A stretch of DNA of 64,000 nt from Candidatus Bathyarchaeia archaeon (GTDB lineage Archaea > Thermoproteota > Bathyarchaeia > 40CM-2-53-6). Under the pieces are notes generated by a model that saw only the letters and a program-made list of their open reading frames with translations, was not told the origin of the DNA and did no database searches. The position numbers and the translations under genes are program-made. Positions 1-64,000 of the stretch are shown here, piece by piece; the first letter of the stretch is position 1, and each line of letters starts with the position of its first letter. The DNA is taken from contig JBEKVV010000002.1 of the NCBI GenBank assembly GCA_049513715.1, forward strand, positions 448,001-512,000, written 5' to 3'.

Positions 1-786
1 TGGAGCGGCACAAACATCGATGACCGTTGACCCCGGCGTGGGCGCCGCAACTAACCCCGCAACGATGCTAGCGAAGTCCTGTATCACAATCTCCCCAGAA
101 GAGAGATGTCTGGAACGGACCGCGGCTTGACTTCTACTGTCCAGTTTCACAACGCCCTGAATGGCATCAACGGCGGAAGCCCCCAACTCGTGAATCATCT
201 TTTCATAATCGGCCTCACGAATCTTCAAGGAGTTGATTCTTGCATAGCTTGGCAGGAATTGCAGGTTTTGGTGAAGCATCCGAAGGGCAGCGTCTCTCCC
301 AAATTCGAGTATCAGGCGTTCTACGAACCAGACCGGGTGACATGTCTGAAGTGACGCTCTTTCAACTTCAGGCAAGTTAGTCGTGTCAGCGGGCACTGTC
401 GCTGATGCGATTGAAGCAAATACCTTCTCGTATGGTTGAACATCTTTCCAACCAAGAATCTGTCTCGCTGCGTCTACTGTGGTCGAAACTTTGCGTCCTC
501 GTGCGCCGCTAACGTAGCAAAGGTACGTGAGAATTTTGAGGAAGCTGACAATGCCGTGTGACGTGCGCTCAAGTCTCGCCTTAGGCAGCGTGCGTGTGAG
601 GATGAATTCCAACCGGTTTTGGTATCTCGTTGTCTCCATGATGATTTTGTGGGCCTGACGAAGTTCGTTCGGGTCGTCGACGCCGATTTGCTCGGCTGCC
701 CTGAACAGGGCGGTTCTCTCACCCAACCCGGCGTAAGCCATCCAGCTGAGCGCCTCGATGGCTACGGCAAGAGAATCCTTCGTCAA
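1..786 (-). CDS. RsmB/NOP2 family RNA m5C methyltransferase (partial, 3' end runs off the window)
   Basis: Not in the ORF track. Manual minus-strand translation from TTG 786 is open to base 1: LTKDSLAVAIEALSWM...HPVWFVERL...YARINSLK...GEIVIQDFASIVAGLVAAPTPGSTVIDVCAAP (QD.AS and D.CAAP motifs). Confidence 0.9.
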   Translation of the reverse strand, partial: MTKDSLAVAIEALSWMAYAGLGERTALFRAAEQIGVDDPNELRQAHKIIMETTRYQNRLEFILTRTLPKARLERTSHGIVSFLKILTYLCYVSGARGRKVSTTVDAARQILGWKDVQPYEKVFASIASATVPADTTNLPEVERASLQTCHPVWFVERLILEFGRDAALRMLHQNLQFLPSYARINSLKIREADYEKMIHELGASAVDAIQGVVKLDSRSQAAVRSRHLSSGEIVIQDFASIVAGLVAAPTPGSTVIDVCAAP

Positions 787-930
787 AGTCTATCCACGTC
801 TCAGGCATTGTCTGCAGAGTTATTTGACTCTGACACGGGAGGGATCATGGTAGTTTGAGATCCGCGAAAACGAGCCTGAAACTGGCTCGCGAGCCATCAA
901 ACATCAAAGACGCCCCCTATCCCAAACAGC

Positions 931-3738
931 GTGATGTGCCGAGAAGACGCTTTTTTCCCTAATTATCAGAATCTCGTCTGCGCAAATGCAAAACTCCTAA
1001 TGTCCATCAATGAGCAAATCGCAGGTGTAGTACAGCGTCTACGACCACTGAAACCACGACCGGAATCCAAAAACCTCAAACCATTAGTACGAACTCTGCG
1101 CATCGTAGTCAGTTTTTGGGAGGCAGGGGGGACGGCTAAGACACTTGAAAGCTTCTTCACCGAAAATGCGCGGCAGGCCGCGCCTAATCACCCCGCGGGT
1201 AAGAAGCAGGGCTTAGTCTTCGTACCGTCAACCCCAAAGACTATTCCGCCCTCGTATTTGGTTTCAATCGGCTATGATGGAGATATCCGAAAATGCTTCC
1301 TTCGCCTATACGACCCAAAGTCACACAGGATCAATTTCTGGTTCGACGATTCTGGCCACAAGCCGTACTGTTATAGCAAGCAATCTGTGGCAGAACTTCA
1401 AAGGACTGACGCCGTAACGAAGAACCCAGGCTTTGACCACTTTGAAGAGGGGGAACGGTTTGATGCGTTGCGAAGCCAGTCAACCAAGGTGACCAAGATC
1501 GTCGCTAAGGATCCACTTACAATTGGTGGCAAACCCATCGGCTCTATTCGTGAATCGATCAAAGCCTGGGAAGCCGACATCAAATACGTGGAGAACTACA
1601 TCTACGACCGCCGCCTTGAGCCTGGCATGATGTATGAGCTCAAAGACGGGAAATTGTCAGCAGTTGAGTACCGACTCTCAGAGAGAGTGTCCAATGAAAT
1701 CGCAGGGATGTTTAGCGACGATTCAGAGGACTATCGCGAATTGGCTAACGAATGGATGAGGCTGCTCGAGTGTCCCGTCCCGCAATACCGTCGAGTTGCC
1801 ATTGACATTGAAGTTTTCCAAGCAGTGGAAACACGGATACCTGACCCTGAGCTGGCGGAGCTTCCAGTCATATGCGTGAGCCTCGTTGGCTCAGACGGAG
1901 CCAGCAGGGCACTGTTACTGCGAAGGACAGGAATCGAAGAAGGCCAAGGGCAGCTTTCAGCCGGAATGAAGCTAGAATTCTTTGATTCAGAAGAGGATTT
2001 ACTCATCGCACTGTTCCATGCGTTCTTGGAATATCCGATAATTGTTACGTTCAACGGTGACGATTTCGACCTGAAATACCTCTACCACCGCGCCCAACGA
2101 CTAGGATTCAAGAACGAAGAAATTCCAATTGAGATGGGTCGCGACGTCGCTTACCTGAAGTATGGAGTTCACTTGGACCTCTACAAGTTCTTCTTCAACA
2201 GGTCGATTCAGGTTTACGCTTTCGGCCAGAAGTACCGGGAGAACACGCTCGACGCTGTAGGCGAGGCATTGGTCGGTACGCAAAAGTTCGAAAGGCCAAA
2301 GTTCTCCACGGCTCCATACAAAGAACTCGCCGCTTATTGTTACAGGGACTCTGAAATCGTTCTTAGGTTGACTTCTTTCAATGATGACTTGGTCATGAAG
2401 CTGATGACTGCGCTCTCCAGGATCAGCTACATGACATTGGATGATGTCTCAAGGCAAGGTGTTTCCGGGTGGATTCGAAGCATAATGTTTTGCCACCACA
2501 GAAAACGCAACTACCTCATTCCACGGAAGGATGAGATCATTGAGGTGAAAGGGCAAACCGCAACCGAAGCAACGATCAAAGGAAAGAAGTACAAAGGCGC
2601 CATTGTTGTCGAGCCGAAACCGGGGATCCACTTCAACGTTGCCGTACTCGACTTCGCGTCCCTGTACCCATCAATCATCAAGGTGTGGAATCTCGGTTAT
2701 GAAACTGTGCGTTGCCCGCACACAGATGACTCTTGCAGAAAGAACCTCATCCCAGGAACACCGCACTGGGTGTGCAAGAAGAAACGAGGCCTCGAAAGCT
2801 TGCTCATAGGATCACTAAGAGATCTTAGGGTTAAGTGGTACAAGCCGAGGACTAAAGACCGCACTCTTCCTCAGCCCGTGCAGAACTGGTACAAGGTTGT
2901 TTCGGATGCGTTGAAAGTTGTTTTGAACGCTTCCTACGGTGTCTTCGGAGCTGACAACTTCGCACTGTACTGTCCACCTGTTGCCGAGGCCACCGCGGCC
3001 ATTGGGCGGCATATGATTACTCAAGCGTTGGATAAAGCGCGGGAGTTGTCATTGGAGGTTTTCTACGGAGACACCGACTCAATGTTTCTTGGTGGCGAAA
3101 ATAAGGACTCATTGAACAAGCTGATTGATTGGTCACGCGAGGAGCTCAAGATGGAATTGGAGATTGACAAAAACTACCGTTACCTGGCGTTAAGTTCCCG
3201 AAAGAAGAATTACTTCGGCGTTAAGCCTGACGGGAGTGTTGATATCAAAGGCCTTACTGGGAAGAAGAGGCATATTCCAGAATTCCTCCACGGCGCATTT
3301 TACCAAATGGTCTCTGTATTAAGCCAGGCAAATACTCCTGAGGATATTGAGGCCGCGAAAGCGAAGGTTACAGACATTGTGAAACAATCCTACGTCAAGC
3401 TTAGGAACAAGGAGTATTCGCTTGATGAGCTGGCGTTTTCGATGATGATGAGTCGAACGCCAGAAAACTACACGAAAACTACACCACAGCACGTGAAGGC
3501 GGCGCGCCAATTGCAACAAGCGGGAACAGAAATGAAGCCGGGTGACATTGTCTCATTTGTGAAGGTTCGAGGAGAACTCGGAGTCAAACCGGTCCAATTG
3601 GCCAAGCTCGAGGAAGTCGACAGCGAAAAATACATCGAATATATCCGCGGAACATTCGAACAGGTACTGGATGCGTTGGGCGTGGAATTTGAAGACCTCG
3701 CTGGGGTTAAGAAGCTCGAATCTTTCTTCACAGGATGA
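931..3738 (+). CDS. polB: Family B DNA polymerase, crenarchaeal PolB1 type (true start probably downstream, ~1000-1132)
   Basis: Exo motifs IDIE, FNGDDFD, YCYRDS; polymerase motifs DFASLYPSII, KVVLNASYG, YGDTDS, KKNY; C-terminal PIP-like KKLESFF. Confidence 0.97.
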   Translation: MMCREDAFFPNYQNLVCANAKLLMSINEQIAGVVQRLRPLKPRPESKNLKPLVRTLRIVVSFWEAGGTAKTLESFFTENARQAAPNHPAGKKQGLVFVPSTPKTIPPSYLVSIGYDGDIRKCFLRLYDPKSHRINFWFDDSGHKPYCYSKQSVAELQRTDAVTKNPGFDHFEEGERFDALRSQSTKVTKIVAKDPLTIGGKPIGSIRESIKAWEADIKYVENYIYDRRLEPGMMYELKDGKLSAVEYRLSERVSNEIAGMFSDDSEDYRELANEWMRLLECPVPQYRRVAIDIEVFQAVETRIPDPELAELPVICVSLVGSDGASRALLLRRTGIEEGQGQLSAGMKLEFFDSEEDLLIALFHAFLEYPIIVTFNGDDFDLKYLYHRAQRLGFKNEEIPIEMGRDVAYLKYGVHLDLYKFFFNRSIQVYAFGQKYRENTLDAVGEALVGTQKFERPKFSTAPYKELAAYCYRDSEIVLRLTSFNDDLVMKLMTALSRISYMTLDDVSRQGVSGWIRSIMFCHHRKRNYLIPRKDEIIEVKGQTATEATIKGKKYKGAIVVEPKPGIHFNVAVLDFASLYPSIIKVWNLGYETVRCPHTDDSCRKNLIPGTPHWVCKKKRGLESLLIGSLRDLRVKWYKPRTKDRTLPQPVQNWYKVVSDALKVVLNASYGVFGADNFALYCPPVAEATAAIGRHMITQALDKARELSLEVFYGDTDSMFLGGENKDSLNKLIDWSREELKMELEIDKNYRYLALSSRKKNYFGVKPDGSVDIKGLTGKKRHIPEFLHGAFYQMVSVLSQANTPEDIEAAKAKVTDIVKQSYVKLRNKEYSLDELAFSMMMSRTPENYTKTTPQHVKAARQLQQAGTEMKPGDIVSFVKVRGELGVKPVQLAKLEEVDSEKYIEYIRGTFEQVLDALGVEFEDLAGVKKLESFFTG

Positions 3739-4532
3739 AACCGCATGACGCTCAGTCGAACGCAGGTCTGGAGATTTCATCGTTGATTCAAATCATTGGG
3801 CTTAGTAAGATTCCGATAGTCACGAAAGGGGACAACATTGCTGACTGCATCGTGAAGGCCGCCAAAGCAGAGGGCGTTCAGATCCAGAGTCGTGACGTGG
3901 TAGTGGTCGCGCAGAAGATCGTATCTAAGTCTGAAGGCAGAGTTGTGAGGTTAAAATCATTGAAACCCTCGACGCTGGCGGAAAACATCGCAAAGAGAAC
4001 AGGTAAGGACCCGCATCATGTTGAAGCCATTCTCCGAGAGACTTCCGGCATCGTACGACTCAAAGGGCCGCACATCATTGTTCAAACCCGTCATGGGTTT
4101 GTTTGTGCGAATGCCGGTGTGGACCGATCGAACGTTGGCGATGATGATGGTTTCGCAGTAATGCTGCCCGTGGACCCTGACAGGTCGGCCCGTCGAATCA
4201 GGCAGCGGATAGGGAGATTGTTGGGGGTGGATGTGGCTGTGATTATTTCGGACACGTTCGGCCGGGCATGGAGGATAGGCCAGGTCAATGTCGCCGTTGG
4301 CGTGGACGGGCTGAAGCCCACCCTGGATTACCGTGGCCGAGGGGACATGTTCGGCAAGGAACTTAACGTAACCCAGATGGCTGTGGCAGACGAGTTTGCT
4401 TCCGCTGCCGAGCTGGTAATGAGGAAGAGCGATGGAGTCCCTGTGGCAATCATCAGAGGGGCCAAGTATTCGAGAGGAAAAGGGACTGCAAGGGACCTGG
4501 TGAGGCCTGAGGAAGAGGATCTATTCCGGTAG
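3735..4532 (+). CDS. cofE: Coenzyme F420-0:L-glutamate ligase
   Basis: QKIVSKSEG, ANAGVDRSN, LPVDPD.SA, ISDTFGRAWR, ADEFASAA, C-terminal DLFR. Confidence 0.93.
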   Translation: MKPHDAQSNAGLEISSLIQIIGLSKIPIVTKGDNIADCIVKAAKAEGVQIQSRDVVVVAQKIVSKSEGRVVRLKSLKPSTLAENIAKRTGKDPHHVEAILRETSGIVRLKGPHIIVQTRHGFVCANAGVDRSNVGDDDGFAVMLPVDPDRSARRIRQRIGRLLGVDVAVIISDTFGRAWRIGQVNVAVGVDGLKPTLDYRGRGDMFGKELNVTQMAVADEFASAAELVMRKSDGVPVAIIRGAKYSRGKGTARDLVRPEEEDLFR

Positions 4533-4577
4533 TGAGACCTCAATCCGAGTGTTCGCAAACTTAATTATGGTTAACCT

Positions 4578-5312
4578 TTGTTTCTAGCGAAAACGGTGTT
4601 CTTCATGGAATCGGTCAAGCCACCCGTGCCCGTGCATGTTGAGGACATGTTGAGCTTTGCTAGGTTGGCATTAGCGCTAACGGAAGGGTCACAGATACTC
4701 TGGTACTTCAAGCACAAGGGAAAGAACATCGTCGGGCTTTTCACAGCTTACATGTACTGGGACGGGGATATTCCAATCTTAGCCTACACTGTCTCCGACG
4801 CCCCGCCGAAGGCGTTCCTAGCCTACCGTAGCGATTCCGTGAAGGGCGAGGAGTGGATGTTCACCAACGAAGCCGGCGACACCCGATTCCGGTATGCATC
4901 CTTCGTTGATCTGAAAACGATTCCAGAGGCCTTCGCTGAAAGCCTGGATGGGAAGTTTCCGGAAGTCGGGCCCCCCATGCTCGCGCAGGTTGAAGACGTC
5001 AAATCCATCGTACGCGTCCTCCTGCCCCTCTCGATAAGGGAGGGAACACTGTTTCCATTGTGGCATTTCACGAGGGGAAAGAAACACATCCTCGGCACAT
5101 GCATTCCATTTGAACATTACTACGACGCCGATGCTCTGCCAGTCTTCTTCTACGTCTCGCAGGACGAACCACCGCCGTCGCAGGGTTTCGTGAAATACAT
5201 CGCGGTAAAACCAGACGGTGAGAAGGTCGATTACGTGAACAACACAAGCGATGCCAAATACTTCTACGCCAAGGTCGTGCCCATCAAGGACATGCCGATC
5301 TTCCCCAAGTAA
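4578..5312 (+). CDS. Conserved hypothetical protein with two tandem homologous domains (start possibly ATG 4605)
   Basis: Long ORF; the two halves align (VEDMLSFAR/VEDVKSIVR, LWYF/LWHF, PILAY/PVFFY, RYASFVDLK/FYAKVVPIK). Confidence 0.8.
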   Translation: MFLAKTVFFMESVKPPVPVHVEDMLSFARLALALTEGSQILWYFKHKGKNIVGLFTAYMYWDGDIPILAYTVSDAPPKAFLAYRSDSVKGEEWMFTNEAGDTRFRYASFVDLKTIPEAFAESLDGKFPEVGPPMLAQVEDVKSIVRVLLPLSIREGTLFPLWHFTRGKKHILGTCIPFEHYYDADALPVFFYVSQDEPPPSQGFVKYIAVKPDGEKVDYVNNTSDAKYFYAKVVPIKDMPIFPK

Positions 5313-5366
5313 CCCGACCACACTCGCTTCTCTCAACCTCACGATTCGAGCATTTTATTAGACAAA

Positions 5367-6149
5367 GTGAGCAGTCCGCATAGAGGTCGCCAAGTGTCCT
5401 TTGAAGCGAGCGTTCGGAAAGCCTCGGAACAAAACAACAGCAGAATAGTTCTTGCATTAGATCTTGAAAGCCCTGCCGTGAGCCAGCTGGCGTCTAAGAG
5501 TGAAGAGGTTCTTCGCAAGGCGAGCCACTATATCTGCGCAGTGAAAATTAACAGACAACTGGTGTTGGCTTTGGGCCTTCGGAACGGCGTGGACAGGCTT
5601 GTGAAGGTCGCCCATGACCTTTCGCTGCCCGCCATAATGGATGCAAAATTGAATGATGTTGGTCATACGAACGAATTTATGATGCGGTCCTTCTTGGAAG
5701 CGGGATTTGATGCAGTCATCGCCAGCCCTGTCGCGGGATGGGAGAATGGTCTCGACTCAGTTTTCAAGCTGGCCAACGCTACTGGAAAGGCGGTAATCTT
5801 GCTCATATACATGAGCAACCCGGGCGCTGAAGAATTCTACTCACTTATGGTTCGTCAGAGTGACGGGGGGACGAGACCCATGTTTGAGCTCCTAGTCGAG
5901 AAGGCAATTGAATGGAAGGCCCATGGGGCCATTGTGGGTGCCACCAAGCCGCAGGTCATAACACGGGTCCGTGAACTGGTGGGGCCGAGCTTGCGGATTT
6001 ACTGTCCAGGTGTGGGAGTTCAAGGTGGGGATGCAAGAAAGGCGCTCGATGCTGGTGCGGATTATTTGATTGTGGGTAGGTCTATCTACGACTCCACCGA
6101 CCCCGCCAAAGCAGCAAGAGGATATCGGGACGCATCCAGGGTCGTTTGA
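5367..6149 (+). CDS. pyrF: Orotidine-5'-phosphate decarboxylase
   Basis: LALD, DAKLNDVGHT (DxKxxD), MSNP, VGAT, PGVGVQGG, IVGRSIY. Confidence 0.95.
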   Translation: MSSPHRGRQVSFEASVRKASEQNNSRIVLALDLESPAVSQLASKSEEVLRKASHYICAVKINRQLVLALGLRNGVDRLVKVAHDLSLPAIMDAKLNDVGHTNEFMMRSFLEAGFDAVIASPVAGWENGLDSVFKLANATGKAVILLIYMSNPGAEEFYSLMVRQSDGGTRPMFELLVEKAIEWKAHGAIVGATKPQVITRVRELVGPSLRIYCPGVGVQGGDARKALDAGADYLIVGRSIYDSTDPAKAARGYRDASRVV

Positions 6150-6305
6150 GTTGCCATACTCAAAGGATGTCTATGTGGTCTTTACCCTCAGAGACGGACC
6201 GCTTCGAGCCATCAGCATGCTTGACATGCATTTTGTTAGGTCATGTCCAATCGAAGACCAAGATTTTTATTCACCCAAGATTGTAGGCGTGAGGCGTGAT
6301 TTCTG

Positions 6306-6644
6306 ATGGGTGGGGCAAAAAAGAAGAGCTTAGCTCAGATGGAGAAGCAGCAGGATCAGCAAGATACCGGCAAGAAACCCGAGCCGGGCAAGAAAGAGAA
6401 GGGGAAAGGCAAGACTGTAGCCGAAAAGAGGGCTCCTGGGATTAGCCTTCCAAATTTCGACGATCCCAAGTTTGTCGGTGACCTCTCAAAGCTTGGAGCA
6501 TTAACACCGTACTCCATCGCATCACAGTTCAACGTTCGCCTGAGTGTGGCGAGAGACATACTCGAAGAGCTTGAGCGGCGCCGAATCGTCAAGTCCGCCG
6601 GCGGCAACACCCGAATCAAAATCTACCGGCTAGCCGCTGCCTAG
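6306..6644 (+). CDS. rps25e: 30S ribosomal protein S25e
   Basis: MGGAKKKS start, Lys-rich N-terminus, winged-helix TPYSIASQFNVRLSVARDILEEL...IKIY. Confidence 0.9.
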   Translation: MGGAKKKSLAQMEKQQDQQDTGKKPEPGKKEKGKGKTVAEKRAPGISLPNFDDPKFVGDLSKLGALTPYSIASQFNVRLSVARDILEELERRRIVKSAGGNTRIKIYRLAAA

Positions 6645-7051
6645 ACTTTTTCGACCCTAATTTTCGTCCCGCTTTTCAACGTCCGGAACATTTCGAGGTT
6701 CGATGTTATCTTTCCAACCACATTCACCGGGCTGTACGGCTCAGTGGGCCCATAGAAGATGCACAGCGCGGAGCCCATCGGCCAATAAGCCATCGTGCCT
6801 ACCTCAACCTTGCTTTTCGCTTTCTCAGTACCTTGTTTGACAGGTGTTTCAAAGTAGACTTCTTCCTTCCATCTTGCGGCTCGGCCTTCGAAGGGTAACG
6901 CTTTCGCTAGATTGTCAACTGTCATGGGGCTAGTGAAGCGAATCAATTCGCCCTCAGCTTCACCGTGGCCTTCCGCGATTAGCCGCACCTTGTGGCGTGT
7001 AACGTCTATTTCTGGAGGTTTTGTTTCATTAAGCGGAGTTGTAGCGCTCAT
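6641..7051 (-). CDS. Cyclophilin-like fold protein (DUF369/TM1367-like)
   Basis: LPFEG.A.RW.EEVYF and G.MAYWPMGSALCIFYG.T...SPVNVVG. Confidence 0.85.
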   Translation of the reverse strand: MSATTPLNETKPPEIDVTRHKVRLIAEGHGEAEGELIRFTSPMTVDNLAKALPFEGRAARWKEEVYFETPVKQGTEKAKSKVEVGTMAYWPMGSALCIFYGPTEPYSPVNVVGKITSNLEMFRTLKSGTKIRVEKV

Positions 7052-7183
7052 GTGAATTCCCCGTTGAGAACTGTCTGAATGTGGAGCTGGGCGTTAAAAA
7101 GTTGGATGTGTTGGTCTTCACTCTCGTAAGGGTTGTTCGTTTCTATGATTTTCTGGCAAAAAGGATAACTACTGCGCATTTGG

Positions 7184-8545
7184 TTGGGCGACCGAGGGAA
7201 CCCACCAATGATGACAGGCAAGATGCGTACCGTGATCATGGGCGCTGCTGGTCGAGACTTTCATAATTTCAATGTCTACTTCCGGAACAAACCGGAATAC
7301 GAGGTGGTGGCCTTTACTGCAACACAGATACCTGGGATTGAAGGAAGAACATACCCGCCGACGTTATCGGGCCCGCTGTACCCAAACGGCATCCCAATTC
7401 TTCCTGAAGATGACCTTCCAAGAATCATTAAGGAAAAGGACATCGATTTGGTCGTTTTAGCTTACAGCGACCTATCAAATGATAATGTCATGCATAAGGC
7501 CTCGTTAGTTCTCGCTTGTGGCGCGGATTTCCGTCTGATGGGCCCCAAGACCACGATGGTCAAGTCGAAACTTCCAGTAGTGTCCGTGTGCGCGGTTAGA
7601 ACTGGTGCAGGCAAAAGCACTGTTTCACGCGCTGTCTCACGCACCCTCAAAGACATGCTTGGCAGAGTTGTTGTCATTCGGCATCCGATGCCCTATGGGG
7701 TTCTCTCGGATGAAGTGTGTGAACGCTTCGCCACTTATGATGATTTGAAGAAGTATGAATGCACGATTGAGGAGCGTGAAGAATACGAGCCTCACATTGA
7801 CATAGGCAATATCGTCTACGCAGGGGTGGATTATGAGAAGATTCTGCAAGAAGCGGAGAAAGAGGCAGACGTGATTCTGTGGGACGGCGGAAACAACGAC
7901 CTACCGTTCTACAAACCTGACTTGCAGATCGTAGTCGTTGACCCGTTTCGTCCAGGGGACGAGCTTGGATACTACCCAGGCGAAGCGAACGTGAGAATGG
8001 CGGATGTTGTTGTGATTAACAAGGTTGACACGGCGCCCCGCGAAGGAATCCAAACTGTCCGAAAGAACGTGAAAATGTTGAGGCCCGACGCGAAGATTGT
8101 CGAGGCGGCATCAGAGATTCGCGTAGAGGATTCGAAACAGATTAGGGGAAAGAGGGTTGTTGCGATTGAAGACGGCCCAACCGTCACTCACGGAGGAATG
8201 AAGGAAGGTGTTGGCGCAATTGCCGCACGAAAGTTCGGGGCGAAAGAGCTGATCAACCCTCGGAAGTACGCGGTCGGCTCGATCAAACGCACGTACGAAA
8301 AATACCCTCACCTCGGAAAAGTCCTGCCGGCAATGGGCTACGGTGCAAAGCAAATTAAGGAGCTGGAGCAGACGATCGACGCGGTCAAGTGCGACTTGCT
8401 CGTGATGGGCACTCCAATCGATTTGAGGAGAGTAATGACCCTCTCGAAGCCCGCTGTGCGCGTTCAGTACGACATCAAAGAAACTACGAAACCTACGCTA
8501 GACCAGATTCTCCGCTCAACTCCGATTCTGGCCAGGTCACGTTAG
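7184..8545 (+). CDS. COG2403 P-loop protein (cDPG synthetase-like), likely arginine synthetase ArcE; start probably ~7208-7223
   Basis: GAAGRDFHNFN, AFTATQIP, AYSD, P-loop AVRTGAGKS, RHPMPYG, TIEEREEYE, WDGGNND, EDGPTVTHGGM, LPAMGY. Confidence 0.85.
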   Translation: MGDRGNPPMMTGKMRTVIMGAAGRDFHNFNVYFRNKPEYEVVAFTATQIPGIEGRTYPPTLSGPLYPNGIPILPEDDLPRIIKEKDIDLVVLAYSDLSNDNVMHKASLVLACGADFRLMGPKTTMVKSKLPVVSVCAVRTGAGKSTVSRAVSRTLKDMLGRVVVIRHPMPYGVLSDEVCERFATYDDLKKYECTIEEREEYEPHIDIGNIVYAGVDYEKILQEAEKEADVILWDGGNNDLPFYKPDLQIVVVDPFRPGDELGYYPGEANVRMADVVVINKVDTAPREGIQTVRKNVKMLRPDAKIVEAASEIRVEDSKQIRGKRVVAIEDGPTVTHGGMKEGVGAIAARKFGAKELINPRKYAVGSIKRTYEKYPHLGKVLPAMGYGAKQIKELEQTIDAVKCDLLVMGTPIDLRRVMTLSKPAVRVQYDIKETTKPTLDQILRSTPILARSR

Positions 8546-9655
8546 AACGCGTTTCAAAGTATCGAAGATGTAGTCCAGCTCAGGCTCGGCGAGCTTAGAG
8601 TGAATTGGCACCGAGAAGACCTGCCTGCAGGCTTTCTCTGTTTCAGGTAGGGGGCGATGTGCCGTGGCTCGCTCACGGTAGAGAGGCAGCAGATGCAAAG
8701 GCGATTCGTAGTAGACCCCGGCCTCAATATTTTTCGACCGAAGTTTCTCAATGACTTTGTTCCGCTTGCCCGCATTAGCTCCGCGCAATCGAAGGGTGTA
8801 CAAGTACCATGCATGCTTTCGCCCCTCCGGCTCTTTGGGCGGGATCACTTTACCGAGAACTCCTAGTTTTTGGCTGAGGAATTGCGCGTTCTTTCTTCTC
8901 CGGTCTAGGAATGATGGAAGTTTCCTGAGTTGCGCGAGCCCGATGGCAGCAAGGAGTTCACTCATGCGGTAATTATGGCCCATCATCGTCGGCCAGTACG
9001 GCCGTTGCTCACCATGTGTTCGAATTGAGCGAAGCTTCTCGGAGTTGTCGTCATCGTTTGTTGTGACCATTCCTCCCTCACCCGTTGTCATGTTCTTTCC
9101 CGCGTAGAAGCTGAAACAGGTCATGTCGCCAATTGAACCAATCTTCTGGCCGCGGTACTCGGCGCCGTGGGCTTGCGCCGCATCCTCAATCAACGTGACC
9201 CCCCGTTCCCTTGCAAGCTTCTTGATGGGGTCAAGATCTGCTGGTAACCCGTACAAATGAACGGGCATGACGGCCTTGGTGTTCCGTGTCATTGCGCTTT
9301 CAATGGTTTCGGCTGTGATCGTGTAAGTGTCGGGGTCGATGTCAGTGAATACTGGTTCTGCTCCCGCCAGCAGGACCATCTCAGCTGTTGAATGGAAAGT
9401 GAAAGAGGGAACTATGACTTCGTCGCCGGGCTTGACCCCGGCTACTAGGAGGCTTGCGTGGAGAGCGGCTGTTCCACTGGTCATCGCAATCGCATGTCTG
9501 GCGCCGACATATTTGGCGTACTCCTTCTCGAACTCTAATACGCGCGGGCCCATGCCGCTTTTTTCGGTCAGGATGCCGCTTTTCAAAACTTCAGTGGCTG
9601 CGTCGATCTCTTCCTTCCCAATGTTGGGTTGATTGATTCGAATTAAGTCGCGCAT
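8537..9655 (-). CDS. DegT/DnrJ/EryC1/StrS PLP-dependent sugar aminotransferase
   Basis: SGTAALH, PSFTF, PVHLYG, IEDAAQAHGA, FSFYAGKNMTTGEGG, GHNYRM. Confidence 0.95.
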   Translation of the reverse strand: MRDLIRINQPNIGKEEIDAATEVLKSGILTEKSGMGPRVLEFEKEYAKYVGARHAIAMTSGTAALHASLLVAGVKPGDEVIVPSFTFHSTAEMVLLAGAEPVFTDIDPDTYTITAETIESAMTRNTKAVMPVHLYGLPADLDPIKKLARERGVTLIEDAAQAHGAEYRGQKIGSIGDMTCFSFYAGKNMTTGEGGMVTTNDDDNSEKLRSIRTHGEQRPYWPTMMGHNYRMSELLAAIGLAQLRKLPSFLDRRRKNAQFLSQKLGVLGKVIPPKEPEGRKHAWYLYTLRLRGANAGKRNKVIEKLRSKNIEAGVYYESPLHLLPLYRERATAHRPLPETEKACRQVFSVPIHSKLAEPELDYIFDTLKRVLT

Positions 9656-9909
9656 AATGATTGACTCGCGTCAGATTTGGTTGACTACGTGGATGTGGCT
9701 CTAAAAGGGTTTCTGGGAAGAGTCCATCTAGCGACGCGTTTCCCATAGATCAAAAGAGGAATGACTTGCTGATGCCACAAAGATGGTTGGAGGAAATCGT
9801 TTGGGGACGAGGCATGGAGCTATTTCATGCGGTCGCTGCTTTCGAGGCTCTACGTGACTGGTAGCCGCACTGTTGATGAGGGATTGCTCAGCGGCTCTTT
9901 TCGGGGCAA

Positions 9910-9938
9910 ATTTGTTACTTATAGTAAAACTTATATGA
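9910..9938 (+). promoter_or_regulatory. Putative thermosome promoter: palindrome TTACT-TAT-AGTAA next to a TATA-like CTTATATG
   Basis: Inverted repeat 9915-9927 and an AT-rich box ~50 nt upstream of the thermosome start. Confidence 0.4.
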
Positions 9939-9986
9939 AATTGGTTTTGTTGAGTGAAACGTTAACGATAGCGGAGGCTTTGACGA

Positions 9987-11639
9987 GTGTCGACGAATTT
10001 TGCGGGTCAACCGACCCTAGTTCTCAAAGAAGGCACATCCCGGTCTCAAGGGCAAGAGGCTCGACATTCCAACATTTCAGCGGCCATGGTAATCGCGGAA
10101 TCCATTAGATCGTCTTTGGGTCCGAAAGGGATGGATAAGATGCTGGTTGATGGATTTGGAGATGTGACGATTAGCAACGACGGCGCAACGATACTTGATG
10201 AAATGGATGTTCAGAACCCTGCTGCGAAAATGTTGGTTGAAGTTGCGAAGACCCAGGACGATGAAGTTGGAGACGGGACTACTACTGCCGTTGTCCTCGC
10301 TGGGGAATTGTTAAGCAAGGCTCAAGTATTGATGGATAAGGACGTTCATCCAACCGTGATTATTGACGGCTACCAAATCGCTGCAGGGAAAGCGCTGGAT
10401 TTTCTGGAGAAACTCGCAATCAAAGTGAACCCGACGGACAAAGTGATGCTCAAGAAAGTTGCTAAGGTTGCGCTTGCTAGCAAACTTCTCGCCGAGCACA
10501 AGGAATACGTGGCAGACATGGCGGTTCGGGCAGTTCTCCAAGTTGCTGAGAAGACTGCAACTGGTTACCGGGCAGACGTTGATGACATTAAGGTTGAGAA
10601 GAAGCCGGGAGGGTCGCTTACTGACACGGTTCTGCTTCAAGGTGTCCTATTGGATAAGGAGGTTGTTCATCCTGGGATGCCGAGGCGCGTTGAAAAAGCC
10701 AAGATCGCACTATTGAATTGCCCCTTGGAGATCGAGAAGACTGAATTTGACGCGAAGCTCAACATTGAGAGCCCTGACCAGATGAAAGGCTTCCTTGATG
10801 AGGAGGAAAAGGTGCTGCGGGAGATGGTGGAAAAGATTGCCGCTGCAGGTGCGAACGTAGTGATATGCGAGAAGGGAATCGATGATGTCGCGCAACACTT
10901 CATGGCAAAAAAGAATATGCTTGCCGTCCGGCGCGTCAAGCAATCGGACATGGAAAAGCTTGCGAAGGCCACCGGCGGAAGAATTTTCAGCCAGCTTGAG
11001 GATTTGAAGCCGTCCGACATTGGGCACGCTGACCTTGTGGAGGAACGGAAAGTCTCGGACGATAAGATGACTTTCATTGAGGGATGTAAGAACCCGAAGG
11101 CGGTCAGCATTCTCGTTCGTGGGGGTACCGAGCGGGTTGTCGACGAGGCGGAACGCGCGATCCACGACGCATTGAGTGTTGTCAAAGATGTCGTGGTTGA
11201 ACCACGCGTCGTTGCGGGAGGAGGAGCTGTGGAGTCGGAACTAGCCAGCCAAATAAGGGTGTACGCGCAGAAATTGTCGGGTAAAGAGCAGCTTGCTGTT
11301 CAGGCCTACGCGGAAGCACTTGAAATCGTTCCATTGACCTTGGCTGAGAACGCTGGCATGGACCCGATTGACGCTCTGATGGAGATAAGGTCGAAGCACC
11401 AGGCCAAACAACGCTGGGTCGGCGTAGACCCGTTCAAGGGGAAGGTTGCTGACCTCTCAAAACTAGAAGTTTATGAGCCCCTCGCAGTCAAGGTGCAAGC
11501 TCTCAAATCCGCCGGAGAAGCCGCCGGCATGATCCTGAAGATCGATGACGTCATTGCGGCTACGAAATCGAAAGAAAGTGGCGGACCACCAAAGGGGCCA
11601 GATGAAAGTGCCAAAGAAGAAGGAGAAGGCGAGTTCTAA
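9987..11639 (+). CDS. ths: Thermosome (group II chaperonin) subunit
   Basis: [50 protein letters not shown]. Confidence 0.98.
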
Positions 11640-11910
11640 GAAAATACAGGCCGCAATGATCGGTCCGAAGAAACTTACGCGCTTCGAGCGCGCGCGGATC
11701 GTAGGTGCAAGAGCTCTGCAGATCTCCATGGGCGCACCCGTCCTGTTGGACGTGCCTGAGACGCTCAGGTCCCCAATTGAATTGGCCGAGTTGGAGTTGC
11801 AGGAAGGAGCGTTGCCGATCAGCATCCGAAGATCACTGCCCGATGGAACAAGCCTGAACATCCCACTCAAGATCCTTCTTGAAGGCGAGCGGGAAGAAAT
11901 GGCGGCTTAG
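11602..11910 (+). CDS. rpoK: DNA-directed RNA polymerase subunit K/Rpo6 (start uncertain: 11602, 11608 or 11656)
   Basis: [34 protein letters not shown]. Confidence 0.95.
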
Positions 11911-11918
11911 TCCGAAGA

Positions 11919-12128
11919 TTGACAAACTCGAATATTCCATCCGAACAGAGAACTTGGGTCTACTCGTTCCTGATTCTTGTCTTGGTAACTGTGTGGATGC
12001 TCGCCTTGGACCTTAAGGGAAGCGAGTTTCTGGCGTTTGACTTCCAAGTCGCATTAGTCTACTTGCCAACCGTGATAGCAGGGATAATAGTGGCCTACTT
12101 AACTCTCAGAACAAAATTCCCAAAGTGA
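11919..12128 (+). CDS. Small membrane protein (2 TM)
   Basis: Two hydrophobic segments; starts 8 nt after the rpoK stop. Confidence 0.55.
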   Translation: MTNSNIPSEQRTWVYSFLILVLVTVWMLALDLKGSEFLAFDFQVALVYLPTVIAGIIVAYLTLRTKFPK

Positions 12129-12139
12129 ACTTTTTCGGG

Positions 12140-12505
12140 TTAGTAGGGCCAAGGCCACGGGTATGGCGCAACTGCACGTGGGCCTGGATGCTTTCGCGAG
12201 GGACGGGCTGCAGAACAGAGCGGGCAGTAGCTTGCTCGAAAACGCCACCTCGCGCAGCCGAGGCAAATCGGCAATCCGCAACTGGCACAGTGAAATTGCG
12301 GTGAGATTCCAGGGTGGAACGCGCACGACTTGCTGACCACGATTGGCATGGGGCTGGCTTGCATCACTCCTGGTGAAGCACTTGGTAATCCAATCTGCAT
12401 AGGGGCTTTCCGGCCGAAGATGGTTTCACCGCATTTTAGACAGTAATTGGCTTGGTCTCTGTTTTGCCAACCGCAGACTGGGCATGGCGTGGGCAATGGC
12501 TTCAC
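12140..12505 (-). CDS. Zinc-ribbon plus B-box-type zinc finger protein
   Basis: CPVCG..N...ANYCLKCG, then CAFHP....CASCGLPICLGC...YCPLC. Confidence 0.8.
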   Translation of the reverse strand: MKPLPTPCPVCGWQNRDQANYCLKCGETIFGRKAPMQIGLPSASPGVMQASPMPIVVSKSCAFHPGISPQFHCASCGLPICLGCARWRFRASYCPLCSAARPSRKHPGPRAVAPYPWPWPY

Positions 12506-12705
12506 TTGACATGCACGCCTCTGTGCTGTTGGGAATTAACCCTTACACAGTGCGGCCCTGTAAAAATCGACTTTCGCAATGCTTCTTGTTAACAGGAAAA
12601 TGTAGTGTGAATGTGGCGATTCCGAGAAGGGCATTGTCGGGTTAGATGATACTCTTATCAAGCCAAATGTGGGCCATGCGGGGAGACTGCTTAGTTGTGA
12701 ATGAA

Positions 12706-12813
12706 ATGTCGAAGATAAATTGTCCGGGCTGTGGTCAGCCGACTGAGTTCATTTCAGGAAGCAAGACTCGTTCGAAGTGTTTGAACTGCGGCTATTACGA
12801 CGACTGCTGCTGA
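12706..12813 (+). CDS. 35-aa CPxCG-type zinc-finger microprotein
   Basis: Below the ORF-track cutoff. Manual translation MSKINCPGCGQPTEFISGSKTRSKCLNCGYYDDCC*; ends 9 nt before the next gene. Confidence 0.7.
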   Translation: MSKINCPGCGQPTEFISGSKTRSKCLNCGYYDDCC

Positions 12814-12822
12814 GTTGTCCGT

Positions 12823-13458
12823 ATGAGATACGAGGACATTGTGGAATACGTGGGAGGCCTTGTTGGTGAGGGCGACAGCCTTCAAGGGTGGGCTCGAAAG
12901 AAGTCGGAAGAGCTGAGACACCAAGGTGTCTACCCGATCGACCCGACACGAGGTAGGTTATTGGAGCTACTGGCCAGAGCACGCGCACCTAAACGAGTGC
13001 TCGAGATTGGCCCTGGAGCCGGCTACAGTGCATTATGGTTCATGAGGGGGTTGGATGCGCGTGCGACTCTAGACGTAGTCGAGGTGAATCCTGAAGTTGC
13101 GAATGTATTTGGGGACGTGATGGCGAAGGCTGGTTTACGTGACCGTGTCCGGGTCCATTTGGGGCCCGCGTTGGATGTGTTGAAAAAGCTCAGGGGGCCG
13201 TTCGATTTCGTTTTCATCGATGCGGACAAGGACGAGTACCCAGATTATCTTGATGAAGCCGTCAGGCTGACGCAACCTGGGAGCATGATTGTGGCTGATA
13301 ACCTGCTGTGGGGCGGCTCTGTTTTGAAGGGCGGAAAGCCCAAGAATGGAGCCCAGGGCATTTTGAGGTACACTAAACGCATTTTCGAGGACGAGCGCCT
13401 TGCTAGCATTATCATTCCATTGGGCGATGGCGTTGCCATAAGCTACAGAGTCAAATGA
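12823..13458 (+). CDS. SAM-dependent O-methyltransferase (COG4122/Methyltransf_3)
   Basis: VLEIGPGAGYS, FDFVFIDADK..YPDY, GSMIVADN, LGDG. Confidence 0.92.
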   Translation: MRYEDIVEYVGGLVGEGDSLQGWARKKSEELRHQGVYPIDPTRGRLLELLARARAPKRVLEIGPGAGYSALWFMRGLDARATLDVVEVNPEVANVFGDVMAKAGLRDRVRVHLGPALDVLKKLRGPFDFVFIDADKDEYPDYLDEAVRLTQPGSMIVADNLLWGGSVLKGGKPKNGAQGILRYTKRIFEDERLASIIIPLGDGVAISYRVK

Positions 13459-13529
13459 AATCGCGGAGCATTGGCTTCCGATAAACCCATAAGTGTCCGC
13501 GTGGCTCGAACCGAGCCGCGTTCACACCG

Positions 13530-14897
13530 ATGTTAAGAATCACAAAGACGGGAGCCCTAAAGATCTCCCTAGTCGCAATCAGCTCGGTGATTTTGGTAGA
13601 GGGGTTTGCCGGCGCACTCATCGGAAGCCTCGCCTTATTGAGCGACGCAGCCCACGCCTCCTTCGACACCCTCTCCACCTTGATTCTGCTGGTCGCCACA
13701 AGCCTAGCACAAAAACCCGCTGATGAAGACCACACGTACGGCCATGGTAAAATCGAATCCTTAGGTGCGCTGATTGGCGGCTTCATTCTTCTTCTGTTTG
13801 CGATTGGATTAACTGTTCTCGGGTTTTTCCGGCTAAGTGCCGGAAACACTGTTCACCCGAGCTTGGTTGGTTATGGTGCCGCCGGCTATACCTTGGCGGT
13901 GGATGTTCTCAGAATGGTCGTTTTGGGTGCAGCAATGAAGACCGGCAGCCTATCCGTCAAGGCCGACCTCTACCACGCCCTTTCAGATTTCTTTTCCACC
14001 GCGCTCGTCTTCGTTGCCCTAGGCCTAACTAGCATCGGATACCCTGTGGGTGATACAGTAGTCTCGCTTGTCTTGGCAACATTGCTGGGCTTGTTGAGCG
14101 TTCGGCTAATTTACGCGTCGTCACTGGACCTCAGTGACGCCGTTTCAGGAAAGCTGGTGCAGTCAATCCTGAAAGTGATACGTGAAACTGACGAGGTCTT
14201 GAAATGTAAGGAGTTGAGAGTTCGCCGAGTCGGCCAAGTCACCTACGTGGACGCAATCATAGCCGTCTCCCCTTACACCGGTGTAGCGGACGCTGATACC
14301 ATTGCTGCCCGAGTTGAGTCTAACCTTACCCGGCTTCTGGGTAAATCTTCAATTTTGATTCATATCGAGCCTTTGGAGTGGGGAATCCCAGTTGAGATGA
14401 AGGTGCGAAATGCCACCGGCAGGGTAGACGGGGCGAAAGGGCTGCACAATCTTACTGTTGCCCAGGTTAGCGATGGCTTGTACGTGACTTTGCATGTGCA
14501 AGTCGACCCATCACTTCCCCTCGAAAGGGCGCATGAAATTGCTGAATCAGTGGAGCGCGGCATAGAAAATTCTGTTCCGGAGGTTCGGCATGTGACCGTA
14601 CACCTCGAACCTTCCATGCCGGAACGCACAACGGCCGAGATCGTTGACGACGGGCATATCTCAGACACGATTCGGGCCGCAATTCAATCATACCCCGAAG
14701 TTCGTGAGATAAGGGCAGTTGTGATTTACACGACCGGAGAAAAGTTGCACATCAATGTGCGCTGTGTGTTTTCCGCGGATGAGGGAATCGTCCAGCTTCA
14801 CAAGATTGTTTCGAAGATTGAGGAGAGTGTGCGGCGCAAGTTCGAAAACGCAATTGTTACGATCCGGGCTGAACCAGGTTCAACCCAATCCGAATAG
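13530..14897 (+). CDS. Cation diffusion facilitator with three C-terminal dimerisation domains
   Basis: SLALLSDAAHASFD, KPADEDHTYGHGKIE, ADLYHALSD; three repeats ending IHIEP / VHLEP / IRAEP. Confidence 0.93.
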   Translation: MLRITKTGALKISLVAISSVILVEGFAGALIGSLALLSDAAHASFDTLSTLILLVATSLAQKPADEDHTYGHGKIESLGALIGGFILLLFAIGLTVLGFFRLSAGNTVHPSLVGYGAAGYTLAVDVLRMVVLGAAMKTGSLSVKADLYHALSDFFSTALVFVALGLTSIGYPVGDTVVSLVLATLLGLLSVRLIYASSLDLSDAVSGKLVQSILKVIRETDEVLKCKELRVRRVGQVTYVDAIIAVSPYTGVADADTIAARVESNLTRLLGKSSILIHIEPLEWGIPVEMKVRNATGRVDGAKGLHNLTVAQVSDGLYVTLHVQVDPSLPLERAHEIAESVERGIENSVPEVRHVTVHLEPSMPERTTAEIVDDGHISDTIRAAIQSYPEVREIRAVVIYTTGEKLHINVRCVFSADEGIVQLHKIVSKIEESVRRKFENAIVTIRAEPGSTQSE

Positions 14898-15017
14898 CGT
14901 GAGTCATCCTACCGCACTGCGCAACACGTGCCTGTGATTGTTCAGGCGTGGCGTGGTTTGGACGTCAGTTGGATGAACATGAGGCAGATCAGAAACGCTC
15001 CACCTTAGATCGAGATC

Positions 15018-15503
15018 TTAAAAATTGGATTTACGAAGAAAAGCATAGAGTAGAATGAAGACGGACAGAGCCGCAATGATGAACCCCCAAGATGGTGCGG
15101 TGTTTGCGACCATGACCCTATTTGTACTGTAAACTGTGAACTGATTTCCGAAAGGGCGTAACATGTACTCAAAAGCTACCAGGCCTGCCACTATGCACGC
15201 GCAAGCGAGCAGCCGAGCAACTCTCCATTTGACGCCAGCAAGACCGATGACCCCACCTGCAACGACGAGTACTAGGACCGCTGCAGCTACCAACACCTTG
15301 GTATTCGCGTCAAGCAATACGGCGGTTTGTGGATCCGCGCTGGGAAGAGATGACCAATAGATGTATTCGTCAAGCAGGGATCGATAAGTGCTCGCCAGCC
15401 CAAAAGCTTGAACCGTCGATGAAGACCACGGCAGAGCAGCAGACAATAGGGCGATCAGCCCAGCGATTACGGAGGCGTAAGAATCAGTAGAGATCTTCCT
15501 CAA
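15018..15503 (-). CDS. Hypothetical membrane protein (~4 TM)
   Basis: Hydrophobic segments; LPW after TM1 and a C-terminal WGF..A helix. Confidence 0.7.
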   Translation of the reverse strand: MRKISTDSYASVIAGLIALLSAALPWSSSTVQAFGLASTYRSLLDEYIYWSSLPSADPQTAVLLDANTKVLVAAAVLVLVVAGGVIGLAGVKWRVARLLACACIVAGLVAFEYMLRPFGNQFTVYSTNRVMVANTAPSWGFIIAALSVFILLYAFLRKSNF

Positions 15504-15538
15504 TTCGCCCCATCACTTCATGATCGTGGCCATTCATT

Positions 15539-16795
15539 TCAGTGCTTGGACCTGCGTCTAGATCTTCTTCTCGGTGCTGCTTTCGAGGTTTCTCCTAGGG
15601 TTTTCCCGCATGTGATGCAATACGCCCAACCTTCTTTCGCTGGTTTGCCGCAACCTGCGCAGAGTTTTTCGGACCCTTGCTTTGCCTCATAGTCTTCCGA
15701 GTCCGTTTCGATCGGTGATGCGTTCACAACGGATCTTCTTTGAACTATCGTTAGGGATACTCCTCCCACGACGCCAGCGAGGAGGATTGATGGTAAGGTT
15801 AGCGACATCAGGTCAGGTGCGAAATTGGCACTAACAATCTTCGGCTTGTCCATGACTAGAGAGAGTCGAATCGAGCTCGAGGTCACATCACCAGTCCAAC
15901 CCTTGAAAACGTAACGCAGTCCAAGAGAGCCGAAAGGCCAATTCATCGGTGCCGAAGTGGCTGTCTCTAACGTTACCCTCGATCCGGAATTGTGCCACGT
16001 GGATTGAGCATAGGCTGGGACGACAGAATTGACCTGCAACAAATACTGTGGCTGATAGAAGCCTTTTACCCTAATGTTACCATCCAGGATTACACTTCTC
16101 TCCGTCGAGTTACTCCCATCTTGCCATCCTTGGAAAACGAATCGAGTTAGGTTTTGAAGTGGCAAGACTTGTGGGACACTTATCGTTACGTCCTCCCCAA
16201 CGTGAAACGGCAACAAGGCTATCCCGTTGTTAGCGGTTTTGGTAGTAGAATCGTCTATTTGGATAGGAACGTTGGAGATTCCCAGGTCAACCGCTACTTG
16301 TGCCGGCTTCGATATTTCGAGTGTGAATTGGAGGAAGCTCGGACCATATTCGGTGTCATTGTAATATGACCAAGCGGAGGTGTCGTTTGTGGTAGTATCG
16401 TTGTACTGGTATTTTCCAACGTTTTGGAAATACGTCACCGCGGCCAGCTGCCACTTTCCGTCATTGGCTGGCGCAGTTAGGTTAACTGCCAGAATTTGCT
16501 CACCAAGAATCGGACCGCTTATGAAGTCGGGGTCGCTGTGCCACAACTCCGCGCCCAAGTGATCCAATGTTCCGTTGAACAGTCTCGTTTTGAGCGTGGC
16601 ATTGTCGTGAACTGCGTAATTGTTGTCGACTAGCAACGGTACTTGCGATGATGGCGAGACAAAGTTAGGATGCTTGACAGAGACTTTCAGGATGCCGACG
16701 TTCTGATCCGAATCAGCGACAACTGTCGATACCGTTACCGTTAGTGCCGTGAGCCAAAGCAAGAATGCGAGAACAGCGAGGCGTCGATTATGCAT
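15539..16795 (-). CDS. Membrane-anchored surface protein with InlB-B/Flg_new-like repeats and a cytoplasmic zinc ribbon (paralog of 26488-27795)
   Basis: Signal peptide; FVFQGW.DG and YVFKGWTGD...MDKPK...ANF repeats; TM; CAGCGK...YCITCG. Confidence 0.85.
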   Translation of the reverse strand: MHNRRLAVLAFLLWLTALTVTVSTVVADSDQNVGILKVSVKHPNFVSPSSQVPLLVDNNYAVHDNATLKTRLFNGTLDHLGAELWHSDPDFISGPILGEQILAVNLTAPANDGKWQLAAVTYFQNVGKYQYNDTTTNDTSAWSYYNDTEYGPSFLQFTLEISKPAQVAVDLGISNVPIQIDDSTTKTANNGIALLPFHVGEDVTISVPQVLPLQNLTRFVFQGWQDGSNSTERSVILDGNIRVKGFYQPQYLLQVNSVVPAYAQSTWHNSGSRVTLETATSAPMNWPFGSLGLRYVFKGWTGDVTSSSIRLSLVMDKPKIVSANFAPDLMSLTLPSILLAGVVGGVSLTIVQRRSVVNASPIETDSEDYEAKQGSEKLCAGCGKPAKEGWAYCITCGKTLGETSKAAPRRRSRRRSKH

Positions 16796-16921
16796 ACTGA
16801 TTCATCCTTGCCGCTGCTTATGATTCCTTTTGGTGAAAGTCAAGAAAGTATTTCTATCCTCTTTACAAGAATCAAGCAAATCCCATCCTTTGAATACACT
16901 CACTTGGGGTGCATCTAAACA

Positions 16922-16960
16922 CTTAAAGCTTAGGCCTACCCTAACTTAGGGTTACCCTAA
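16922..16960 (+). promoter_or_regulatory. TATA-like box followed by two tandem TTAGG-N5-CCTAA palindromes (putative DtxR/MntR-family operator)
   Basis: CTTAAAG 16922-16928; TTAGGCCTACCCTAA 16930-16944; TTAGGGTTACCCTAA 16946-16960; upstream of a metal ABC operon that ends in a DtxR-family gene. Confidence 0.8.
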
Positions 16961-16985
16961 TTTGTGGCATTAGAGAGCGGGTGTA

Positions 16986-17942
16986 ATGAAAAACAGATAC
17001 CTGCCGATTGTTGGTATCGCTCTGTTGGTTGTTATCGCAGCGTCAAGCGTCTACGTGCTTAACGCCAACTCCGGAAAGCACTCAACAGCAAGTGCGAATA
17101 CGACCCAGTCACGGTTGAAGGTGCTCGCCACGTTCTTCCCAGTGTACGATTTCGCCAGGAATGTTGGAGGTGACAGAGTTGATGTTTCGATATTGGTGCC
17201 TGAAACGGTGGACGTGCATCAATTTGAACCCAACCCATCAACAGTGCAGGAAGTTGCTGTAGCGAACGTGCTGATCTTTAGCGGCGCTGGTCTCGAGCCA
17301 TGGGTACCACAGCTAATTTCAGCAGCCGGTAATCCAAACTTGGTCGCGGTCGATTCAAGCGCGGGCATCCCGCTCTTGCCCGTACTAAGCGAATTTCAAA
17401 AGGATAATCGAAGCATCGATCCACACATATGGTTGGACCCCCTGCTAGCAAAAATCCAAGTCACAAATATCCTGCGGGGGCTGATCCGAGCTGACCCAGT
17501 GGACGAGGCTTATTTCACGGCGAAGGCGCAAGCTTACGAGGCCAGACTCGATTTCCTGAATGCGGAAATTGTTAACGCAACAGCCAATGTGAAAACACGG
17601 TACTTTGTCACCTTCCATGAAGCCTTCGGATACTTCGCTAGACAGTACGGCCTAACCCAGATTCCGATTGCTGGCCCCTTCGAGGAAGATCCCACACCAA
17701 ATGAAATCCAGAGCGTAGTTAATGCAATTAACCAAAATCATCTCTGCTACGTTGGCTACGAATCTTTGGAGAACCCTGCGCTATCCCAATCCATAGCAAG
17801 CCAAACGAGAGCAACTCTTGTCCTGATGGACCCAATAGAAGGACTTACTCAAGCAGACCAGAATGCGGGAAAAACGTACCTCATCAAGATGCAAGAGAAC
17901 CTTCAGGCATTTACATTGGTGCTCTACCATGTCGGATGCTAA
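16986..17942 (+). CDS. Zn/Mn ABC transporter substrate-binding protein (ZnuA/TroA family)
   Basis: N-terminal anchor; DVHQFEP, GAGLEPW, DPHIWLDP, FHEAFGYFA, MDPIEG. Confidence 0.95.
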   Translation: MKNRYLPIVGIALLVVIAASSVYVLNANSGKHSTASANTTQSRLKVLATFFPVYDFARNVGGDRVDVSILVPETVDVHQFEPNPSTVQEVAVANVLIFSGAGLEPWVPQLISAAGNPNLVAVDSSAGIPLLPVLSEFQKDNRSIDPHIWLDPLLAKIQVTNILRGLIRADPVDEAYFTAKAQAYEARLDFLNAEIVNATANVKTRYFVTFHEAFGYFARQYGLTQIPIAGPFEEDPTPNEIQSVVNAINQNHLCYVGYESLENPALSQSIASQTRATLVLMDPIEGLTQADQNAGKTYLIKMQENLQAFTLVLYHVGC

Positions 17943-18687
17943 ACCAGTCGTTGAACTATCCGACATCGTGGTACAGTATCCCAACGGCGTTGTAGCGTTG
18001 GACCATATCTCTCTCAACTTCTACGAGGGAGACCTGGTCGGATTGATTGGGCCTAATGGTGCCGGAAAGTCAACCTTGCTGAGCATCATTCTTGGACTGA
18101 CTAGGCCGACCTCTGGAGGCGCTAAACTGTTCGGAGAACCAATCTCATCTGCAAATCTGAGGCGAGTTGGATATGTGCCCCAGACGATGCAGTCATCTGC
18201 TACGGCTTTTCCGGCGACAGTATTCGAGACCGTGCTGCTTGGCAGAATCCCACGAGCGGGTTTGTTTCATCGGCTCGGAAAACATGATTACACAAAGGTC
18301 GAAGAGGCTTTGGAATTCTTGGAGATATTGAACCTTAGAGATAGGAAGTTGGATCAACTCTCCGGGGGCCAACTGCAGCGAGTGCTCGTAGCGAAAGCCC
18401 TCACTATGGATCCTGAGCTACTTTTGCTTGATGAACCGACCAGTGGGGCGGATATGCATTCCAAGACCGAATTCTATGAACTGCTCAAACGTATCAACGA
18501 AGAACACGGCACAACAGTGCTTCTCTCCTCACATGACGTAGGCACAATTACCAACATGGTGAAGAGAGTGGTGTGCATAAACGGGGTCGTGTTCTTCTGT
18601 GGACTCAGATCTGAGTTCACTCCAAGTATACTGAGCCAGACGTACAACTACCCAGTGGCGGTAATAGAACATGGTCATCACCCTTGA
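17929..18687 (+). CDS. Zn/Mn ABC transporter ATP-binding protein (ZnuC-like)
   Basis: GPNGAGKST, GYVPQ, LSGGQLQR, LLLDEPT, SHD; start moved to ATG 17929. Confidence 0.95.
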   Translation: MSDAKPVVELSDIVVQYPNGVVALDHISLNFYEGDLVGLIGPNGAGKSTLLSIILGLTRPTSGGAKLFGEPISSANLRRVGYVPQTMQSSATAFPATVFETVLLGRIPRAGLFHRLGKHDYTKVEEALEFLEILNLRDRKLDQLSGGQLQRVLVAKALTMDPELLLLDEPTSGADMHSKTEFYELLKRINEEHGTTVLLSSHDVGTITNMVKRVVCINGVVFFCGLRSEFTPSILSQTYNYPVAVIEHGHHP

Positions 18688-19534
18688 CACATTCCTATTG
18701 ATGCTGGCCCAAGGGTTCGTTCAAAGAGCTTTCATCATAGGTATTGTAGTGGCATTCCTGAGTTCACTTCTTAGCATTTTCATTGTGCTGAAACGAATCT
18801 CATTGATTGGTGACGGCCTCGCGCATACCGCCTTTGGAGGCCTCGCATTAGGATATTATCTTGATATCCTGCCCCTATGGGTGGCAGGCGTTGTCGTTAT
18901 TCTCGGGTCTATAGGAATCACAAAGGTCACTCGGTCATCGAAGGTTTCGGGAGATGCCGCGGTTGCAATATTCCTTCAACTCGGCCTCGCTTCTGGCATT
19001 GTGCTTCTAAGCCTCTCTAGGGGGTTCGGTGTAAATCTGGAGAGTCTCCTCTTCGGCAGCATTCTGCTTGTGAGCATCGACCAAATCCTATCCGCTGTAC
19101 TTGCACTGGCCATAACGTCGGCCCTGGTCTTGATCTTCTTCAAGGAGCTCGTGTACACTACGTTCGATGAGACCCAAGCCAAGGCGGCTGGTATCAAGAC
19201 ATGGTTCTTTGACTATCTGGTCAGTATCCTAGCTGGAATGGCGATAATCGTATCAATACCAATAGTCGGCGTACTCCTAATCTCGGCTCTACTCGTTCTT
19301 CCCGCCGTTACGAGCACTCAAATCAGTGGCTCGTTCAAACAGACTGTGATTCTATCGCCTTTATTTGGACTCTTGAGTGTAATCCTAGGTCTCTGCGCAT
19401 CAATCATATTGGACACAGCGTCGGGCGCAACCATTGTCCTTGTGGGACTGATCTTATTCCTGATATCGCTATTCGCCAAAAATGTAATTATTGCCAAACG
19501 TTATGAGGCCCGTCAAGTGAAATTGGGCGCATGA
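18671..19534 (+). CDS. Zn/Mn ABC transporter permease (ZnuB-like)
   Basis: GDGLAHTAFGG, LFGSIL, TFDET.AKAAGI, IVGVLLISALLVLP. Confidence 0.95.
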   Translation: MVITLDTFLLMLAQGFVQRAFIIGIVVAFLSSLLSIFIVLKRISLIGDGLAHTAFGGLALGYYLDILPLWVAGVVVILGSIGITKVTRSSKVSGDAAVAIFLQLGLASGIVLLSLSRGFGVNLESLLFGSILLVSIDQILSAVLALAITSALVLIFFKELVYTTFDETQAKAAGIKTWFFDYLVSILAGMAIIVSIPIVGVLLISALLVLPAVTSTQISGSFKQTVILSPLFGLLSVILGLCASIILDTASGATIVLVGLILFLISLFAKNVIIAKRYEARQVKLGA

Positions 19535-19947
19535 GCTTGCCTGACCTAAGCCGGTCTGAAGTCGCGTATCTGGTTATGATCTATCGCTTGAACGAAGTTG
19601 ACGAAAAAACATCAGTCTCGACTTTGGCTGAAAGGTTTAGTGTCAAATTGCCCAGTGCAATTGAGATTTTGCGCAGGCTTGAGAAGAAAGGACTTGTTGC
19701 CCGAAAACCGTGGGGTGTTCCTGAATTAAGTAAACGAGGGATGGCACTGACAGAACTGGTCATGCACAACCACCGAATCCTCGAACTCTATCTCAACAAG
19801 AAACTTGGCGTCAGTTCTAAACTATCCTGCACGGAAGCCAGTAAAGTCGACTATCTATTGGACAACGATGTCATTGAGAAGATGTGCAAAGTATTAGAGA
19901 GACCCTCTCGGTGTCTTCACGGAAACCCAATCCGACATGACGATTAG
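19531..19947 (+). CDS. DtxR/MntR family metal-dependent repressor
   Basis: YL..IY.L, HTH LAERFSVKLPSAIEILRRL, HRILELYL, CLHGNPI; 4-nt overlap with the permease. Confidence 0.92.
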   Translation: MSLPDLSRSEVAYLVMIYRLNEVDEKTSVSTLAERFSVKLPSAIEILRRLEKKGLVARKPWGVPELSKRGMALTELVMHNHRILELYLNKKLGVSSKLSCTEASKVDYLLDNDVIEKMCKVLERPSRCLHGNPIRHDD

Positions 19948-20040
19948 AATTGAGAGCGACTAGAAGATTTACAAAGCCTATTCTGAATGGAAGGGTTTCC
20001 GCATTTCTTAAAGTGGGTTCCCCGGCTCCGGCGGCCGAAT

Positions 20041-20505
20041 TCAGTTGCATGGTTTTGTGAGTAATTGCACCGCAAATTGAAAATCCAAAGAAGGCTGCAC
20101 CATTCCGTTAGCGCCCGAACCCTTTACTACTATCAGTCCGGTCATCCACGGGTGCGGGTCACAATGGTAAGGAAACACGCCTGGCGTGGTGAAGGTGTGT
20201 GTGAAACTCGTGCCGGGTTGAATCAAGCCGGAATAGAATTCTGGTATATTGCTGTGCGCTGTATGCCAGGTTGAGTCTTCATTCTTCCACGTAACCGTAT
20301 TGTTTACCCCTATCACAATCTTGATCAGCGCTGGATCGAAGCCAAGCTGAGGGTTTGTAGCCGCGCCGGCAACTATAGTCACGGTAACCTGCGTTGGCGT
20401 ATTCCTTGGTATGCTGACAGGGTTAATGGCAATGTATCCCACGATGCCCACTGTTGCCAGAACAACCATCAGTGCAAGAAACACTACGGTCTTCTGCCTT
20501 GACAC
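20041..20505 (-). CDS. Membrane-anchored cupredoxin (plastocyanin/halocyanin-like blue copper protein)
   Basis: N-terminal TM; TVTWKNED..WHT; type-1 Cu loop YHCDPHPWM.G. Confidence 0.9.
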   Translation of the reverse strand: MSRQKTVVFLALMVVLATVGIVGYIAINPVSIPRNTPTQVTVTIVAGAATNPQLGFDPALIKIVIGVNNTVTWKNEDSTWHTAHSNIPEFYSGLIQPGTSFTHTFTTPGVFPYHCDPHPWMTGLIVVKGSGANGMVQPSLDFQFAVQLLTKPCN

Positions 20506-20659
20506 CTACTTACACTTCTTTCGCGCAAATATAGGCTAGGTTCAACGGCGTGGATCTGCATTCAGATAAGAAGGTTGTGAACGATGCGTAGCCGCGAGGT
20601 AGGAACTTTTATGTTGGATTAATTCTCTTGGAACGATAGCGAACAAGGACAGGAATTTC

Positions 20660-22645
20660 TTGAAAGGAACCCGTTCAGCCCTACTTTGTTTCGTAATAAT
20701 CGGTCTTATGATGTTGGCCCCCAACCAAGCCTCGGCCGCAACACACCCGCTAGACGGCACAGGAGGCCAAATTGCGCCTTCGAGCGGGTACCGAACCGTC
20801 AGCATGCCAGTGAAAGTCGTCTTCGTCGGCATAGACCCGGCAACTGTGGACCTAAGCTACAGCAAATGGAATGTGAATGTTCCAAGCACGATCTATGGCC
20901 AGGTTCTGGCTCCGCAACCGTACCTTACCGGCGTCATTTACAAACTAGACTACAACTATACTTTCGCTAGCAACGCGTACAAAGCCAAACTCATCTCGTA
21001 TCTGCAGAGCATCGAAGTCAAAAAGTATACGACAAACCCCTGGTTCTACTATTACACCCAAGACCAGTCGGGCTACGTATCTCAGGGATATCAATCGATG
21101 AATTACGTTGTCTACGACGCCAACTTAGCAGAGGACTGGATCTACAGTAACCAACAAGACCTCGGCGGCTTTCCGTCCAACGGTTGGACAATGATGTTCA
21201 TGAATCTCACTGAACTTCCATCCTATAGTTTCAAGGACTACAGAGACTTCCTGAATTCGAACAGATACGGGGTACCCAATGGTACGGCTCACTACTTCGG
21301 CGTCACCTACCGTGACGCTGACCTCGGATATGTGTTACGAAACCGTGATTTCATGTCAGGTTGGGGAGGTGTTCACAGACTCTGGTTTAATGACCTCAGC
21401 GCTGGCCCGTGCTTCATGACGTACCCTGAAGAACTCCCAGTACAGATCGCCCTCAGAGACAACAACTATGACCTGCACAGTTCGTACGGTAAATTGTGGT
21501 TTTCTGAGTATCTTGCAGATTACGTATCACAGGCAACATTGAATCTTATCACTCCACCACTTCTATACGACCCGGTGTTTTCGCAAACATACAGTTTTGA
21601 CGTTCACATTTTTGATGATAGAAACCCAGCCGAGAAAGCTGGAGTCGACATTCGGTCCAGTGTAAGCCCAGATCTTATCAAGAAAGCGTTTCAGTACCTC
21701 GTTCCCTATTCGAAGATCAACGTCGCGGTTACTTTTGAGGACCTTGCGAAATACCCCGACTTGCAGGCTGTTGTTAAGTCAAGTTACAAGTACGCCGACT
21801 CTTACACTTACGGCGTTGAATTCGCCTCACCTCTACGCTACGGCATCGTTGACACACGACCAATCTACCAGTATTTCCAGAATAACATCAACACTTTCGA
21901 ACCACACTATAGACGCGATCGGACAGAGTTCACAGTTCCAGTTTACGCGTTCGCTTTCAGCAACGAGACGAGCATGGCTTTCACGGGCAAGTGGCTCATC
22001 GAACCGATTGGTGGCGTAGCTCTGGGAGATGCCGCTTTCGTGTCCGACAGCCAATCCGAATTCGTAAGAGGCGACCAAATAACGCCACCCCAACCAGACA
22101 AGGGATTGGGGTTTACCCATGACATAATTCACGAAGCAGGACACATGCTTGGGTTGCCACATCCGTTCGACTACGGCCCAGTAGGGAACTTCATACAAAC
22201 TCCAATGAGCTATTTCACGTGGGATTATTCATTTGGCCAAGCGGACAAGGACGCCCTTCGGCGAGCACATGTTGACAGCATCTACCTCGGGGTGCAATTG
22301 ACCATGAACCAGCTGGCTCAGAAAGGAGTCGACGTAAGCCCCATTTTCACTCAACTAAGGGATGTAGATGCGAAATACAATCAGATGGACTACGAAGGTG
22401 CGTTGGCATTGGTTCTTAAGGCCGAATCCACCGCGAACTCCATGGCCAGTACCTCCTCACAATGGACAATCCAACAGGGCCCTTCAGTGAACGCGACACT
22501 CTACATGATCCTCGCGGCTTCCTTGGGCTTGATCATAGGCATCGCGGTTACTTGGCTACTCGTGAAGAAGAGAGTTATCACTTCTGAACCTAGAGCCCGC
22601 CGCCTTCGCAGATCCAAGAGAACACGAAGACGTTCATCAAGATGA
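20660..22645 (+). CDS. Secreted, C-terminally anchored metzincin-like metalloprotease
   Basis: Signal peptide; HEAGHMLGLPH plus Met-turn TPMSY; C-terminal TM and Arg-rich tail. Confidence 0.85.
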   Translation: MKGTRSALLCFVIIGLMMLAPNQASAATHPLDGTGGQIAPSSGYRTVSMPVKVVFVGIDPATVDLSYSKWNVNVPSTIYGQVLAPQPYLTGVIYKLDYNYTFASNAYKAKLISYLQSIEVKKYTTNPWFYYYTQDQSGYVSQGYQSMNYVVYDANLAEDWIYSNQQDLGGFPSNGWTMMFMNLTELPSYSFKDYRDFLNSNRYGVPNGTAHYFGVTYRDADLGYVLRNRDFMSGWGGVHRLWFNDLSAGPCFMTYPEELPVQIALRDNNYDLHSSYGKLWFSEYLADYVSQATLNLITPPLLYDPVFSQTYSFDVHIFDDRNPAEKAGVDIRSSVSPDLIKKAFQYLVPYSKINVAVTFEDLAKYPDLQAVVKSSYKYADSYTYGVEFASPLRYGIVDTRPIYQYFQNNINTFEPHYRRDRTEFTVPVYAFAFSNETSMAFTGKWLIEPIGGVALGDAAFVSDSQSEFVRGDQITPPQPDKGLGFTHDIIHEAGHMLGLPHPFDYGPVGNFIQTPMSYFTWDYSFGQADKDALRRAHVDSIYLGVQLTMNQLAQKGVDVSPIFTQLRDVDAKYNQMDYEGALALVLKAESTANSMASTSSQWTIQQGPSVNATLYMILAASLGLIIGIAVTWLLVKKRVITSEPRARRLRRSKRTRRRSSR

Positions 22646-22735
22646 AGAGTTTACCCATTCCGTTTTTTGTCTCCGACCCGTGATGCGCACATGAAAGCAA
22701 GGCAACTCGCTGGTCACCAAGGATTGCGGACCAGA

Positions 22736-23020
22736 TTAGCGTTTTACGGCGGTGATGATTATTCCGACAAGGATGAAGCACAGACCGATAACTCCGTTAA
22801 ACCACAAATTGCCGGCCGCCAACCCGTCTAGAATTGGCATCGAAAAGTCGTAGGCAAAAGCGACTATCAAGTAGCCCACAAGAGCAACCACAAATCCGAG
22901 GATTTGATGACAATTACGCCCTTTCAAATCATCCATGCCCTCCCAACCCCTGTGGGCATGGGCGGTATCGTACTGGCATGACATTGGGCTTCCTGTCCAA
23001 TTGAACTGATTTTGCCCCAC
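22736..23020 (-). CDS. Small membrane protein (2 TM; true start likely at MDDLKG)
   Basis: Two hydrophobic helices; co-oriented with the acetyltransferase gene. Confidence 0.5.
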   Translation of the reverse strand: MGQNQFNWTGSPMSCQYDTAHAHRGWEGMDDLKGRNCHQILGFVVALVGYLIVAFAYDFSMPILDGLAAGNLWFNGVIGLCFILVGIIITAVKR

Positions 23021-23069
23021 TGCCAGCTAGTGGTGTGCTTGGAGTCCTGACACCCACAAGATCGGTTCG

Positions 23070-23552
23070 TTATGGCACAGCCTTGGTCATGACGTAGGCG
23101 TCTGAGGCATCGTAGTAGTAGTGCGGGATGGTTCGAGTGATCTCGAAGCCCATTTTCTTGTAAAGGTTGATTGCAGCGTCGTTGTTCATTCGTACCTCAA
23201 GGTAGCATTCGTCCACATCCAGCCGATTTAGGGCCGCTAGGGCTTCCGTGACGAGTGAGTGGCCCATGCCCATTTGTCTGAAATCGGGCATGACTGCGAC
23301 AGAGACTATGTGCCCTTTCTTTGCGAACCTCAGCTTTTTCAAGTCCGAGAACCCGTGCTCCAACCTGCACATTATGTACCCAACGACCCGCCCTTGAGAT
23401 TCAGACACGATGAAGGTTTCCGGTTGAGAGTTGAACGTATCGATAAAGAAATACGCGGCATAGTTTTCTGGCAGGCAGACACGGTTTATGTTAATCACCT
23501 GATCCAGGTCAGCCGGATTGAACCGCCGCAACGCGTAATTCTGAATTAGCAA
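23070..23552 (-). CDS. rimI: N-terminal protein acetyltransferase (Ard1/RimI family)
   Basis: INRVCLPENY, GYIMCRLE, GHIVSVAV...R.MGMG, LEVR.NN..AI.LY.K.GF, YY.D..DAY.M. Confidence 0.93.
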   Translation of the reverse strand: MLIQNYALRRFNPADLDQVININRVCLPENYAAYFFIDTFNSQPETFIVSESQGRVVGYIMCRLEHGFSDLKKLRFAKKGHIVSVAVMPDFRQMGMGHSLVTEALAALNRLDVDECYLEVRMNNDAAINLYKKMGFEITRTIPHYYYDASDAYVMTKAVP

Positions 23553-23635
23553 GCTGCGTATCGCGTTTTTCCATGCAGGTGTCGACTATATGATATTATC
23601 CCCAACTAGCGAAAAGGGTGCGCGAATATGTTTAA

Positions 23636-24838
23636 ATGATGATTTCTGAGCTATGCGCAGAAAACCAGAAGGACATTCGATTGGCATCTGAACCAACATC
23701 ACCACGGCTACCCACCACGACGTCTACTCTGCCCAAGTTTCCGCTGGATTTTGGTTCGATTCGCAGCATGGTTGAGTATCGCTTCGGGTTGATGGATGCG
23801 TATGTTGATGTGAACGGGTTAGCAACGTTCGTCGTCCAGCAGGAGCCGATCAAGCAGAAGTTTCAGGAGCTATTGCGCGACCTGACTAACCACAATTTGA
23901 GTGCCAAAGTCAGGAAAGTATCTGACAAATTCGTGATATCGATTTTTCCGAAACCACAACTTGGCAAACCCAGGAAGATCATTAACTTACTGCTTTTCTT
24001 GGCGACCATCGGCACTGTGGCTTTGGCGAGCTACTCGTTAGTGTTTAATGTTGACCCCCGTTTGATGGCTACGGTGTTCGTCAACCAGAACTTGTTCGCT
24101 GAAGTGGTTTTCCTGACCATTGCAATCTTGGGCATTGTCGCAATACATGAGATGGGGCATGTTCTTGCGAATCGGTATCACCGGATGGATGCAACGCTTC
24201 CATATTTCGTCCCGGCCCCTCCACCCTTCCCCTTCGGTACTTTCGGTGCTGTGATTTCACTCCGAGCGCCACCGGGCAACCGTGACCAACTATTCGACCT
24301 AGGGTTCAGTGGGCCAATTGCAGGATTCATCGCCACAATCGTTGTTGCAGTGTTCGCTTACTTGACAGCACCGGTCATAACTGAACAGGAGGCCACCAAG
24401 CTCATCGCGGCCAACCTCCTATCATCTCAACCATGGCCGCATATGCCCTTGTTCATGGACCTAATTGGGCAACTGGGCTTGACGACCGTGCCGCCGGGGC
24501 ATGTTATGATTCTGACTCAGTTGGCATTCGCGGCGGAGATTGGTGCGCTCATAACATTCCTGAACATTCTGCCGGTTTGGCAGCTAGACGGAGGCCACAT
24601 AGCGCGAGCGACTTTAGGCACAATGGGGCACAAGATAACCGCCCTTATCGGATTCGCAATATTGTTCGCTGTCGGCTACTGGGGCTTCGCTCTGCTCTTG
24701 GTGGTCTTCATGTTTCTTAGCCGACGCCCACTCGAAGGCGTGGAGCCATTAGATGACGTCTCCCCGCTCTCAAAATCACGCAAGGTCCTATTTGTCGTAG
24801 CCTGGGTCATGTTTGTCCTCACACTAGTAATATTCTGA
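23636..24838 (+). CDS. Site-2 protease (peptidase M50); true start probably somewhat downstream
   Basis: HEMGH, LPYFVP, GTFGAVI, FDLGFSGPIAG, NILPVWQLDGGH. Confidence 0.93.
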   Translation: MMISELCAENQKDIRLASEPTSPRLPTTTSTLPKFPLDFGSIRSMVEYRFGLMDAYVDVNGLATFVVQQEPIKQKFQELLRDLTNHNLSAKVRKVSDKFVISIFPKPQLGKPRKIINLLLFLATIGTVALASYSLVFNVDPRLMATVFVNQNLFAEVVFLTIAILGIVAIHEMGHVLANRYHRMDATLPYFVPAPPPFPFGTFGAVISLRAPPGNRDQLFDLGFSGPIAGFIATIVVAVFAYLTAPVITEQEATKLIAANLLSSQPWPHMPLFMDLIGQLGLTTVPPGHVMILTQLAFAAEIGALITFLNILPVWQLDGGHIARATLGTMGHKITALIGFAILFAVGYWGFALLLVVFMFLSRRPLEGVEPLDDVSPLSKSRKVLFVVAWVMFVLTLVIF

Positions 24839-24865
24839 GCCTGTCCCCAGCTTTAGGGATCAGCC

Positions 24866-25582
24866 GTGCGCACTGAACTTGAGATCAAATTGTTGGAATT
24901 GACGAAACGCGGCCGACGCCTAGCCATTGGTGAGCTGGCGGATGCACTTCACACTGACGCTCGGAACATAGAAAGTAAGGTTCAAGCCCTGAGCAGACAG
25001 GGGTTCGTTGCATCGTCCGGAGGTCTGATTGAGGCAGAAACAGGGCAACGAATGAAGCTCGCCGAGCTCCTGATCCAAACTGGCCACGACCCGCATCACA
25101 TTGCCCGGCACTTGGAATGGCAGGAGTTCGAGGATTTCGCTGAGAAATCTCTGAGGCGAAATGGCTTCCAAACTGTGAAACATCTCGTCTTCAAAACGAG
25201 AAAGGGGAGGCGAGAAATCGACCTTCTCGCATGGAACGACAATTTCGTTCTCGCTATAGACTGCAAACACTGGCGTCGTGGCATCTCTCCCTCAAGCGCA
25301 CGTGCCGCCGCGGCTGCTCAAATCGAGAGAGTAGTGGCTTTGTCTGGGCGGCCTGACATCCTCACCAAGAATGGACTTGAAAACCGCATCAACCGTAAGA
25401 TCTTGCCCGTTATATTCGCGTTGTGTGACTCACGAGAGAGAATTGTTGAAGGCGTTCCAGTTGTGGCCGTAAGGAAACTCGTGAGTTTTCTTTATGGACT
25501 GTCGCCTGTTGATAGCACGCTCCGGATGATCCCTGTGAAACCCCAACCAGAGCAGATGTTGCTCCTGCATGGCGATGTATGA
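24866..25582 (+). CDS. HTH plus PD-(D/E)xK (Mrr/NERD-like) nuclease-domain protein
   Basis: N-terminal HTH (IGELADALH); WQEFEDF, EIDLLA, IDCKHW. Confidence 0.8.
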   Translation: MRTELEIKLLELTKRGRRLAIGELADALHTDARNIESKVQALSRQGFVASSGGLIEAETGQRMKLAELLIQTGHDPHHIARHLEWQEFEDFAEKSLRRNGFQTVKHLVFKTRKGRREIDLLAWNDNFVLAIDCKHWRRGISPSSARAAAAAQIERVVALSGRPDILTKNGLENRINRKILPVIFALCDSRERIVEGVPVVAVRKLVSFLYGLSPVDSTLRMIPVKPQPEQMLLLHGDV

Positions 25583-25666
25583 ATCCGTTCGCGTTTTTTC
25601 ACTCGAATGCTATAGTGCCGACGCTCAGAGCGTTAAGCCACCGCGAATCCGTCGCATAGAGACCGA

Positions 25667-26365
25667 ATGCCTAATTTGACAGCATGGTGCTCAACGGCAA
25701 TAACTTTGAGCGAGATAGAGCAACGGCTCCGAGATTTGACCAACGCGGTGCTTGCAGGAAAGGCGGACGAGGCGCGGTTGAGCACTTATGCCGCGCTGGC
25801 CCGAGGAAGCACTACGATCGAAGTTCTTGACGCCGTTGTTGAGGGCGTGAACATTCTAGTGGACCTGCATGAAGTGGGTGAATACGACCAAGCAAGGTTG
25901 AACATTTCTGAGAATGCGGTCAGCGCAAGTTTACAGCCGATCGAGGACAGGCTTTCGAAAGCTGAAGGCAGGTTGAATTTGAAGGTGACTGTGGGTCCGG
26001 TTGGATTGAAGGGTGGAAATTTACTCGCGTTGGTGCTTTCCGCCACTCTTCGATCAATGGGTTTCAAGGCGGTGTGCCTGAGCAAAACACAGACAGCGCT
26101 TGAGTTGCTTAGGAATTCGGAAGAATCAGGAGCGGACTTGGTCATCCCTCTATTGGGAACAAACGACCCGGAGGGACAGCTTGGTAACTTCGCCGGGGAG
26201 ATCGAGCGAGGAGGATTTAAATCGAAGTTTGAAGTGATTCACGTCGTGCCAGGTCTGCCTGAAGGCTTCCAGACACCCCTGAAAGTCGCGAATAACTCAA
26301 GCGAAGCGATAAGAAAGGCCACTGAATGGGCATTGAAACGGCGAAGTCAACGCAAAATTCCTTGA
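25667..26365 (+). CDS. Corrinoid (B12-binding)-like protein lacking the DxHxxG motif
   Basis: Cap-like L.NAVLAG...ALARG....EVLDAVVEG...GEY, then Rossmann VTVGPVG...LRSMGFKAV.L...GADLV. Confidence 0.6.
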   Translation: MPNLTAWCSTAITLSEIEQRLRDLTNAVLAGKADEARLSTYAALARGSTTIEVLDAVVEGVNILVDLHEVGEYDQARLNISENAVSASLQPIEDRLSKAEGRLNLKVTVGPVGLKGGNLLALVLSATLRSMGFKAVCLSKTQTALELLRNSEESGADLVIPLLGTNDPEGQLGNFAGEIERGGFKSKFEVIHVVPGLPEGFQTPLKVANNSSEAIRKATEWALKRRSQRKIP

Positions 26366-26487
26366 CTGTCTGTAACCTTCTGACGAGCACTACTTGACCA
26401 CGAAATTTGCTTAATTTGTGTAGAGACGGTAGAAATAACTTGACCTTTCTCCTCATCTGACACAATTAAACTCAACGGGGATAGAAG

Positions 26488-27795
26488 ATGAATAATCGAA
26501 GTGTCGTTGCCCTCACAATTTTGCTTTCGATTATAATGCTCATGGTGGGGCTTTCTGCTATTGCTGCGGATGAGGATGTGAATGTTGGACTTTTGCGAGT
26601 CTCGGTTCAGCATCCCAGGTTTGCTGCCCCATCGTCCCACGTTTCGTTCTTAGTAGATGTTGAGTATGCAGTTCACGACAATGCCACCATCAAATCGAGC
26701 TTGTTTAGCGGAACTCTAGACCAACTGGGACCAGACCTGTGGCATAGTGAAGCAGTACCGATTCAGGGGCCCATTCTCGGGGACAAGACATGGACAGTTG
26801 ACCTTACCGCGCCGGCCAATGAAGGAGAAATGCAATTCGTGGCCATCGCATACTATCAAAACACTGGAAAATACAGCCCCAATGATACAACCGACAATCA
26901 GACCTCTGCGTGGTCCTATTACAATGACACCGACCACGGCCCGAGTTTTCTTGAATTCACGGTGAAGATCTCGCAGACGGCACAATTGGAAGTCGATTTA
27001 GGCGTCTCCAATGTGGCCGTGAGAATGGGCGATTCAACTTCAAAAACTTCGGGCGAAGGAGCGGTGGCTTCCCAATTCAATGTTGGGGAGAACGTCACGG
27101 TAAGTGTGCCGGAAGTATTGCCCCTCGACAATTCTACCCAGCTGGTTTTCCAAGGCTGGCAGGGCGGTGGGAACTCAACGGAGACAAGCGTTCTGTTGGA
27201 TGGTGACATCAAATTGGTCGGTGTCTATAATCCACAGTATTTGTTGCGGGTAGATTCTCCGGCATCGGTGTACGCTCAATCCAAATGGTACGAGCCCGGC
27301 TCCAACGTGACTTTAGAAGTGAACAGCTCCGTGCCGATGGATTGGCCTTTAGGAGCGTTGGGGGTGCATTACATTTTCAAGGGTTGGACGGGTGATGTGA
27401 CTTCGAACTCTAACAAAATCACTTTGATCATGAACACGCCGAAGGTTGTCAACGCTAACTTCACACCGGACCTCACACCGTTGGTTCTTCCTGGTATTTT
27501 CATAGTTGGAGTTGTGGGAGGTGTGGCTCTTGCTTTGGCTCGTAGGCGTAAAGCTGCAAAAAAGGCTCCCGCTGAAGAAGAGATAGTTGAAGAAGCTGCA
27601 GGAGTTGAGGAGGGTGACGTGCCTGCCATAGAGGAAGCGACGGGAGAGGACTCCGTGCCCAAAGGGAGTCAGTCATCGGAAAAGGGTCCGTTGAAATTCT
27701 GTGATGGCTGCGGTGAATCAATAGAGGAGAACTGGACGCACTGCATCCACTGCGGGAAGGCTCTAAGAGGAACTTCGGAATCCATCCAAAGCTGA
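26488..27795 (+). CDS. Membrane-anchored surface protein with InlB-B/Flg_new-like repeats, acidic linker and cytoplasmic zinc ribbon (paralog of 15539-16795)
   Basis: Signal peptide; VFQGW and IFKGWTGD...MNTPK..NANF; TM+RRRK; CDGCGE...HCIHCG. Confidence 0.85.
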   Translation: MNNRSVVALTILLSIIMLMVGLSAIAADEDVNVGLLRVSVQHPRFAAPSSHVSFLVDVEYAVHDNATIKSSLFSGTLDQLGPDLWHSEAVPIQGPILGDKTWTVDLTAPANEGEMQFVAIAYYQNTGKYSPNDTTDNQTSAWSYYNDTDHGPSFLEFTVKISQTAQLEVDLGVSNVAVRMGDSTSKTSGEGAVASQFNVGENVTVSVPEVLPLDNSTQLVFQGWQGGGNSTETSVLLDGDIKLVGVYNPQYLLRVDSPASVYAQSKWYEPGSNVTLEVNSSVPMDWPLGALGVHYIFKGWTGDVTSNSNKITLIMNTPKVVNANFTPDLTPLVLPGIFIVGVVGGVALALARRRKAAKKAPAEEEIVEEAAGVEEGDVPAIEEATGEDSVPKGSQSSEKGPLKFCDGCGESIEENWTHCIHCGKALRGTSESIQS

Positions 27796-28362
27796 AAAGG
27801 CCAAGTCCCCGATTTCAGGAATAAAATGATCGGCCGCTATGATGAGGAAGGCCACTGCGAACACACCCAGAATCAAACCCGTGGGGTAATGCGCTAGTGA
27901 CCAAGGCAGCACGCCGTTGTAGAGCAACCACACTTCAAAGACTATTCTGCCCAGATTGGTCAGGTAAACGCTGATTGCCACGACACTGAACGCAAGGACG
28001 CGTTTCTTGATTGTAACCTTAGGCATCGCCACAATGATGCCCAGGAACACTGCAATCACTTGAACGCCTGTGCACATTCGCTGAATCTCAAACTCATTAA
28101 GAAACACTTGGCGCCCTTGCATCCATACGGTTCCCTTCATGCCAACCAAGCTCATGAGAATCGCTGAGTGCTCGGCGGTGAGCTTCTCATAGAAGAAGTA
28201 GTCGGGCAGGTAGTATACGGCCAGTGCTATGACCGAGGCAAGTCCTACAATTCGAGCTATCGCGTAAAGGCGTTTCCGAGGGGTAGCCTCGAAGTCTTGC
28301 ATACCCATACCCATACCCACCAGTAATGGGGAGGGTAATGAAAGTTGCTCGGTACTATTCAT
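27763..28362 (-). CDS. Archaeosortase/exosortase family protein, Cys type (compact)
   Basis: FEIQRMCTGVQ (Cys), NLGRI (Arg), AHY (His) in a ~5-TM protein. Confidence 0.85.
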   Translation of the reverse strand: MNSTEQLSLPSPLLVGMGMGMQDFEATPRKRLYAIARIVGLASVIALAVYYLPDYFFYEKLTAEHSAILMSLVGMKGTVWMQGRQVFLNEFEIQRMCTGVQVIAVFLGIIVAMPKVTIKKRVLAFSVVAISVYLTNLGRIVFEVWLLYNGVLPWSLAHYPTGLILGVFAVAFLIIAADHFIPEIGDLAFSALDGFRSSS

Positions 28363-28436
28363 GCGAATCTAGCCTCAGCCGCATACCTGAGGGTGGGGAC
28401 TGAGGGCGAGAGTTCGCAAAAATGAAATAAAGTCAC

Positions 28437-29861
28437 ATGGTCTTCCTAGGTGAAATCGTCACAAAGAAGGCTCAAATAACATTGAAACTTGGAACTGTCA
28501 TCGCTGCTTGTCTGTTGCTCGGAATATTGGTTGGCCTACCCACCGCCCACGCGTCGGCAGATGTGGAAGCTAGGCTTACCCTTGCCATCGACTGGATTAG
28601 TGGGCAGCAAGTCTCAAGCCTTCAGTACGTCGGTTTCGCTAGGGGCACAGACGCCGAGACAGATCACACCGTCTACTCATCGGATCAAGCACTAATCGCC
28701 TTAGCGTTGAGCGACTATCACACCAACCATAACGACGCTCAGTATGACAATATGCTGCACGCGGCCGCAACATTTCTGAGTTCAGCCCGCACCTCGACAG
28801 GAGACTTCTATGAGTACTATGACATGAAACGTGGGAGTTGGGTTCATTTGGGTGATTTTGATTCATGGGAGGTATATGCAATAGCAGGACTAGCGACATC
28901 AGCCTACAAAATCGTATTGAAAGACAGCGGTCAACGCGCATACTGGCTTTCCATCGAAAGCCGATTGAAGAATACTGTCAATGTTTTTCTCCAGCACCAA
29001 AGAAGCGATGGTGCTTGGGTGTTCCAAACTAGGCCAGGCTACTACGAGGCACCGACGAGGGAGAATGCTATCTTGTTGACGGGCCTTCTCTACTTGGGTT
29101 TGTTTGAACGCAATTGGGGAAGCATCCAGCAAGCCACGTTCTACGGACAGCTATCACAGCGAACGGCCCGATGGCTCTTCTCGACTCAAAACGTAACCGC
29201 CGGACCATTGTTCGGTGGGTTCCCAACGTCTGATTTGAATTCAACCCAGACCTCAGAAACCAACGGCCAAGTACTTCTGGGCGTGGACACATACTACACG
29301 ATAATCGGTGTGCTTCTTTCGCAGCCGTCGCCCAACTTGTACGATGCGAGGAGAGTGATGAGTGGGTGGATTTATGGTTACGCGGAAGAAATGCGTGACG
29401 CCTACGGTGGACCCTTCGATGGTCGAACGGCAACTGCAATTCTTCAATACCCGAAGACAACGCTCGCAGCAATTTGGATGCTGCAAGCTCTGGCGGACAT
29501 TTGGATAAACCTCGGCGGCGATGAATTCTTCGGCGTTTCACAACATGCCTATGATTGGATCGTGGGCAATAACGAGCTTCAACTAGACATGCAGGGCGCG
29601 GCGAATGCAGCTGGCACAACCGGAGGTTTCTACACCTCGATAAGCGGTGGTGGGGTCGATAAAACTGCGAGCACTGAGACTACGGCCGCAGGGGTCTATG
29701 GGATTGGTAGAGCGGCTTTCACTCATGTCCCAGAATTCCCCGTCGCTGAAGCACTGCTACTGTTCATAGTGCTGGTCGGAGTACTGGCTATTGTTGAGCG
29801 AAGCGGCGGACGCAGATCTAGGAAACCGAACAGTCATTGCGCGGATGAGTTCTTGGCTTAG
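28437..29861 (+). CDS. Secreted alpha/alpha-toroid-like protein with PEF-CTERM sorting signal
   Basis: Signal peptide; QRSDGAW and Q....GGFP QW-like motifs; VPEFP-TM-RRSRK (VPEF at 29727-29738). Confidence 0.75.
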   Translation: MVFLGEIVTKKAQITLKLGTVIAACLLLGILVGLPTAHASADVEARLTLAIDWISGQQVSSLQYVGFARGTDAETDHTVYSSDQALIALALSDYHTNHNDAQYDNMLHAAATFLSSARTSTGDFYEYYDMKRGSWVHLGDFDSWEVYAIAGLATSAYKIVLKDSGQRAYWLSIESRLKNTVNVFLQHQRSDGAWVFQTRPGYYEAPTRENAILLTGLLYLGLFERNWGSIQQATFYGQLSQRTARWLFSTQNVTAGPLFGGFPTSDLNSTQTSETNGQVLLGVDTYYTIIGVLLSQPSPNLYDARRVMSGWIYGYAEEMRDAYGGPFDGRTATAILQYPKTTLAAIWMLQALADIWINLGGDEFFGVSQHAYDWIVGNNELQLDMQGAANAAGTTGGFYTSISGGGVDKTASTETTAAGVYGIGRAAFTHVPEFPVAEALLLFIVLVGVLAIVERSGGRRSRKPNSHCADEFLA

Positions 29862-30331
29862 GCGGGAATCTTTCGTTTAACCGCGCGTTTCGCTACTAGT
29901 GTTGCCGCAATTGCGAAGATCATCAGCGCCGAGAGCATTTGAGCTGGGAACTCGGGTACTGGGACATGCGACTCTTCCAAAAAGAAGTTAATACTACTCA
30001 CGGAGCCGTCCGAAACGGCCACCGAGGAACTCTGCGGCTGGTAACCTTGCACGTAAACACTCACGTTGTAAACTCCGCCGGGCACATACATGCCGTATTG
30101 GCCGCCTCCGCCGCTGGAGGTTGTGAGTTGAATTTGCTGATTGGCTGCAGTCACTTGTGCCCAGGATATTGTTCGAAGGTCGTTGTACATCGTGTACCCA
30201 TATACCGTGCCCTCGATGCGACCTCCGGCCTGGGTAGGATTGTTGTGGCTTTGTGCGGAAACGTTACTTGCCCCCACAAATAGTAGGGCGACGACAATGG
30301 CGATTGCGATCATGTAGGGTAGCAGCCTCAT
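29858..30331 (-). CDS. Small secreted carboxypeptidase-regulatory-like beta-sandwich protein with PEF-CTERM
   Basis: Signal peptide; GRIEGTV...G.Y...VPGG.YNV....GY; VPVPEFP-TM-KRAVKRK. Confidence 0.85.
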   Translation of the reverse strand: MRLLPYMIAIAIVVALLFVGASNVSAQSHNNPTQAGGRIEGTVYGYTMYNDLRTISWAQVTAANQQIQLTTSSGGGGQYGMYVPGGVYNVSVYVQGYQPQSSSVAVSDGSVSSINFFLEESHVPVPEFPAQMLSALMIFAIAATLVAKRAVKRKIPA

Positions 30332-30554
30332 GGGTTATCGTTAGTTCTGAGTGGCGAATGGGCATTAAAGGTTGTTGTGTGTTCTCCACATTTTCTCATG
30401 TCTCTATTCATTCTACCTGATTGTGTAGCTACAATTCACATGGTTAACGAAACGCGTTTCGCAGACGTGCCCTTAGCGAGTTAGCCTCTCTCGGAGGACA
30501 GTTAACCGCACATGAATAGCGCAAACGTGCCGCCGGCCCATCTTACGGGATTTA

Positions 30555-32909
30555 ATGGTCGCAGTGGGGAAGGTAAATCACTCGAAGTTGAAGCAGGCGG
30601 TTATGAAACGAGTCGGGACTTTGATGAAAGAAACCGCAAGAATGCTGGCTCTTCTTCTATTCGCCACCATACTGCTCACACCGCTCATTGCAGGGGCTGT
30701 TGCTGGTCAGCCACGGCCTAACAACTCCGTGGCTGCCTCTACATCTTCAGAGTCAAACAAAGTCCCGGACTTCTATGCCCAGGGAACAAGTGGGCTATAC
30801 ACCTTGGAGATCTCACCGAAGGGTGGCTACTTGAAGGGTAGCGGGCCAACGATTAACTTCATTCCGTGGCGGTATGTTACAACTCAATGGTCCCTCGGCA
30901 CGGTGTACGTCATATTCCTGGTCAACGTGACGAACACGAACTTCTACATCGGTTACCTGTACCTGACCAATTCATCGTCGCCGTTCATTCTGCGCACCTT
31001 CCAGTACCAGGGCGCAGTGTTGAGTACCTTGACGTTCGACGGCATTCAATACGTATTCTCTAGGATGGTGCCTACTTCCTCGGTCCCTATGCCAAAGTTG
31101 TCAATCGATCCCCGGCCTCAAAGTGCCAATGTTCTTTCGGCGATTGGCCCGGAAATCTACTTGAACGGCAACTCCGGAACAGTGGTTAATGATACTACAA
31201 GGTTGAAGCTGTACCCGTTATTGGACCAATTGTTTCAAGGCGCAAATGCCTACAATGAGCTTTGGTCATTGCTGACTGATGATTTCGGCAACTACTATTT
31301 CTCCATCCTCTACTTCCAGAACGGTGATTCTCACCACATCATAATCGAACACCGCTTACGATTGAACGATTACATGCGCTTGGACGGGGCAACTTTCGAT
31401 GCCAACTGGACTACTACGCCCTTCACTGACAAGATGACGGTTCGATTGCCAAGTGCCAACTCGGTGGTTAACGTCGATGGTTTTCCATTCTTGGCGGACG
31501 CTAGGGGTTTAATGTCGGCCCTTTTGCCTCAAGGCCCGACCACCGTAGCCGTTTCGGATGAAATCACGCCGACACCTGACACTAGGCTTCACTTCTCGTC
31601 TTGGAGCAACCACGAAGCCGTTAATCCTCTCACGGTGCAATTGAACGGCCCCCTCGACTTGACTGCCAACTTCGCCACACAGTACCTGCTAGGCATAGAC
31701 AGTGAATACGGTGGGGTGCAAGGTGGAGGGTGGTATGGCAAAGGTTCAGTGGCTAACTTCTCCGCGACTGACATGATCACATCCGATAATGGAACCAGAC
31801 GTGTGCTCCTTTCGTGGAGCGGAGACTTCTCTTCCACTTCAACTCAAGGCACGCTCACCATGAATGCACCTAAACACATAACTGCGAACTGGAAGACCCA
31901 ATATGAAATGCAAATTCAGCTCGTCGGCGTTCCACCAAACGCCTCTGCTCAAGTCGTTGTGAACGACCAAGAACAAGTGATACAATCCTCTCAACCAACG
32001 AAATTATGGACTGACGCAAATTCGCAGCTAGGCATACAAGTCGTAACAACCCAAATTCTAGGAAACAGTGTAAATTACAATTTCACCGAATTACGTCTTG
32101 ACGGAAACGCCCCTGGACTGAACATCGACGTAAGCAAACCTCTTACAATCTCGGTCGTCTATTCCGATGTTCCCAAAGCCGCGTCGAGCATTGATCTGAA
32201 AGTGAACCCGACAATAGGAGTTCCAGGTTACCCACTGACAATAAGTGGGTCACTCACCTCGGCAGCACAACCTTCGACAATAAGCCTATCGTATGGTTCT
32301 GATAATGTGAACTGGCAGCCCCTAGCTGATGTTAGCGTAGGTACGGATGGACGATTTGCGTACACGTGGACCCCGGGTACCTCTGGTAATTATTCCGTTA
32401 GAGCCTACTTCCAAGGCGACGTAAATCACGCGCCAACTTCCAGAATAGTGTCCGTTCAAATCAAAGACTCAGCTCTACCATCCGTCGAAGATTCATTCAA
32501 CATACCCGCGCTCGCAAAGAGCATTCCTTTTGCTTCAACGGCTTTCGCGTTTGCGGGCTCCTTTATGACCATTGGTGCAGCAGTAGGAGTCCTGCTTCTG
32601 CCAAGTGCGTCTCCGACATTGGGCTACCTGATAGGAAGTTTAATCGTAGGTTTCGTTTTTGTTTTCCCGTTTTCAGCGGTTGTGCTCGCGGTCAAAGCTG
32701 CTAGAAGCAAACGAGGCCCACGTAGTGTCAGTCTAATCCCTCTGTTCCTTGTCTGGGTTTCGACCTTGGCGATAATGGTGACGAAGGGTTCCTCGGTCGC
32801 TTCATCAGGGTTGCTGCTACACGTCACGGCTTTGACGCTGATAATTAGCAATGCGTTGCTATTTCCGCTTGCATTTAGTGTTCTCCTAGCAAAATACGTT
32901 GCCACTTAG
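30555..32909 (+). CDS. Large surface protein with InlB-B-like repeats, Ig-like domain and multi-TM C-terminus (start probably ~30623-30641)
   Basis: Signal peptide; TQYLL.IDSEYG...GGGWY..GS, SWSGD...MNAPK.ITANWKTQY; Ig-like DG.F.YTW.P...G.Y.VRA.F.GD; ~4 terminal TMs. Confidence 0.8.
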   Translation: MVAVGKVNHSKLKQAVMKRVGTLMKETARMLALLLFATILLTPLIAGAVAGQPRPNNSVAASTSSESNKVPDFYAQGTSGLYTLEISPKGGYLKGSGPTINFIPWRYVTTQWSLGTVYVIFLVNVTNTNFYIGYLYLTNSSSPFILRTFQYQGAVLSTLTFDGIQYVFSRMVPTSSVPMPKLSIDPRPQSANVLSAIGPEIYLNGNSGTVVNDTTRLKLYPLLDQLFQGANAYNELWSLLTDDFGNYYFSILYFQNGDSHHIIIEHRLRLNDYMRLDGATFDANWTTTPFTDKMTVRLPSANSVVNVDGFPFLADARGLMSALLPQGPTTVAVSDEITPTPDTRLHFSSWSNHEAVNPLTVQLNGPLDLTANFATQYLLGIDSEYGGVQGGGWYGKGSVANFSATDMITSDNGTRRVLLSWSGDFSSTSTQGTLTMNAPKHITANWKTQYEMQIQLVGVPPNASAQVVVNDQEQVIQSSQPTKLWTDANSQLGIQVVTTQILGNSVNYNFTELRLDGNAPGLNIDVSKPLTISVVYSDVPKAASSIDLKVNPTIGVPGYPLTISGSLTSAAQPSTISLSYGSDNVNWQPLADVSVGTDGRFAYTWTPGTSGNYSVRAYFQGDVNHAPTSRIVSVQIKDSALPSVEDSFNIPALAKSIPFASTAFAFAGSFMTIGAAVGVLLLPSASPTLGYLIGSLIVGFVFVFPFSAVVLAVKAARSKRGPRSVSLIPLFLVWVSTLAIMVTKGSSVASSGLLLHVTALTLIISNALLFPLAFSVLLAKYVAT

Positions 32910-33096
32910 AGAGACGAGTGTCTCTACACAATGTCAGAGTTCTGTCGCTGACGATAGATGAGACTAACGTTGCGGGATTAGTGTTAATCGTCAAGTTTGG
33001 GTCCTCGTACTCGTGCACTTCGACGTGCGTCTAAACACTTTATGAAAACTCGTCGAATCTCGCCTTGTCTTCAGACTCACGCAACTTGGATCCTTT

Positions 33097-36000
33097 GTGG
33101 CGAGAAATCAGATGCGAAGCTTTCCATCGAAAAACAGCGTACTGCCTCTCCTTCTGCTGACTATCCTAACCCTAGGCCCCGCAATCCTCGCGCCCTTAAC
33201 GATGCGGGCCAGCCCTGGTCCCACAGTGTATTACGCGGACTCTCTTACGATGCCACTGCCCGCAACCCCACTGCCCTCGCCAGGCTCCACGCCACTCTCG
33301 CCAATATCAGGGATCGTCAAGGTGCTCGTAATTGCCGTGGAATTCTCCGACGTCAACCACACCAAGAGTATCGACCAGATCAAACAAGCCTACTTTGGCA
33401 CATTGTCCGCGTACTATGCGGCTGTTTCGTATGGAACGGTGTCAGTGCAGGGCGATGTCGTTGGTTGGTACCGCTTGCCCCATCCGATGGCGTACTATGG
33501 CAGGGATTGCACTTCAGTCGATGATTCCGACTGCAGTGGCCAGTTGACCTCGTGGTGGTTAGCAAGAGATGCAGTCAACGTCATGAACCGAGACCCAAAC
33601 GTGAACGTCAACAACTATGACTACTTCGTCTTCTTACACTCAGGGATCGGAGAAGAATCCAGTCACAACAAGGACACTGTCTGGTCAGTCGCATACCTCG
33701 CCGGAGTCTGGCTGCAGACAAAAGGGAAGTCGATCAGCTCCTTCGACCTCGTTCCAGAATTGGAGGACCAGGGCGCAATTCCCAATGGTGTGTACACGCA
33801 CGAATTCGGCCACCTACTCGGCCTTCCAGACCTCTATAACATATTCAACGGCCAAACGGTTCTCGGCCAATGGGCACTCATGGACAAGGGCCTATGGAAC
33901 GGCAACCCACCCGGATCCAGCCCAGCATGGATGGAGGCTTGGAGCCGAATGAAACTTGGATGGTTGAATGGAACCCGCTTGACGGTCGCACAAGATGGCG
34001 CTCTCGCAAGCTATACGGTTGACGCGGCCGAACTTCAAACGACCACTCTTCATGCGGTAGAAATTCCGATTACGACCACAACATACTACCTAGTCGAAGT
34101 TAGAGAGCGTATCGGGTTCGACCAGGCGCTTCCTTCAACAGGGGTCCTAATTCTCTACGTAGCCAGCGGCGGAACTACTAGAACCAACCAAGGTTCAACC
34201 AAAGTCACAATCATGAACGCTCATCCCAGTGTTCCTGGGCTGCAAAATGCGACTTGGAGTGTTGGGCAGGTTTTCACGGACACGAAGAACGACATAGCTG
34301 TCGCGGTAAATGGCGAAGTGGGCAACTCTTTCCAGATCACAGTAAACCGCCTAGGACCATTGCCAGACCTCGCCGTCTCGAAGATTTACACTCAACCAAC
34401 AACACTCACCCCGAACACTACTGTAACCATCCTTGTGGACATCAACAACCAAGGATCAGCGGCCGCGACCAATGTTCCAGTCCAGGTCTTCATCGACAAT
34501 CAACCTTTCGCAAACAAAATTGTAAGCCTTCAGCCAGGCGGGGCAACTGAGATTTCGCTAGCCTGGAACGCTCTCGCGGGCAGTCACATTCTCAAAGTCA
34601 TCATAGATCCCTATAATTCATTGAATGAGTTGAGCAGGGCGAATAATGTCGCCACGTACACTCTCAATGTCGGCGCCGAATCGCTGCCTGACTTCGCTGT
34701 GTCGAAGATCTACACTCAACCAACAAACGTGGACCCGAACACCACCGTGACAATCCTCGTCGATATTGTCAACCAAGGTACAGCAGCAGGAACGAACGTT
34801 TCCGTTCAGGTCTTCTTGGATAATCAGACCCTTGCGAATCAGATATTGACTCTTCAAGCGGGTGGAAGCACGGAAATCTCCTTGACGTGGAATGCTACGA
34901 CTGGAGGTCATCTGGTCAAAGTCGTTATTGATCCAGACAATGCGTTGACTGAGTTGAACAAAGCGAATAATGTGGCCACATACACGCTGAACGTGGGTCC
35001 CACAGCGATCATCACGGTTCCATTAGATGTTGGAGCCAGCAACGCGAGCGCCTGGGTTCAGATCAATGGTGTGAAGTACATGCCCAACAACTCATCTCAA
35101 GTAGTAGCGACCGTCGCAGTGGGGCCGGTCACAGTCGAAGTGGAACCCGCACTATACACTTCAAACGAGACCCGGCAAGCATTCGCGAATTGGTCGGATG
35201 GCAACCAGCAGAACCCGAGACAAGTGAACATAACCGCTAACACGCAATTGGGCGCCAAGTACCAAGCACAATATCTGCTGTCAATAAACAGGAACGGCGG
35301 AACCACATCGCCAGGGGGTTGGAACAATGCTAACAGCGCGGTTACCGTGGCTGCGAGTTCACCTAGCAACGTGACCGAACAGGCCTCCAGGCTAATGTTC
35401 AATGGTTGGTCTGGAGACATAAGCGCCTCATCCACTTCAATTACGTTGAATATGACGAAACCTGAAACCTTGACCGCAAACTGGAAGCAACAATACTACG
35501 TCAGCATAATTTCGCCCGTTGGTTCCGTGTCTGGTAGCGGTTGGTACGATGCCGGAACGCCTGCAACCATATCCCTACGATCGGCATTGGTCCAACAGAA
35601 CAACGTGCGCCAAGTGTTCGCAGGCTGGAGTGGCGGTACTGACAATCAGACCACCACTAAAACAATCGTAGTCAACGCCCCGACAATTCTGCAAGCGAAT
35701 TGGAAGACACAGTACCTCGTCCAAGTGCAATCGTCCTATGGAAATCCGACGGGCTCAGGCTGGTATGATGCTGGCAGTCAAGTACCGATTTCAGTGAGTT
35801 CGATGGTGGACTTCGGCAACAACACGCGAATAGTTTTCGATGGTTGGGAAGGCGACTACACCGGAACTGATGCGACGACAACTCTTACCGCAGATTCGCC
35901 CAAAACTCTGGACGCTCAGTGGACGACACAATACAGAGTCACGCTCAGAGTTGGCGGAGTTTCAAACGCAACAATGGCGAAACTACTCATCAACGATACC

Positions 36001-36309
36001 TACCATGACATCTCCATGAGCAACAGTTACCAAGCATGGGTCAACCGCGGCGTAGAAATCAACCCATCGATAAACGAGACATTGGGAGATGGATTCATGC
36101 AGGTCAAATTCAACGGCTGGAACAACGCAACAGGCGGCTTGGTTACTCCACCTTTCACCGTGAACGGCCCCGTGGACTACACTGCTTCATACCAGCAAGC
36201 GTTCCCATCCCTCGCAATTCCCGGGTTCCCAATAGAATCCGTACTGGCCGGGATTCTCATCGGCTTCATGGCCCTGGCGCTGCTTAGACGCCGAAAGAGA
36301 TCGAACTGA
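33097..36309 (+). CDS. M6 (immune inhibitor A-like) metalloprotease with 2 CARDB domains, InlB-B-like repeats and a PGF-CTERM-like signal
   Basis: VLVIAVEFSD, HSGIGEE, HEFGHLLGLPDLY, WALMDKG.WNG, WSR.KLGW; IPGFP-TM-RRRKR (IPGF at 36217-36228). Confidence 0.92.
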   Translation: MARNQMRSFPSKNSVLPLLLLTILTLGPAILAPLTMRASPGPTVYYADSLTMPLPATPLPSPGSTPLSPISGIVKVLVIAVEFSDVNHTKSIDQIKQAYFGTLSAYYAAVSYGTVSVQGDVVGWYRLPHPMAYYGRDCTSVDDSDCSGQLTSWWLARDAVNVMNRDPNVNVNNYDYFVFLHSGIGEESSHNKDTVWSVAYLAGVWLQTKGKSISSFDLVPELEDQGAIPNGVYTHEFGHLLGLPDLYNIFNGQTVLGQWALMDKGLWNGNPPGSSPAWMEAWSRMKLGWLNGTRLTVAQDGALASYTVDAAELQTTTLHAVEIPITTTTYYLVEVRERIGFDQALPSTGVLILYVASGGTTRTNQGSTKVTIMNAHPSVPGLQNATWSVGQVFTDTKNDIAVAVNGEVGNSFQITVNRLGPLPDLAVSKIYTQPTTLTPNTTVTILVDINNQGSAAATNVPVQVFIDNQPFANKIVSLQPGGATEISLAWNALAGSHILKVIIDPYNSLNELSRANNVATYTLNVGAESLPDFAVSKIYTQPTNVDPNTTVTILVDIVNQGTAAGTNVSVQVFLDNQTLANQILTLQAGGSTEISLTWNATTGGHLVKVVIDPDNALTELNKANNVATYTLNVGPTAIITVPLDVGASNASAWVQINGVKYMPNNSSQVVATVAVGPVTVEVEPALYTSNETRQAFANWSDGNQQNPRQVNITANTQLGAKYQAQYLLSINRNGGTTSPGGWNNANSAVTVAASSPSNVTEQASRLMFNGWSGDISASSTSITLNMTKPETLTANWKQQYYVSIISPVGSVSGSGWYDAGTPATISLRSALVQQNNVRQVFAGWSGGTDNQTTTKTIVVNAPTILQANWKTQYLVQVQSSYGNPTGSGWYDAGSQVPISVSSMVDFGNNTRIVFDGWEGDYTGTDATTTLTADSPKTLDAQWTTQYRVTLRVGGVSNATMAKLLINDTYHDISMSNSYQAWVNRGVEINPSINETLGDGFMQVKFNGWNNATGGLVTPPFTVNGPVDYTASYQQAFPSLAIPGFPIESVLAGILIGFMALALLRRRKRSN
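34360..34998 (+). repeat. Tandem intragenic duplication of a CARDB domain (period 324 nt)
   Basis: LPDLAVSKIYTQPT...NNVATYTLNVG (34360-34674) and LPDFAVSKIYTQPT...NNVATYTLNVG (34684-34998), similar at the DNA level too. Confidence 0.9.
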
Positions 36310-36498
36310 CAAACCAGCTTGGATTGTTCAACGTGCTTCCGAGCAGTGAACTTTTGATTGGAGTTTTCATAGGCCGAGAATCATGACCTGATCCACCCAG
36401 AATGCGCCCGTTCTATCCATAAGAGACATCTCAGAACGTTGATTTCGAATTGCACCGCGAAAGAGTGTTTTTTCGAGTATTTGGCTTGATTTTTGATA

Positions 36499-36596
36499 TA
36501 TCCGCTTCCGAGTTATCCGCTTAAATGGCATTCTTGGGCTTGGGGGATTCGTATGCGCGCCTCGAAAGGGGCACGTATAATAACTGAATTAGGGAG
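36499..36596 (+). promoter_or_regulatory. Promoter/5'-UTR of the large PEF-CTERM gene: direct repeats, TATA-like box, GAAA-tetraloop hairpin, RBS
   Basis: TATCCGCTT at 36499 and 36514; CTTAAAT 36520-36526; stem-loop 36552-36579; AGGGAG 36591-36596 before TTG 36607. Confidence 0.6.
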
Positions 36597-36606
36597 AAAT
36601 TAAAAA

Positions 36607-39600
36607 TTGCATAAGAAATTAGTTGCAGCGCTTACAATCGCTATATTTGTTTTGAGTTCCGTAGCGATCATAGCTCCTGCAAGTGCCCACTTCACGTTGG
36701 GCGATTTGACGCCGAACTACAGATTCCACGCGAACGACTATGACCCGCACGTAGCAGGGCCACTCATGTACGTTTCGCCAGGCGCAGGTGCCGGGGCGTT
36801 CAGTGGACCATACTCAGGCGGGCCTGTAGGCCTGTTTCCTCCGGGTTATCAATCGCCTAACCCAGGCGGTAATCCACCCGGTCAGCAGGCTAGTGTCTAT
36901 CAGCTTGATGGCAATACCTACGCACCCTTCGGTGCAATATTGACCTCAACTGCCGACCACCCGAACACTGGACCGTTGGTCTTCGCGATCAACTTCAGCG
37001 ATCCGGCGGCTTTCAGCTACATCAATGCCGCTGGTGCGGCAGCTCCATGGGCTGGTATGCTTGGATACTGTAGTACTGGATTCAGCTACTGTGCAAACTA
37101 CACTGGCATAACAATCTACATTCCACCCGAATTTGACTTGAGCGCAGCCGCGAGCAACCCAGGTCTCGTGCAGTCCACCATTGGTGCGACGGCCAACGAC
37201 GTGGTTGTTTCGCAGGTAAGCAACTGGGACGCATTCGGCCCCGGTTGGTGGCAAGTCACTGTTACGGGTGACATTCACTTCTGGCCACAACACAACTACC
37301 AGGAATGGTACTACCTCAAAATCAACAACGTAGTGGCGCCAACAACTGCAGGAAAATACTTCTTCAAAGCCTTCTTGTTGGACCAATACTTCAACAATAA
37401 CTGGCCAGGAATGGCTCGCACATATGCGACGAACGGGTTCCAATGTGACCCGAACGACCTTACAGCTGCGTGCTGGACTGGCCCGTTACCAAACAATCCA
37501 CTCTACATTCCAACTTCTGGTGCAACCAATGCTACTGTTCCAGTTGAGAATTATCCAGTATTGCTGGTCAAAGGTGATATTGACCCAGGCATCATAACCG
37601 GAACCGTCCGGTATGGTACCTTCAACCAAACCCTCTACCAGCAACCCATTAACTTCCCAGGGAAGGTTTGGGCTGTTGGCACAGCAATTGACCCGTACAA
37701 ACCGGATCATCCATCGACTGGTCGCAACGTAACTGCTATGGGCTACTTCAACGCCTCAGCTCAAGGTCACTTTGAAGTTGAAGGCGTCGCTGCAGGTGTA
37801 TACGACATATACGCCGAGGCAGCAGGGTACCCCGCGCAGCTCGTCGCATCACAAGTAACCATACTACCCGGCCAATCGTTCCATTTGGACATCTACCTGA
37901 ACCCAGGACCAGTTGTCAATGGACAAATCTACAGCAAACACTTGTTTGGTGAAGAACCTTGGCCAAGCAACCCAAGACCAGTGTACGTAGAACTTTACGG
38001 CGCCAACGATTACGCTAGCAGCAGTGTTAGAGCGTTCTCACCTCTGAACTTGACGACTCCGCCCTTCATGGCGTACGATTGGGATCTGAACCAAGGTGCG
38101 CCACATGGTGGACAGTTCACAAGCACAAACATACCTCCATGCGAGACGGCTCCGTCCGGTCCATTCAACGGCCACGATGCGTCTGGTTGTCCAACACCCA
38201 GACCCGTAGCCTACCCGTGGTTCGCAGTGAATGCGGCTTGGGGTGGATCGTACTATAGCCAATTCTTCCCCCCTACTGCACTCGCAGCAACCTACGCCCT
38301 AGCGAACCATCATGACGCAGTCCAGTGCGGTGGAACGAACGACCTCTGCGGTAAGCAGAACGGCGTTGGTCCAGCGCAGTACTGGTGGGTTGATGGTGCT
38401 GGTGCGTTCACGAACGGTGGTGGAGCGAACAGTTTCATCTACCGATTCGGAGTGAAGGGAGTTTACGGTGCACCAACAGACTTTGATGGACACGTTCCGC
38501 AGGCTTTGGCAACATGGGTCAACGGTTTAACGCCCGGTCGATACTGGGTGAGGGCGTGGATCAACGGATACACGCAAACACTCCAAGACGGCCAGACGCT
38601 TGACGAGTACTACTTTGATGTTGCGAAGGATGAGTGGGCTGGAGACGTATTCATGCCCATGGACCTTCGAATCAGCAGTACCATCAACAAGACCGTTCAC
38701 TTCCACGACTTGCCAGGCACGCTACAAGACTGCGCAGTGGATGGATGCATCAACTCAGCTGGCCAAAACACGAAACACGGTCTCGCAAATGGGGCTAGAT
38801 TCCTAATTGCCGAGGTCCGCGATTCGAGCGGCAAGCTGTGGGGCATGAACTTCACACGCGTCTTTGGCACTGACGAGAACATGACAATTCAAATCAACGG
38901 GTTCGGCATGATGGGACCCGACGCTTTCGGACTCAAATATTCAGACTTTGTCTATGCAGGTTACAGGGACTACGGACTACCCGCAGGAACATACACAGTC
39001 TACACGTACATGCGTGGTTACGTTCAGCAAACCTTCGAATCCGTTTCAGTGACGCTGAGCGGAAACGCAGCACAGATCAGCAACCACCTCTACCGAGGAG
39101 CCATACTCAACATGACCATTTGGAGCATCGACTGGGAGCACCCCACGACCTCAAGGCCTTGGGAATTTCCAGGCTCCAGGTTCCGGACCTACCTCTTTGA
39201 CCAAAACGGTAAACGATATGGACCCATCGGTGACGTCGCCACTGCACAAGCTTCTGCCCCGCGTCAAACAGGCCCAGCTCGAGGAGACGATCCACGCAGA
39301 CAACCACTACCAGGAGCCGCTTCAGGCAACTGTGGTGGTGGCGTAGCATGTGCTTGGACTGACACAGAAGGGCAAGCTTTGATCTACACGGAGTGGGATG
39401 GCGCGATAGCAGCCGACCGTAGAGGCCCAGACATTATAACGAGCTTCTACGAGCAAGTCGGTGGTAACCTGGAATTGGAAGCCTACGGTATCGGCTTCCT
39501 CAGCATCCCAACCCTCTACAGAGACAGCGCAACGCCCTTCGCCACTAGGATAGGCCTGGAAACTGGAACGTACACGGCATTCAGCTTCACGCCGGGTTAC

Positions 39601-41022
39601 GTGCAACACCAGGAATTCAGCGTCTACGCACCGAAAGGTGGAGTTGGCGACATCAGAGTGAACCTACTGCGAGGAGTCAACGTGACACTGAACATACCCT
39701 TCAAGAAAGAAGGCATCTTCACACCAACCGACTTCAACATGACAATGCGCGTTCGCTTGTTCGATGATGCAGGCAACCTAGTTGCCACGCAATCATCAGC
39801 AGCACCCGACAACGAGAACCTGAACTCCGAAAACGACCCAATCGGTCGCGGCAGGTACGCATACTCTCCGAACGCAGCCATCGTCAGCGCCTACTACAGC
39901 TACTACGTCGACCCATTCTCACCATCGCCCGACATAGGGAACGGTTTGAAGAGTGTCGATGCTAGTTCAGCAAACGGTGATGGCTTCCTCTGGTTCGGTG
40001 ACTACTACGGTTCATCGACCCCTGGAGTCAAGGTTTGGCAAGGCTTCGACAGCAACCAAGGACAAGCAAGCCAGGCGTGGCCTTCGTTCTACAACATACA
40101 ATGGAACGGTTGCCCAAGCGACGTACCGGCCTGTATTCCGACAGGAGCATACTGGGGCAACTTCCAATGGTACGGTGCAATCCCAGCGGGAACCGAGCAA
40201 GTCCGCGTATCCATGATGGGTATGTACGACATCTTCGGTGACCCACTTGATGGACTGAACGCAGGAGTACTTCACACTAAGGCATGGGACGGCTCTAGCG
40301 GCGAGAAGATTGACTCAATGCTTTACGGCATTGACGGCTTCTCATCCACCATACCCAGCAGCTACAGCGGTGGCTGGACTGCTGAGGTAGACACGGTGAA
40401 CCTCTATCCGAAACCACAGTTCGCAGCGAACGGATTCCCGCTTGCGACGAACTGGTTCCCAGCAGCTGAAGGCCTACTGGAAGGCGATAGCTTCCACACG
40501 ATTCCGGGAAGCCCAGCAGGACCCTTCGGTTACACCACTGACACCCTATCCGCCAACGGACTGGGTCCATACGCTCAACGCCAAGTGTGGAGCATACCCA
40601 ACGCTCACCTAGGAGCAGAAGCCTCAGCAATCTACGAACTTGACAAACGCGGATACATCAGCGGAAACGTCTACGGATTCACGTGGGCGAACGACTTCCG
40701 CACGCAATCCTGGAACACGATCCAGTTTGCATCAGCCACGGGCAACCAAACCTTCAGCACGTGGACTCGTGACGGATTCTACGACGCCTACCTGGACGCA
40801 GGACAGTACAACATGCAGGTCATCGCTTGGACTCCAAGCGGTAACCAAGGCTTCACCACAGTAAGCCAATCCCTCACCATCAGCAGCGGACAAAGCTCAT
40901 CGGGCGTCTCGTTCCAACTGGAACGAAGCAACATCCCGGTGCCAGAGTTCACATCAATAGCGGTTGTAGCATTCTCAGCGCTAGCAGCATCGCTTTACGT
41001 ACTACGACGCAGACGCAAGTAG
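36607..41022 (+). CDS. 1471-aa cell-surface glycoprotein with PEF-CTERM, candidate S-layer protein
   Basis: Signal peptide ending ASA-HF; Gly/Pro/aromatic-rich beta domains; carboxypeptidase-regulatory-like modules; many NxS/T sites; IPVPEF-TM-RRRRK. Confidence 0.8.
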   Translation: MHKKLVAALTIAIFVLSSVAIIAPASAHFTLGDLTPNYRFHANDYDPHVAGPLMYVSPGAGAGAFSGPYSGGPVGLFPPGYQSPNPGGNPPGQQASVYQLDGNTYAPFGAILTSTADHPNTGPLVFAINFSDPAAFSYINAAGAAAPWAGMLGYCSTGFSYCANYTGITIYIPPEFDLSAAASNPGLVQSTIGATANDVVVSQVSNWDAFGPGWWQVTVTGDIHFWPQHNYQEWYYLKINNVVAPTTAGKYFFKAFLLDQYFNNNWPGMARTYATNGFQCDPNDLTAACWTGPLPNNPLYIPTSGATNATVPVENYPVLLVKGDIDPGIITGTVRYGTFNQTLYQQPINFPGKVWAVGTAIDPYKPDHPSTGRNVTAMGYFNASAQGHFEVEGVAAGVYDIYAEAAGYPAQLVASQVTILPGQSFHLDIYLNPGPVVNGQIYSKHLFGEEPWPSNPRPVYVELYGANDYASSSVRAFSPLNLTTPPFMAYDWDLNQGAPHGGQFTSTNIPPCETAPSGPFNGHDASGCPTPRPVAYPWFAVNAAWGGSYYSQFFPPTALAATYALANHHDAVQCGGTNDLCGKQNGVGPAQYWWVDGAGAFTNGGGANSFIYRFGVKGVYGAPTDFDGHVPQALATWVNGLTPGRYWVRAWINGYTQTLQDGQTLDEYYFDVAKDEWAGDVFMPMDLRISSTINKTVHFHDLPGTLQDCAVDGCINSAGQNTKHGLANGARFLIAEVRDSSGKLWGMNFTRVFGTDENMTIQINGFGMMGPDAFGLKYSDFVYAGYRDYGLPAGTYTVYTYMRGYVQQTFESVSVTLSGNAAQISNHLYRGAILNMTIWSIDWEHPTTSRPWEFPGSRFRTYLFDQNGKRYGPIGDVATAQASAPRQTGPARGDDPRRQPLPGAASGNCGGGVACAWTDTEGQALIYTEWDGAIAADRRGPDIITSFYEQVGGNLELEAYGIGFLSIPTLYRDSATPFATRIGLETGTYTAFSFTPGYVQHQEFSVYAPKGGVGDIRVNLLRGVNVTLNIPFKKEGIFTPTDFNMTMRVRLFDDAGNLVATQSSAAPDNENLNSENDPIGRGRYAYSPNAAIVSAYYSYYVDPFSPSPDIGNGLKSVDASSANGDGFLWFGDYYGSSTPGVKVWQGFDSNQGQASQAWPSFYNIQWNGCPSDVPACIPTGAYWGNFQWYGAIPAGTEQVRVSMMGMYDIFGDPLDGLNAGVLHTKAWDGSSGEKIDSMLYGIDGFSSTIPSSYSGGWTAEVDTVNLYPKPQFAANGFPLATNWFPAAEGLLEGDSFHTIPGSPAGPFGYTTDTLSANGLGPYAQRQVWSIPNAHLGAEASAIYELDKRGYISGNVYGFTWANDFRTQSWNTIQFASATGNQTFSTWTRDGFYDAYLDAGQYNMQVIAWTPSGNQGFTTVSQSLTISSGQSSSGVSFQLERSNIPVPEFTSIAVVAFSALAASLYVLRRRRK

Positions 41023-41033
41023 TAAAAACCCAA

Positions 41034-41068
41034 AGGGCCCAAAAGGCCCTATCCCCTTTTCTTTTTCC
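41034..41068 (+). terminator. Hairpin plus pyrimidine tract terminator
   Basis: AGGGCC-CAAAA-GGCCCT followed by ATCCCCTTTTCTTTTTCC just after the stop at 41022. Confidence 0.75.
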
Positions 41069-41279
41069 ATTCAACTAACAAAGAACCTTTTCCGTTCGTT
41101 TCCTAACCCGCGACATGCTCAGAGTCTGGGCGTGATTCTAACTCAATACTAACGGCATCGTTTCCCAGCCATATGCACCTTCTGCAAATACGCGTAGGGC
41201 AGTTTTGCCGCAACATTATAAAGCGAAAGGAGCGAAGGCCAGCAGTCATCCCGCAGGGGAATTTGTGAGGCCAACAATT

Positions 41280-43508
41280 ATGGCAAACAAGAGCCTACCG
41301 GTCGTCGTTCTCTTGTTTGCAGCGGTCCTCACAATTTCGAACCCAAGCGTATACCCTGCTACGCAGGCGACGACGCCCATAACGTTCTACGCCCATGCGC
41401 AGATTCCCAATAGCACAATCCAAGGGCCAATCCTCAACGCCCAAGCTCAATGGGGGCCGCAACAGGCCGCTCTTCTTCGGCAGGAAACGGTCTTCACCCT
41501 CGATCCCCCACTGGGAGGAGATGTTGTCTTTAGAGGAACGAGCACGATGGCGCTCTGGATTCGCGCGGACAACAGGCTCACTGGGTTCCTACAGGTCCAC
41601 TTGAGCGAATTCACCGCGGACGGTCAAAACAGGACAATCCCAGGATTTGGGTTCGACAACGTGCCCGTATCCCTCGACTCACGCGCCCATGCAGAGAACT
41701 TTGCCCTCCTCGTAAATTTCACTCTTCCCAAAGGATCCTCAATACAACTGCGCATAAGACTGATCACCGACGACAGAATTACAGGCGCCTACCTTCTCTA
41801 CGATAACCCTACAACGCCAACTCAAATCACACTCCCAGTAAAAGGAGCAACAACGACCACGATAGCCCTAACAACACTGAACGGGACGTTAACCAACATC
41901 TTCTTGACGAAAGGCGTAACAAACGCAACGGTCCTAGCTCAAATCACGGTCACAGACTATCTCGGTCTGTATGTGCTCAATTCTGCGACTCTGACAGTTA
42001 CCGACGGCCAAGGTAACGCTGTTGGCACCGTACAGAACATACTGACCACCGAACACAGAATCAACCAATACACAGCCACGCTAACGTCAACGCTTAACCT
42101 TCCAAGTGGCTCGTACACCCTCACAATTGTAATAACGGACAGAACGGCAAACGTTTACACGACAGCCGGCCAATTCTACATATCGCCCTACTACTTCACC
42201 AGCATTAGAGTAATCGATCAAGCCAGTAATCCTGTCCCAGGTGCCAATATCACTGCAGCCACATCCGGCGGGTCATACAACGGTCAGACAAATCAAACCG
42301 GATGGGCCACCCTCGAACTGCCGTCCTCCGACTTGGTAGGGCAGTACACCGTTACGATGGCGTTGAAGAACGCCACCTTCGGCCCATACATTATCTCGGT
42401 TGAAGGGAACAAAAGCGTTACAATCGGCATACCGGTCATAGATGTAACCCTCAATATTCGGCTCCTGGGAATCAACCTAAGCGGAGCTGATGTCGAACTT
42501 AGAGCGGACTCCAAGTTGGTTTCGTCCGGAACATCCGACGCGTCTGGAGATGTGCGTTTCCCACGAATCCCTCAGGGGAATTACACGGCCCAAGTCCGAT
42601 ACCTTTTGACAGCGTTCCAGACCCAAGTGCCACTGGGCACTTCGGGAACTGAACGAATCGACGTTCCCTTACCTTTTCAAGAACAACTTCCGTTCGCCCT
42701 CATTTTGATTGTTGGACTTGCCGCGGTTTCCACGGTATTGCGCAGGCGGAAACTCTACGAAGCGCCATTAGGTTACATCAACATACTCACAAAGGGTGGT
42801 GTTCCTGATTCTTGCACAACAACAATCGCAGGTGGGTCCGGTTCAGGAAAGACAGTGCTGCTAGAATCGCTGGCCGACAGATCGGCGAATTCAGGCCGCG
42901 GCTGCGTTTATGTTACAAACGTTGAACTACCAGCAAACGTTAGGGCAAACTCTTCAAAGTTAGGAATCGATTTGGCAGAACACGAGAACCAAGGCAACCT
43001 CGTTCTCATCGACTGCTACTCTGCTCTATCCGGAACGCAATCAAAAGAAAAAAGAGCCCTCTCATCTTTCACCGACCTCACCAGCCTAGGAATTCTCATC
43101 ACGGCCTCAATAGAAGAAATGGGAAAGACCACCGACGTATACTTCGACTCTCTGACCCCGCTCTTTACGACATTGAAACCGGATTACGTCGTTTCATTCC
43201 TCCAGTCAGTTGGCGCGAAAGTGAAAAGCTCTAACGGCCGCCTCACCGCAACAATCGGGACAAGCGTCGAAAAGGAAACTCTAACGCGAATCGAAGAAAT
43301 GTCGGACATCGTGGTGGAAACCCAGTTACTCGAATCGCGGTCAGGACAGAAGCGCCGGCTAAGAATTAAGAAACTGCGAGGACACTCATACATAGACACA
43401 TGGGTTCCATTCAAAATTGGCGATGGTCGGGGAGTAACGTTCCTAACTCACAAGCCCTACACAGAGAATGATATGAAATCAGGCGACGTGGGGCGCCTAA
43501 GTAAATAA
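41280..43508 (+). CDS. Extracellular beta-sandwich domains + TM + cytoplasmic KaiC/RAD55-like ATPase
   Basis: Signal peptide from ATG 41280; TNQTG/TSDASG carboxypeptidase-regulatory modules; TM+RRRK; Walker A GGSGSGKT, IDCYS, Walker B VYFDSLT, IKKLRG. Confidence 0.85.
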   Translation: MANKSLPVVVLLFAAVLTISNPSVYPATQATTPITFYAHAQIPNSTIQGPILNAQAQWGPQQAALLRQETVFTLDPPLGGDVVFRGTSTMALWIRADNRLTGFLQVHLSEFTADGQNRTIPGFGFDNVPVSLDSRAHAENFALLVNFTLPKGSSIQLRIRLITDDRITGAYLLYDNPTTPTQITLPVKGATTTTIALTTLNGTLTNIFLTKGVTNATVLAQITVTDYLGLYVLNSATLTVTDGQGNAVGTVQNILTTEHRINQYTATLTSTLNLPSGSYTLTIVITDRTANVYTTAGQFYISPYYFTSIRVIDQASNPVPGANITAATSGGSYNGQTNQTGWATLELPSSDLVGQYTVTMALKNATFGPYIISVEGNKSVTIGIPVIDVTLNIRLLGINLSGADVELRADSKLVSSGTSDASGDVRFPRIPQGNYTAQVRYLLTAFQTQVPLGTSGTERIDVPLPFQEQLPFALILIVGLAAVSTVLRRRKLYEAPLGYINILTKGGVPDSCTTTIAGGSGSGKTVLLESLADRSANSGRGCVYVTNVELPANVRANSSKLGIDLAEHENQGNLVLIDCYSALSGTQSKEKRALSSFTDLTSLGILITASIEEMGKTTDVYFDSLTPLFTTLKPDYVVSFLQSVGAKVKSSNGRLTATIGTSVEKETLTRIEEMSDIVVETQLLESRSGQKRRLRIKKLRGHSYIDTWVPFKIGDGRGVTFLTHKPYTENDMKSGDVGRLSK

Positions 43509-43553
43509 GGGGAGACAAGTAATTTCAACAAGTAGGTCAAGAGTGCGAAGAAG

Positions 43554-44303
43554 ATGGACCAAGTCTTAACTGGTATCAAGGGCCTCGACGAGGTCTTGAG
43601 AGGCGGCTTACCAAAAGGAAGAACTATACTCGTGGTCGGAAGCCCGGGTTCAGGCAAAACCACCTTTGCCATGGAGTTTCTCGTACGGGGAGCAAGAGCT
43701 GGCGAGGGAGGCCTCTACGTGAGCATGGACGAGAAACCTGAGAATGTGAAAGTCAACCTCGCTTCATTTAATTGGGATCTTGATTCTCTTGAGCACGATG
43801 GAAAGATCACCTTCATTGATGCAACTCAACTCAGGCGGCCAGGGCAACGGGCTTACGCGGGGTCGCCGGACCAAGAAAATTCTGTCAGCCTCGTTCTACC
43901 AGAACTGACGCTAGGAGGTTTGGCACGGACCGTTCGTCGTGTTGTAGCTGAGGAGAACGTACAGAGAATCGTCATAGACCCCATAACTTCCCTAATGCTT
44001 CGGTATGCGGATGAACCAAAGCGCCGTCGGGCAACGCTGATGTTTTTCGACGCCTTAGAATCGACAGGCGCCTCATGTCTCGTCACGAGCGAGCTTCGGA
44101 CTTCGATGCTTGCGAGAAGGTTCCAGCTGGAAGAGTACTTGTCACAAGGCGTCATACTTCTTCACACGATAATAAGGGAAGGGAACGTGATTCGAGCGGT
44201 ACAGGTTGAAAAGATGCGGGGCATAGCACACGACGCACAACTTCGCCCCTATCAGATAGGTCCGACAGGGATTGACGTGTACCCGAAGGACAAAGTCTTC
44301 TAG
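43554..44303 (+). CDS. KaiC/RAD55 family ATPase (single domain)
   Basis: TGIKGLDEVLRGGLP, GSPGSGKT, YVSMDE, RIVIDPI, EEYLSQGVI, VEKMRG..H. Confidence 0.93.
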   Translation: MDQVLTGIKGLDEVLRGGLPKGRTILVVGSPGSGKTTFAMEFLVRGARAGEGGLYVSMDEKPENVKVNLASFNWDLDSLEHDGKITFIDATQLRRPGQRAYAGSPDQENSVSLVLPELTLGGLARTVRRVVAEENVQRIVIDPITSLMLRYADEPKRRRATLMFFDALESTGASCLVTSELRTSMLARRFQLEEYLSQGVILLHTIIREGNVIRAVQVEKMRGIAHDAQLRPYQIGPTGIDVYPKDKVF

Positions 44304-44377
44304 CGCCCCAACACGCACCCCAGACCGGAGAGGAATCGGTCCTCAGCCAAGGCAAGTGGAGACAGGGGCTGAGGGAC

Positions 44378-45127
44378 ATGAAACCGGCCGAGAAAATGAA
44401 AAAGCATCAGCGAACCATCAGCAAAGTTGTACTCATAATCTCCCTCCTAACCCTCATAGTTCTAGGGTCGACGATTCTTGCAGTCAACATGCTGCGCCCC
44501 TCCATGAACGGCACCCAGCAAGCTCATGGATGGCAACGAACGCCTGAAATCAGAATCGTCATGGATTCCACCGCCGACTGGGCCCGAATCATGTTCAACG
44601 ACCTCTACGAAACAAACACAAATGGCATAAGAGTAGCAGAGTTCGGCGCGAGAGGCTGGTTGGCGGGGAATCACACTGATGACCGAATCGATGCCGGGCG
44701 CGACTTGACGTTTGTAGACATCATATACAACGGCACGGTGGTTAGAACAGGTGATATTGTCGGGTTCTTCAAAGGGAACAATGATTTCAGCCACACGAGA
44801 ATGTTCGCAGACGTTGTTTTGGAAGTAAACGAAGACGTTCGGCAGGTATCAATCTTCGTAATGATCGCTGGAGCTGGAACCACAAACTTCCAATTCATCA
44901 ACAAAGAATCGGGGCAGGTGATATGGGAAGATACGCAGACTGGCAACAGTTTCACTCAATACACGCGCCGATGGATGTCGCCAGACACATTCTTCACAAC
45001 CACGCACATTGAGGCCACTCTGGTCTTGGTCCTAGCTGCCGGAGCAGTCATCACCATGATTGCCCTCAACCCGATTATCTTAGGCAGAAGGTCATCGAGA
45101 ACTATTGAGGACAGTGAGGGCCTCTGA
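44378..45127 (+). CDS. Hypothetical protein with N- and C-terminal TM helices flanking a beta-rich extracellular domain
   Basis: Hydrophobic segments at both ends; GAGGGA RBS; 2 nt from the next gene. Confidence 0.75.
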   Translation: MKPAEKMKKHQRTISKVVLIISLLTLIVLGSTILAVNMLRPSMNGTQQAHGWQRTPEIRIVMDSTADWARIMFNDLYETNTNGIRVAEFGARGWLAGNHTDDRIDAGRDLTFVDIIYNGTVVRTGDIVGFFKGNNDFSHTRMFADVVLEVNEDVRQVSIFVMIAGAGTTNFQFINKESGQVIWEDTQTGNSFTQYTRRWMSPDTFFTTTHIEATLVLVLAAGAVITMIALNPIILGRRSSRTIEDSEGL

Positions 45128-45129
45128 GT

Positions 45130-47337
45130 GTGAGATCAAAGAGACCAACGAGGAGCGGTCTGGACGGTGTGCTCAACAGCAACTCCACTTACTTACTAGT
45201 CGGAGCATTCATAGTCTCCATCGGGATCACTCTCCCCCGTTTCGCGCCCGGAATCCCCATGAGCGTCGATACGACCAGCCATCTCTATCGAATTCTCTTC
45301 TTCGACCATTGGCTGAAGCAAGGAGTAGTCCCATTCTGGAGCCCCGATTGGTACGCAGGTTCCCCTGCCATACTCCTTTACCCACCGTTGGGGTACTACA
45401 TCGTTCTAGCGCTTTCTGGAATCGGGCTAGACCCGCTATTTTCTTACAAGGTCATTGATGCGGTTTTCTATTGGCTAGCCCCTCTAGCCGTCTATTTCCT
45501 TAGCAAGGAACTTGGTTTTGGTAAAGGGGAGAGTGCCCTTGCAGCGTTGCTATTCAGCGTCGTTCCCGAAGTCATAGAGAACTACATCTTCTTCGACAGG
45601 TTCCCCACGGTATTGTCAGTGCCCTTATTCTGTGCATTCATAATACTGTTCCATCGCGCGCTTAACCGCCCACATAGCCTCCTGAACATTCTCGGCTCAG
45701 TATTCTCGTTGTCAGCGCTGTTGCTCACACATCACCTGTCCGCTATGATCGCGGGCATTGTTGCCGTTCTGATGGTCCTCCTCGCCTGCGGAAAGTTCGG
45801 CCACACGCAACCGTCACTCACTTTGTGTATCGTGGCTGCGGGAACGCTTGGGCTGACGGCGTTCTGGCTTATGCCCCTCATTATCTCACTCCGCTACTTC
45901 CCCGCGAACCCATTCTACAACCGAAACGTCCTCTTCCCATTTGTCCGCTTCTTGTACTTCGGCTACGACATTACCTCTTACCTTCTTGGCTTAGCACAAT
46001 TCGTGCTGGCAGCAGTCGCGGTTCAATCGGTTTTGGGTAGAAAATTCGGCGCAAAGTTGCGATTGAAGGCCATGGTCTTCTTTCCTTTTCTCCTAGGTGG
46101 AATGGCAGTGTTCCAAGTGGGCGAAATCATTGGCAATAACGCAGTCCGCTACGTTACCCAGTTCATTGGCCAGTTCATTCTAGTTGTGTCGTTTGTCGTG
46201 TTCTTCGGACAGTTCCTCGTCTTCCGCGACGCGAGACGACTGTTCTTGAAACAGAACGGCGCCATACTTGCGGTGACATGGTTCCTTGTTTTCCTTTGGG
46301 TAGGCTTGGGCATTTACGCCCTACCGATCTTGCAGCTCCCTTACATACTTCAATTCTGGGTGAAAACCATGGACGTCTACCGCATATGGCTATACTTGGC
46401 GCTACCGATGAGCGCTCTGGCCGCCCTAGGGTTCATCCGTTCACTCGCCAAGCTCTGGAAGTGGAGAGCCGTTGCATCACTGATTCTGATTGCTCTGGTC
46501 GTGACCCCAGTCACTGTAAGTGTCGCATTGAAAATGAATTACGCGTTTAATGCAAGTGTTAATGGCGTACTGCCCTACAGCACAGCCAACGCCGAGATAC
46601 CCCACTCAATCCTCAACTACTTCCAAAACCAAAACTCATCCGACAGAATTCTAGGAATCAATGTGCCGTTCTGGATCTACGTTCTCCCGAACTACGCCAA
46701 CAAACCAATCGTCGACGGCTGGTACCCGCAAACCAAACTAGTGACGCAACTCGTCAACATCGATGACTACCGCCTAGACGATCTGGAAACGACTTCGAAT
46801 GTGACTCGTATTGAAGTTTGGAGGTCACTACTAAACAACTACCAAGGGCTCGACATCGGATGGGTCATTATCGGCGGGCACAGTCTGGCTGAACAAGTTA
46901 TGACTGGAACCAATTTCACCGAACAACTAGCCGTCCCATACCAGACGATCCAAGGCCCAATCGACCTAATCGTCTACAAAGCCGCAAAACCCCCATCAAT
47001 GATCAAAGCAGGCTCAAGCAATCATCTTACCCTAACGTACGTGACACCAGACAAGATGATCTTGGACTTCACACCACCTAGCCAAACGGGCGTGGTCATT
47101 GTGAAGGAGGCTTTCTTCCCAACGTGGGCTGCAACCGCAGACGGTCAAAGACTCAGCGTCACGGCCGACCCTGCCACAGGTTATGTTCTGCTAAACGTGC
47201 CCCCGGGCATACACCAAATAATCCTCTACCAGAACACAAATTCTAGCCTCTGGAACCTCGTTTCAACCGCCACCCTTGTCGTGTGTGTGATCCTGGCAGG
47301 CGCCTGGCTCTCCATGAAAAGGAGGTCGGGACACTGA
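45130..47337 (+). CDS. GT-C type membrane glycosyltransferase (PTPS-related/YfhO-like)
   Basis: D...H in the first loop, WSPDWYAGSP....YPPLGY, many TMs, C-terminal KEAFFPTWAATADG...V.PG.H.I.L.Y. Confidence 0.8.
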   Translation: MRSKRPTRSGLDGVLNSNSTYLLVGAFIVSIGITLPRFAPGIPMSVDTTSHLYRILFFDHWLKQGVVPFWSPDWYAGSPAILLYPPLGYYIVLALSGIGLDPLFSYKVIDAVFYWLAPLAVYFLSKELGFGKGESALAALLFSVVPEVIENYIFFDRFPTVLSVPLFCAFIILFHRALNRPHSLLNILGSVFSLSALLLTHHLSAMIAGIVAVLMVLLACGKFGHTQPSLTLCIVAAGTLGLTAFWLMPLIISLRYFPANPFYNRNVLFPFVRFLYFGYDITSYLLGLAQFVLAAVAVQSVLGRKFGAKLRLKAMVFFPFLLGGMAVFQVGEIIGNNAVRYVTQFIGQFILVVSFVVFFGQFLVFRDARRLFLKQNGAILAVTWFLVFLWVGLGIYALPILQLPYILQFWVKTMDVYRIWLYLALPMSALAALGFIRSLAKLWKWRAVASLILIALVVTPVTVSVALKMNYAFNASVNGVLPYSTANAEIPHSILNYFQNQNSSDRILGINVPFWIYVLPNYANKPIVDGWYPQTKLVTQLVNIDDYRLDDLETTSNVTRIEVWRSLLNNYQGLDIGWVIIGGHSLAEQVMTGTNFTEQLAVPYQTIQGPIDLIVYKAAKPPSMIKAGSSNHLTLTYVTPDKMILDFTPPSQTGVVIVKEAFFPTWAATADGQRLSVTADPATGYVLLNVPPGIHQIILYQNTNSSLWNLVSTATLVVCVILAGAWLSMKRRSGH

Positions 47338-48572
47338 TGAATCGCAGCGTAACCATGGACGAGGGTTTCCTCGTCAGAGTTAGTTTCCTTTTCACATCCG
47401 GGTTCATATTCGCAGAGGGACTCCAGAATTGGATTAGGGGGAACATAGAATCGCACCCCGAAGTCGTCCTCCTAATCTTGGTGAGTTACGGGCTTGCGTT
47501 CATCCTATTCATCTTTGCCACCATGAACACCGATGCGGTGTTGAAGGTCAGGGATCTAGCTCTCGTCGCTCTGATCTTCGTGACAATCAGTAGTTGGTAC
47601 GTGGTGACTCAGGTTGAGTTCCCAGGATCATACCAAACCGACGCTCTGGCCTTCGCTCATTACTCAGCTATCCTGTACTCGAAGGGGGTCAATCCGTATA
47701 CTCAAGACCTGCAAAGTGCTCTCTCGGCATTCGCAGTTAATCCACAGTTCTTCACGCTCACCCCGAACGGCGACCTGGTTACAAACCTCAATTACCCAGC
47801 CCTGCAATTCATCGTCCTTTTGCCTGTCGTCTGGTTAGGATTGCATGATGCACGCATCGTAATCTACCTCTTCGAACTAGCAGCCATCGTAATAATCTAC
47901 GTCTGGTCACCTAAAGAAATCCGGGCCTTGGCCATAATTCCAATTTTCGCGGGGTCCGACTTGGCTGTCAACTTCTCCGCGGGGGCAGTAGCGGATTTCC
48001 TCTGGGTCCTACCGTTGGTCTTGATGATTGTTTTTATGGACGACGTGCGGCTGTCGGGCATTATGTTCGGCCTAGCTAGCGCAATAAAACAAACCCCGTG
48101 GCTGCTCTCGCCCTTTCTACTGGTGTACTACCTCCGAAGCGGCTCAGGTCTTAACGCCAGGAGCCGACTGAAGCAAACCGTAATTTTCGGCGCGTTCGCA
48201 CTTGGCACGTTCCTTGTTCCCAACATTGGATTCATGTGGAACAATTTCAGCGCCTGGTACACTGGGGTTGTCACGCCGGCCTTCGGCAATCTCGTAGTAC
48301 TAAGCCAAGGGCTATCCCTCATAACCCTAGCAATTGGGATCCCATTGCCTCCTATTTTCTATTTGACAGCAACCCTAGCGGTCGCTGCTACACTGCTCAT
48401 TAACTACTACGTATACTACGAGAAATTGGCACTTGCCGTTTGGGCTTTTCCAGCCATCATACTATGGTTCTCCTACCGCGGCCTCCAGAACTACTTCATC
48501 TTCTGGACACCGTTACTCGTGATGGCCGTGGTTAAGCTCTACAAGAAAGGAGGGACACACTCTGCGCGTTAA
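47337..48572 (+). CDS. GT-C type membrane glycosyltransferase (GT87/PIG-M-like)
   Basis: YQTD...., G.NPY, NYPAL, GLASAIKQTPW; TGATG coupling with the upstream gene and GGAGGT RBS. Confidence 0.75.
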   Translation: MNRSVTMDEGFLVRVSFLFTSGFIFAEGLQNWIRGNIESHPEVVLLILVSYGLAFILFIFATMNTDAVLKVRDLALVALIFVTISSWYVVTQVEFPGSYQTDALAFAHYSAILYSKGVNPYTQDLQSALSAFAVNPQFFTLTPNGDLVTNLNYPALQFIVLLPVVWLGLHDARIVIYLFELAAIVIIYVWSPKEIRALAIIPIFAGSDLAVNFSAGAVADFLWVLPLVLMIVFMDDVRLSGIMFGLASAIKQTPWLLSPFLLVYYLRSGSGLNARSRLKQTVIFGAFALGTFLVPNIGFMWNNFSAWYTGVVTPAFGNLVVLSQGLSLITLAIGIPLPPIFYLTATLAVAATLLINYYVYYEKLALAVWAFPAIILWFSYRGLQNYFIFWTPLLVMAVVKLYKKGGTHSAR

Positions 48573-49410
48573 GCCCCGAATAGCGCTCATCACGGTCTCG
48601 GTTTGCATATTCGCGCTTTCAATTTCCTTCATTAACTTCTACGGTCAAATCGAACAGCCGTCACCAATCCTGAACGTTAACCAAAAGCTCTGGACCTTTG
48701 ACCCGACCAAGAACATAACCAAGCCATATCTTTGGGATGTGGACATCATCAAGGGGCCTCCTGACAACGTGTCCATCATCCAGGCCAACGTCCAAAACCA
48801 AGCAGCCATCGGGCTAATATTGGATCGTGTAAACCAAAACAACTCAAACGTATGGACCACACTGCACATTCGACAAGACCTGCACGGTCAAGCTCTCGAC
48901 GCCGTGTTCCGGTCCGAAATTTCACTCATGGTGTTCCCAACCTTCCACCTTTGGTTCGACGCCATAACGCATAGCCCGGAGAACGCGTTCGGCATTGAAA
49001 TCAACGACGGAACAAACCTCCTCTGGTTCGTCTTCAGTGACAGCCAAAGCCAAACATTCCAGCTACCCCATCACAGGATCGTCCTAACCGAAACTCCGCT
49101 GAACGAGTGGTCGACTAGGAATGTTGGCATTGCAGCCCAATGGCAAGCTGCGGGCTGGAAGAAACCCGATTCCCTGTCATTCATCCTCATACTAGGCACA
49201 ACGTTACTTCATCCTGGGACATGGGTCGGTTACTTCGCAAACCTTAGCGTCAACGTCGCCCCGTTTCAGGCCGAAAGTCTATCTTCAGGAGCACGGTTAG
49301 GTATCCTAATTGTGGATGCGTTAGTGATCTTGGGGTTGACAGCAATCATTTTGCTCCTAGAGAAACGCCAGGGCAATCGAAGCGGCGGCCGCCGGAGATC
49401 CAAGGCCTGA
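48562..49410 (+). CDS. Hypothetical protein with N- and C-terminal TM (probable CTG start)
   Basis: Frame is open upstream of the track start 48739 to CTG 48562, preceded by GGAGGGA; this adds an N-terminal anchor RVKPRIALITVSVCIFALSISFI. Confidence 0.7.
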   Translation: MRVKPRIALITVSVCIFALSISFINFYGQIEQPSPILNVNQKLWTFDPTKNITKPYLWDVDIIKGPPDNVSIIQANVQNQAAIGLILDRVNQNNSNVWTTLHIRQDLHGQALDAVFRSEISLMVFPTFHLWFDAITHSPENAFGIEINDGTNLLWFVFSDSQSQTFQLPHHRIVLTETPLNEWSTRNVGIAAQWQAAGWKKPDSLSFILILGTTLLHPGTWVGYFANLSVNVAPFQAESLSSGARLGILIVDALVILGLTAIILLLEKRQGNRSGGRRRSKA

Positions 49411-49411
49411 G

Positions 49412-50041
49412 GTGGAACCGATATCAAGAAAGACAAGGTCCAACTTGGTCGGCCGTGCTCGGCCAAGTCTTAGCACGACTACTCTGGGTGGATTGAGGGC
49501 AAATATATTTTCCATTATTTCAATCGCTTTCGGCATTTCTGCGCTCACAATGATTCTCGCCTCAACCTTCGCCCCATCAGGGCAAATAAGTGGCAGCAAC
49601 CTAGTCCTGATTGAAGTGGAAGTTCTGCCTGGGTTCTACATGAAGCCCATCACGTTTTTCCAATTCTCAATGTTTCTATCATTCGCTTTTGGCCTGAACA
49701 CTCCCATTACAAGGCAATACTTCCTTAAAGTCCGCCCCTCGATTCTCCGAACCGTCTACATAGGCGCGTGGCTGGTCGCGATGGGCAGCGCATTTGAAAT
49801 TCTCTATCAAGTCGTTATATGGTCAGCGTCGCTGGCAGTGCAGGGCCTTACAAACCCAGATATCATAGTCAACATCTTTCCCATCTCAGTGAACCCCGCG
49901 CCTATCAACGTCGTCTTCGCCGCGAAGATTATCGTGGCAATATTCTTCATGTCACTATTCCTGATAGACTATCTTCACCGAATTGACCGAACAAAGCAAG
50001 AGAATCAATTTGCAGAACGGCTAATTAACGCCCGCCGCTAA
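49412..50041 (+). CDS. Hypothetical membrane protein (~4 TM) adjacent to the sortase gene
   Basis: Hydrophobic helices; YMKP.T, FEILY...W, NPD.I.N.FP, N.VFA.K. Confidence 0.75.
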   Translation: MEPISRKTRSNLVGRARPSLSTTTLGGLRANIFSIISIAFGISALTMILASTFAPSGQISGSNLVLIEVEVLPGFYMKPITFFQFSMFLSFAFGLNTPITRQYFLKVRPSILRTVYIGAWLVAMGSAFEILYQVVIWSASLAVQGLTNPDIIVNIFPISVNPAPINVVFAAKIIVAIFFMSLFLIDYLHRIDRTKQENQFAERLINARR

Positions 50042-50107
50042 ACCCGCACAAGAATCGACAACTGATAGCGGAGAGCTAGTCAAACATCTAAGAAGAGGAA
50101 TTTCGTA

Positions 50108-51271
50108 ATGCACTTAAGACCACAGAAGAAAATCAAACGCTTCCTCAGCGGCGTATACGACGAATTTCACACACGAGACGCTATCCCCCTACTCATAATT
50201 GTCTTTCCAGTTATCTTCTTGATGATGATTGATTCCGCGTCGTTCTCTCTCGTCTGGTTCTGGGGGGGACAAATAGGCCGAGCCGGTTTCGCCTTCTTGT
50301 TCTTTCTCGTGGCGTGGGACTTTCACGACTCTCGAAAGAAACTCAAAGCGACGAGGGCGAAGTGGCGTTACGCGTTGGCGGGCGTCGCCCTTGCAGTTCT
50401 ACTGGTCTACTATTGGGAGCGAGTGATGAGTGCGGACTGGACTACATATCTGAGAGTGTATGTAACAAGTCAACTTGGCGTATCCCAGAAATCCCCGCTT
50501 AGTTTCTTGCTCGCAATGGATTTCGTCGTTTTCGCAATCTATTGCGCCATCGCGACAGCCCTACTCTACTCGCCTAAGGCGGTTGGGCTGATAGTTACTC
50601 CAATAATCTACGCCTTGGGTAGCGGGATCTTGGACATGATGGACGGTTACTTTCCGGAGGACTCGCTCGCCTTCCTCCAAATCTGGGTCTACGTGATTTG
50701 GAACGTGGTTGTATTTCTGCTCAGCCTACTCGGGTTCCACACGAACGTCAACCCGCTAACTGGAACCGTTCAACCACCAAGCATACAACTCATCGGCAAT
50801 AGGCTGCTGCTTTGGGGGTCAAAGGGTTTCATCACCCTAGCCATCTTTTGGCCTTCGTCCGGCGTAGTCAGCATGATCGTCTACAGCCTTGTTATTGTGG
50901 TTCTTATGGTAAAGCTCGACGCCCCCAGAAAGCGTAAAGCGATCTACGCGGCAATCGGGGCAGCCGGAACTTACCTCATCAACGTAATCCGCATCACACT
51001 AATCGTTCTATACGTGGCTTTCATCAGCCTCGACGTGGAAGCGTTCCACCAATCGATCGGTGAAGTACTTTTCATCACCTGGATCTTCACTTACCTGCTA
51101 TTCGTCATACGCAACGAAAACAAATACTATGTAAAAGTTGCAAGCTCCAAGCGGCCTGAGGCGAAAGCGGATCTGGCGGCCGCGAGGGTCAGCAAGAGTC
51201 GACGTCCTATCAAACGGAAACCAAAGAATCATGAGTGGCTAGAACGGGTCAAAGAGGCCCGGTTGAAGTAA
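50108..51271 (+). CDS. Thaumarchaeosortase-like (ArtG-like) archaeosortase with Ser at the catalytic Cys position
   Basis: Multi-TM; AIFWPSSGVVSM (Ser codon 50855-50857), PRKRK.IY, NVIRI (Arg), FHQSIGE (His). Confidence 0.8.
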   Translation: MHLRPQKKIKRFLSGVYDEFHTRDAIPLLIIVFPVIFLMMIDSASFSLVWFWGGQIGRAGFAFLFFLVAWDFHDSRKKLKATRAKWRYALAGVALAVLLVYYWERVMSADWTTYLRVYVTSQLGVSQKSPLSFLLAMDFVVFAIYCAIATALLYSPKAVGLIVTPIIYALGSGILDMMDGYFPEDSLAFLQIWVYVIWNVVVFLLSLLGFHTNVNPLTGTVQPPSIQLIGNRLLLWGSKGFITLAIFWPSSGVVSMIVYSLVIVVLMVKLDAPRKRKAIYAAIGAAGTYLINVIRITLIVLYVAFISLDVEAFHQSIGEVLFITWIFTYLLFVIRNENKYYVKVASSKRPEAKADLAAARVSKSRRPIKRKPKNHEWLERVKEARLK

Positions 51272-51357
51272 GAGTGCCCGTCGATTCGCACACCTCGTTC
51301 TCGGAGGCGGGTTCTTAAAGAGACTGATGGTCTACGGAATGATGTGGTTGGTAGGTA

Positions 51358-52083
51358 ATGGAACGAGGTAATCGGTTGGAACTTTCAATTCTCATTCCGG
51401 CGCATAATGAAGAAAAACGAATGGAGACCTGCCTAATCCGCCTCACCGACTTTCTCAAACAGACCCACCCCTATTCCGAGATAGTGATCAGCGAGGACGG
51501 GAGCAAGGACAGAACAGTCAAAATCGTGAACGAATTCAAACAGAAGAATTCCGAGATTCAAATCATCCTACTCCATGCCACAGAGAGGTTAGGGAAAGGA
51601 GGTGGCTTGAAACGAGGAATCGAAGTGTGCAACGGACAGTTCACCGTCTTCACAGACACGGACCTGCCGGTTCCATTGGAAACGATTACCCGGGCGGTAG
51701 AACTTCTCAAGGGGGGCGCGGATGTCGTAGCAGGAAGTCGTGTAATGAAAGGTAGTAAAAGGGATGAGCCATTGAAGCGGAGGATACTGAGCCGAGGGTT
51801 CCATTATCTAGCTCTTATTTCCTTGGGTATGGGCTGGGATTCACAATGTGGGTTCAAAGCGGTGAGGACGAGTGTTGGGCGCGATCTCTTTTCTCAAATG
51901 GCCAACCCCGGGTTTGCTTATGATGTCGACTTCTTGATTCAGGCGAAACGCAAAGGGGTAAACGTCGTTGAGATGCCGGTTGAGTGGCATTACAATACAG
52001 ATTCGTCCATGAGGCTCTCTAAGGATATTTTTGGGATGTTCAGGGAACTTGTCCATATTTTCTTCCAAGCCCGTTTCCCATAG
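51358..52083 (+). CDS. GT2 dolichyl/polyprenyl-phosphate hexosyltransferase (Alg5/DPM1-like)
   Basis: SILIPAHNEE, EDGSKDRT, GKGGG, FTDTD, VAGSR, DSQCGFK, FAYDVD, EMPVEW. Confidence 0.92.
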   Translation: MERGNRLELSILIPAHNEEKRMETCLIRLTDFLKQTHPYSEIVISEDGSKDRTVKIVNEFKQKNSEIQIILLHATERLGKGGGLKRGIEVCNGQFTVFTDTDLPVPLETITRAVELLKGGADVVAGSRVMKGSKRDEPLKRRILSRGFHYLALISLGMGWDSQCGFKAVRTSVGRDLFSQMANPGFAYDVDFLIQAKRKGVNVVEMPVEWHYNTDSSMRLSKDIFGMFRELVHIFFQARFP

Positions 52084-52182
52084 GAAGATGATGACTCCAA
52101 CCTTACGATACCTCGTCAGCCAGCAAACTGTAGAAAGATTCTAAAGACCACGTACACTGCACAGCTGAAACAGGTACCTATA

Positions 52183-53517
52183 ATGGTTCTGCAGAGCGGA
52201 CGCGGGTTCTGGGACATCACACTGCACGACCAAGAATTCAAACTTATTCTCATTGTTGCATCAACCCTCTGGGTATATACGACAATAATCCATCTTCCAT
52301 TCGTCGTTCCTAGCAACTACACTGACATTGGGTACTTGTGGATTCGCGACGTATACTCAGGACACAACAACATGGCCATTCCCTACGTGGACTACAAGCT
52401 TGAGTATCCACAGATGATCGGGCTGATAATCTGGATCGGCCAAGCAATCGGAACATACGCCCCGTTCGTGTTGGACGCTTACAACACGTACATGGTTGTC
52501 GAATCTGTTCTGCAATACCCATTCATGATTGGGACCATCTACAACATCTATGTACTTTGCAGCAAACTTGGAATCAACAAGAACAGAATCTACCTCTATT
52601 TGCTCACATCAATGACCTTCATGATTTACGGCTTCTACAATTGGGATTTCATAGTCGCATACTTCGCGAGCCTCTCAATCATGTACTATTTGGAGAAACG
52701 ATACGACGCGAGCTCCCTAGCCCTCATAGCCGGAATCTTGAGCAAATTCATACCTATCTGCATGGCTCCAGCAATGGTCTGGTGTCTGCCAAACAACAGG
52801 GCACGGGTAAGGTTCATCGCCATCGCCGGTTCAGTTTGGGGTGCTGTAAATGCGCCTTTCGTTCTAGCCAATATCCAGTTGAACCGGCCATTTTGGCTGC
52901 AACTTTACACGCACACCCAAAACCACCAACTGCAAAACACTTGGATATCGATGGTGATTCAAACCGCGGGCTTAGGAGACATCATTTCAGGACGAGGGTA
53001 CGGGCATTACCTCAGCTTAGGCATCATAGGATACTTGATTCTTCGCGCGCTGATCTCGAAGCGAACTCCACTTGAAAAGATTCTCCTATCATGGTACGCT
53101 TGGTTCGGAGCGATCTACCTGTTCGACCCGCAAATGTGGATCCAACTGTTTCCAATAATCATTCTGACCCCAAGCTTTGATTTCGTACTATACAGAATCG
53201 CCGACATGCTCAATGCCTTCATAATACTGTTTTACTTCATCGGAGGCAGTCGTCCAGAACTGCCGAAGTATCTTACTGACCAACTTACTCCCTTCGGGCT
53301 TGTTAACATATCAGCCGCATTACGCCAACTCATAGTCCTCGGAGCCTACTTCATCAGCTTCAACCCAGCGAGACAAGACCGACTCAAACGATGGAGGCGG
53401 TCAGTCTACACTTGGTTTGCTCGTCTATTGGGCGATGTTCCTAACCGCCTCGCGCAGATGCCTAGAGACTTGCTAGGCCCAGTTAGGCCTAAGGATGCGA
53501 GGCCTTCGAAATCGTGA
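52183..53517 (+). CDS. GT-C type glycosyltransferase (GT87/DUF2029-like)
   Basis: YTDI..LW, PYVDYKLEYP, YNWD, GILSKFIP, NAPF, PQ..I.L.P; multi-TM. Confidence 0.82.
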   Translation: MVLQSGRGFWDITLHDQEFKLILIVASTLWVYTTIIHLPFVVPSNYTDIGYLWIRDVYSGHNNMAIPYVDYKLEYPQMIGLIIWIGQAIGTYAPFVLDAYNTYMVVESVLQYPFMIGTIYNIYVLCSKLGINKNRIYLYLLTSMTFMIYGFYNWDFIVAYFASLSIMYYLEKRYDASSLALIAGILSKFIPICMAPAMVWCLPNNRARVRFIAIAGSVWGAVNAPFVLANIQLNRPFWLQLYTHTQNHQLQNTWISMVIQTAGLGDIISGRGYGHYLSLGIIGYLILRALISKRTPLEKILLSWYAWFGAIYLFDPQMWIQLFPIIILTPSFDFVLYRIADMLNAFIILFYFIGGSRPELPKYLTDQLTPFGLVNISAALRQLIVLGAYFISFNPARQDRLKRWRRSVYTWFARLLGDVPNRLAQMPRDLLGPVRPKDARPSKS

Positions 53518-53605
53518 AACTAATAATCCCTGCCTTCTTTTTCGAAGGAACAGCCTTCAAGCCCTTAAGTTAGTAGACTGAACAGTTTAGGCGGTAATGT
53601 AGCTA

Positions 53606-55252
53606 ATGCCAAGCGGAGCGGAGCTCAATGGTCTCGTAAGTGGCGGACTCGACGAGTTGGCTCCATTTCCGCACAGGGTTGCCGTTTGCGCGTATGGCCC
53701 TTCTTTTTACGCCAAGCCAGGAGCGTACATTGGTCAGGACCTTTTGGTAATTCGCGACAAGTACGCAGACGGTTTGCGAACTTATCTGAGAACCACCGAA
53801 AAACAGCAGACGAGGTTCCTACTCGTTGACCGCAGTCTGATCGAATCGGACATTGAGAGAGGAACTCTGGGCGATTTCCTTACTGAGAAACTTATCTACC
53901 CATACCGCGCTCTGGCAAACCAGGACTACCTAGATGACCTGAGCCTTCAAGCGGCCAGGCGGACAGTCAAAGAGGAAGCACGTGACCTCGTGCTGAACTA
54001 CGGCGAGATGTGCAGAGGGATTGTGGCTGCACCTGAGTTCTTCGGGTTATCGAAGCTCAGGCGGCGAGCCAGGGTCTTCGTCCCCAGCTTGGAAGACTAT
54101 CTGAGGCTACTTGACCCTGCAGTTCGACAACAGAACCTGTCAACTCTTCGCGAAGCATTCAGCAAAGCTGTCTCGGGTATGGGCGGCGACGGAGTGGAAT
54201 TTGATGGCGAGAATGTGGCATTTCAGGATCAGTCAGTGGATAAATGGCTTAAGGTCAGGTCATCCGAGCAAGCTGTCAATATCTTAAGGCATAGTCAGCG
54301 GGCACTCTATTCTTACCTCGCAAGGGGCCGCACGGTCTTTCTGAGCCCTGAGCTCCTTGCCCGGGAACTCAGTAGCCCCCTGAGGTTGAGCTTGGACCCG
54401 GACTTGGTGGGAAGGCAACCTGAGAACCCTAATAATTCTCTATACCTTCGTACAGAGGAAGGATTGGTTTCCTTCAACGAGCGGTCCAGTCTCGAAGAGA
54501 TGCTTTCGAAACTCAGGCCGGGACGGCCCATGACCGTGTCGCCATTGGCAGGGGTTCTGAACGAAGTATACCTAGTCACACTAGGAAGGGAGCGGTTTGT
54601 CGCAAAGAGGTTCACCGATTGGCACGGGTTCAAGTGGTTCACATTAAACCTCGTTTCCCTTGGGAGTAAACTCTTCTCAGTGTCTGGCAAGGCAAGATTG
54701 ACAAATGAGTACGGAATCAACCGGTACTTGGCCAAGAAAGGCCTGAAAGTTCCCCAGGTTATCAATGTCAATGTGAAGCAGCGAATCTTGGTTGAAACCT
54801 ACATTTCGGGAGTACCGATGAACGAATTTGTATCTCAGGCTATCGGCGGGGGCGCGTTAGGTACGTCTCAATACAGACTCGCCGAAGCCTTCGGCGAGTC
54901 GCTCGCGCGAATACACGAGGCGGGTGTTGCAGTCGGCGACGCGAAACCAGAAAACTTCGTTGCCAAGGGTGATGAGATCTACACAGTAGACTTGGAGCAG
55001 GCGGGGAAACACGGTGATCAGGCTTGGGACATCGCAGAGCTATTGTTCTACACGGGCCATTACAGCAACACCGCAACGCCAACACGCGGCTTCACCGAGG
55101 TTGTTGAGGCTTTCATACTGGGATATCTTAAGGCAGGTAACGCGAGGGAGCTCAAGCGAGCTACAGGTGCAAGATACGTCCGCGTCTTCTCATTATGGAC
55201 CCCAGCACCAATAATCGTTGAAATATCCAGGCTACTTCGGGAAGCAAAATAG
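53606..55252 (+). CDS. Degenerate nucleotidyltransferase-like domain fused to a Kdo/RIO/Bud32-like kinase
   Basis: N-terminal VCAYGP...QDLLVI; C-terminal VAKRF, NEY, LARIH...GDAKPENF, VDLEQ, AWDIAE. Confidence 0.75.
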   Translation: MPSGAELNGLVSGGLDELAPFPHRVAVCAYGPSFYAKPGAYIGQDLLVIRDKYADGLRTYLRTTEKQQTRFLLVDRSLIESDIERGTLGDFLTEKLIYPYRALANQDYLDDLSLQAARRTVKEEARDLVLNYGEMCRGIVAAPEFFGLSKLRRRARVFVPSLEDYLRLLDPAVRQQNLSTLREAFSKAVSGMGGDGVEFDGENVAFQDQSVDKWLKVRSSEQAVNILRHSQRALYSYLARGRTVFLSPELLARELSSPLRLSLDPDLVGRQPENPNNSLYLRTEEGLVSFNERSSLEEMLSKLRPGRPMTVSPLAGVLNEVYLVTLGRERFVAKRFTDWHGFKWFTLNLVSLGSKLFSVSGKARLTNEYGINRYLAKKGLKVPQVINVNVKQRILVETYISGVPMNEFVSQAIGGGALGTSQYRLAEAFGESLARIHEAGVAVGDAKPENFVAKGDEIYTVDLEQAGKHGDQAWDIAELLFYTGHYSNTATPTRGFTEVVEAFILGYLKAGNARELKRATGARYVRVFSLWTPAPIIVEISRLLREAK

Positions 55253-55266
55253 TCTCGGGATTCTCC

Positions 55267-55911
55267 TTGAACCGCAGAATTCGACTCGTAGTGTTCGATT
55301 TAGATGGCACATTGACCCCTGTCGACAGCCTCTGGAGCTACCTTCACGAGGCATTCGGAACTTGGGACTACGGAAAACTGGCTGCCCAGAAGTACAGGCG
55401 GGGCGAAATATCCTATAAAGAATGGGCCGAAACCGATTCTCAATACTGGGCGGGGGCACCTCTTACACAAGTAATGCAAGTGCTCGAGAAAATCCCCTAT
55501 CGCAAAGGCGCCGAACAAGTCTTCCAAGACCTCAAACGGGGTAACGTCAAGACCGCCATCGTAAGCGCGGGACTGTCGCTTCTAACTGACAAAGCAGGGC
55601 GAGATCTCGGGGCAGACCTCACCCTCTCCAATGAGCTACAAACCAATGACGGAAGGTTGACCGGAGGAATAGTTGTCAAGGTGGGCGTTAACGAGAAGAG
55701 AGAAATAATCGAACGAATCGCGATCCAATTGAAAGTCCCGCTAGCAGAAGTCGCGCTTGTCGGAGATCGAGCAAATGATCTCATGAACCCTGAATGCTTG
55801 AAGATCGCTTTCAAACCGAAGGATGAAAACGCTCGACAGGTTGCGGACATAATCATCGAAGATGATGACTTGAGCAAAATCCTCCCATATCTCGTCCAGC
55901 CAACTCAGTGA
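55267..55911 (+). CDS. HAD-superfamily phosphatase (phosphoserine phosphatase-like, subfamily IB)
   Basis: FDLDGTL, SLW..LH, IVSAG, SNEL....G.LTG, K, VGDRAND. Confidence 0.9.
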   Translation: MNRRIRLVVFDLDGTLTPVDSLWSYLHEAFGTWDYGKLAAQKYRRGEISYKEWAETDSQYWAGAPLTQVMQVLEKIPYRKGAEQVFQDLKRGNVKTAIVSAGLSLLTDKAGRDLGADLTLSNELQTNDGRLTGGIVVKVGVNEKREIIERIAIQLKVPLAEVALVGDRANDLMNPECLKIAFKPKDENARQVADIIIEDDDLSKILPYLVQPTQ

Positions 55912-55921
55912 CGGCTCGCCA

Positions 55922-55939
55922 GATTCCAGCCGTGGAATC
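55922..55939 (+). terminator. Short hairpin after the HAD gene
   Basis: GATTCCA-GCCG-TGGAATC, 10 nt after the stop; no U tract. Confidence 0.3.
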
Positions 55940-55983
55940 CAATAGGAATGGTTAAGACCAATGAAATCGTGCCCCAATCAGCC

Positions 55984-56097
55984 ATGACACTATTATCTCA
56001 ATTGAAAGGGCATCCAAATCGGATTGGAATGACGATTGGGTTCGTCATATTACTCTTCATCATAGTCTACGTAGTTCTGCATCAACGAGCACCTTAG
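55984..56097 (+). CDS. Putative single-TM microprotein
   Basis: Manual translation MTLLSQLKGHPNRIGMTIGFVILLFIIVYVVLHQRAP* (alternative ATG 55948). Confidence 0.35.
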   Translation: MTLLSQLKGHPNRIGMTIGFVILLFIIVYVVLHQRAP

Positions 56098-56154
56098 TCA
56101 CTTCGAACCAATTCATGCTCCCTCCAGTGGGAGAGTAGGCAGCCGATTGGCAGT

Positions 56155-56412
56155 TCAGAACAGAGTGCGTCCCCTCGACTTGTTCGTTACCTCGACTACG
56201 TTCCCGTCTCTGTCCAACTTGACTATGAATTGACGGATGGATTCCTTCTCGATGGCGTAGTGGCCATAAACCCGATAGAAGCCGTCGTCAAACTGCATCC
56301 CGTCAACCTCCAACGGGCCCTTCACGGTGAACCGTTTGCGGACATGTTCAACCGCAATCGCTTTCACCTTGTCAGCGGTGCTTAAACCATGCCCCATTCC
56401 CCTCAGTGTCAT
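56155..56412 (-). CDS. Small hypothetical protein (PepSY-like alpha/beta pattern)
   Basis: AGGGGAG RBS; A..IA..HV helix then beta strands ending VKLDRDGNVVEV. Confidence 0.6.
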   Translation of the reverse strand: MTLRGMGHGLSTADKVKAIAVEHVRKRFTVKGPLEVDGMQFDDGFYRVYGHYAIEKESIRQFIVKLDRDGNVVEVTNKSRGRTLF

Positions 56413-56579
56413 CTGACTCCCCTTGAAGTCTCATGTCTTACTGTCGTGGAAAGCATCCTATGCTTTGCACAATTGAACCCATCTGCAGTCGTTAACTCCT
56501 TTGGTTAGTTCTAGGGATGGCAATATGCGACAGAGATTAAGTAGGCAGCCCGATTCGGTGACTTCACCGTGCCCCAAAA

Positions 56580-57959
56580 ATGGCAAACTCACGTGAACCG
56601 TTGTCACTCCCAGCCGCACACCGAATTAGAGATCGGGTTCTTTCTGTTGTGATCAAAGCGCTGTTGGCGGCGATTGATTCGGGAAGGGAAACGCCTGGGT
56701 TCATGTCGAATCCTCTGCTCCTCAAGATTCTGAATGCGTTTGCTCGCTTGTGTGGCTTCGAGGCCGAGAGGGCTCTTCAGGAAGAGGCAGGGCAAAGGGG
56801 GGCTTGGAACTTACTCAGAAGTATTTCCGAGTACGGTATCATTACCCCTCAAAGACTCAAGGCACCGGTCAGCGTTGTCTGGAGTCTGTCCTACCGATGC
56901 AACCTTCGATGCATGCACTGTTACCAAAACGCCAGCCAGCCTTCATCGGACGAGTTAACAATTAACGAGCAACTTGGAATCGTGGATCAGATGGCGGGGG
57001 CCGGAGTTTCACTTGTTGTACTCTCTGGTGGAGAGCCGCTGGCCAATCCTAATCTTGGAAAGCTTATTGAACGAATTCGGAAGCATAAGATGGCGGTTTC
57101 AATTGACTCCAACGGCGTTCTCCTGAACAGGGAGAATGTGCAGTACCTGAAACAACTCGGCGTCGGTTCAGTAGAGCTAAGCCTCGACTCAGTGAATCCT
57201 GAGGCTCACGACCGCTTTCGCGGACTTGATGGCGCCTTCAAGAAGACTTTGAACGCCGTGGAGCTGTGTTCAGAAGCTGGCATTTTCACCACCGTGGCCA
57301 TAACTGCCACAATGCTGAATCATGCAGAGGATGCCGAATTGATTTCCCTCGCGAGGAATCATGGTGCAGAGAGAGTCGTATTCTTTGACTTGATTCCTGC
57401 TGGGCGAGGAAGAGAAATTCAGGACCTCCAACTTCTGCGTCAAGAGCGGCTCGAATTGATGGCTCTCGTTAGAAAAGAGTGTTCTACGGAACGCGGTGAG
57501 GTTTTCACAGAGCTCCCTCAGTTCGTCGTCTATTCATCGATTGGAGATGGGGAATCAATCTCGGATGATTCAACGAAGGCCCTTTCTGTGGAGAGGTTCA
57601 CTATGAGCTCATTTTTCGATTGTTCTGGAAAGAACAATTTCTACAGAAAGTTCGCAGCGTATCTTGGTGGGTGTCCTGCGGGAAGATTGTACTGTAACAT
57701 CCAGCCTAATGGGGACGTAACTCCTTGCATGTTCATGCCGAGCTATCCGGTCGCGGGAAACTTGAGAACACAATCCTTTGAGGAGATATGGAACAGCCCT
57801 GTTTTTGAAGCGCTGAGGGAGAGAGACTCGCTGACGGGAAAGTGTCGCCAATGCAGATTTGTTGCGGTCTGTGGAGGGTGCCGCGCAAAGGCCGCGGCCT
57901 ACGAAGGTGACTACCTAGCCTCAGATCCAACGTGCCCAATTCACGCCGCGAAAGCCTAG
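56580..57959 (+). CDS. Radical SAM protein with SPASM domain
   Basis: CNLRCMHC, SGGEP, SLDS...HD.FRG; SPASM GCPAGR..C.IQPNGDVTPC...CRQC...CGGCRA...DPTC. Confidence 0.93.
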   Translation: MANSREPLSLPAAHRIRDRVLSVVIKALLAAIDSGRETPGFMSNPLLLKILNAFARLCGFEAERALQEEAGQRGAWNLLRSISEYGIITPQRLKAPVSVVWSLSYRCNLRCMHCYQNASQPSSDELTINEQLGIVDQMAGAGVSLVVLSGGEPLANPNLGKLIERIRKHKMAVSIDSNGVLLNRENVQYLKQLGVGSVELSLDSVNPEAHDRFRGLDGAFKKTLNAVELCSEAGIFTTVAITATMLNHAEDAELISLARNHGAERVVFFDLIPAGRGREIQDLQLLRQERLELMALVRKECSTERGEVFTELPQFVVYSSIGDGESISDDSTKALSVERFTMSSFFDCSGKNNFYRKFAAYLGGCPAGRLYCNIQPNGDVTPCMFMPSYPVAGNLRTQSFEEIWNSPVFEALRERDSLTGKCRQCRFVAVCGGCRAKAAAYEGDYLASDPTCPIHAAKA

Positions 57960-58177
57960 AAGCACCCGCGGCCAATGTGAATACGCCGTCTGATCTCAAA
58001 GATTTGTCTAGCCGACACAAGCATTCAGCTAACCCAGAAAAGATGTGCAGAGAAACACGGCGTCAATTGTGGAAGTAGTGTTGTGGCGATTACCTCGACT
58101 CAATCCATAGAGAAAATAGGCAGAATCCTGACATACCTCGGTCGGCAGTAACACCTGCACGGCAAAGATGGAAGATT

Positions 58178-58630
58178 GTGGCAATGTGTCCAGAGGATTC
58201 TTTGATTAAGTGCCGCGGGGCAAACTGTTCAATCGTACTGTATCGGGACGGCATGGTCATCAATGAAGGCGTGTTGAGCGGAAGATCTTACAGGCTCCCC
58301 CTTGAACGTGTAACATCGGTGATAGTAGAGCGCAAGAGTGTGGTCCCATTTGCCACAGGCACAATCATCGCCGCAATATTCACATTGGTCACGAAATACA
58401 ACGCCCTGTGGTTTCTGGTGAACTTGACAACGAACCGTGCAGGACAGTTGAGCTCGCTGGGCGTTTTGGCATGCATCATCTTCGCAGTTCCGACGCTAAC
58501 GCGTTCGCTATTTGTGCACGTTAATGTGACTTGGAGTGGCCAGCCCGCTTCTTTTCATCTGGGGTTTGTTTCTGTAAAGATGGGAAGGCGGCTGGCTAGG
58601 CGTTTTCAAGAGTTGTCTGCAGGGAGCTAG
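58178..58630 (+). CDS. Hypothetical membrane protein (2 TM)
   Basis: PH-like LPLERVTSV region plus two hydrophobic helices; 10 nt upstream of trmI. Confidence 0.6.
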   Translation: MAMCPEDSLIKCRGANCSIVLYRDGMVINEGVLSGRSYRLPLERVTSVIVERKSVVPFATGTIIAAIFTLVTKYNALWFLVNLTTNRAGQLSSLGVLACIIFAVPTLTRSLFVHVNVTWSGQPASFHLGFVSVKMGRRLARRFQELSAGS

Positions 58631-58640
58631 GGTTCGAAAC

Positions 58641-59447
58641 ATGGACAAGATTATTGCTGAGGGTTCACTCATACTCCTGCACTTCGATTTGAGGCGACAG
58701 TGGCTCCTCCGCGTCGTAGTAGGTAGGGATTTCCACTCACACAAGGGCTACATCAAGCTAGGGGATTTGGTTGGGAAACCCTTCGGCTGTGAGATTACCA
58801 GTTCAACTCTCGACAGGTTCTGGGCTTTGAGGCCCACAACGCATGACCTGATAATGCATACCGTCCGGCAAACGCAGATCATGTACCCGAAGGATATTGG
58901 GCTCATAATCCTCAAACTCTCCTTAACCTCTGGCGCCAAAGTGCTCGAGATAGGCACTGGGAGCGGAGCAATGACGGTTGCGGCTGCTATGGCCGTGAGA
59001 GAGTCGGGGCATGTGGATACCTACGAGGTGAGGCCTGAGTTCGTGGAAATTGCGGAGAAGAACCTGAAACGCGCTTCGCTTGCAGAATATGTGACAATTC
59101 ACCAGACAGATGCGGCGAAGGGTATTGAGGGTGAAGGGTACGACGCTGCTATTATTGATGTGGGGGACCCTTGGCCCCTCATTCCTCTAGTTCACGGCGC
59201 CTTGTTAGGGGGGGCACCCGTAATGTCATTTAGCCCCACCTTCAACCAGGTGGAGCGATCCACGGAAACCTTCGGTAAGGTTGGTTTCGTGAATGTGCAC
59301 ACGTTGGAATGTTTCATTCGCGAAATCCGGGCAGAGACTGGAAGGACGCGGCCCGCCACCATGATGATTGGGCATACGGGATACATGACCTTCGCCCAGA
59401 AGGTTCTTCCTCCAACAAGCGAGCAGTCTAAACCTTCCCCCGCTTAA
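58641..59447 (+). CDS. trmI: tRNA (adenine-N1)-methyltransferase
   Basis: FHSHKG, RQTQIMYPKD, VLEIGTGSG, YEVR, DVGDPW, RP...MIGHTGY. Confidence 0.95.
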   Translation: MDKIIAEGSLILLHFDLRRQWLLRVVVGRDFHSHKGYIKLGDLVGKPFGCEITSSTLDRFWALRPTTHDLIMHTVRQTQIMYPKDIGLIILKLSLTSGAKVLEIGTGSGAMTVAAAMAVRESGHVDTYEVRPEFVEIAEKNLKRASLAEYVTIHQTDAAKGIEGEGYDAAIIDVGDPWPLIPLVHGALLGGAPVMSFSPTFNQVERSTETFGKVGFVNVHTLECFIREIRAETGRTRPATMMIGHTGYMTFAQKVLPPTSEQSKPSPA

Positions 59448-59609
59448 GCCCCGTCTCTCAAACCCATCTATTCGTCACGACAGGGAATACGAAGGCTGCT
59501 GTTTGAGGAAATCAATGAACCAATCCGAATGCAAGTCGCGTATGCACTCTACGCAAAGCCTCGTGAGTGAGTGAGAAATGTCTACTGTCAGAGGTTGGCT
59601 GCTGTGCCT

Positions 59610-59987
59610 CTATCTTCCTGCCTCGATGAGTTCCAGCCAATTCCCGTCTGGGTCCTTTATGAAGGCGATTTTCGAGGTTGAGCCTTGCAATGAGAAGGGT
59701 TCCATGGCGATTGTCACACCCTTGCCCTTGAGTTCTCTAACCGTGGCGTTTACGTCTTCAACCCCGAAGGCAATATGATCGAAATTGTCGCCCTCCATCA
59801 ATGTTTTCTTGTCGCGCCAGTGTGTCAACTCGATTGCTGCACCATCTTTGTCTTTGAGAAAGGCGATCTCTGCGTTATTCTGTTTCACCTCTCGACGGCC
59901 TTCCAACTGGAGCCCTAGGTGGCGAGTGTAGAATTCAATGGACGTCTCTAGGTCAGATACGTTCAGGCAGGTATGCAGAAGCCTCAC
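59610..59987 (-). CDS. VOC family protein / lactoylglutathione lyase
   Basis: LLHTCLNVSDLE.S..FY, IELT.W, FDHIAFGV.D, AFIKDPDG..LELIE. Confidence 0.9.
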   Translation of the reverse strand: MRLLHTCLNVSDLETSIEFYTRHLGLQLEGRREVKQNNAEIAFLKDKDGAAIELTHWRDKKTLMEGDNFDHIAFGVEDVNATVRELKGKGVTIAMEPFSLQGSTSKIAFIKDPDGNWLELIEAGR

Positions 59988-60047
59988 AGGAAAATCCCGA
60001 GGTTAAGTTAGAATGAGCTTGGATTTATGTCAGCAGGTTCTGCGGAT

Positions 60048-60083
60048 AAAGAGAGGAAGGGTAAGGATTTTTCTTCCTTACCC
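60048..60083 (-). terminator. gdhA terminator: 9-bp stem plus pyrimidine tract
   Basis: GGGTAAGGA/TCCTTACCC (60059-60083) followed on the minus strand by TTCCTCTCTTT. Confidence 0.75.
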
Positions 60084-60119
60084 ACTTTCGTCCGTGATGT
60101 TGCAGTCGAGGTTGTCAGT

Positions 60120-61481
<1,362 letters not shown>

Positions 61482-61594
61482 TTACACCAATGTTTTTTGA
61501 AGTGTCAAACCTGCCGCTTCTCATTATGTATAAACGCTGTGGCAAGCTTTTATTTCGCGAAATGAGAATCAGCCACGCTTGGTTCGGGTGAACA

Positions 61595-61801
61595 TTGCTG
61601 TCAGAAAAGTCGGAGTCTAAGAAACGTGGAATGATTCATGTTGCTCTTGCAATTGTGGCTGCAGCTTTGATTATGTCGCCTAGCTACTTGGCTGATATCA
61701 TGCTCAAGAGGCTGAAGCTCCCGATAGCAGCGGTTGCCGTGATTTCGCTCGCGCTCTTCATAATCGGCGTCTACCTTGTAGTAAGATTGGTAAAAGACTA
61801 A
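61595..61801 (+). CDS. Small membrane protein (2 TM)
   Basis: GGTGA RBS before TTG; two hydrophobic helices. Confidence 0.6.
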   Translation: MLSEKSESKKRGMIHVALAIVAAALIMSPSYLADIMLKRLKLPIAAVAVISLALFIIGVYLVVRLVKD

Positions 61802-61813
61802 CTGCAGGCTTCC

Positions 61814-62617
61814 TCAGAAAATTCTCTGAAGCAGAAGATACGTGTAGGCTGTAAGCCCTACTGAAACGGCGAACAGGACTGCCCAGTATTGGCGTTTCCA
61901 CGTGAAGACCTTCCTTCCATCAAAGACAGAGAACGGTATCAAGTTGAACAATGCCAAGAAAGCGTTGATAGCAGCCCCGTAGAGCAGGGCCGCGTAAATC
62001 AGTCCTCCACGGAAGATTGGCAAAAGGATAAGAAGGCTTGCAGTGATGATTATGTTGACCATGGGCCCTGCAAAAGCGGTGCGGCCCATTTTGTCTTTGT
62101 CCGCGAGGCCTGAAATCACTACGGCTCCAGGTGCGATGAATTTTAGCGGTGAAACAATCGAGAGGGCCGTGAGCAACAGACCCGTCATGTTCAGACGAAA
62201 TTCAGCCCACAAGCCGTAGCCCTGCGCAACATATTTGTGCGAAAGCTCGTGGAGAATAAAGCCCATGGCGAACAGAACAGTGGCCACCCCCAGTCCCACT
62301 ATGCTCACCTCAAGTGGGCTTCCCACAAAAAACGAAACACCCGCAGCCGTCACCAACGCTGTGCCCACGATCAAATGCCGCACCTCGGTTTTGCTGAATT
62401 TGACGGTTCGGCGTTGTGGTTGAATCAGCGTACTCCGTGTTTCTGTTGAAAGCTGGAAGGGTGACGCATTTGCTCTAGCTGACCTAATTGCTTTTACGCG
62501 CCAAGTTTCGCTACAGTCATGATTCTCAGGGAGCCTGTGTTCCGGGCAATAGAAATGTTCGCAGTAGTTGCACTTGAATGGTAGGTCAACTTCGACGCCG
62601 CAAGTTGCGCATTTCAA
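61814..62617 (-). CDS. AN1-type zinc finger fused to an M50 family peptidase
   Basis: CATCG....LPFKCNYC...YCPEHRLPENHDC; HELSHK, AGP.VN, FNLIPFSVFDG.KV. Confidence 0.92.
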   Translation of the reverse strand: MKCATCGVEVDLPFKCNYCEHFYCPEHRLPENHDCSETWRVKAIRSARANASPFQLSTETRSTLIQPQRRTVKFSKTEVRHLIVGTALVTAAGVSFFVGSPLEVSIVGLGVATVLFAMGFILHELSHKYVAQGYGLWAEFRLNMTGLLLTALSIVSPLKFIAPGAVVISGLADKDKMGRTAFAGPMVNIIITASLLILLPIFRGGLIYAALLYGAAINAFLALFNLIPFSVFDGRKVFTWKRQYWAVLFAVSVGLTAYTYLLLQRIF

Positions 62618-62783
62618 CGGCTAAGTTCTCCATTCATGGAACTATGAGCTGGGTTCATACTTTTAATGTAAATGCTACCGTCGTCGGTTTCGTGGTACTT
62701 AGGAGACTGGCGATGGCCTCCATTTTTCGTCAAGAACTGTCGCCTACCTGACATCAGGCGTTGGCAAGCATCATGTACGCAGT

Positions 62784-64000
62784 TTATGCCGTCTGGTCAG
62801 TGGGATTGCCACGATAGGCGTCACTGGCTTCCCTGCCACGGCCGTGTACTTGGAGAAAGAGAACGACGAGCATTGGAATCAGGAGTAGCGCGATCCAAGC
62901 TCCATCAAGGAACTTGCTGGCACCGACGATAACGAAGGTTACCCCAGTCGCCAGAGCTCCTACAGCGTTCACAATGGCCTTAGGCTTCCACCCTTTACTG
63001 CGTTCGCGCCGCCAATGTATTACCATCCCAACCTGCGACAATGTCCAGGCCAAAAACACGCCTACGGCGAACAGCGGTATCAAAGCATGGCTGCTGCCTG
63101 AAAAGACCACGATCAACACCATAGCCGAGCCTGCGAGAAGCAAGATTCCGTTCGAAAAAACCGACCGCGAGTTCAACTTCATGAGTCGCTTAGGAAGGAA
63201 ACCGTCGCCTGCCATGACGCTCATGAGGCGGGGCAAGCCCGCAAAACTGGTGTTTGCTCCTACAGTAAGAAGGATCATGGTAGAGACTTGGATGATGAGG
63301 TACAAGGGCCCGCTACCTAGAAGTCGGCGCGCGAGCGCGGACAAGATTGTTTCTTGCGGGCCTGCGACCACAGCAAGATACTGAACTAGTCCAATGCTAC
63401 CCAGAAACAAGGTGCCCATCAAGAGCGCCATGATAATCATTGTTTGCCCGGCATTCTTGGTTTCAGGAGGTCTGAAGGACGGAACACCATTACTGATCGC
63501 TTCAATGCCCGTCATAGCGGTGCATCCAGTCGAAAACGTATGCAACAACAGAACCAGGGTCAGAGGTTGAACAGCTGGTGGAGCACTGGCGGTTAGTGAG
63601 CCAGGGCCCTCAAGAGAAAGTCGCACTCCACCGTATCCTAGCATGGGCAAATACGCAAACAAGAACAAGTAAACTGGAATCGCCATAACAATGCCACTCT
63701 CCCGCATTCCTCGTAAGTTCAACAGGGTTATGGCGCCCAGGAGCAAAAGTGACAGGATGACTCTGTATGACCACAGCTCTGGGAAAGCTGATGCAATAGC
63801 GTCCACGCCCGTTGTCAGACTCACTGCTACGTTCAGCAAGTAGTTGACGATTAGGGCGGCCGCGGCCATCAGCCCCGGGACAGTGCCCAATGTTGTCCGT
63901 GCAACCTCATAGGAGCCTCCGCCGCTGGGGTACTTTTGGACAATTTGATAGTACGATAAAGCCAGGACTGCGAGGAGTCCAGTGATAGCCAACGCGATGG
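62784..64000 (-). CDS. APC family transporter (YdaO/KimA-like), 5' end outside the window
   Basis: YPSGGGSY, NLRGMRESG, TGIEAISNG, ANTSFAGLPRL, DGFLP, LIPLFAVGVF; frame open to the window end. Confidence 0.9.
   Translation of the reverse strand, partial: IALAITGLLAVLALSYYQIVQKYPSGGGSYEVARTTLGTVPGLMAAAALIVNYLLNVAVSLTTGVDAIASAFPELWSYRVILSLLLLGAITLLNLRGMRESGIVMAIPVYLFLFAYLPMLGYGGVRLSLEGPGSLTASAPPAVQPLTLVLLLHTFSTGCTAMTGIEAISNGVPSFRPPETKNAGQTMIIMALLMGTLFLGSIGLVQYLAVVAGPQETILSALARRLLGSGPLYLIIQVSTMILLTVGANTSFAGLPRLMSVMAGDGFLPKRLMKLNSRSVFSNGILLLAGSAMVLIVVFSGSSHALIPLFAVGVFLAWTLSQVGMVIHWRRERSKGWKPKAIVNAVGALATGVTFVIVGASKFLDGAWIALLLIPMLVVLFLQVHGRGREASDAYRGNPTDQTA

Follow-up and report, generated by a model that had tools for sequence, protein, structure and literature searches.

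Two exosortase-family enzymes and two classes of C-terminal tails in a conserved cell-envelope locus of a Bathyarchaeia archaeon

The window analysed here, a stretch of 64,000 nucleotides from contig JBEKVV010000002.1 of a Candidatus Bathyarchaeia archaeon, encodes two sortase-like membrane enzymes amid proteins that end in a motif, a transmembrane (TM) segment and basic residues. It raises the question of which enzyme serves which tails, and whether the enzyme carrying Ser at the nucleophile position is active. An initial annotation had proposed two distinct exosortase-family enzymes, and profile scoring placed both above the TIGR04178 cut-off:

27763..28362, minus strand: small Cys-type archaeosortase of an unnamed subfamily (TIGR04178 41.2 bits, cut-off 23; triad C97-R139-H158).
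50108..51271, plus strand: archaeosortase of the Ser type, resembling thaumarchaeosortase (ArtG), with motif WPSSG and triad S250-R295-H314 (TIGR04297 113.9 bits, cut-off 250; TIGR04178 40.9 bits, cut-off 23).

These are the sole two TIGR04178 genes of the genome (99% complete), which counts in favour of two enzyme-tail pairs. Profile-profile alignment superposed S250/R295/H314 on C97/R139/H158, and in both structure models the nucleophile opens a helix that comes after a beta-hairpin; a search of the two models against the PDB gave nothing at E<=0.001 with Foldseek and a best Z of 6.9 with VIA. The C97-R139-H158 triad is invariant in 9/9 aligned small Cys enzymes. As the homologues are about 177 aa long, the true start of the 27763-28362 gene may sit about 20 codons later.

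Tails were present at all four positions proposed, namely VPEF at 29727 (plus strand), 29959-29948 (minus strand) and 40939 (plus strand) and IPGF at 36217 (plus strand); in each, a hydrophobic stretch and then K/R come after the motif. The proteins of this part of the locus are:

28437..29861, plus strand: secreted 474-aa protein, perhaps an alpha/alpha-barrel (weak TIGR03463 match, E 7e-4), with the VPEF tail at 29727.
29858..30331, minus strand: secreted 157-aa beta-sandwich protein (CarboxypepD_reg-like) with the VPEF tail at 29959-29948; within the genus it always adjoins the Cys sortase.
30555..32909, plus strand: membrane-anchored 784-aa surface protein containing Ig/InlB repeats; several TM segments lie at its C-terminus, and it lacks a sorting motif.
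33097..36309, plus strand: M6-family metalloprotease with CARDB domains (TIGR03296 170 bits, cut-off 110.8) and the IPGF tail at 36217 (NF033507 33 bits, cut-off 19.9).
36607..41022, plus strand: secreted 1471-aa protein that ends in the VPEF tail at 40939 and contains 14 Cys and 14 N-glycosylation sequons; paralogues occur elsewhere in the genome.

Genome-wide, C-termini of the form [IV]P-x-[FY]-TM-basic have E at x in 16 cases and G in 7, with five other letters once each; 5/28 rows of the regular-expression search were discarded as chance ORFs that lack I/V before the Pro. Because x is dominated by E and G, the tails are not a product of chance; the two classes are sharply distinct, which also counts in favour of two pairs. 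The view that the substrates are the local proteins is not supported, since 19/23 tagged proteins are encoded at other genome sites and 4/23 in the locus. With so few tagged proteins local, we conclude that this is a conserved housekeeping locus, neither self-contained nor a foreign island. We reject horizontal acquisition in view of the flat GC content (0.48-0.55 throughout), the synteny of the housekeeping flanks and the absence of flanking repeats, so the term "island" finds no support.

From genome profiles, gene neighbourhoods and one complex model, we conclude that each enzyme probably has a tail class of its own: [IV]PE[FY] tails would go with the Ser enzyme that resembles thaumarchaeosortase, and IPG[FY] tails, which are Loki-CTERM-like, with the small Cys enzyme of the unnamed subfamily. 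PEF matches occur in 14/20 genomes of the class with an ArtG-like enzyme versus 3/19 without (Fisher p=0.001, computed over related genomes that are not independent). Four members of the order (G025, G034, G036 and G040) have the ArtG-like enzyme alone, yet contain PEF matches, and two further genomes (G023 and G024) have neither enzyme and neither tail type. Beyond the genus, the neighbourhoods of 112 ArtG-like genes contain 17 PE[FY] tails and 0 PG[FY], and one Ser-type copy is flanked by three PEF proteins (L338). The small Cys enzyme was found in five genomes outside the genus, and IPG[FY] tails were read in the sequence of 5/5; the small sortases of G061 and G131 belong to a different family and were left out of the counts. 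In the complex model of the Cys enzyme with the IPGF tail, the end of the motif touches residues 96-99, 139 and 159, with a contact agreement of 97% and a partner pLDDT of >=78. The complex scored 0.64 against 0.00 for the best control, on a scale whose mark is attained by 116/157 solved pairs and 2/215 mismatches; close cousins of a partner also pass, and the contrasts included no PEF tail and no Ser enzyme.

Several observations count against this pairing. At E<=0.003, 6/20 ArtG-positive genomes gave no PEF match, and one genome (G147, 95% complete) has a true VPEF tail and zero sortase matches. The specificities might also overlap or be swapped, with both enzymes reading P[EG][FY] or the small Cys enzyme serving the adjoining PEF proteins. 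A swap would suit the co-oriented PEF protein that adjoins the Cys sortase in 6/6 genus loci read, but PEF tails are frequent in genomes without the small enzyme. Overlap would need to bridge only the one-residue difference between the PEF and PGF motifs, and it would account for four genomes with IPGF tails in which the small sortase was undetected (G036, 92% complete; G026, 84%; G005 and G022); it is at odds with the 17:0 ratio of tails near ArtG-like genes and with the near restriction of IPG[FY] tails to the order that possesses the small enzyme. We regard overlapping or swapped specificity as unlikely, and prefer the two separate pairs.

Among described systems, the Ser enzyme most resembles ArtG: TIGR04297 is its best family match, over the full length (E 1e-32), with the WPSxG Ser motif, Arg and His in common and hosts in the same broad clade. 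Ser at the nucleophile is a feature of TIGR04297 itself (74 Nitrososphaeria sequences). However, the score stays below the ArtG cut-off, the host belongs to the Bathyarchaeia, whose members mostly carry Cys, and the gene is linked here to KaiC and GT-C genes. PEFG-CTERM proteins are the substrates of thaumarchaeosortases, whereas the PE[FY] tails found here lack the G, and 0/16 matched TIGR04296. The PEF motif recalls ArtC and PEF-CTERM, but the Ser enzyme scores 26.8 against a cut-off of 100 on TIGR03762, the Cys enzyme has no ArtC match, and 1/16 PEF tails passes TIGR03024. The best subfamily matches of the small enzyme family are ArtH (NF041736) and heimdallarchaeosortase (NF045528), although the Cys enzyme reaches 34.9 bits of 200 and, with heimosortase as its own best match, 42.6 of 130 (homologues up to 57.6 and 57.9). 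ArtH pairs with Loki-CTERM, and 7/7 IPGF tails exceed the cut-off of Loki-CTERM NF033507 (24.3-33 bits versus 19.9), while the PGF-CTERM model listed no match for these seven. The only experimentally studied template is archaeosortase A of Haloferax volcanii with PGF-CTERM (PMC6098224, PMC7157517); the Cys-Arg-His triad, the tripartite tail and the PGF core are common to that system and to the Cys enzyme with the IPGF tails. Unlike ArtA, the Cys enzyme has about 180 aa and is accompanied by tails that fit Loki-CTERM, and its TIGR04125 score is 36.8 (cut-off 75). The ArtA and ArtC assignments implied by the initial annotation are thus not upheld.

The nucleophile column of the ArtG-like family is C or S in 133/133 genomic sequences, and H314 is invariant; for 38 loci the C/S count is biased, as the pattern first used in the scan that supplied them demanded [SC]. 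Representatives of 50% clusters have C in 83 cases, S in 50 and N in 1, and Ser is encoded by both TCN and AGY codons. As read from these sequences, the family is mostly Cys with several switches to Ser, and Cys is the common and probably ancestral state of the ArtG lineage. On the number of Ser origins among the three main Ser clades, AU tests of trees rejected no arrangement, with p=0.52 for all Ser together, 0.54 for two genus subtypes and 0.31 for the genus plus the order's Cys sequences. The Ser state tracks lineages bearing heme-copper oxidases (GTDB genomes), but counter-examples exist, and oxygen as the sole cause of the change is not accepted.

Cysteine proteases are customarily inactivated by a Cys-to-Ser replacement, and the Ser protein could accordingly be a former protease that now binds tails or handles lipids as a scaffold for the adjacent GT-C operon, with PEF tails remaining TM anchors or being cut by the Cys enzyme. 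The embedding of its gene in a run of GT-C genes would fit, as would the failure to find the AE lipid pathway, and repeated switches could mean a relaxed requirement for the thiol. Against such a scaffold, the column varies only between C and S with Arg and His fixed, the Ser enzyme is the lone TIGR04178 gene in each of five ammonia-oxidiser genomes tested, and 43/43 genomes of the ammonia-oxidiser family retain it. We consider a scaffold role very unlikely and Ser250 probably an active nucleophile; our search of the searchable literature found no assay of a Ser-type archaeosortase.

The remaining genes of the locus are:

41205..43508, plus strand: extracellular Ig domains (PF13620), one TM segment and a cytoplasmic KaiC-like ATPase (PF06745 89.9 bits, cut-off 26.6).
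43554..44303, plus strand: single-domain KaiC-like ATPase (PF06745 190.6 bits, cut-off 26.6).
44378..45127, plus strand: conserved syntenic protein without family match, hydrophobic at both termini.
45130..47337, plus strand: GT-C-type membrane protein, PTPS_related (PF10131 39.1 bits, cut-off 26.4).
47283..48572, plus strand: GT-C glycosyltransferase, GT87-like (PF09594 28.3 bits, cut-off 25).
48562..49410, plus strand: membrane-anchored, conserved and syntenic protein, probable CTG start at 48562.
49412..50041, plus strand: small multi-TM conserved protein, by sequence comparison of an unnamed Bathyarchaeia/Nitrososphaerota family.
51358..52083, plus strand: GT2 of the polyprenyl-phosphate sugar synthase type (PF00535 92.6 bits, cut-off 23.3).
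52183..53517, plus strand: probable third GT-C (weak, from homologues).
53606..55252, plus strand: APH/Bud32-like kinase with a fused nucleotidyltransferase-like N-domain (Polbeta E 1.4e-4 in 1/3 homologues).
55267..55911, plus strand: HAD-IB phosphoserine-phosphatase-like hydrolase (TIGR01491 151.6 bits, cut-off 151.9).

The proposed accessory genes were recovered except for the third GT-C, which has no family match of its own; 1/5 of its homologues matched GT87 (23.3 bits, cut-off 25), and hhalign gave a probability of 48%. Two GT-C profiles had 0 matches among PDB sequences. The 49412-50041 protein was rejected as an obligate ArtG partner, as it occurs in G023 and G024 and was not found in most ArtG carriers (21/80 genomes). 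Searches of the window gave no Rfam match, and its sigma-70 promoters and terminators were at chance level under a model ill-suited to archaea.

The initial annotation further regarded the locus as a co-regulated unit, with S-layer assembly by the two sortases under the control of the KaiC ATPases and the kinase/phosphatase. Every main ORF from 30555 to 55911 lies on the plus strand, and six further genomes of the genus keep the two sortases 12-23.5 kb apart. Extracellular Ig domains are joined to one of the KaiC proteins, and among clustered ArtG-like loci, the order's Cys-type loci included, a KaiC-family gene occurs in 29 (a count merged with one neighbouring family) and a kinase in 19. On the other side, the shared gene orientation is not preserved in relatives' loci, the sortase genes are unlinked beyond the genus (505 kb apart in G039), most predicted substrates are encoded elsewhere, and KaiC occurs in 0/39 Nitrososphaeria loci (30 with flanks of only 1.5 kb). 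We consider the 36607-41022 protein a candidate major surface protein with a putative S-layer role, but S-layer families gave it no significant match (weak NF052345 match, E 0.0076 over 50 aa; Atlas matches all <0.9). Such co-regulation seems improbable, though it is compatible with two tail-paired enzymes. Two or three archaeosortase paralogues per genome are already known from Euryarchaeota (PMC6098224), so the observation is real but less novel than first proposed.

Haloferax requires PssA and PssD for ArtA, and ArtA-type lipid attachment had been implied here, but neither enzyme was found (PF02666 and TIGR04217 each in 0/5 genomes, controls positive), so the anchor chemistry probably differs from that of ArtA. 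INO1 was found, and the sole CDP-alcohol transferase is similar to archaetidylinositol-phosphate synthase. On these three findings, both sortases might transfer proteins to an inositol-based glycolipid that the GT2 and the GT-C enzymes of the locus build, so that a TACK archaeon would have a GPI-like anchor. The ArtG-like enzyme would then be a natural Ser intramembrane transpeptidase that arose repeatedly from a Cys ancestor, favoured where oxygen endangers a thiol facing outward; we hold this whole reading to be a long shot.

We favour, as reasonably probable, a vertically kept envelope locus whose two housekeeping intramembrane sorting enzymes each serve one tail class genome-wide, with Ser250 active. 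The motif-TM-basic tail would first hold secreted proteins in the membrane. The ArtG-like Ser enzyme would read [IV]PE[FY] tails (16 predicted substrates) and the small Cys enzyme IPG[FY]xxESI tails (7 predicted substrates), each cutting at the motif or just past it through an acyl-enzyme, an ester for Ser and a thioester for Cys, assisted by Arg and His. The TM stub would be discarded and the new C-terminus handed to a membrane acceptor, probably other than archaetidylethanolamine, or to water, and the GT2 and GT-C enzymes may glycosylate the cargo or a lipid; any part played by the KaiC ATPases or the kinase would be additional. Ser250 would be a nucleophile of a kind derived from Cys several times in the ArtG-like family.

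The clustering of two sortases is by itself of modest interest. The ArtG lineage is extended to the Bathyarchaeia, a small sortase absent from the catalogued subfamilies is now defined together with its probable Loki-CTERM-like tails, and an anchor built without PssA and PssD is implied. Natural Cys and Ser counterparts of one intramembrane sorting enzyme make the activity and chemistry of the Ser type directly testable.

Both sortase genes proposed in the initial annotation belong to the exosortase/archaeosortase superfamily, scoring above the TIGR04178 cut-off of 23 bits:

27763-28362, minus strand: small Cys archaeosortase, 199-aa ORF, TIGR04178 41.2 bits
50108-51271, plus strand: Ser-type ArtG-like archaeosortase, 387-aa ORF, TIGR04178 40.9 bits

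C97, R139 and H158 are unchanged in 9/9 aligned small enzymes, and S250, R295 and H314 of the Ser enzyme fall on these residues (hhalign, probability 73%). AlphaFold models of both enzymes (pLDDT 78.7 and 80.5) share the order hairpin, nucleophile, three helices; fold searches found no solved structure matching either model. The Ser enzyme is thaumarchaeosortase-like, yet scores 113.9 bits against that family's cut-off of 250. The small enzyme reaches no named subfamily (heimosortase, the best, 42.6/130; ArtA 36.8/75; ArtH 34.9/200) and, in a search of 72 genomes, was found in 14, every one of them in the order of this organism, which may be Houtuarculales. Several archaeosortase paralogues per genome and the Cys-Arg-His triad are already established, according to PMC6098224 and bioRxiv 2023.06.07.544157, respectively. 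Literature searches returned nothing on archaeosortases in Bathyarchaeia, thaumarchaeosortase or this system; subscription papers and supplements may hold more.

The remaining inventory of 27763-55911 was largely borne out. The four tails lie at 29727, 29948 and 40939 (VPEF) and 36217 (IPGF), and a genome-wide tail comparison indicates that they are not chance occurrences. The KaiC ATPases, GT2, kinase fusion and HAD phosphatase are present, and two of the three annotated GT-C enzymes exceed Pfam cut-offs, the third being weakly backed. Clustering is conserved in the genus: in six more genomes the two sortases share a contig, separated by 12-23.5 kb, and these loci have common gene content and local inversions. 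The other genus assemblies having both sortases place them on separate contigs, and 505 kb separate them in G039, a member of another family. The ArtG-like enzyme remains close to KaiC and kinase genes throughout the order. The island reading did not hold: with uniform GC and no flanking repeats, a mobile island was rejected in favour of a resident locus. The genome (99.4% complete) contains only two TIGR04178 genes and 23 tagged proteins (16 [IV]PE[FY], 7 IPGFP; 5/28 regex rows were left out as chance), just four of them in the window, and both enzymes are therefore housekeeping. We conclude that the locus is real and conserved, assembled from known kinds of parts, and a variant of a known system.

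The window also encodes a pair of secreted InlB-repeat paralogues, each having a TM segment and cytoplasmic zinc ribbon (15539-16795 and 26488-27795), and a 661-aa secreted protein (20660-22645) with an HEAGHMLGLPH zinc-protease motif, uncleaved TM segment and basic tail. The operon differs at two loci with the WPSVG subtype of the ArtG-like enzyme (L015 in G017, L022 in G014): the sortase stands immediately behind KaiC, the PF10131 gene is absent and two other membrane genes occur.

All seven IPGF tails of the genome pass the Loki-CTERM model, and 1/16 PEF tails passes the PEF-CTERM model. The PEFG-CTERM model, representing proteins that ammonia oxidisers express with an increase under H2O2 (PMC6593220 and bioRxiv 175141), matches 0/16 PEF tails. 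It is fairly probable that the ArtG-like enzyme reads PEF tails and the small Cys enzyme IPG[FY] tails. Among 39 Bathyarchaeia outside the order, PEF matches (our profile A3, E<=0.003) occur in 14/20 genomes with an ArtG-like gene versus 3/19 without (p=0.001, overstated because related genomes are not independent); the top match, read in sequence, is a true PE[FY] tail in 30/30 fetched loci. Four order members with the ArtG-like enzyme alone still show PEF matches, and two family members without either enzyme also lack both tail classes. Outside the genus, the surroundings of 112 ArtG-like loci hold 17 PE[FY] tails, of which one is doubtful, and none of the PG[FY] type, and three small-enzyme loci have one IPGY and no PEF tail; neither PE[FY] nor PG[FY] was found near 10 Nitrososphaeria loci. 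IPG[FY] tails occur in 5/5 non-genus genomes carrying the small enzyme. A complex prediction, run on the IPGF tail with no PEF contrast, docks it so that the end of the motif lies at residues 96-99, 139 and 159 of the small enzyme (score 0.64 against 0.00 for the best control; 97% contact agreement; partner pLDDT at least 78), a mark attained by 116/157 solved pairs and 2/215 mismatches. Against this pairing, however, a PEF protein is the small enzyme's fixed genus neighbour, IPGF tails occur in four genomes where the small enzyme was not detected (G036, G026, G005, G022), no sortase was detected in G147 although a VPEF tail is present, and G330 has one Loki-CTERM match (profile match only). 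Two IPGF-profile matches in 27-aa open frames (G036:C11:137177-137230 and G036:C3:144916-144966) are possibly orphan tail fragments.

Other sortase-family genes were observed. A third, 267-aa sortase with weak ArtC/CrtC likeness (L032:9296-11583, G016) lies in a region of glycosyltransferases, next to the gene for a 492-aa IPEF protein; third matches of similar size occur in G012 and G019. Other Bathyarchaeia families encode a ~690-aa fusion protein in which a Cys exosortase is joined to a Zn-finger-like segment and a large C-terminal domain (L140-L147, L153). A 175-aa Cys exosortase-family gene lies between GT2 and KaiC in G131 and G061 (L162, L169), genomes in which neither PEF nor IPG tails were detected. 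Family f57 (L276-L280) has 850-945-aa fusion proteins with a C-terminal ArtG-like Cys domain (WPCTG/WPCAG).

Of 133 distinct ArtG-like sequences from genomes, 39, from other Bathyarchaeia, have a Cys nucleophile. Ser is encoded by TCN in 74 sequences from Nitrososphaeria and 12 of the window's WPSSG subtype, and by AGY in eight of a second subtype, WPSVG, which is ~33% identical and found in genus members. Two substitutions separate TCN from AGY, whereas a Cys codon can be reached from either by one; the invariant S255, which served as control, is AGY in 132/133, and variable column 260 does vary. Ser therefore arrived at least twice, or switched codon set once, which would require a site tolerating only Cys as intermediate. 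Brenner's 'two serines' argument is reportedly a parallel. AU tests on the three main Ser clades decided no arrangement (p=0.52, 0.54, 0.31). Counts from a broader search were C 83, S 50 and N 1, excluding 30 aligned pieces short of the site; FastTree, the least reliable tree method used here, required eight changes on this set, at least four forced by starred branches. A further 75 distinct ORFs from a metagenome scan include 12 with Ser(AGC) and 62 with Cys, the Ser groups sitting inside Cys clades and forcing at least five changes. Judged from the alignment, a column varying only between C and S, with Arg and His constant, argues for an active nucleophile.

The Ser nucleophile may be tied to oxygen, a tentative lead with few independent contrasts, covering the Ser lineages known from host genomes. 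PF00115 exceeds its cut-off in this genome, 21/22 genus genomes, 2/2 other family members and 5/5 ammonia oxidisers, versus 0/16 in the order's other families and 0/39 other Bathyarchaeia; every tested Cys-type ArtG carrier is therefore oxidase-negative. A full-length high-scoring copy occurs in 14/22 genus genomes, and 4/4 fetched copies, representing both Ser subtypes, have the canonical HPEVY motif. Oxidases are present in soil Houtuousia (Hou et al., PMC10321748). However, this genome retains only a 68-aa remnant and a non-canonical enzyme without the first CuB His, the small sortase remains Cys within the same cells, oxidase-bearing f57 retains Cys in its distant fusion homologue (5/5), Ser-type G384 (86% complete) has no oxidase over cut-off, and the Haloferax ArtA nucleophile is Cys-173 (PMC7157517). 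The remnant, of A-type subunit I (G000:C1:315304-315507), adjoins its conserved neighbour gene and suggests that aerobic respiration was lost here. The non-canonical heme-copper oxidase (G000:C9, L281:2962-5184) has WWGLDMIAD in place of WFFGHPEVY in subunit I, and a subunit II-like gene without CuA cysteines; we take it to be a gNOR-like nitric oxide reductase, and it also occurs in G001.

In Haloferax, cleavage requires PssA and PssD, with archaetidylethanolamine the proposed nucleophile (PMC7157517). Profile searches with positive controls found PssA in 0/5 and PssD in 0/5 genomes, including this one. Its sole CDP-alcohol transferase resembles archaetidylinositol-phosphate synthase (166 vs 180), and INO1 was found. 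Cargo is therefore either released or attached to another lipid, speculatively a glycolipid made by the GT2 and GT-Cs of the locus. The interest of the locus lies less in a dual-sortase island than in the recurrent exchange of Cys and Ser and in a PssA/PssD pathway that was not found.
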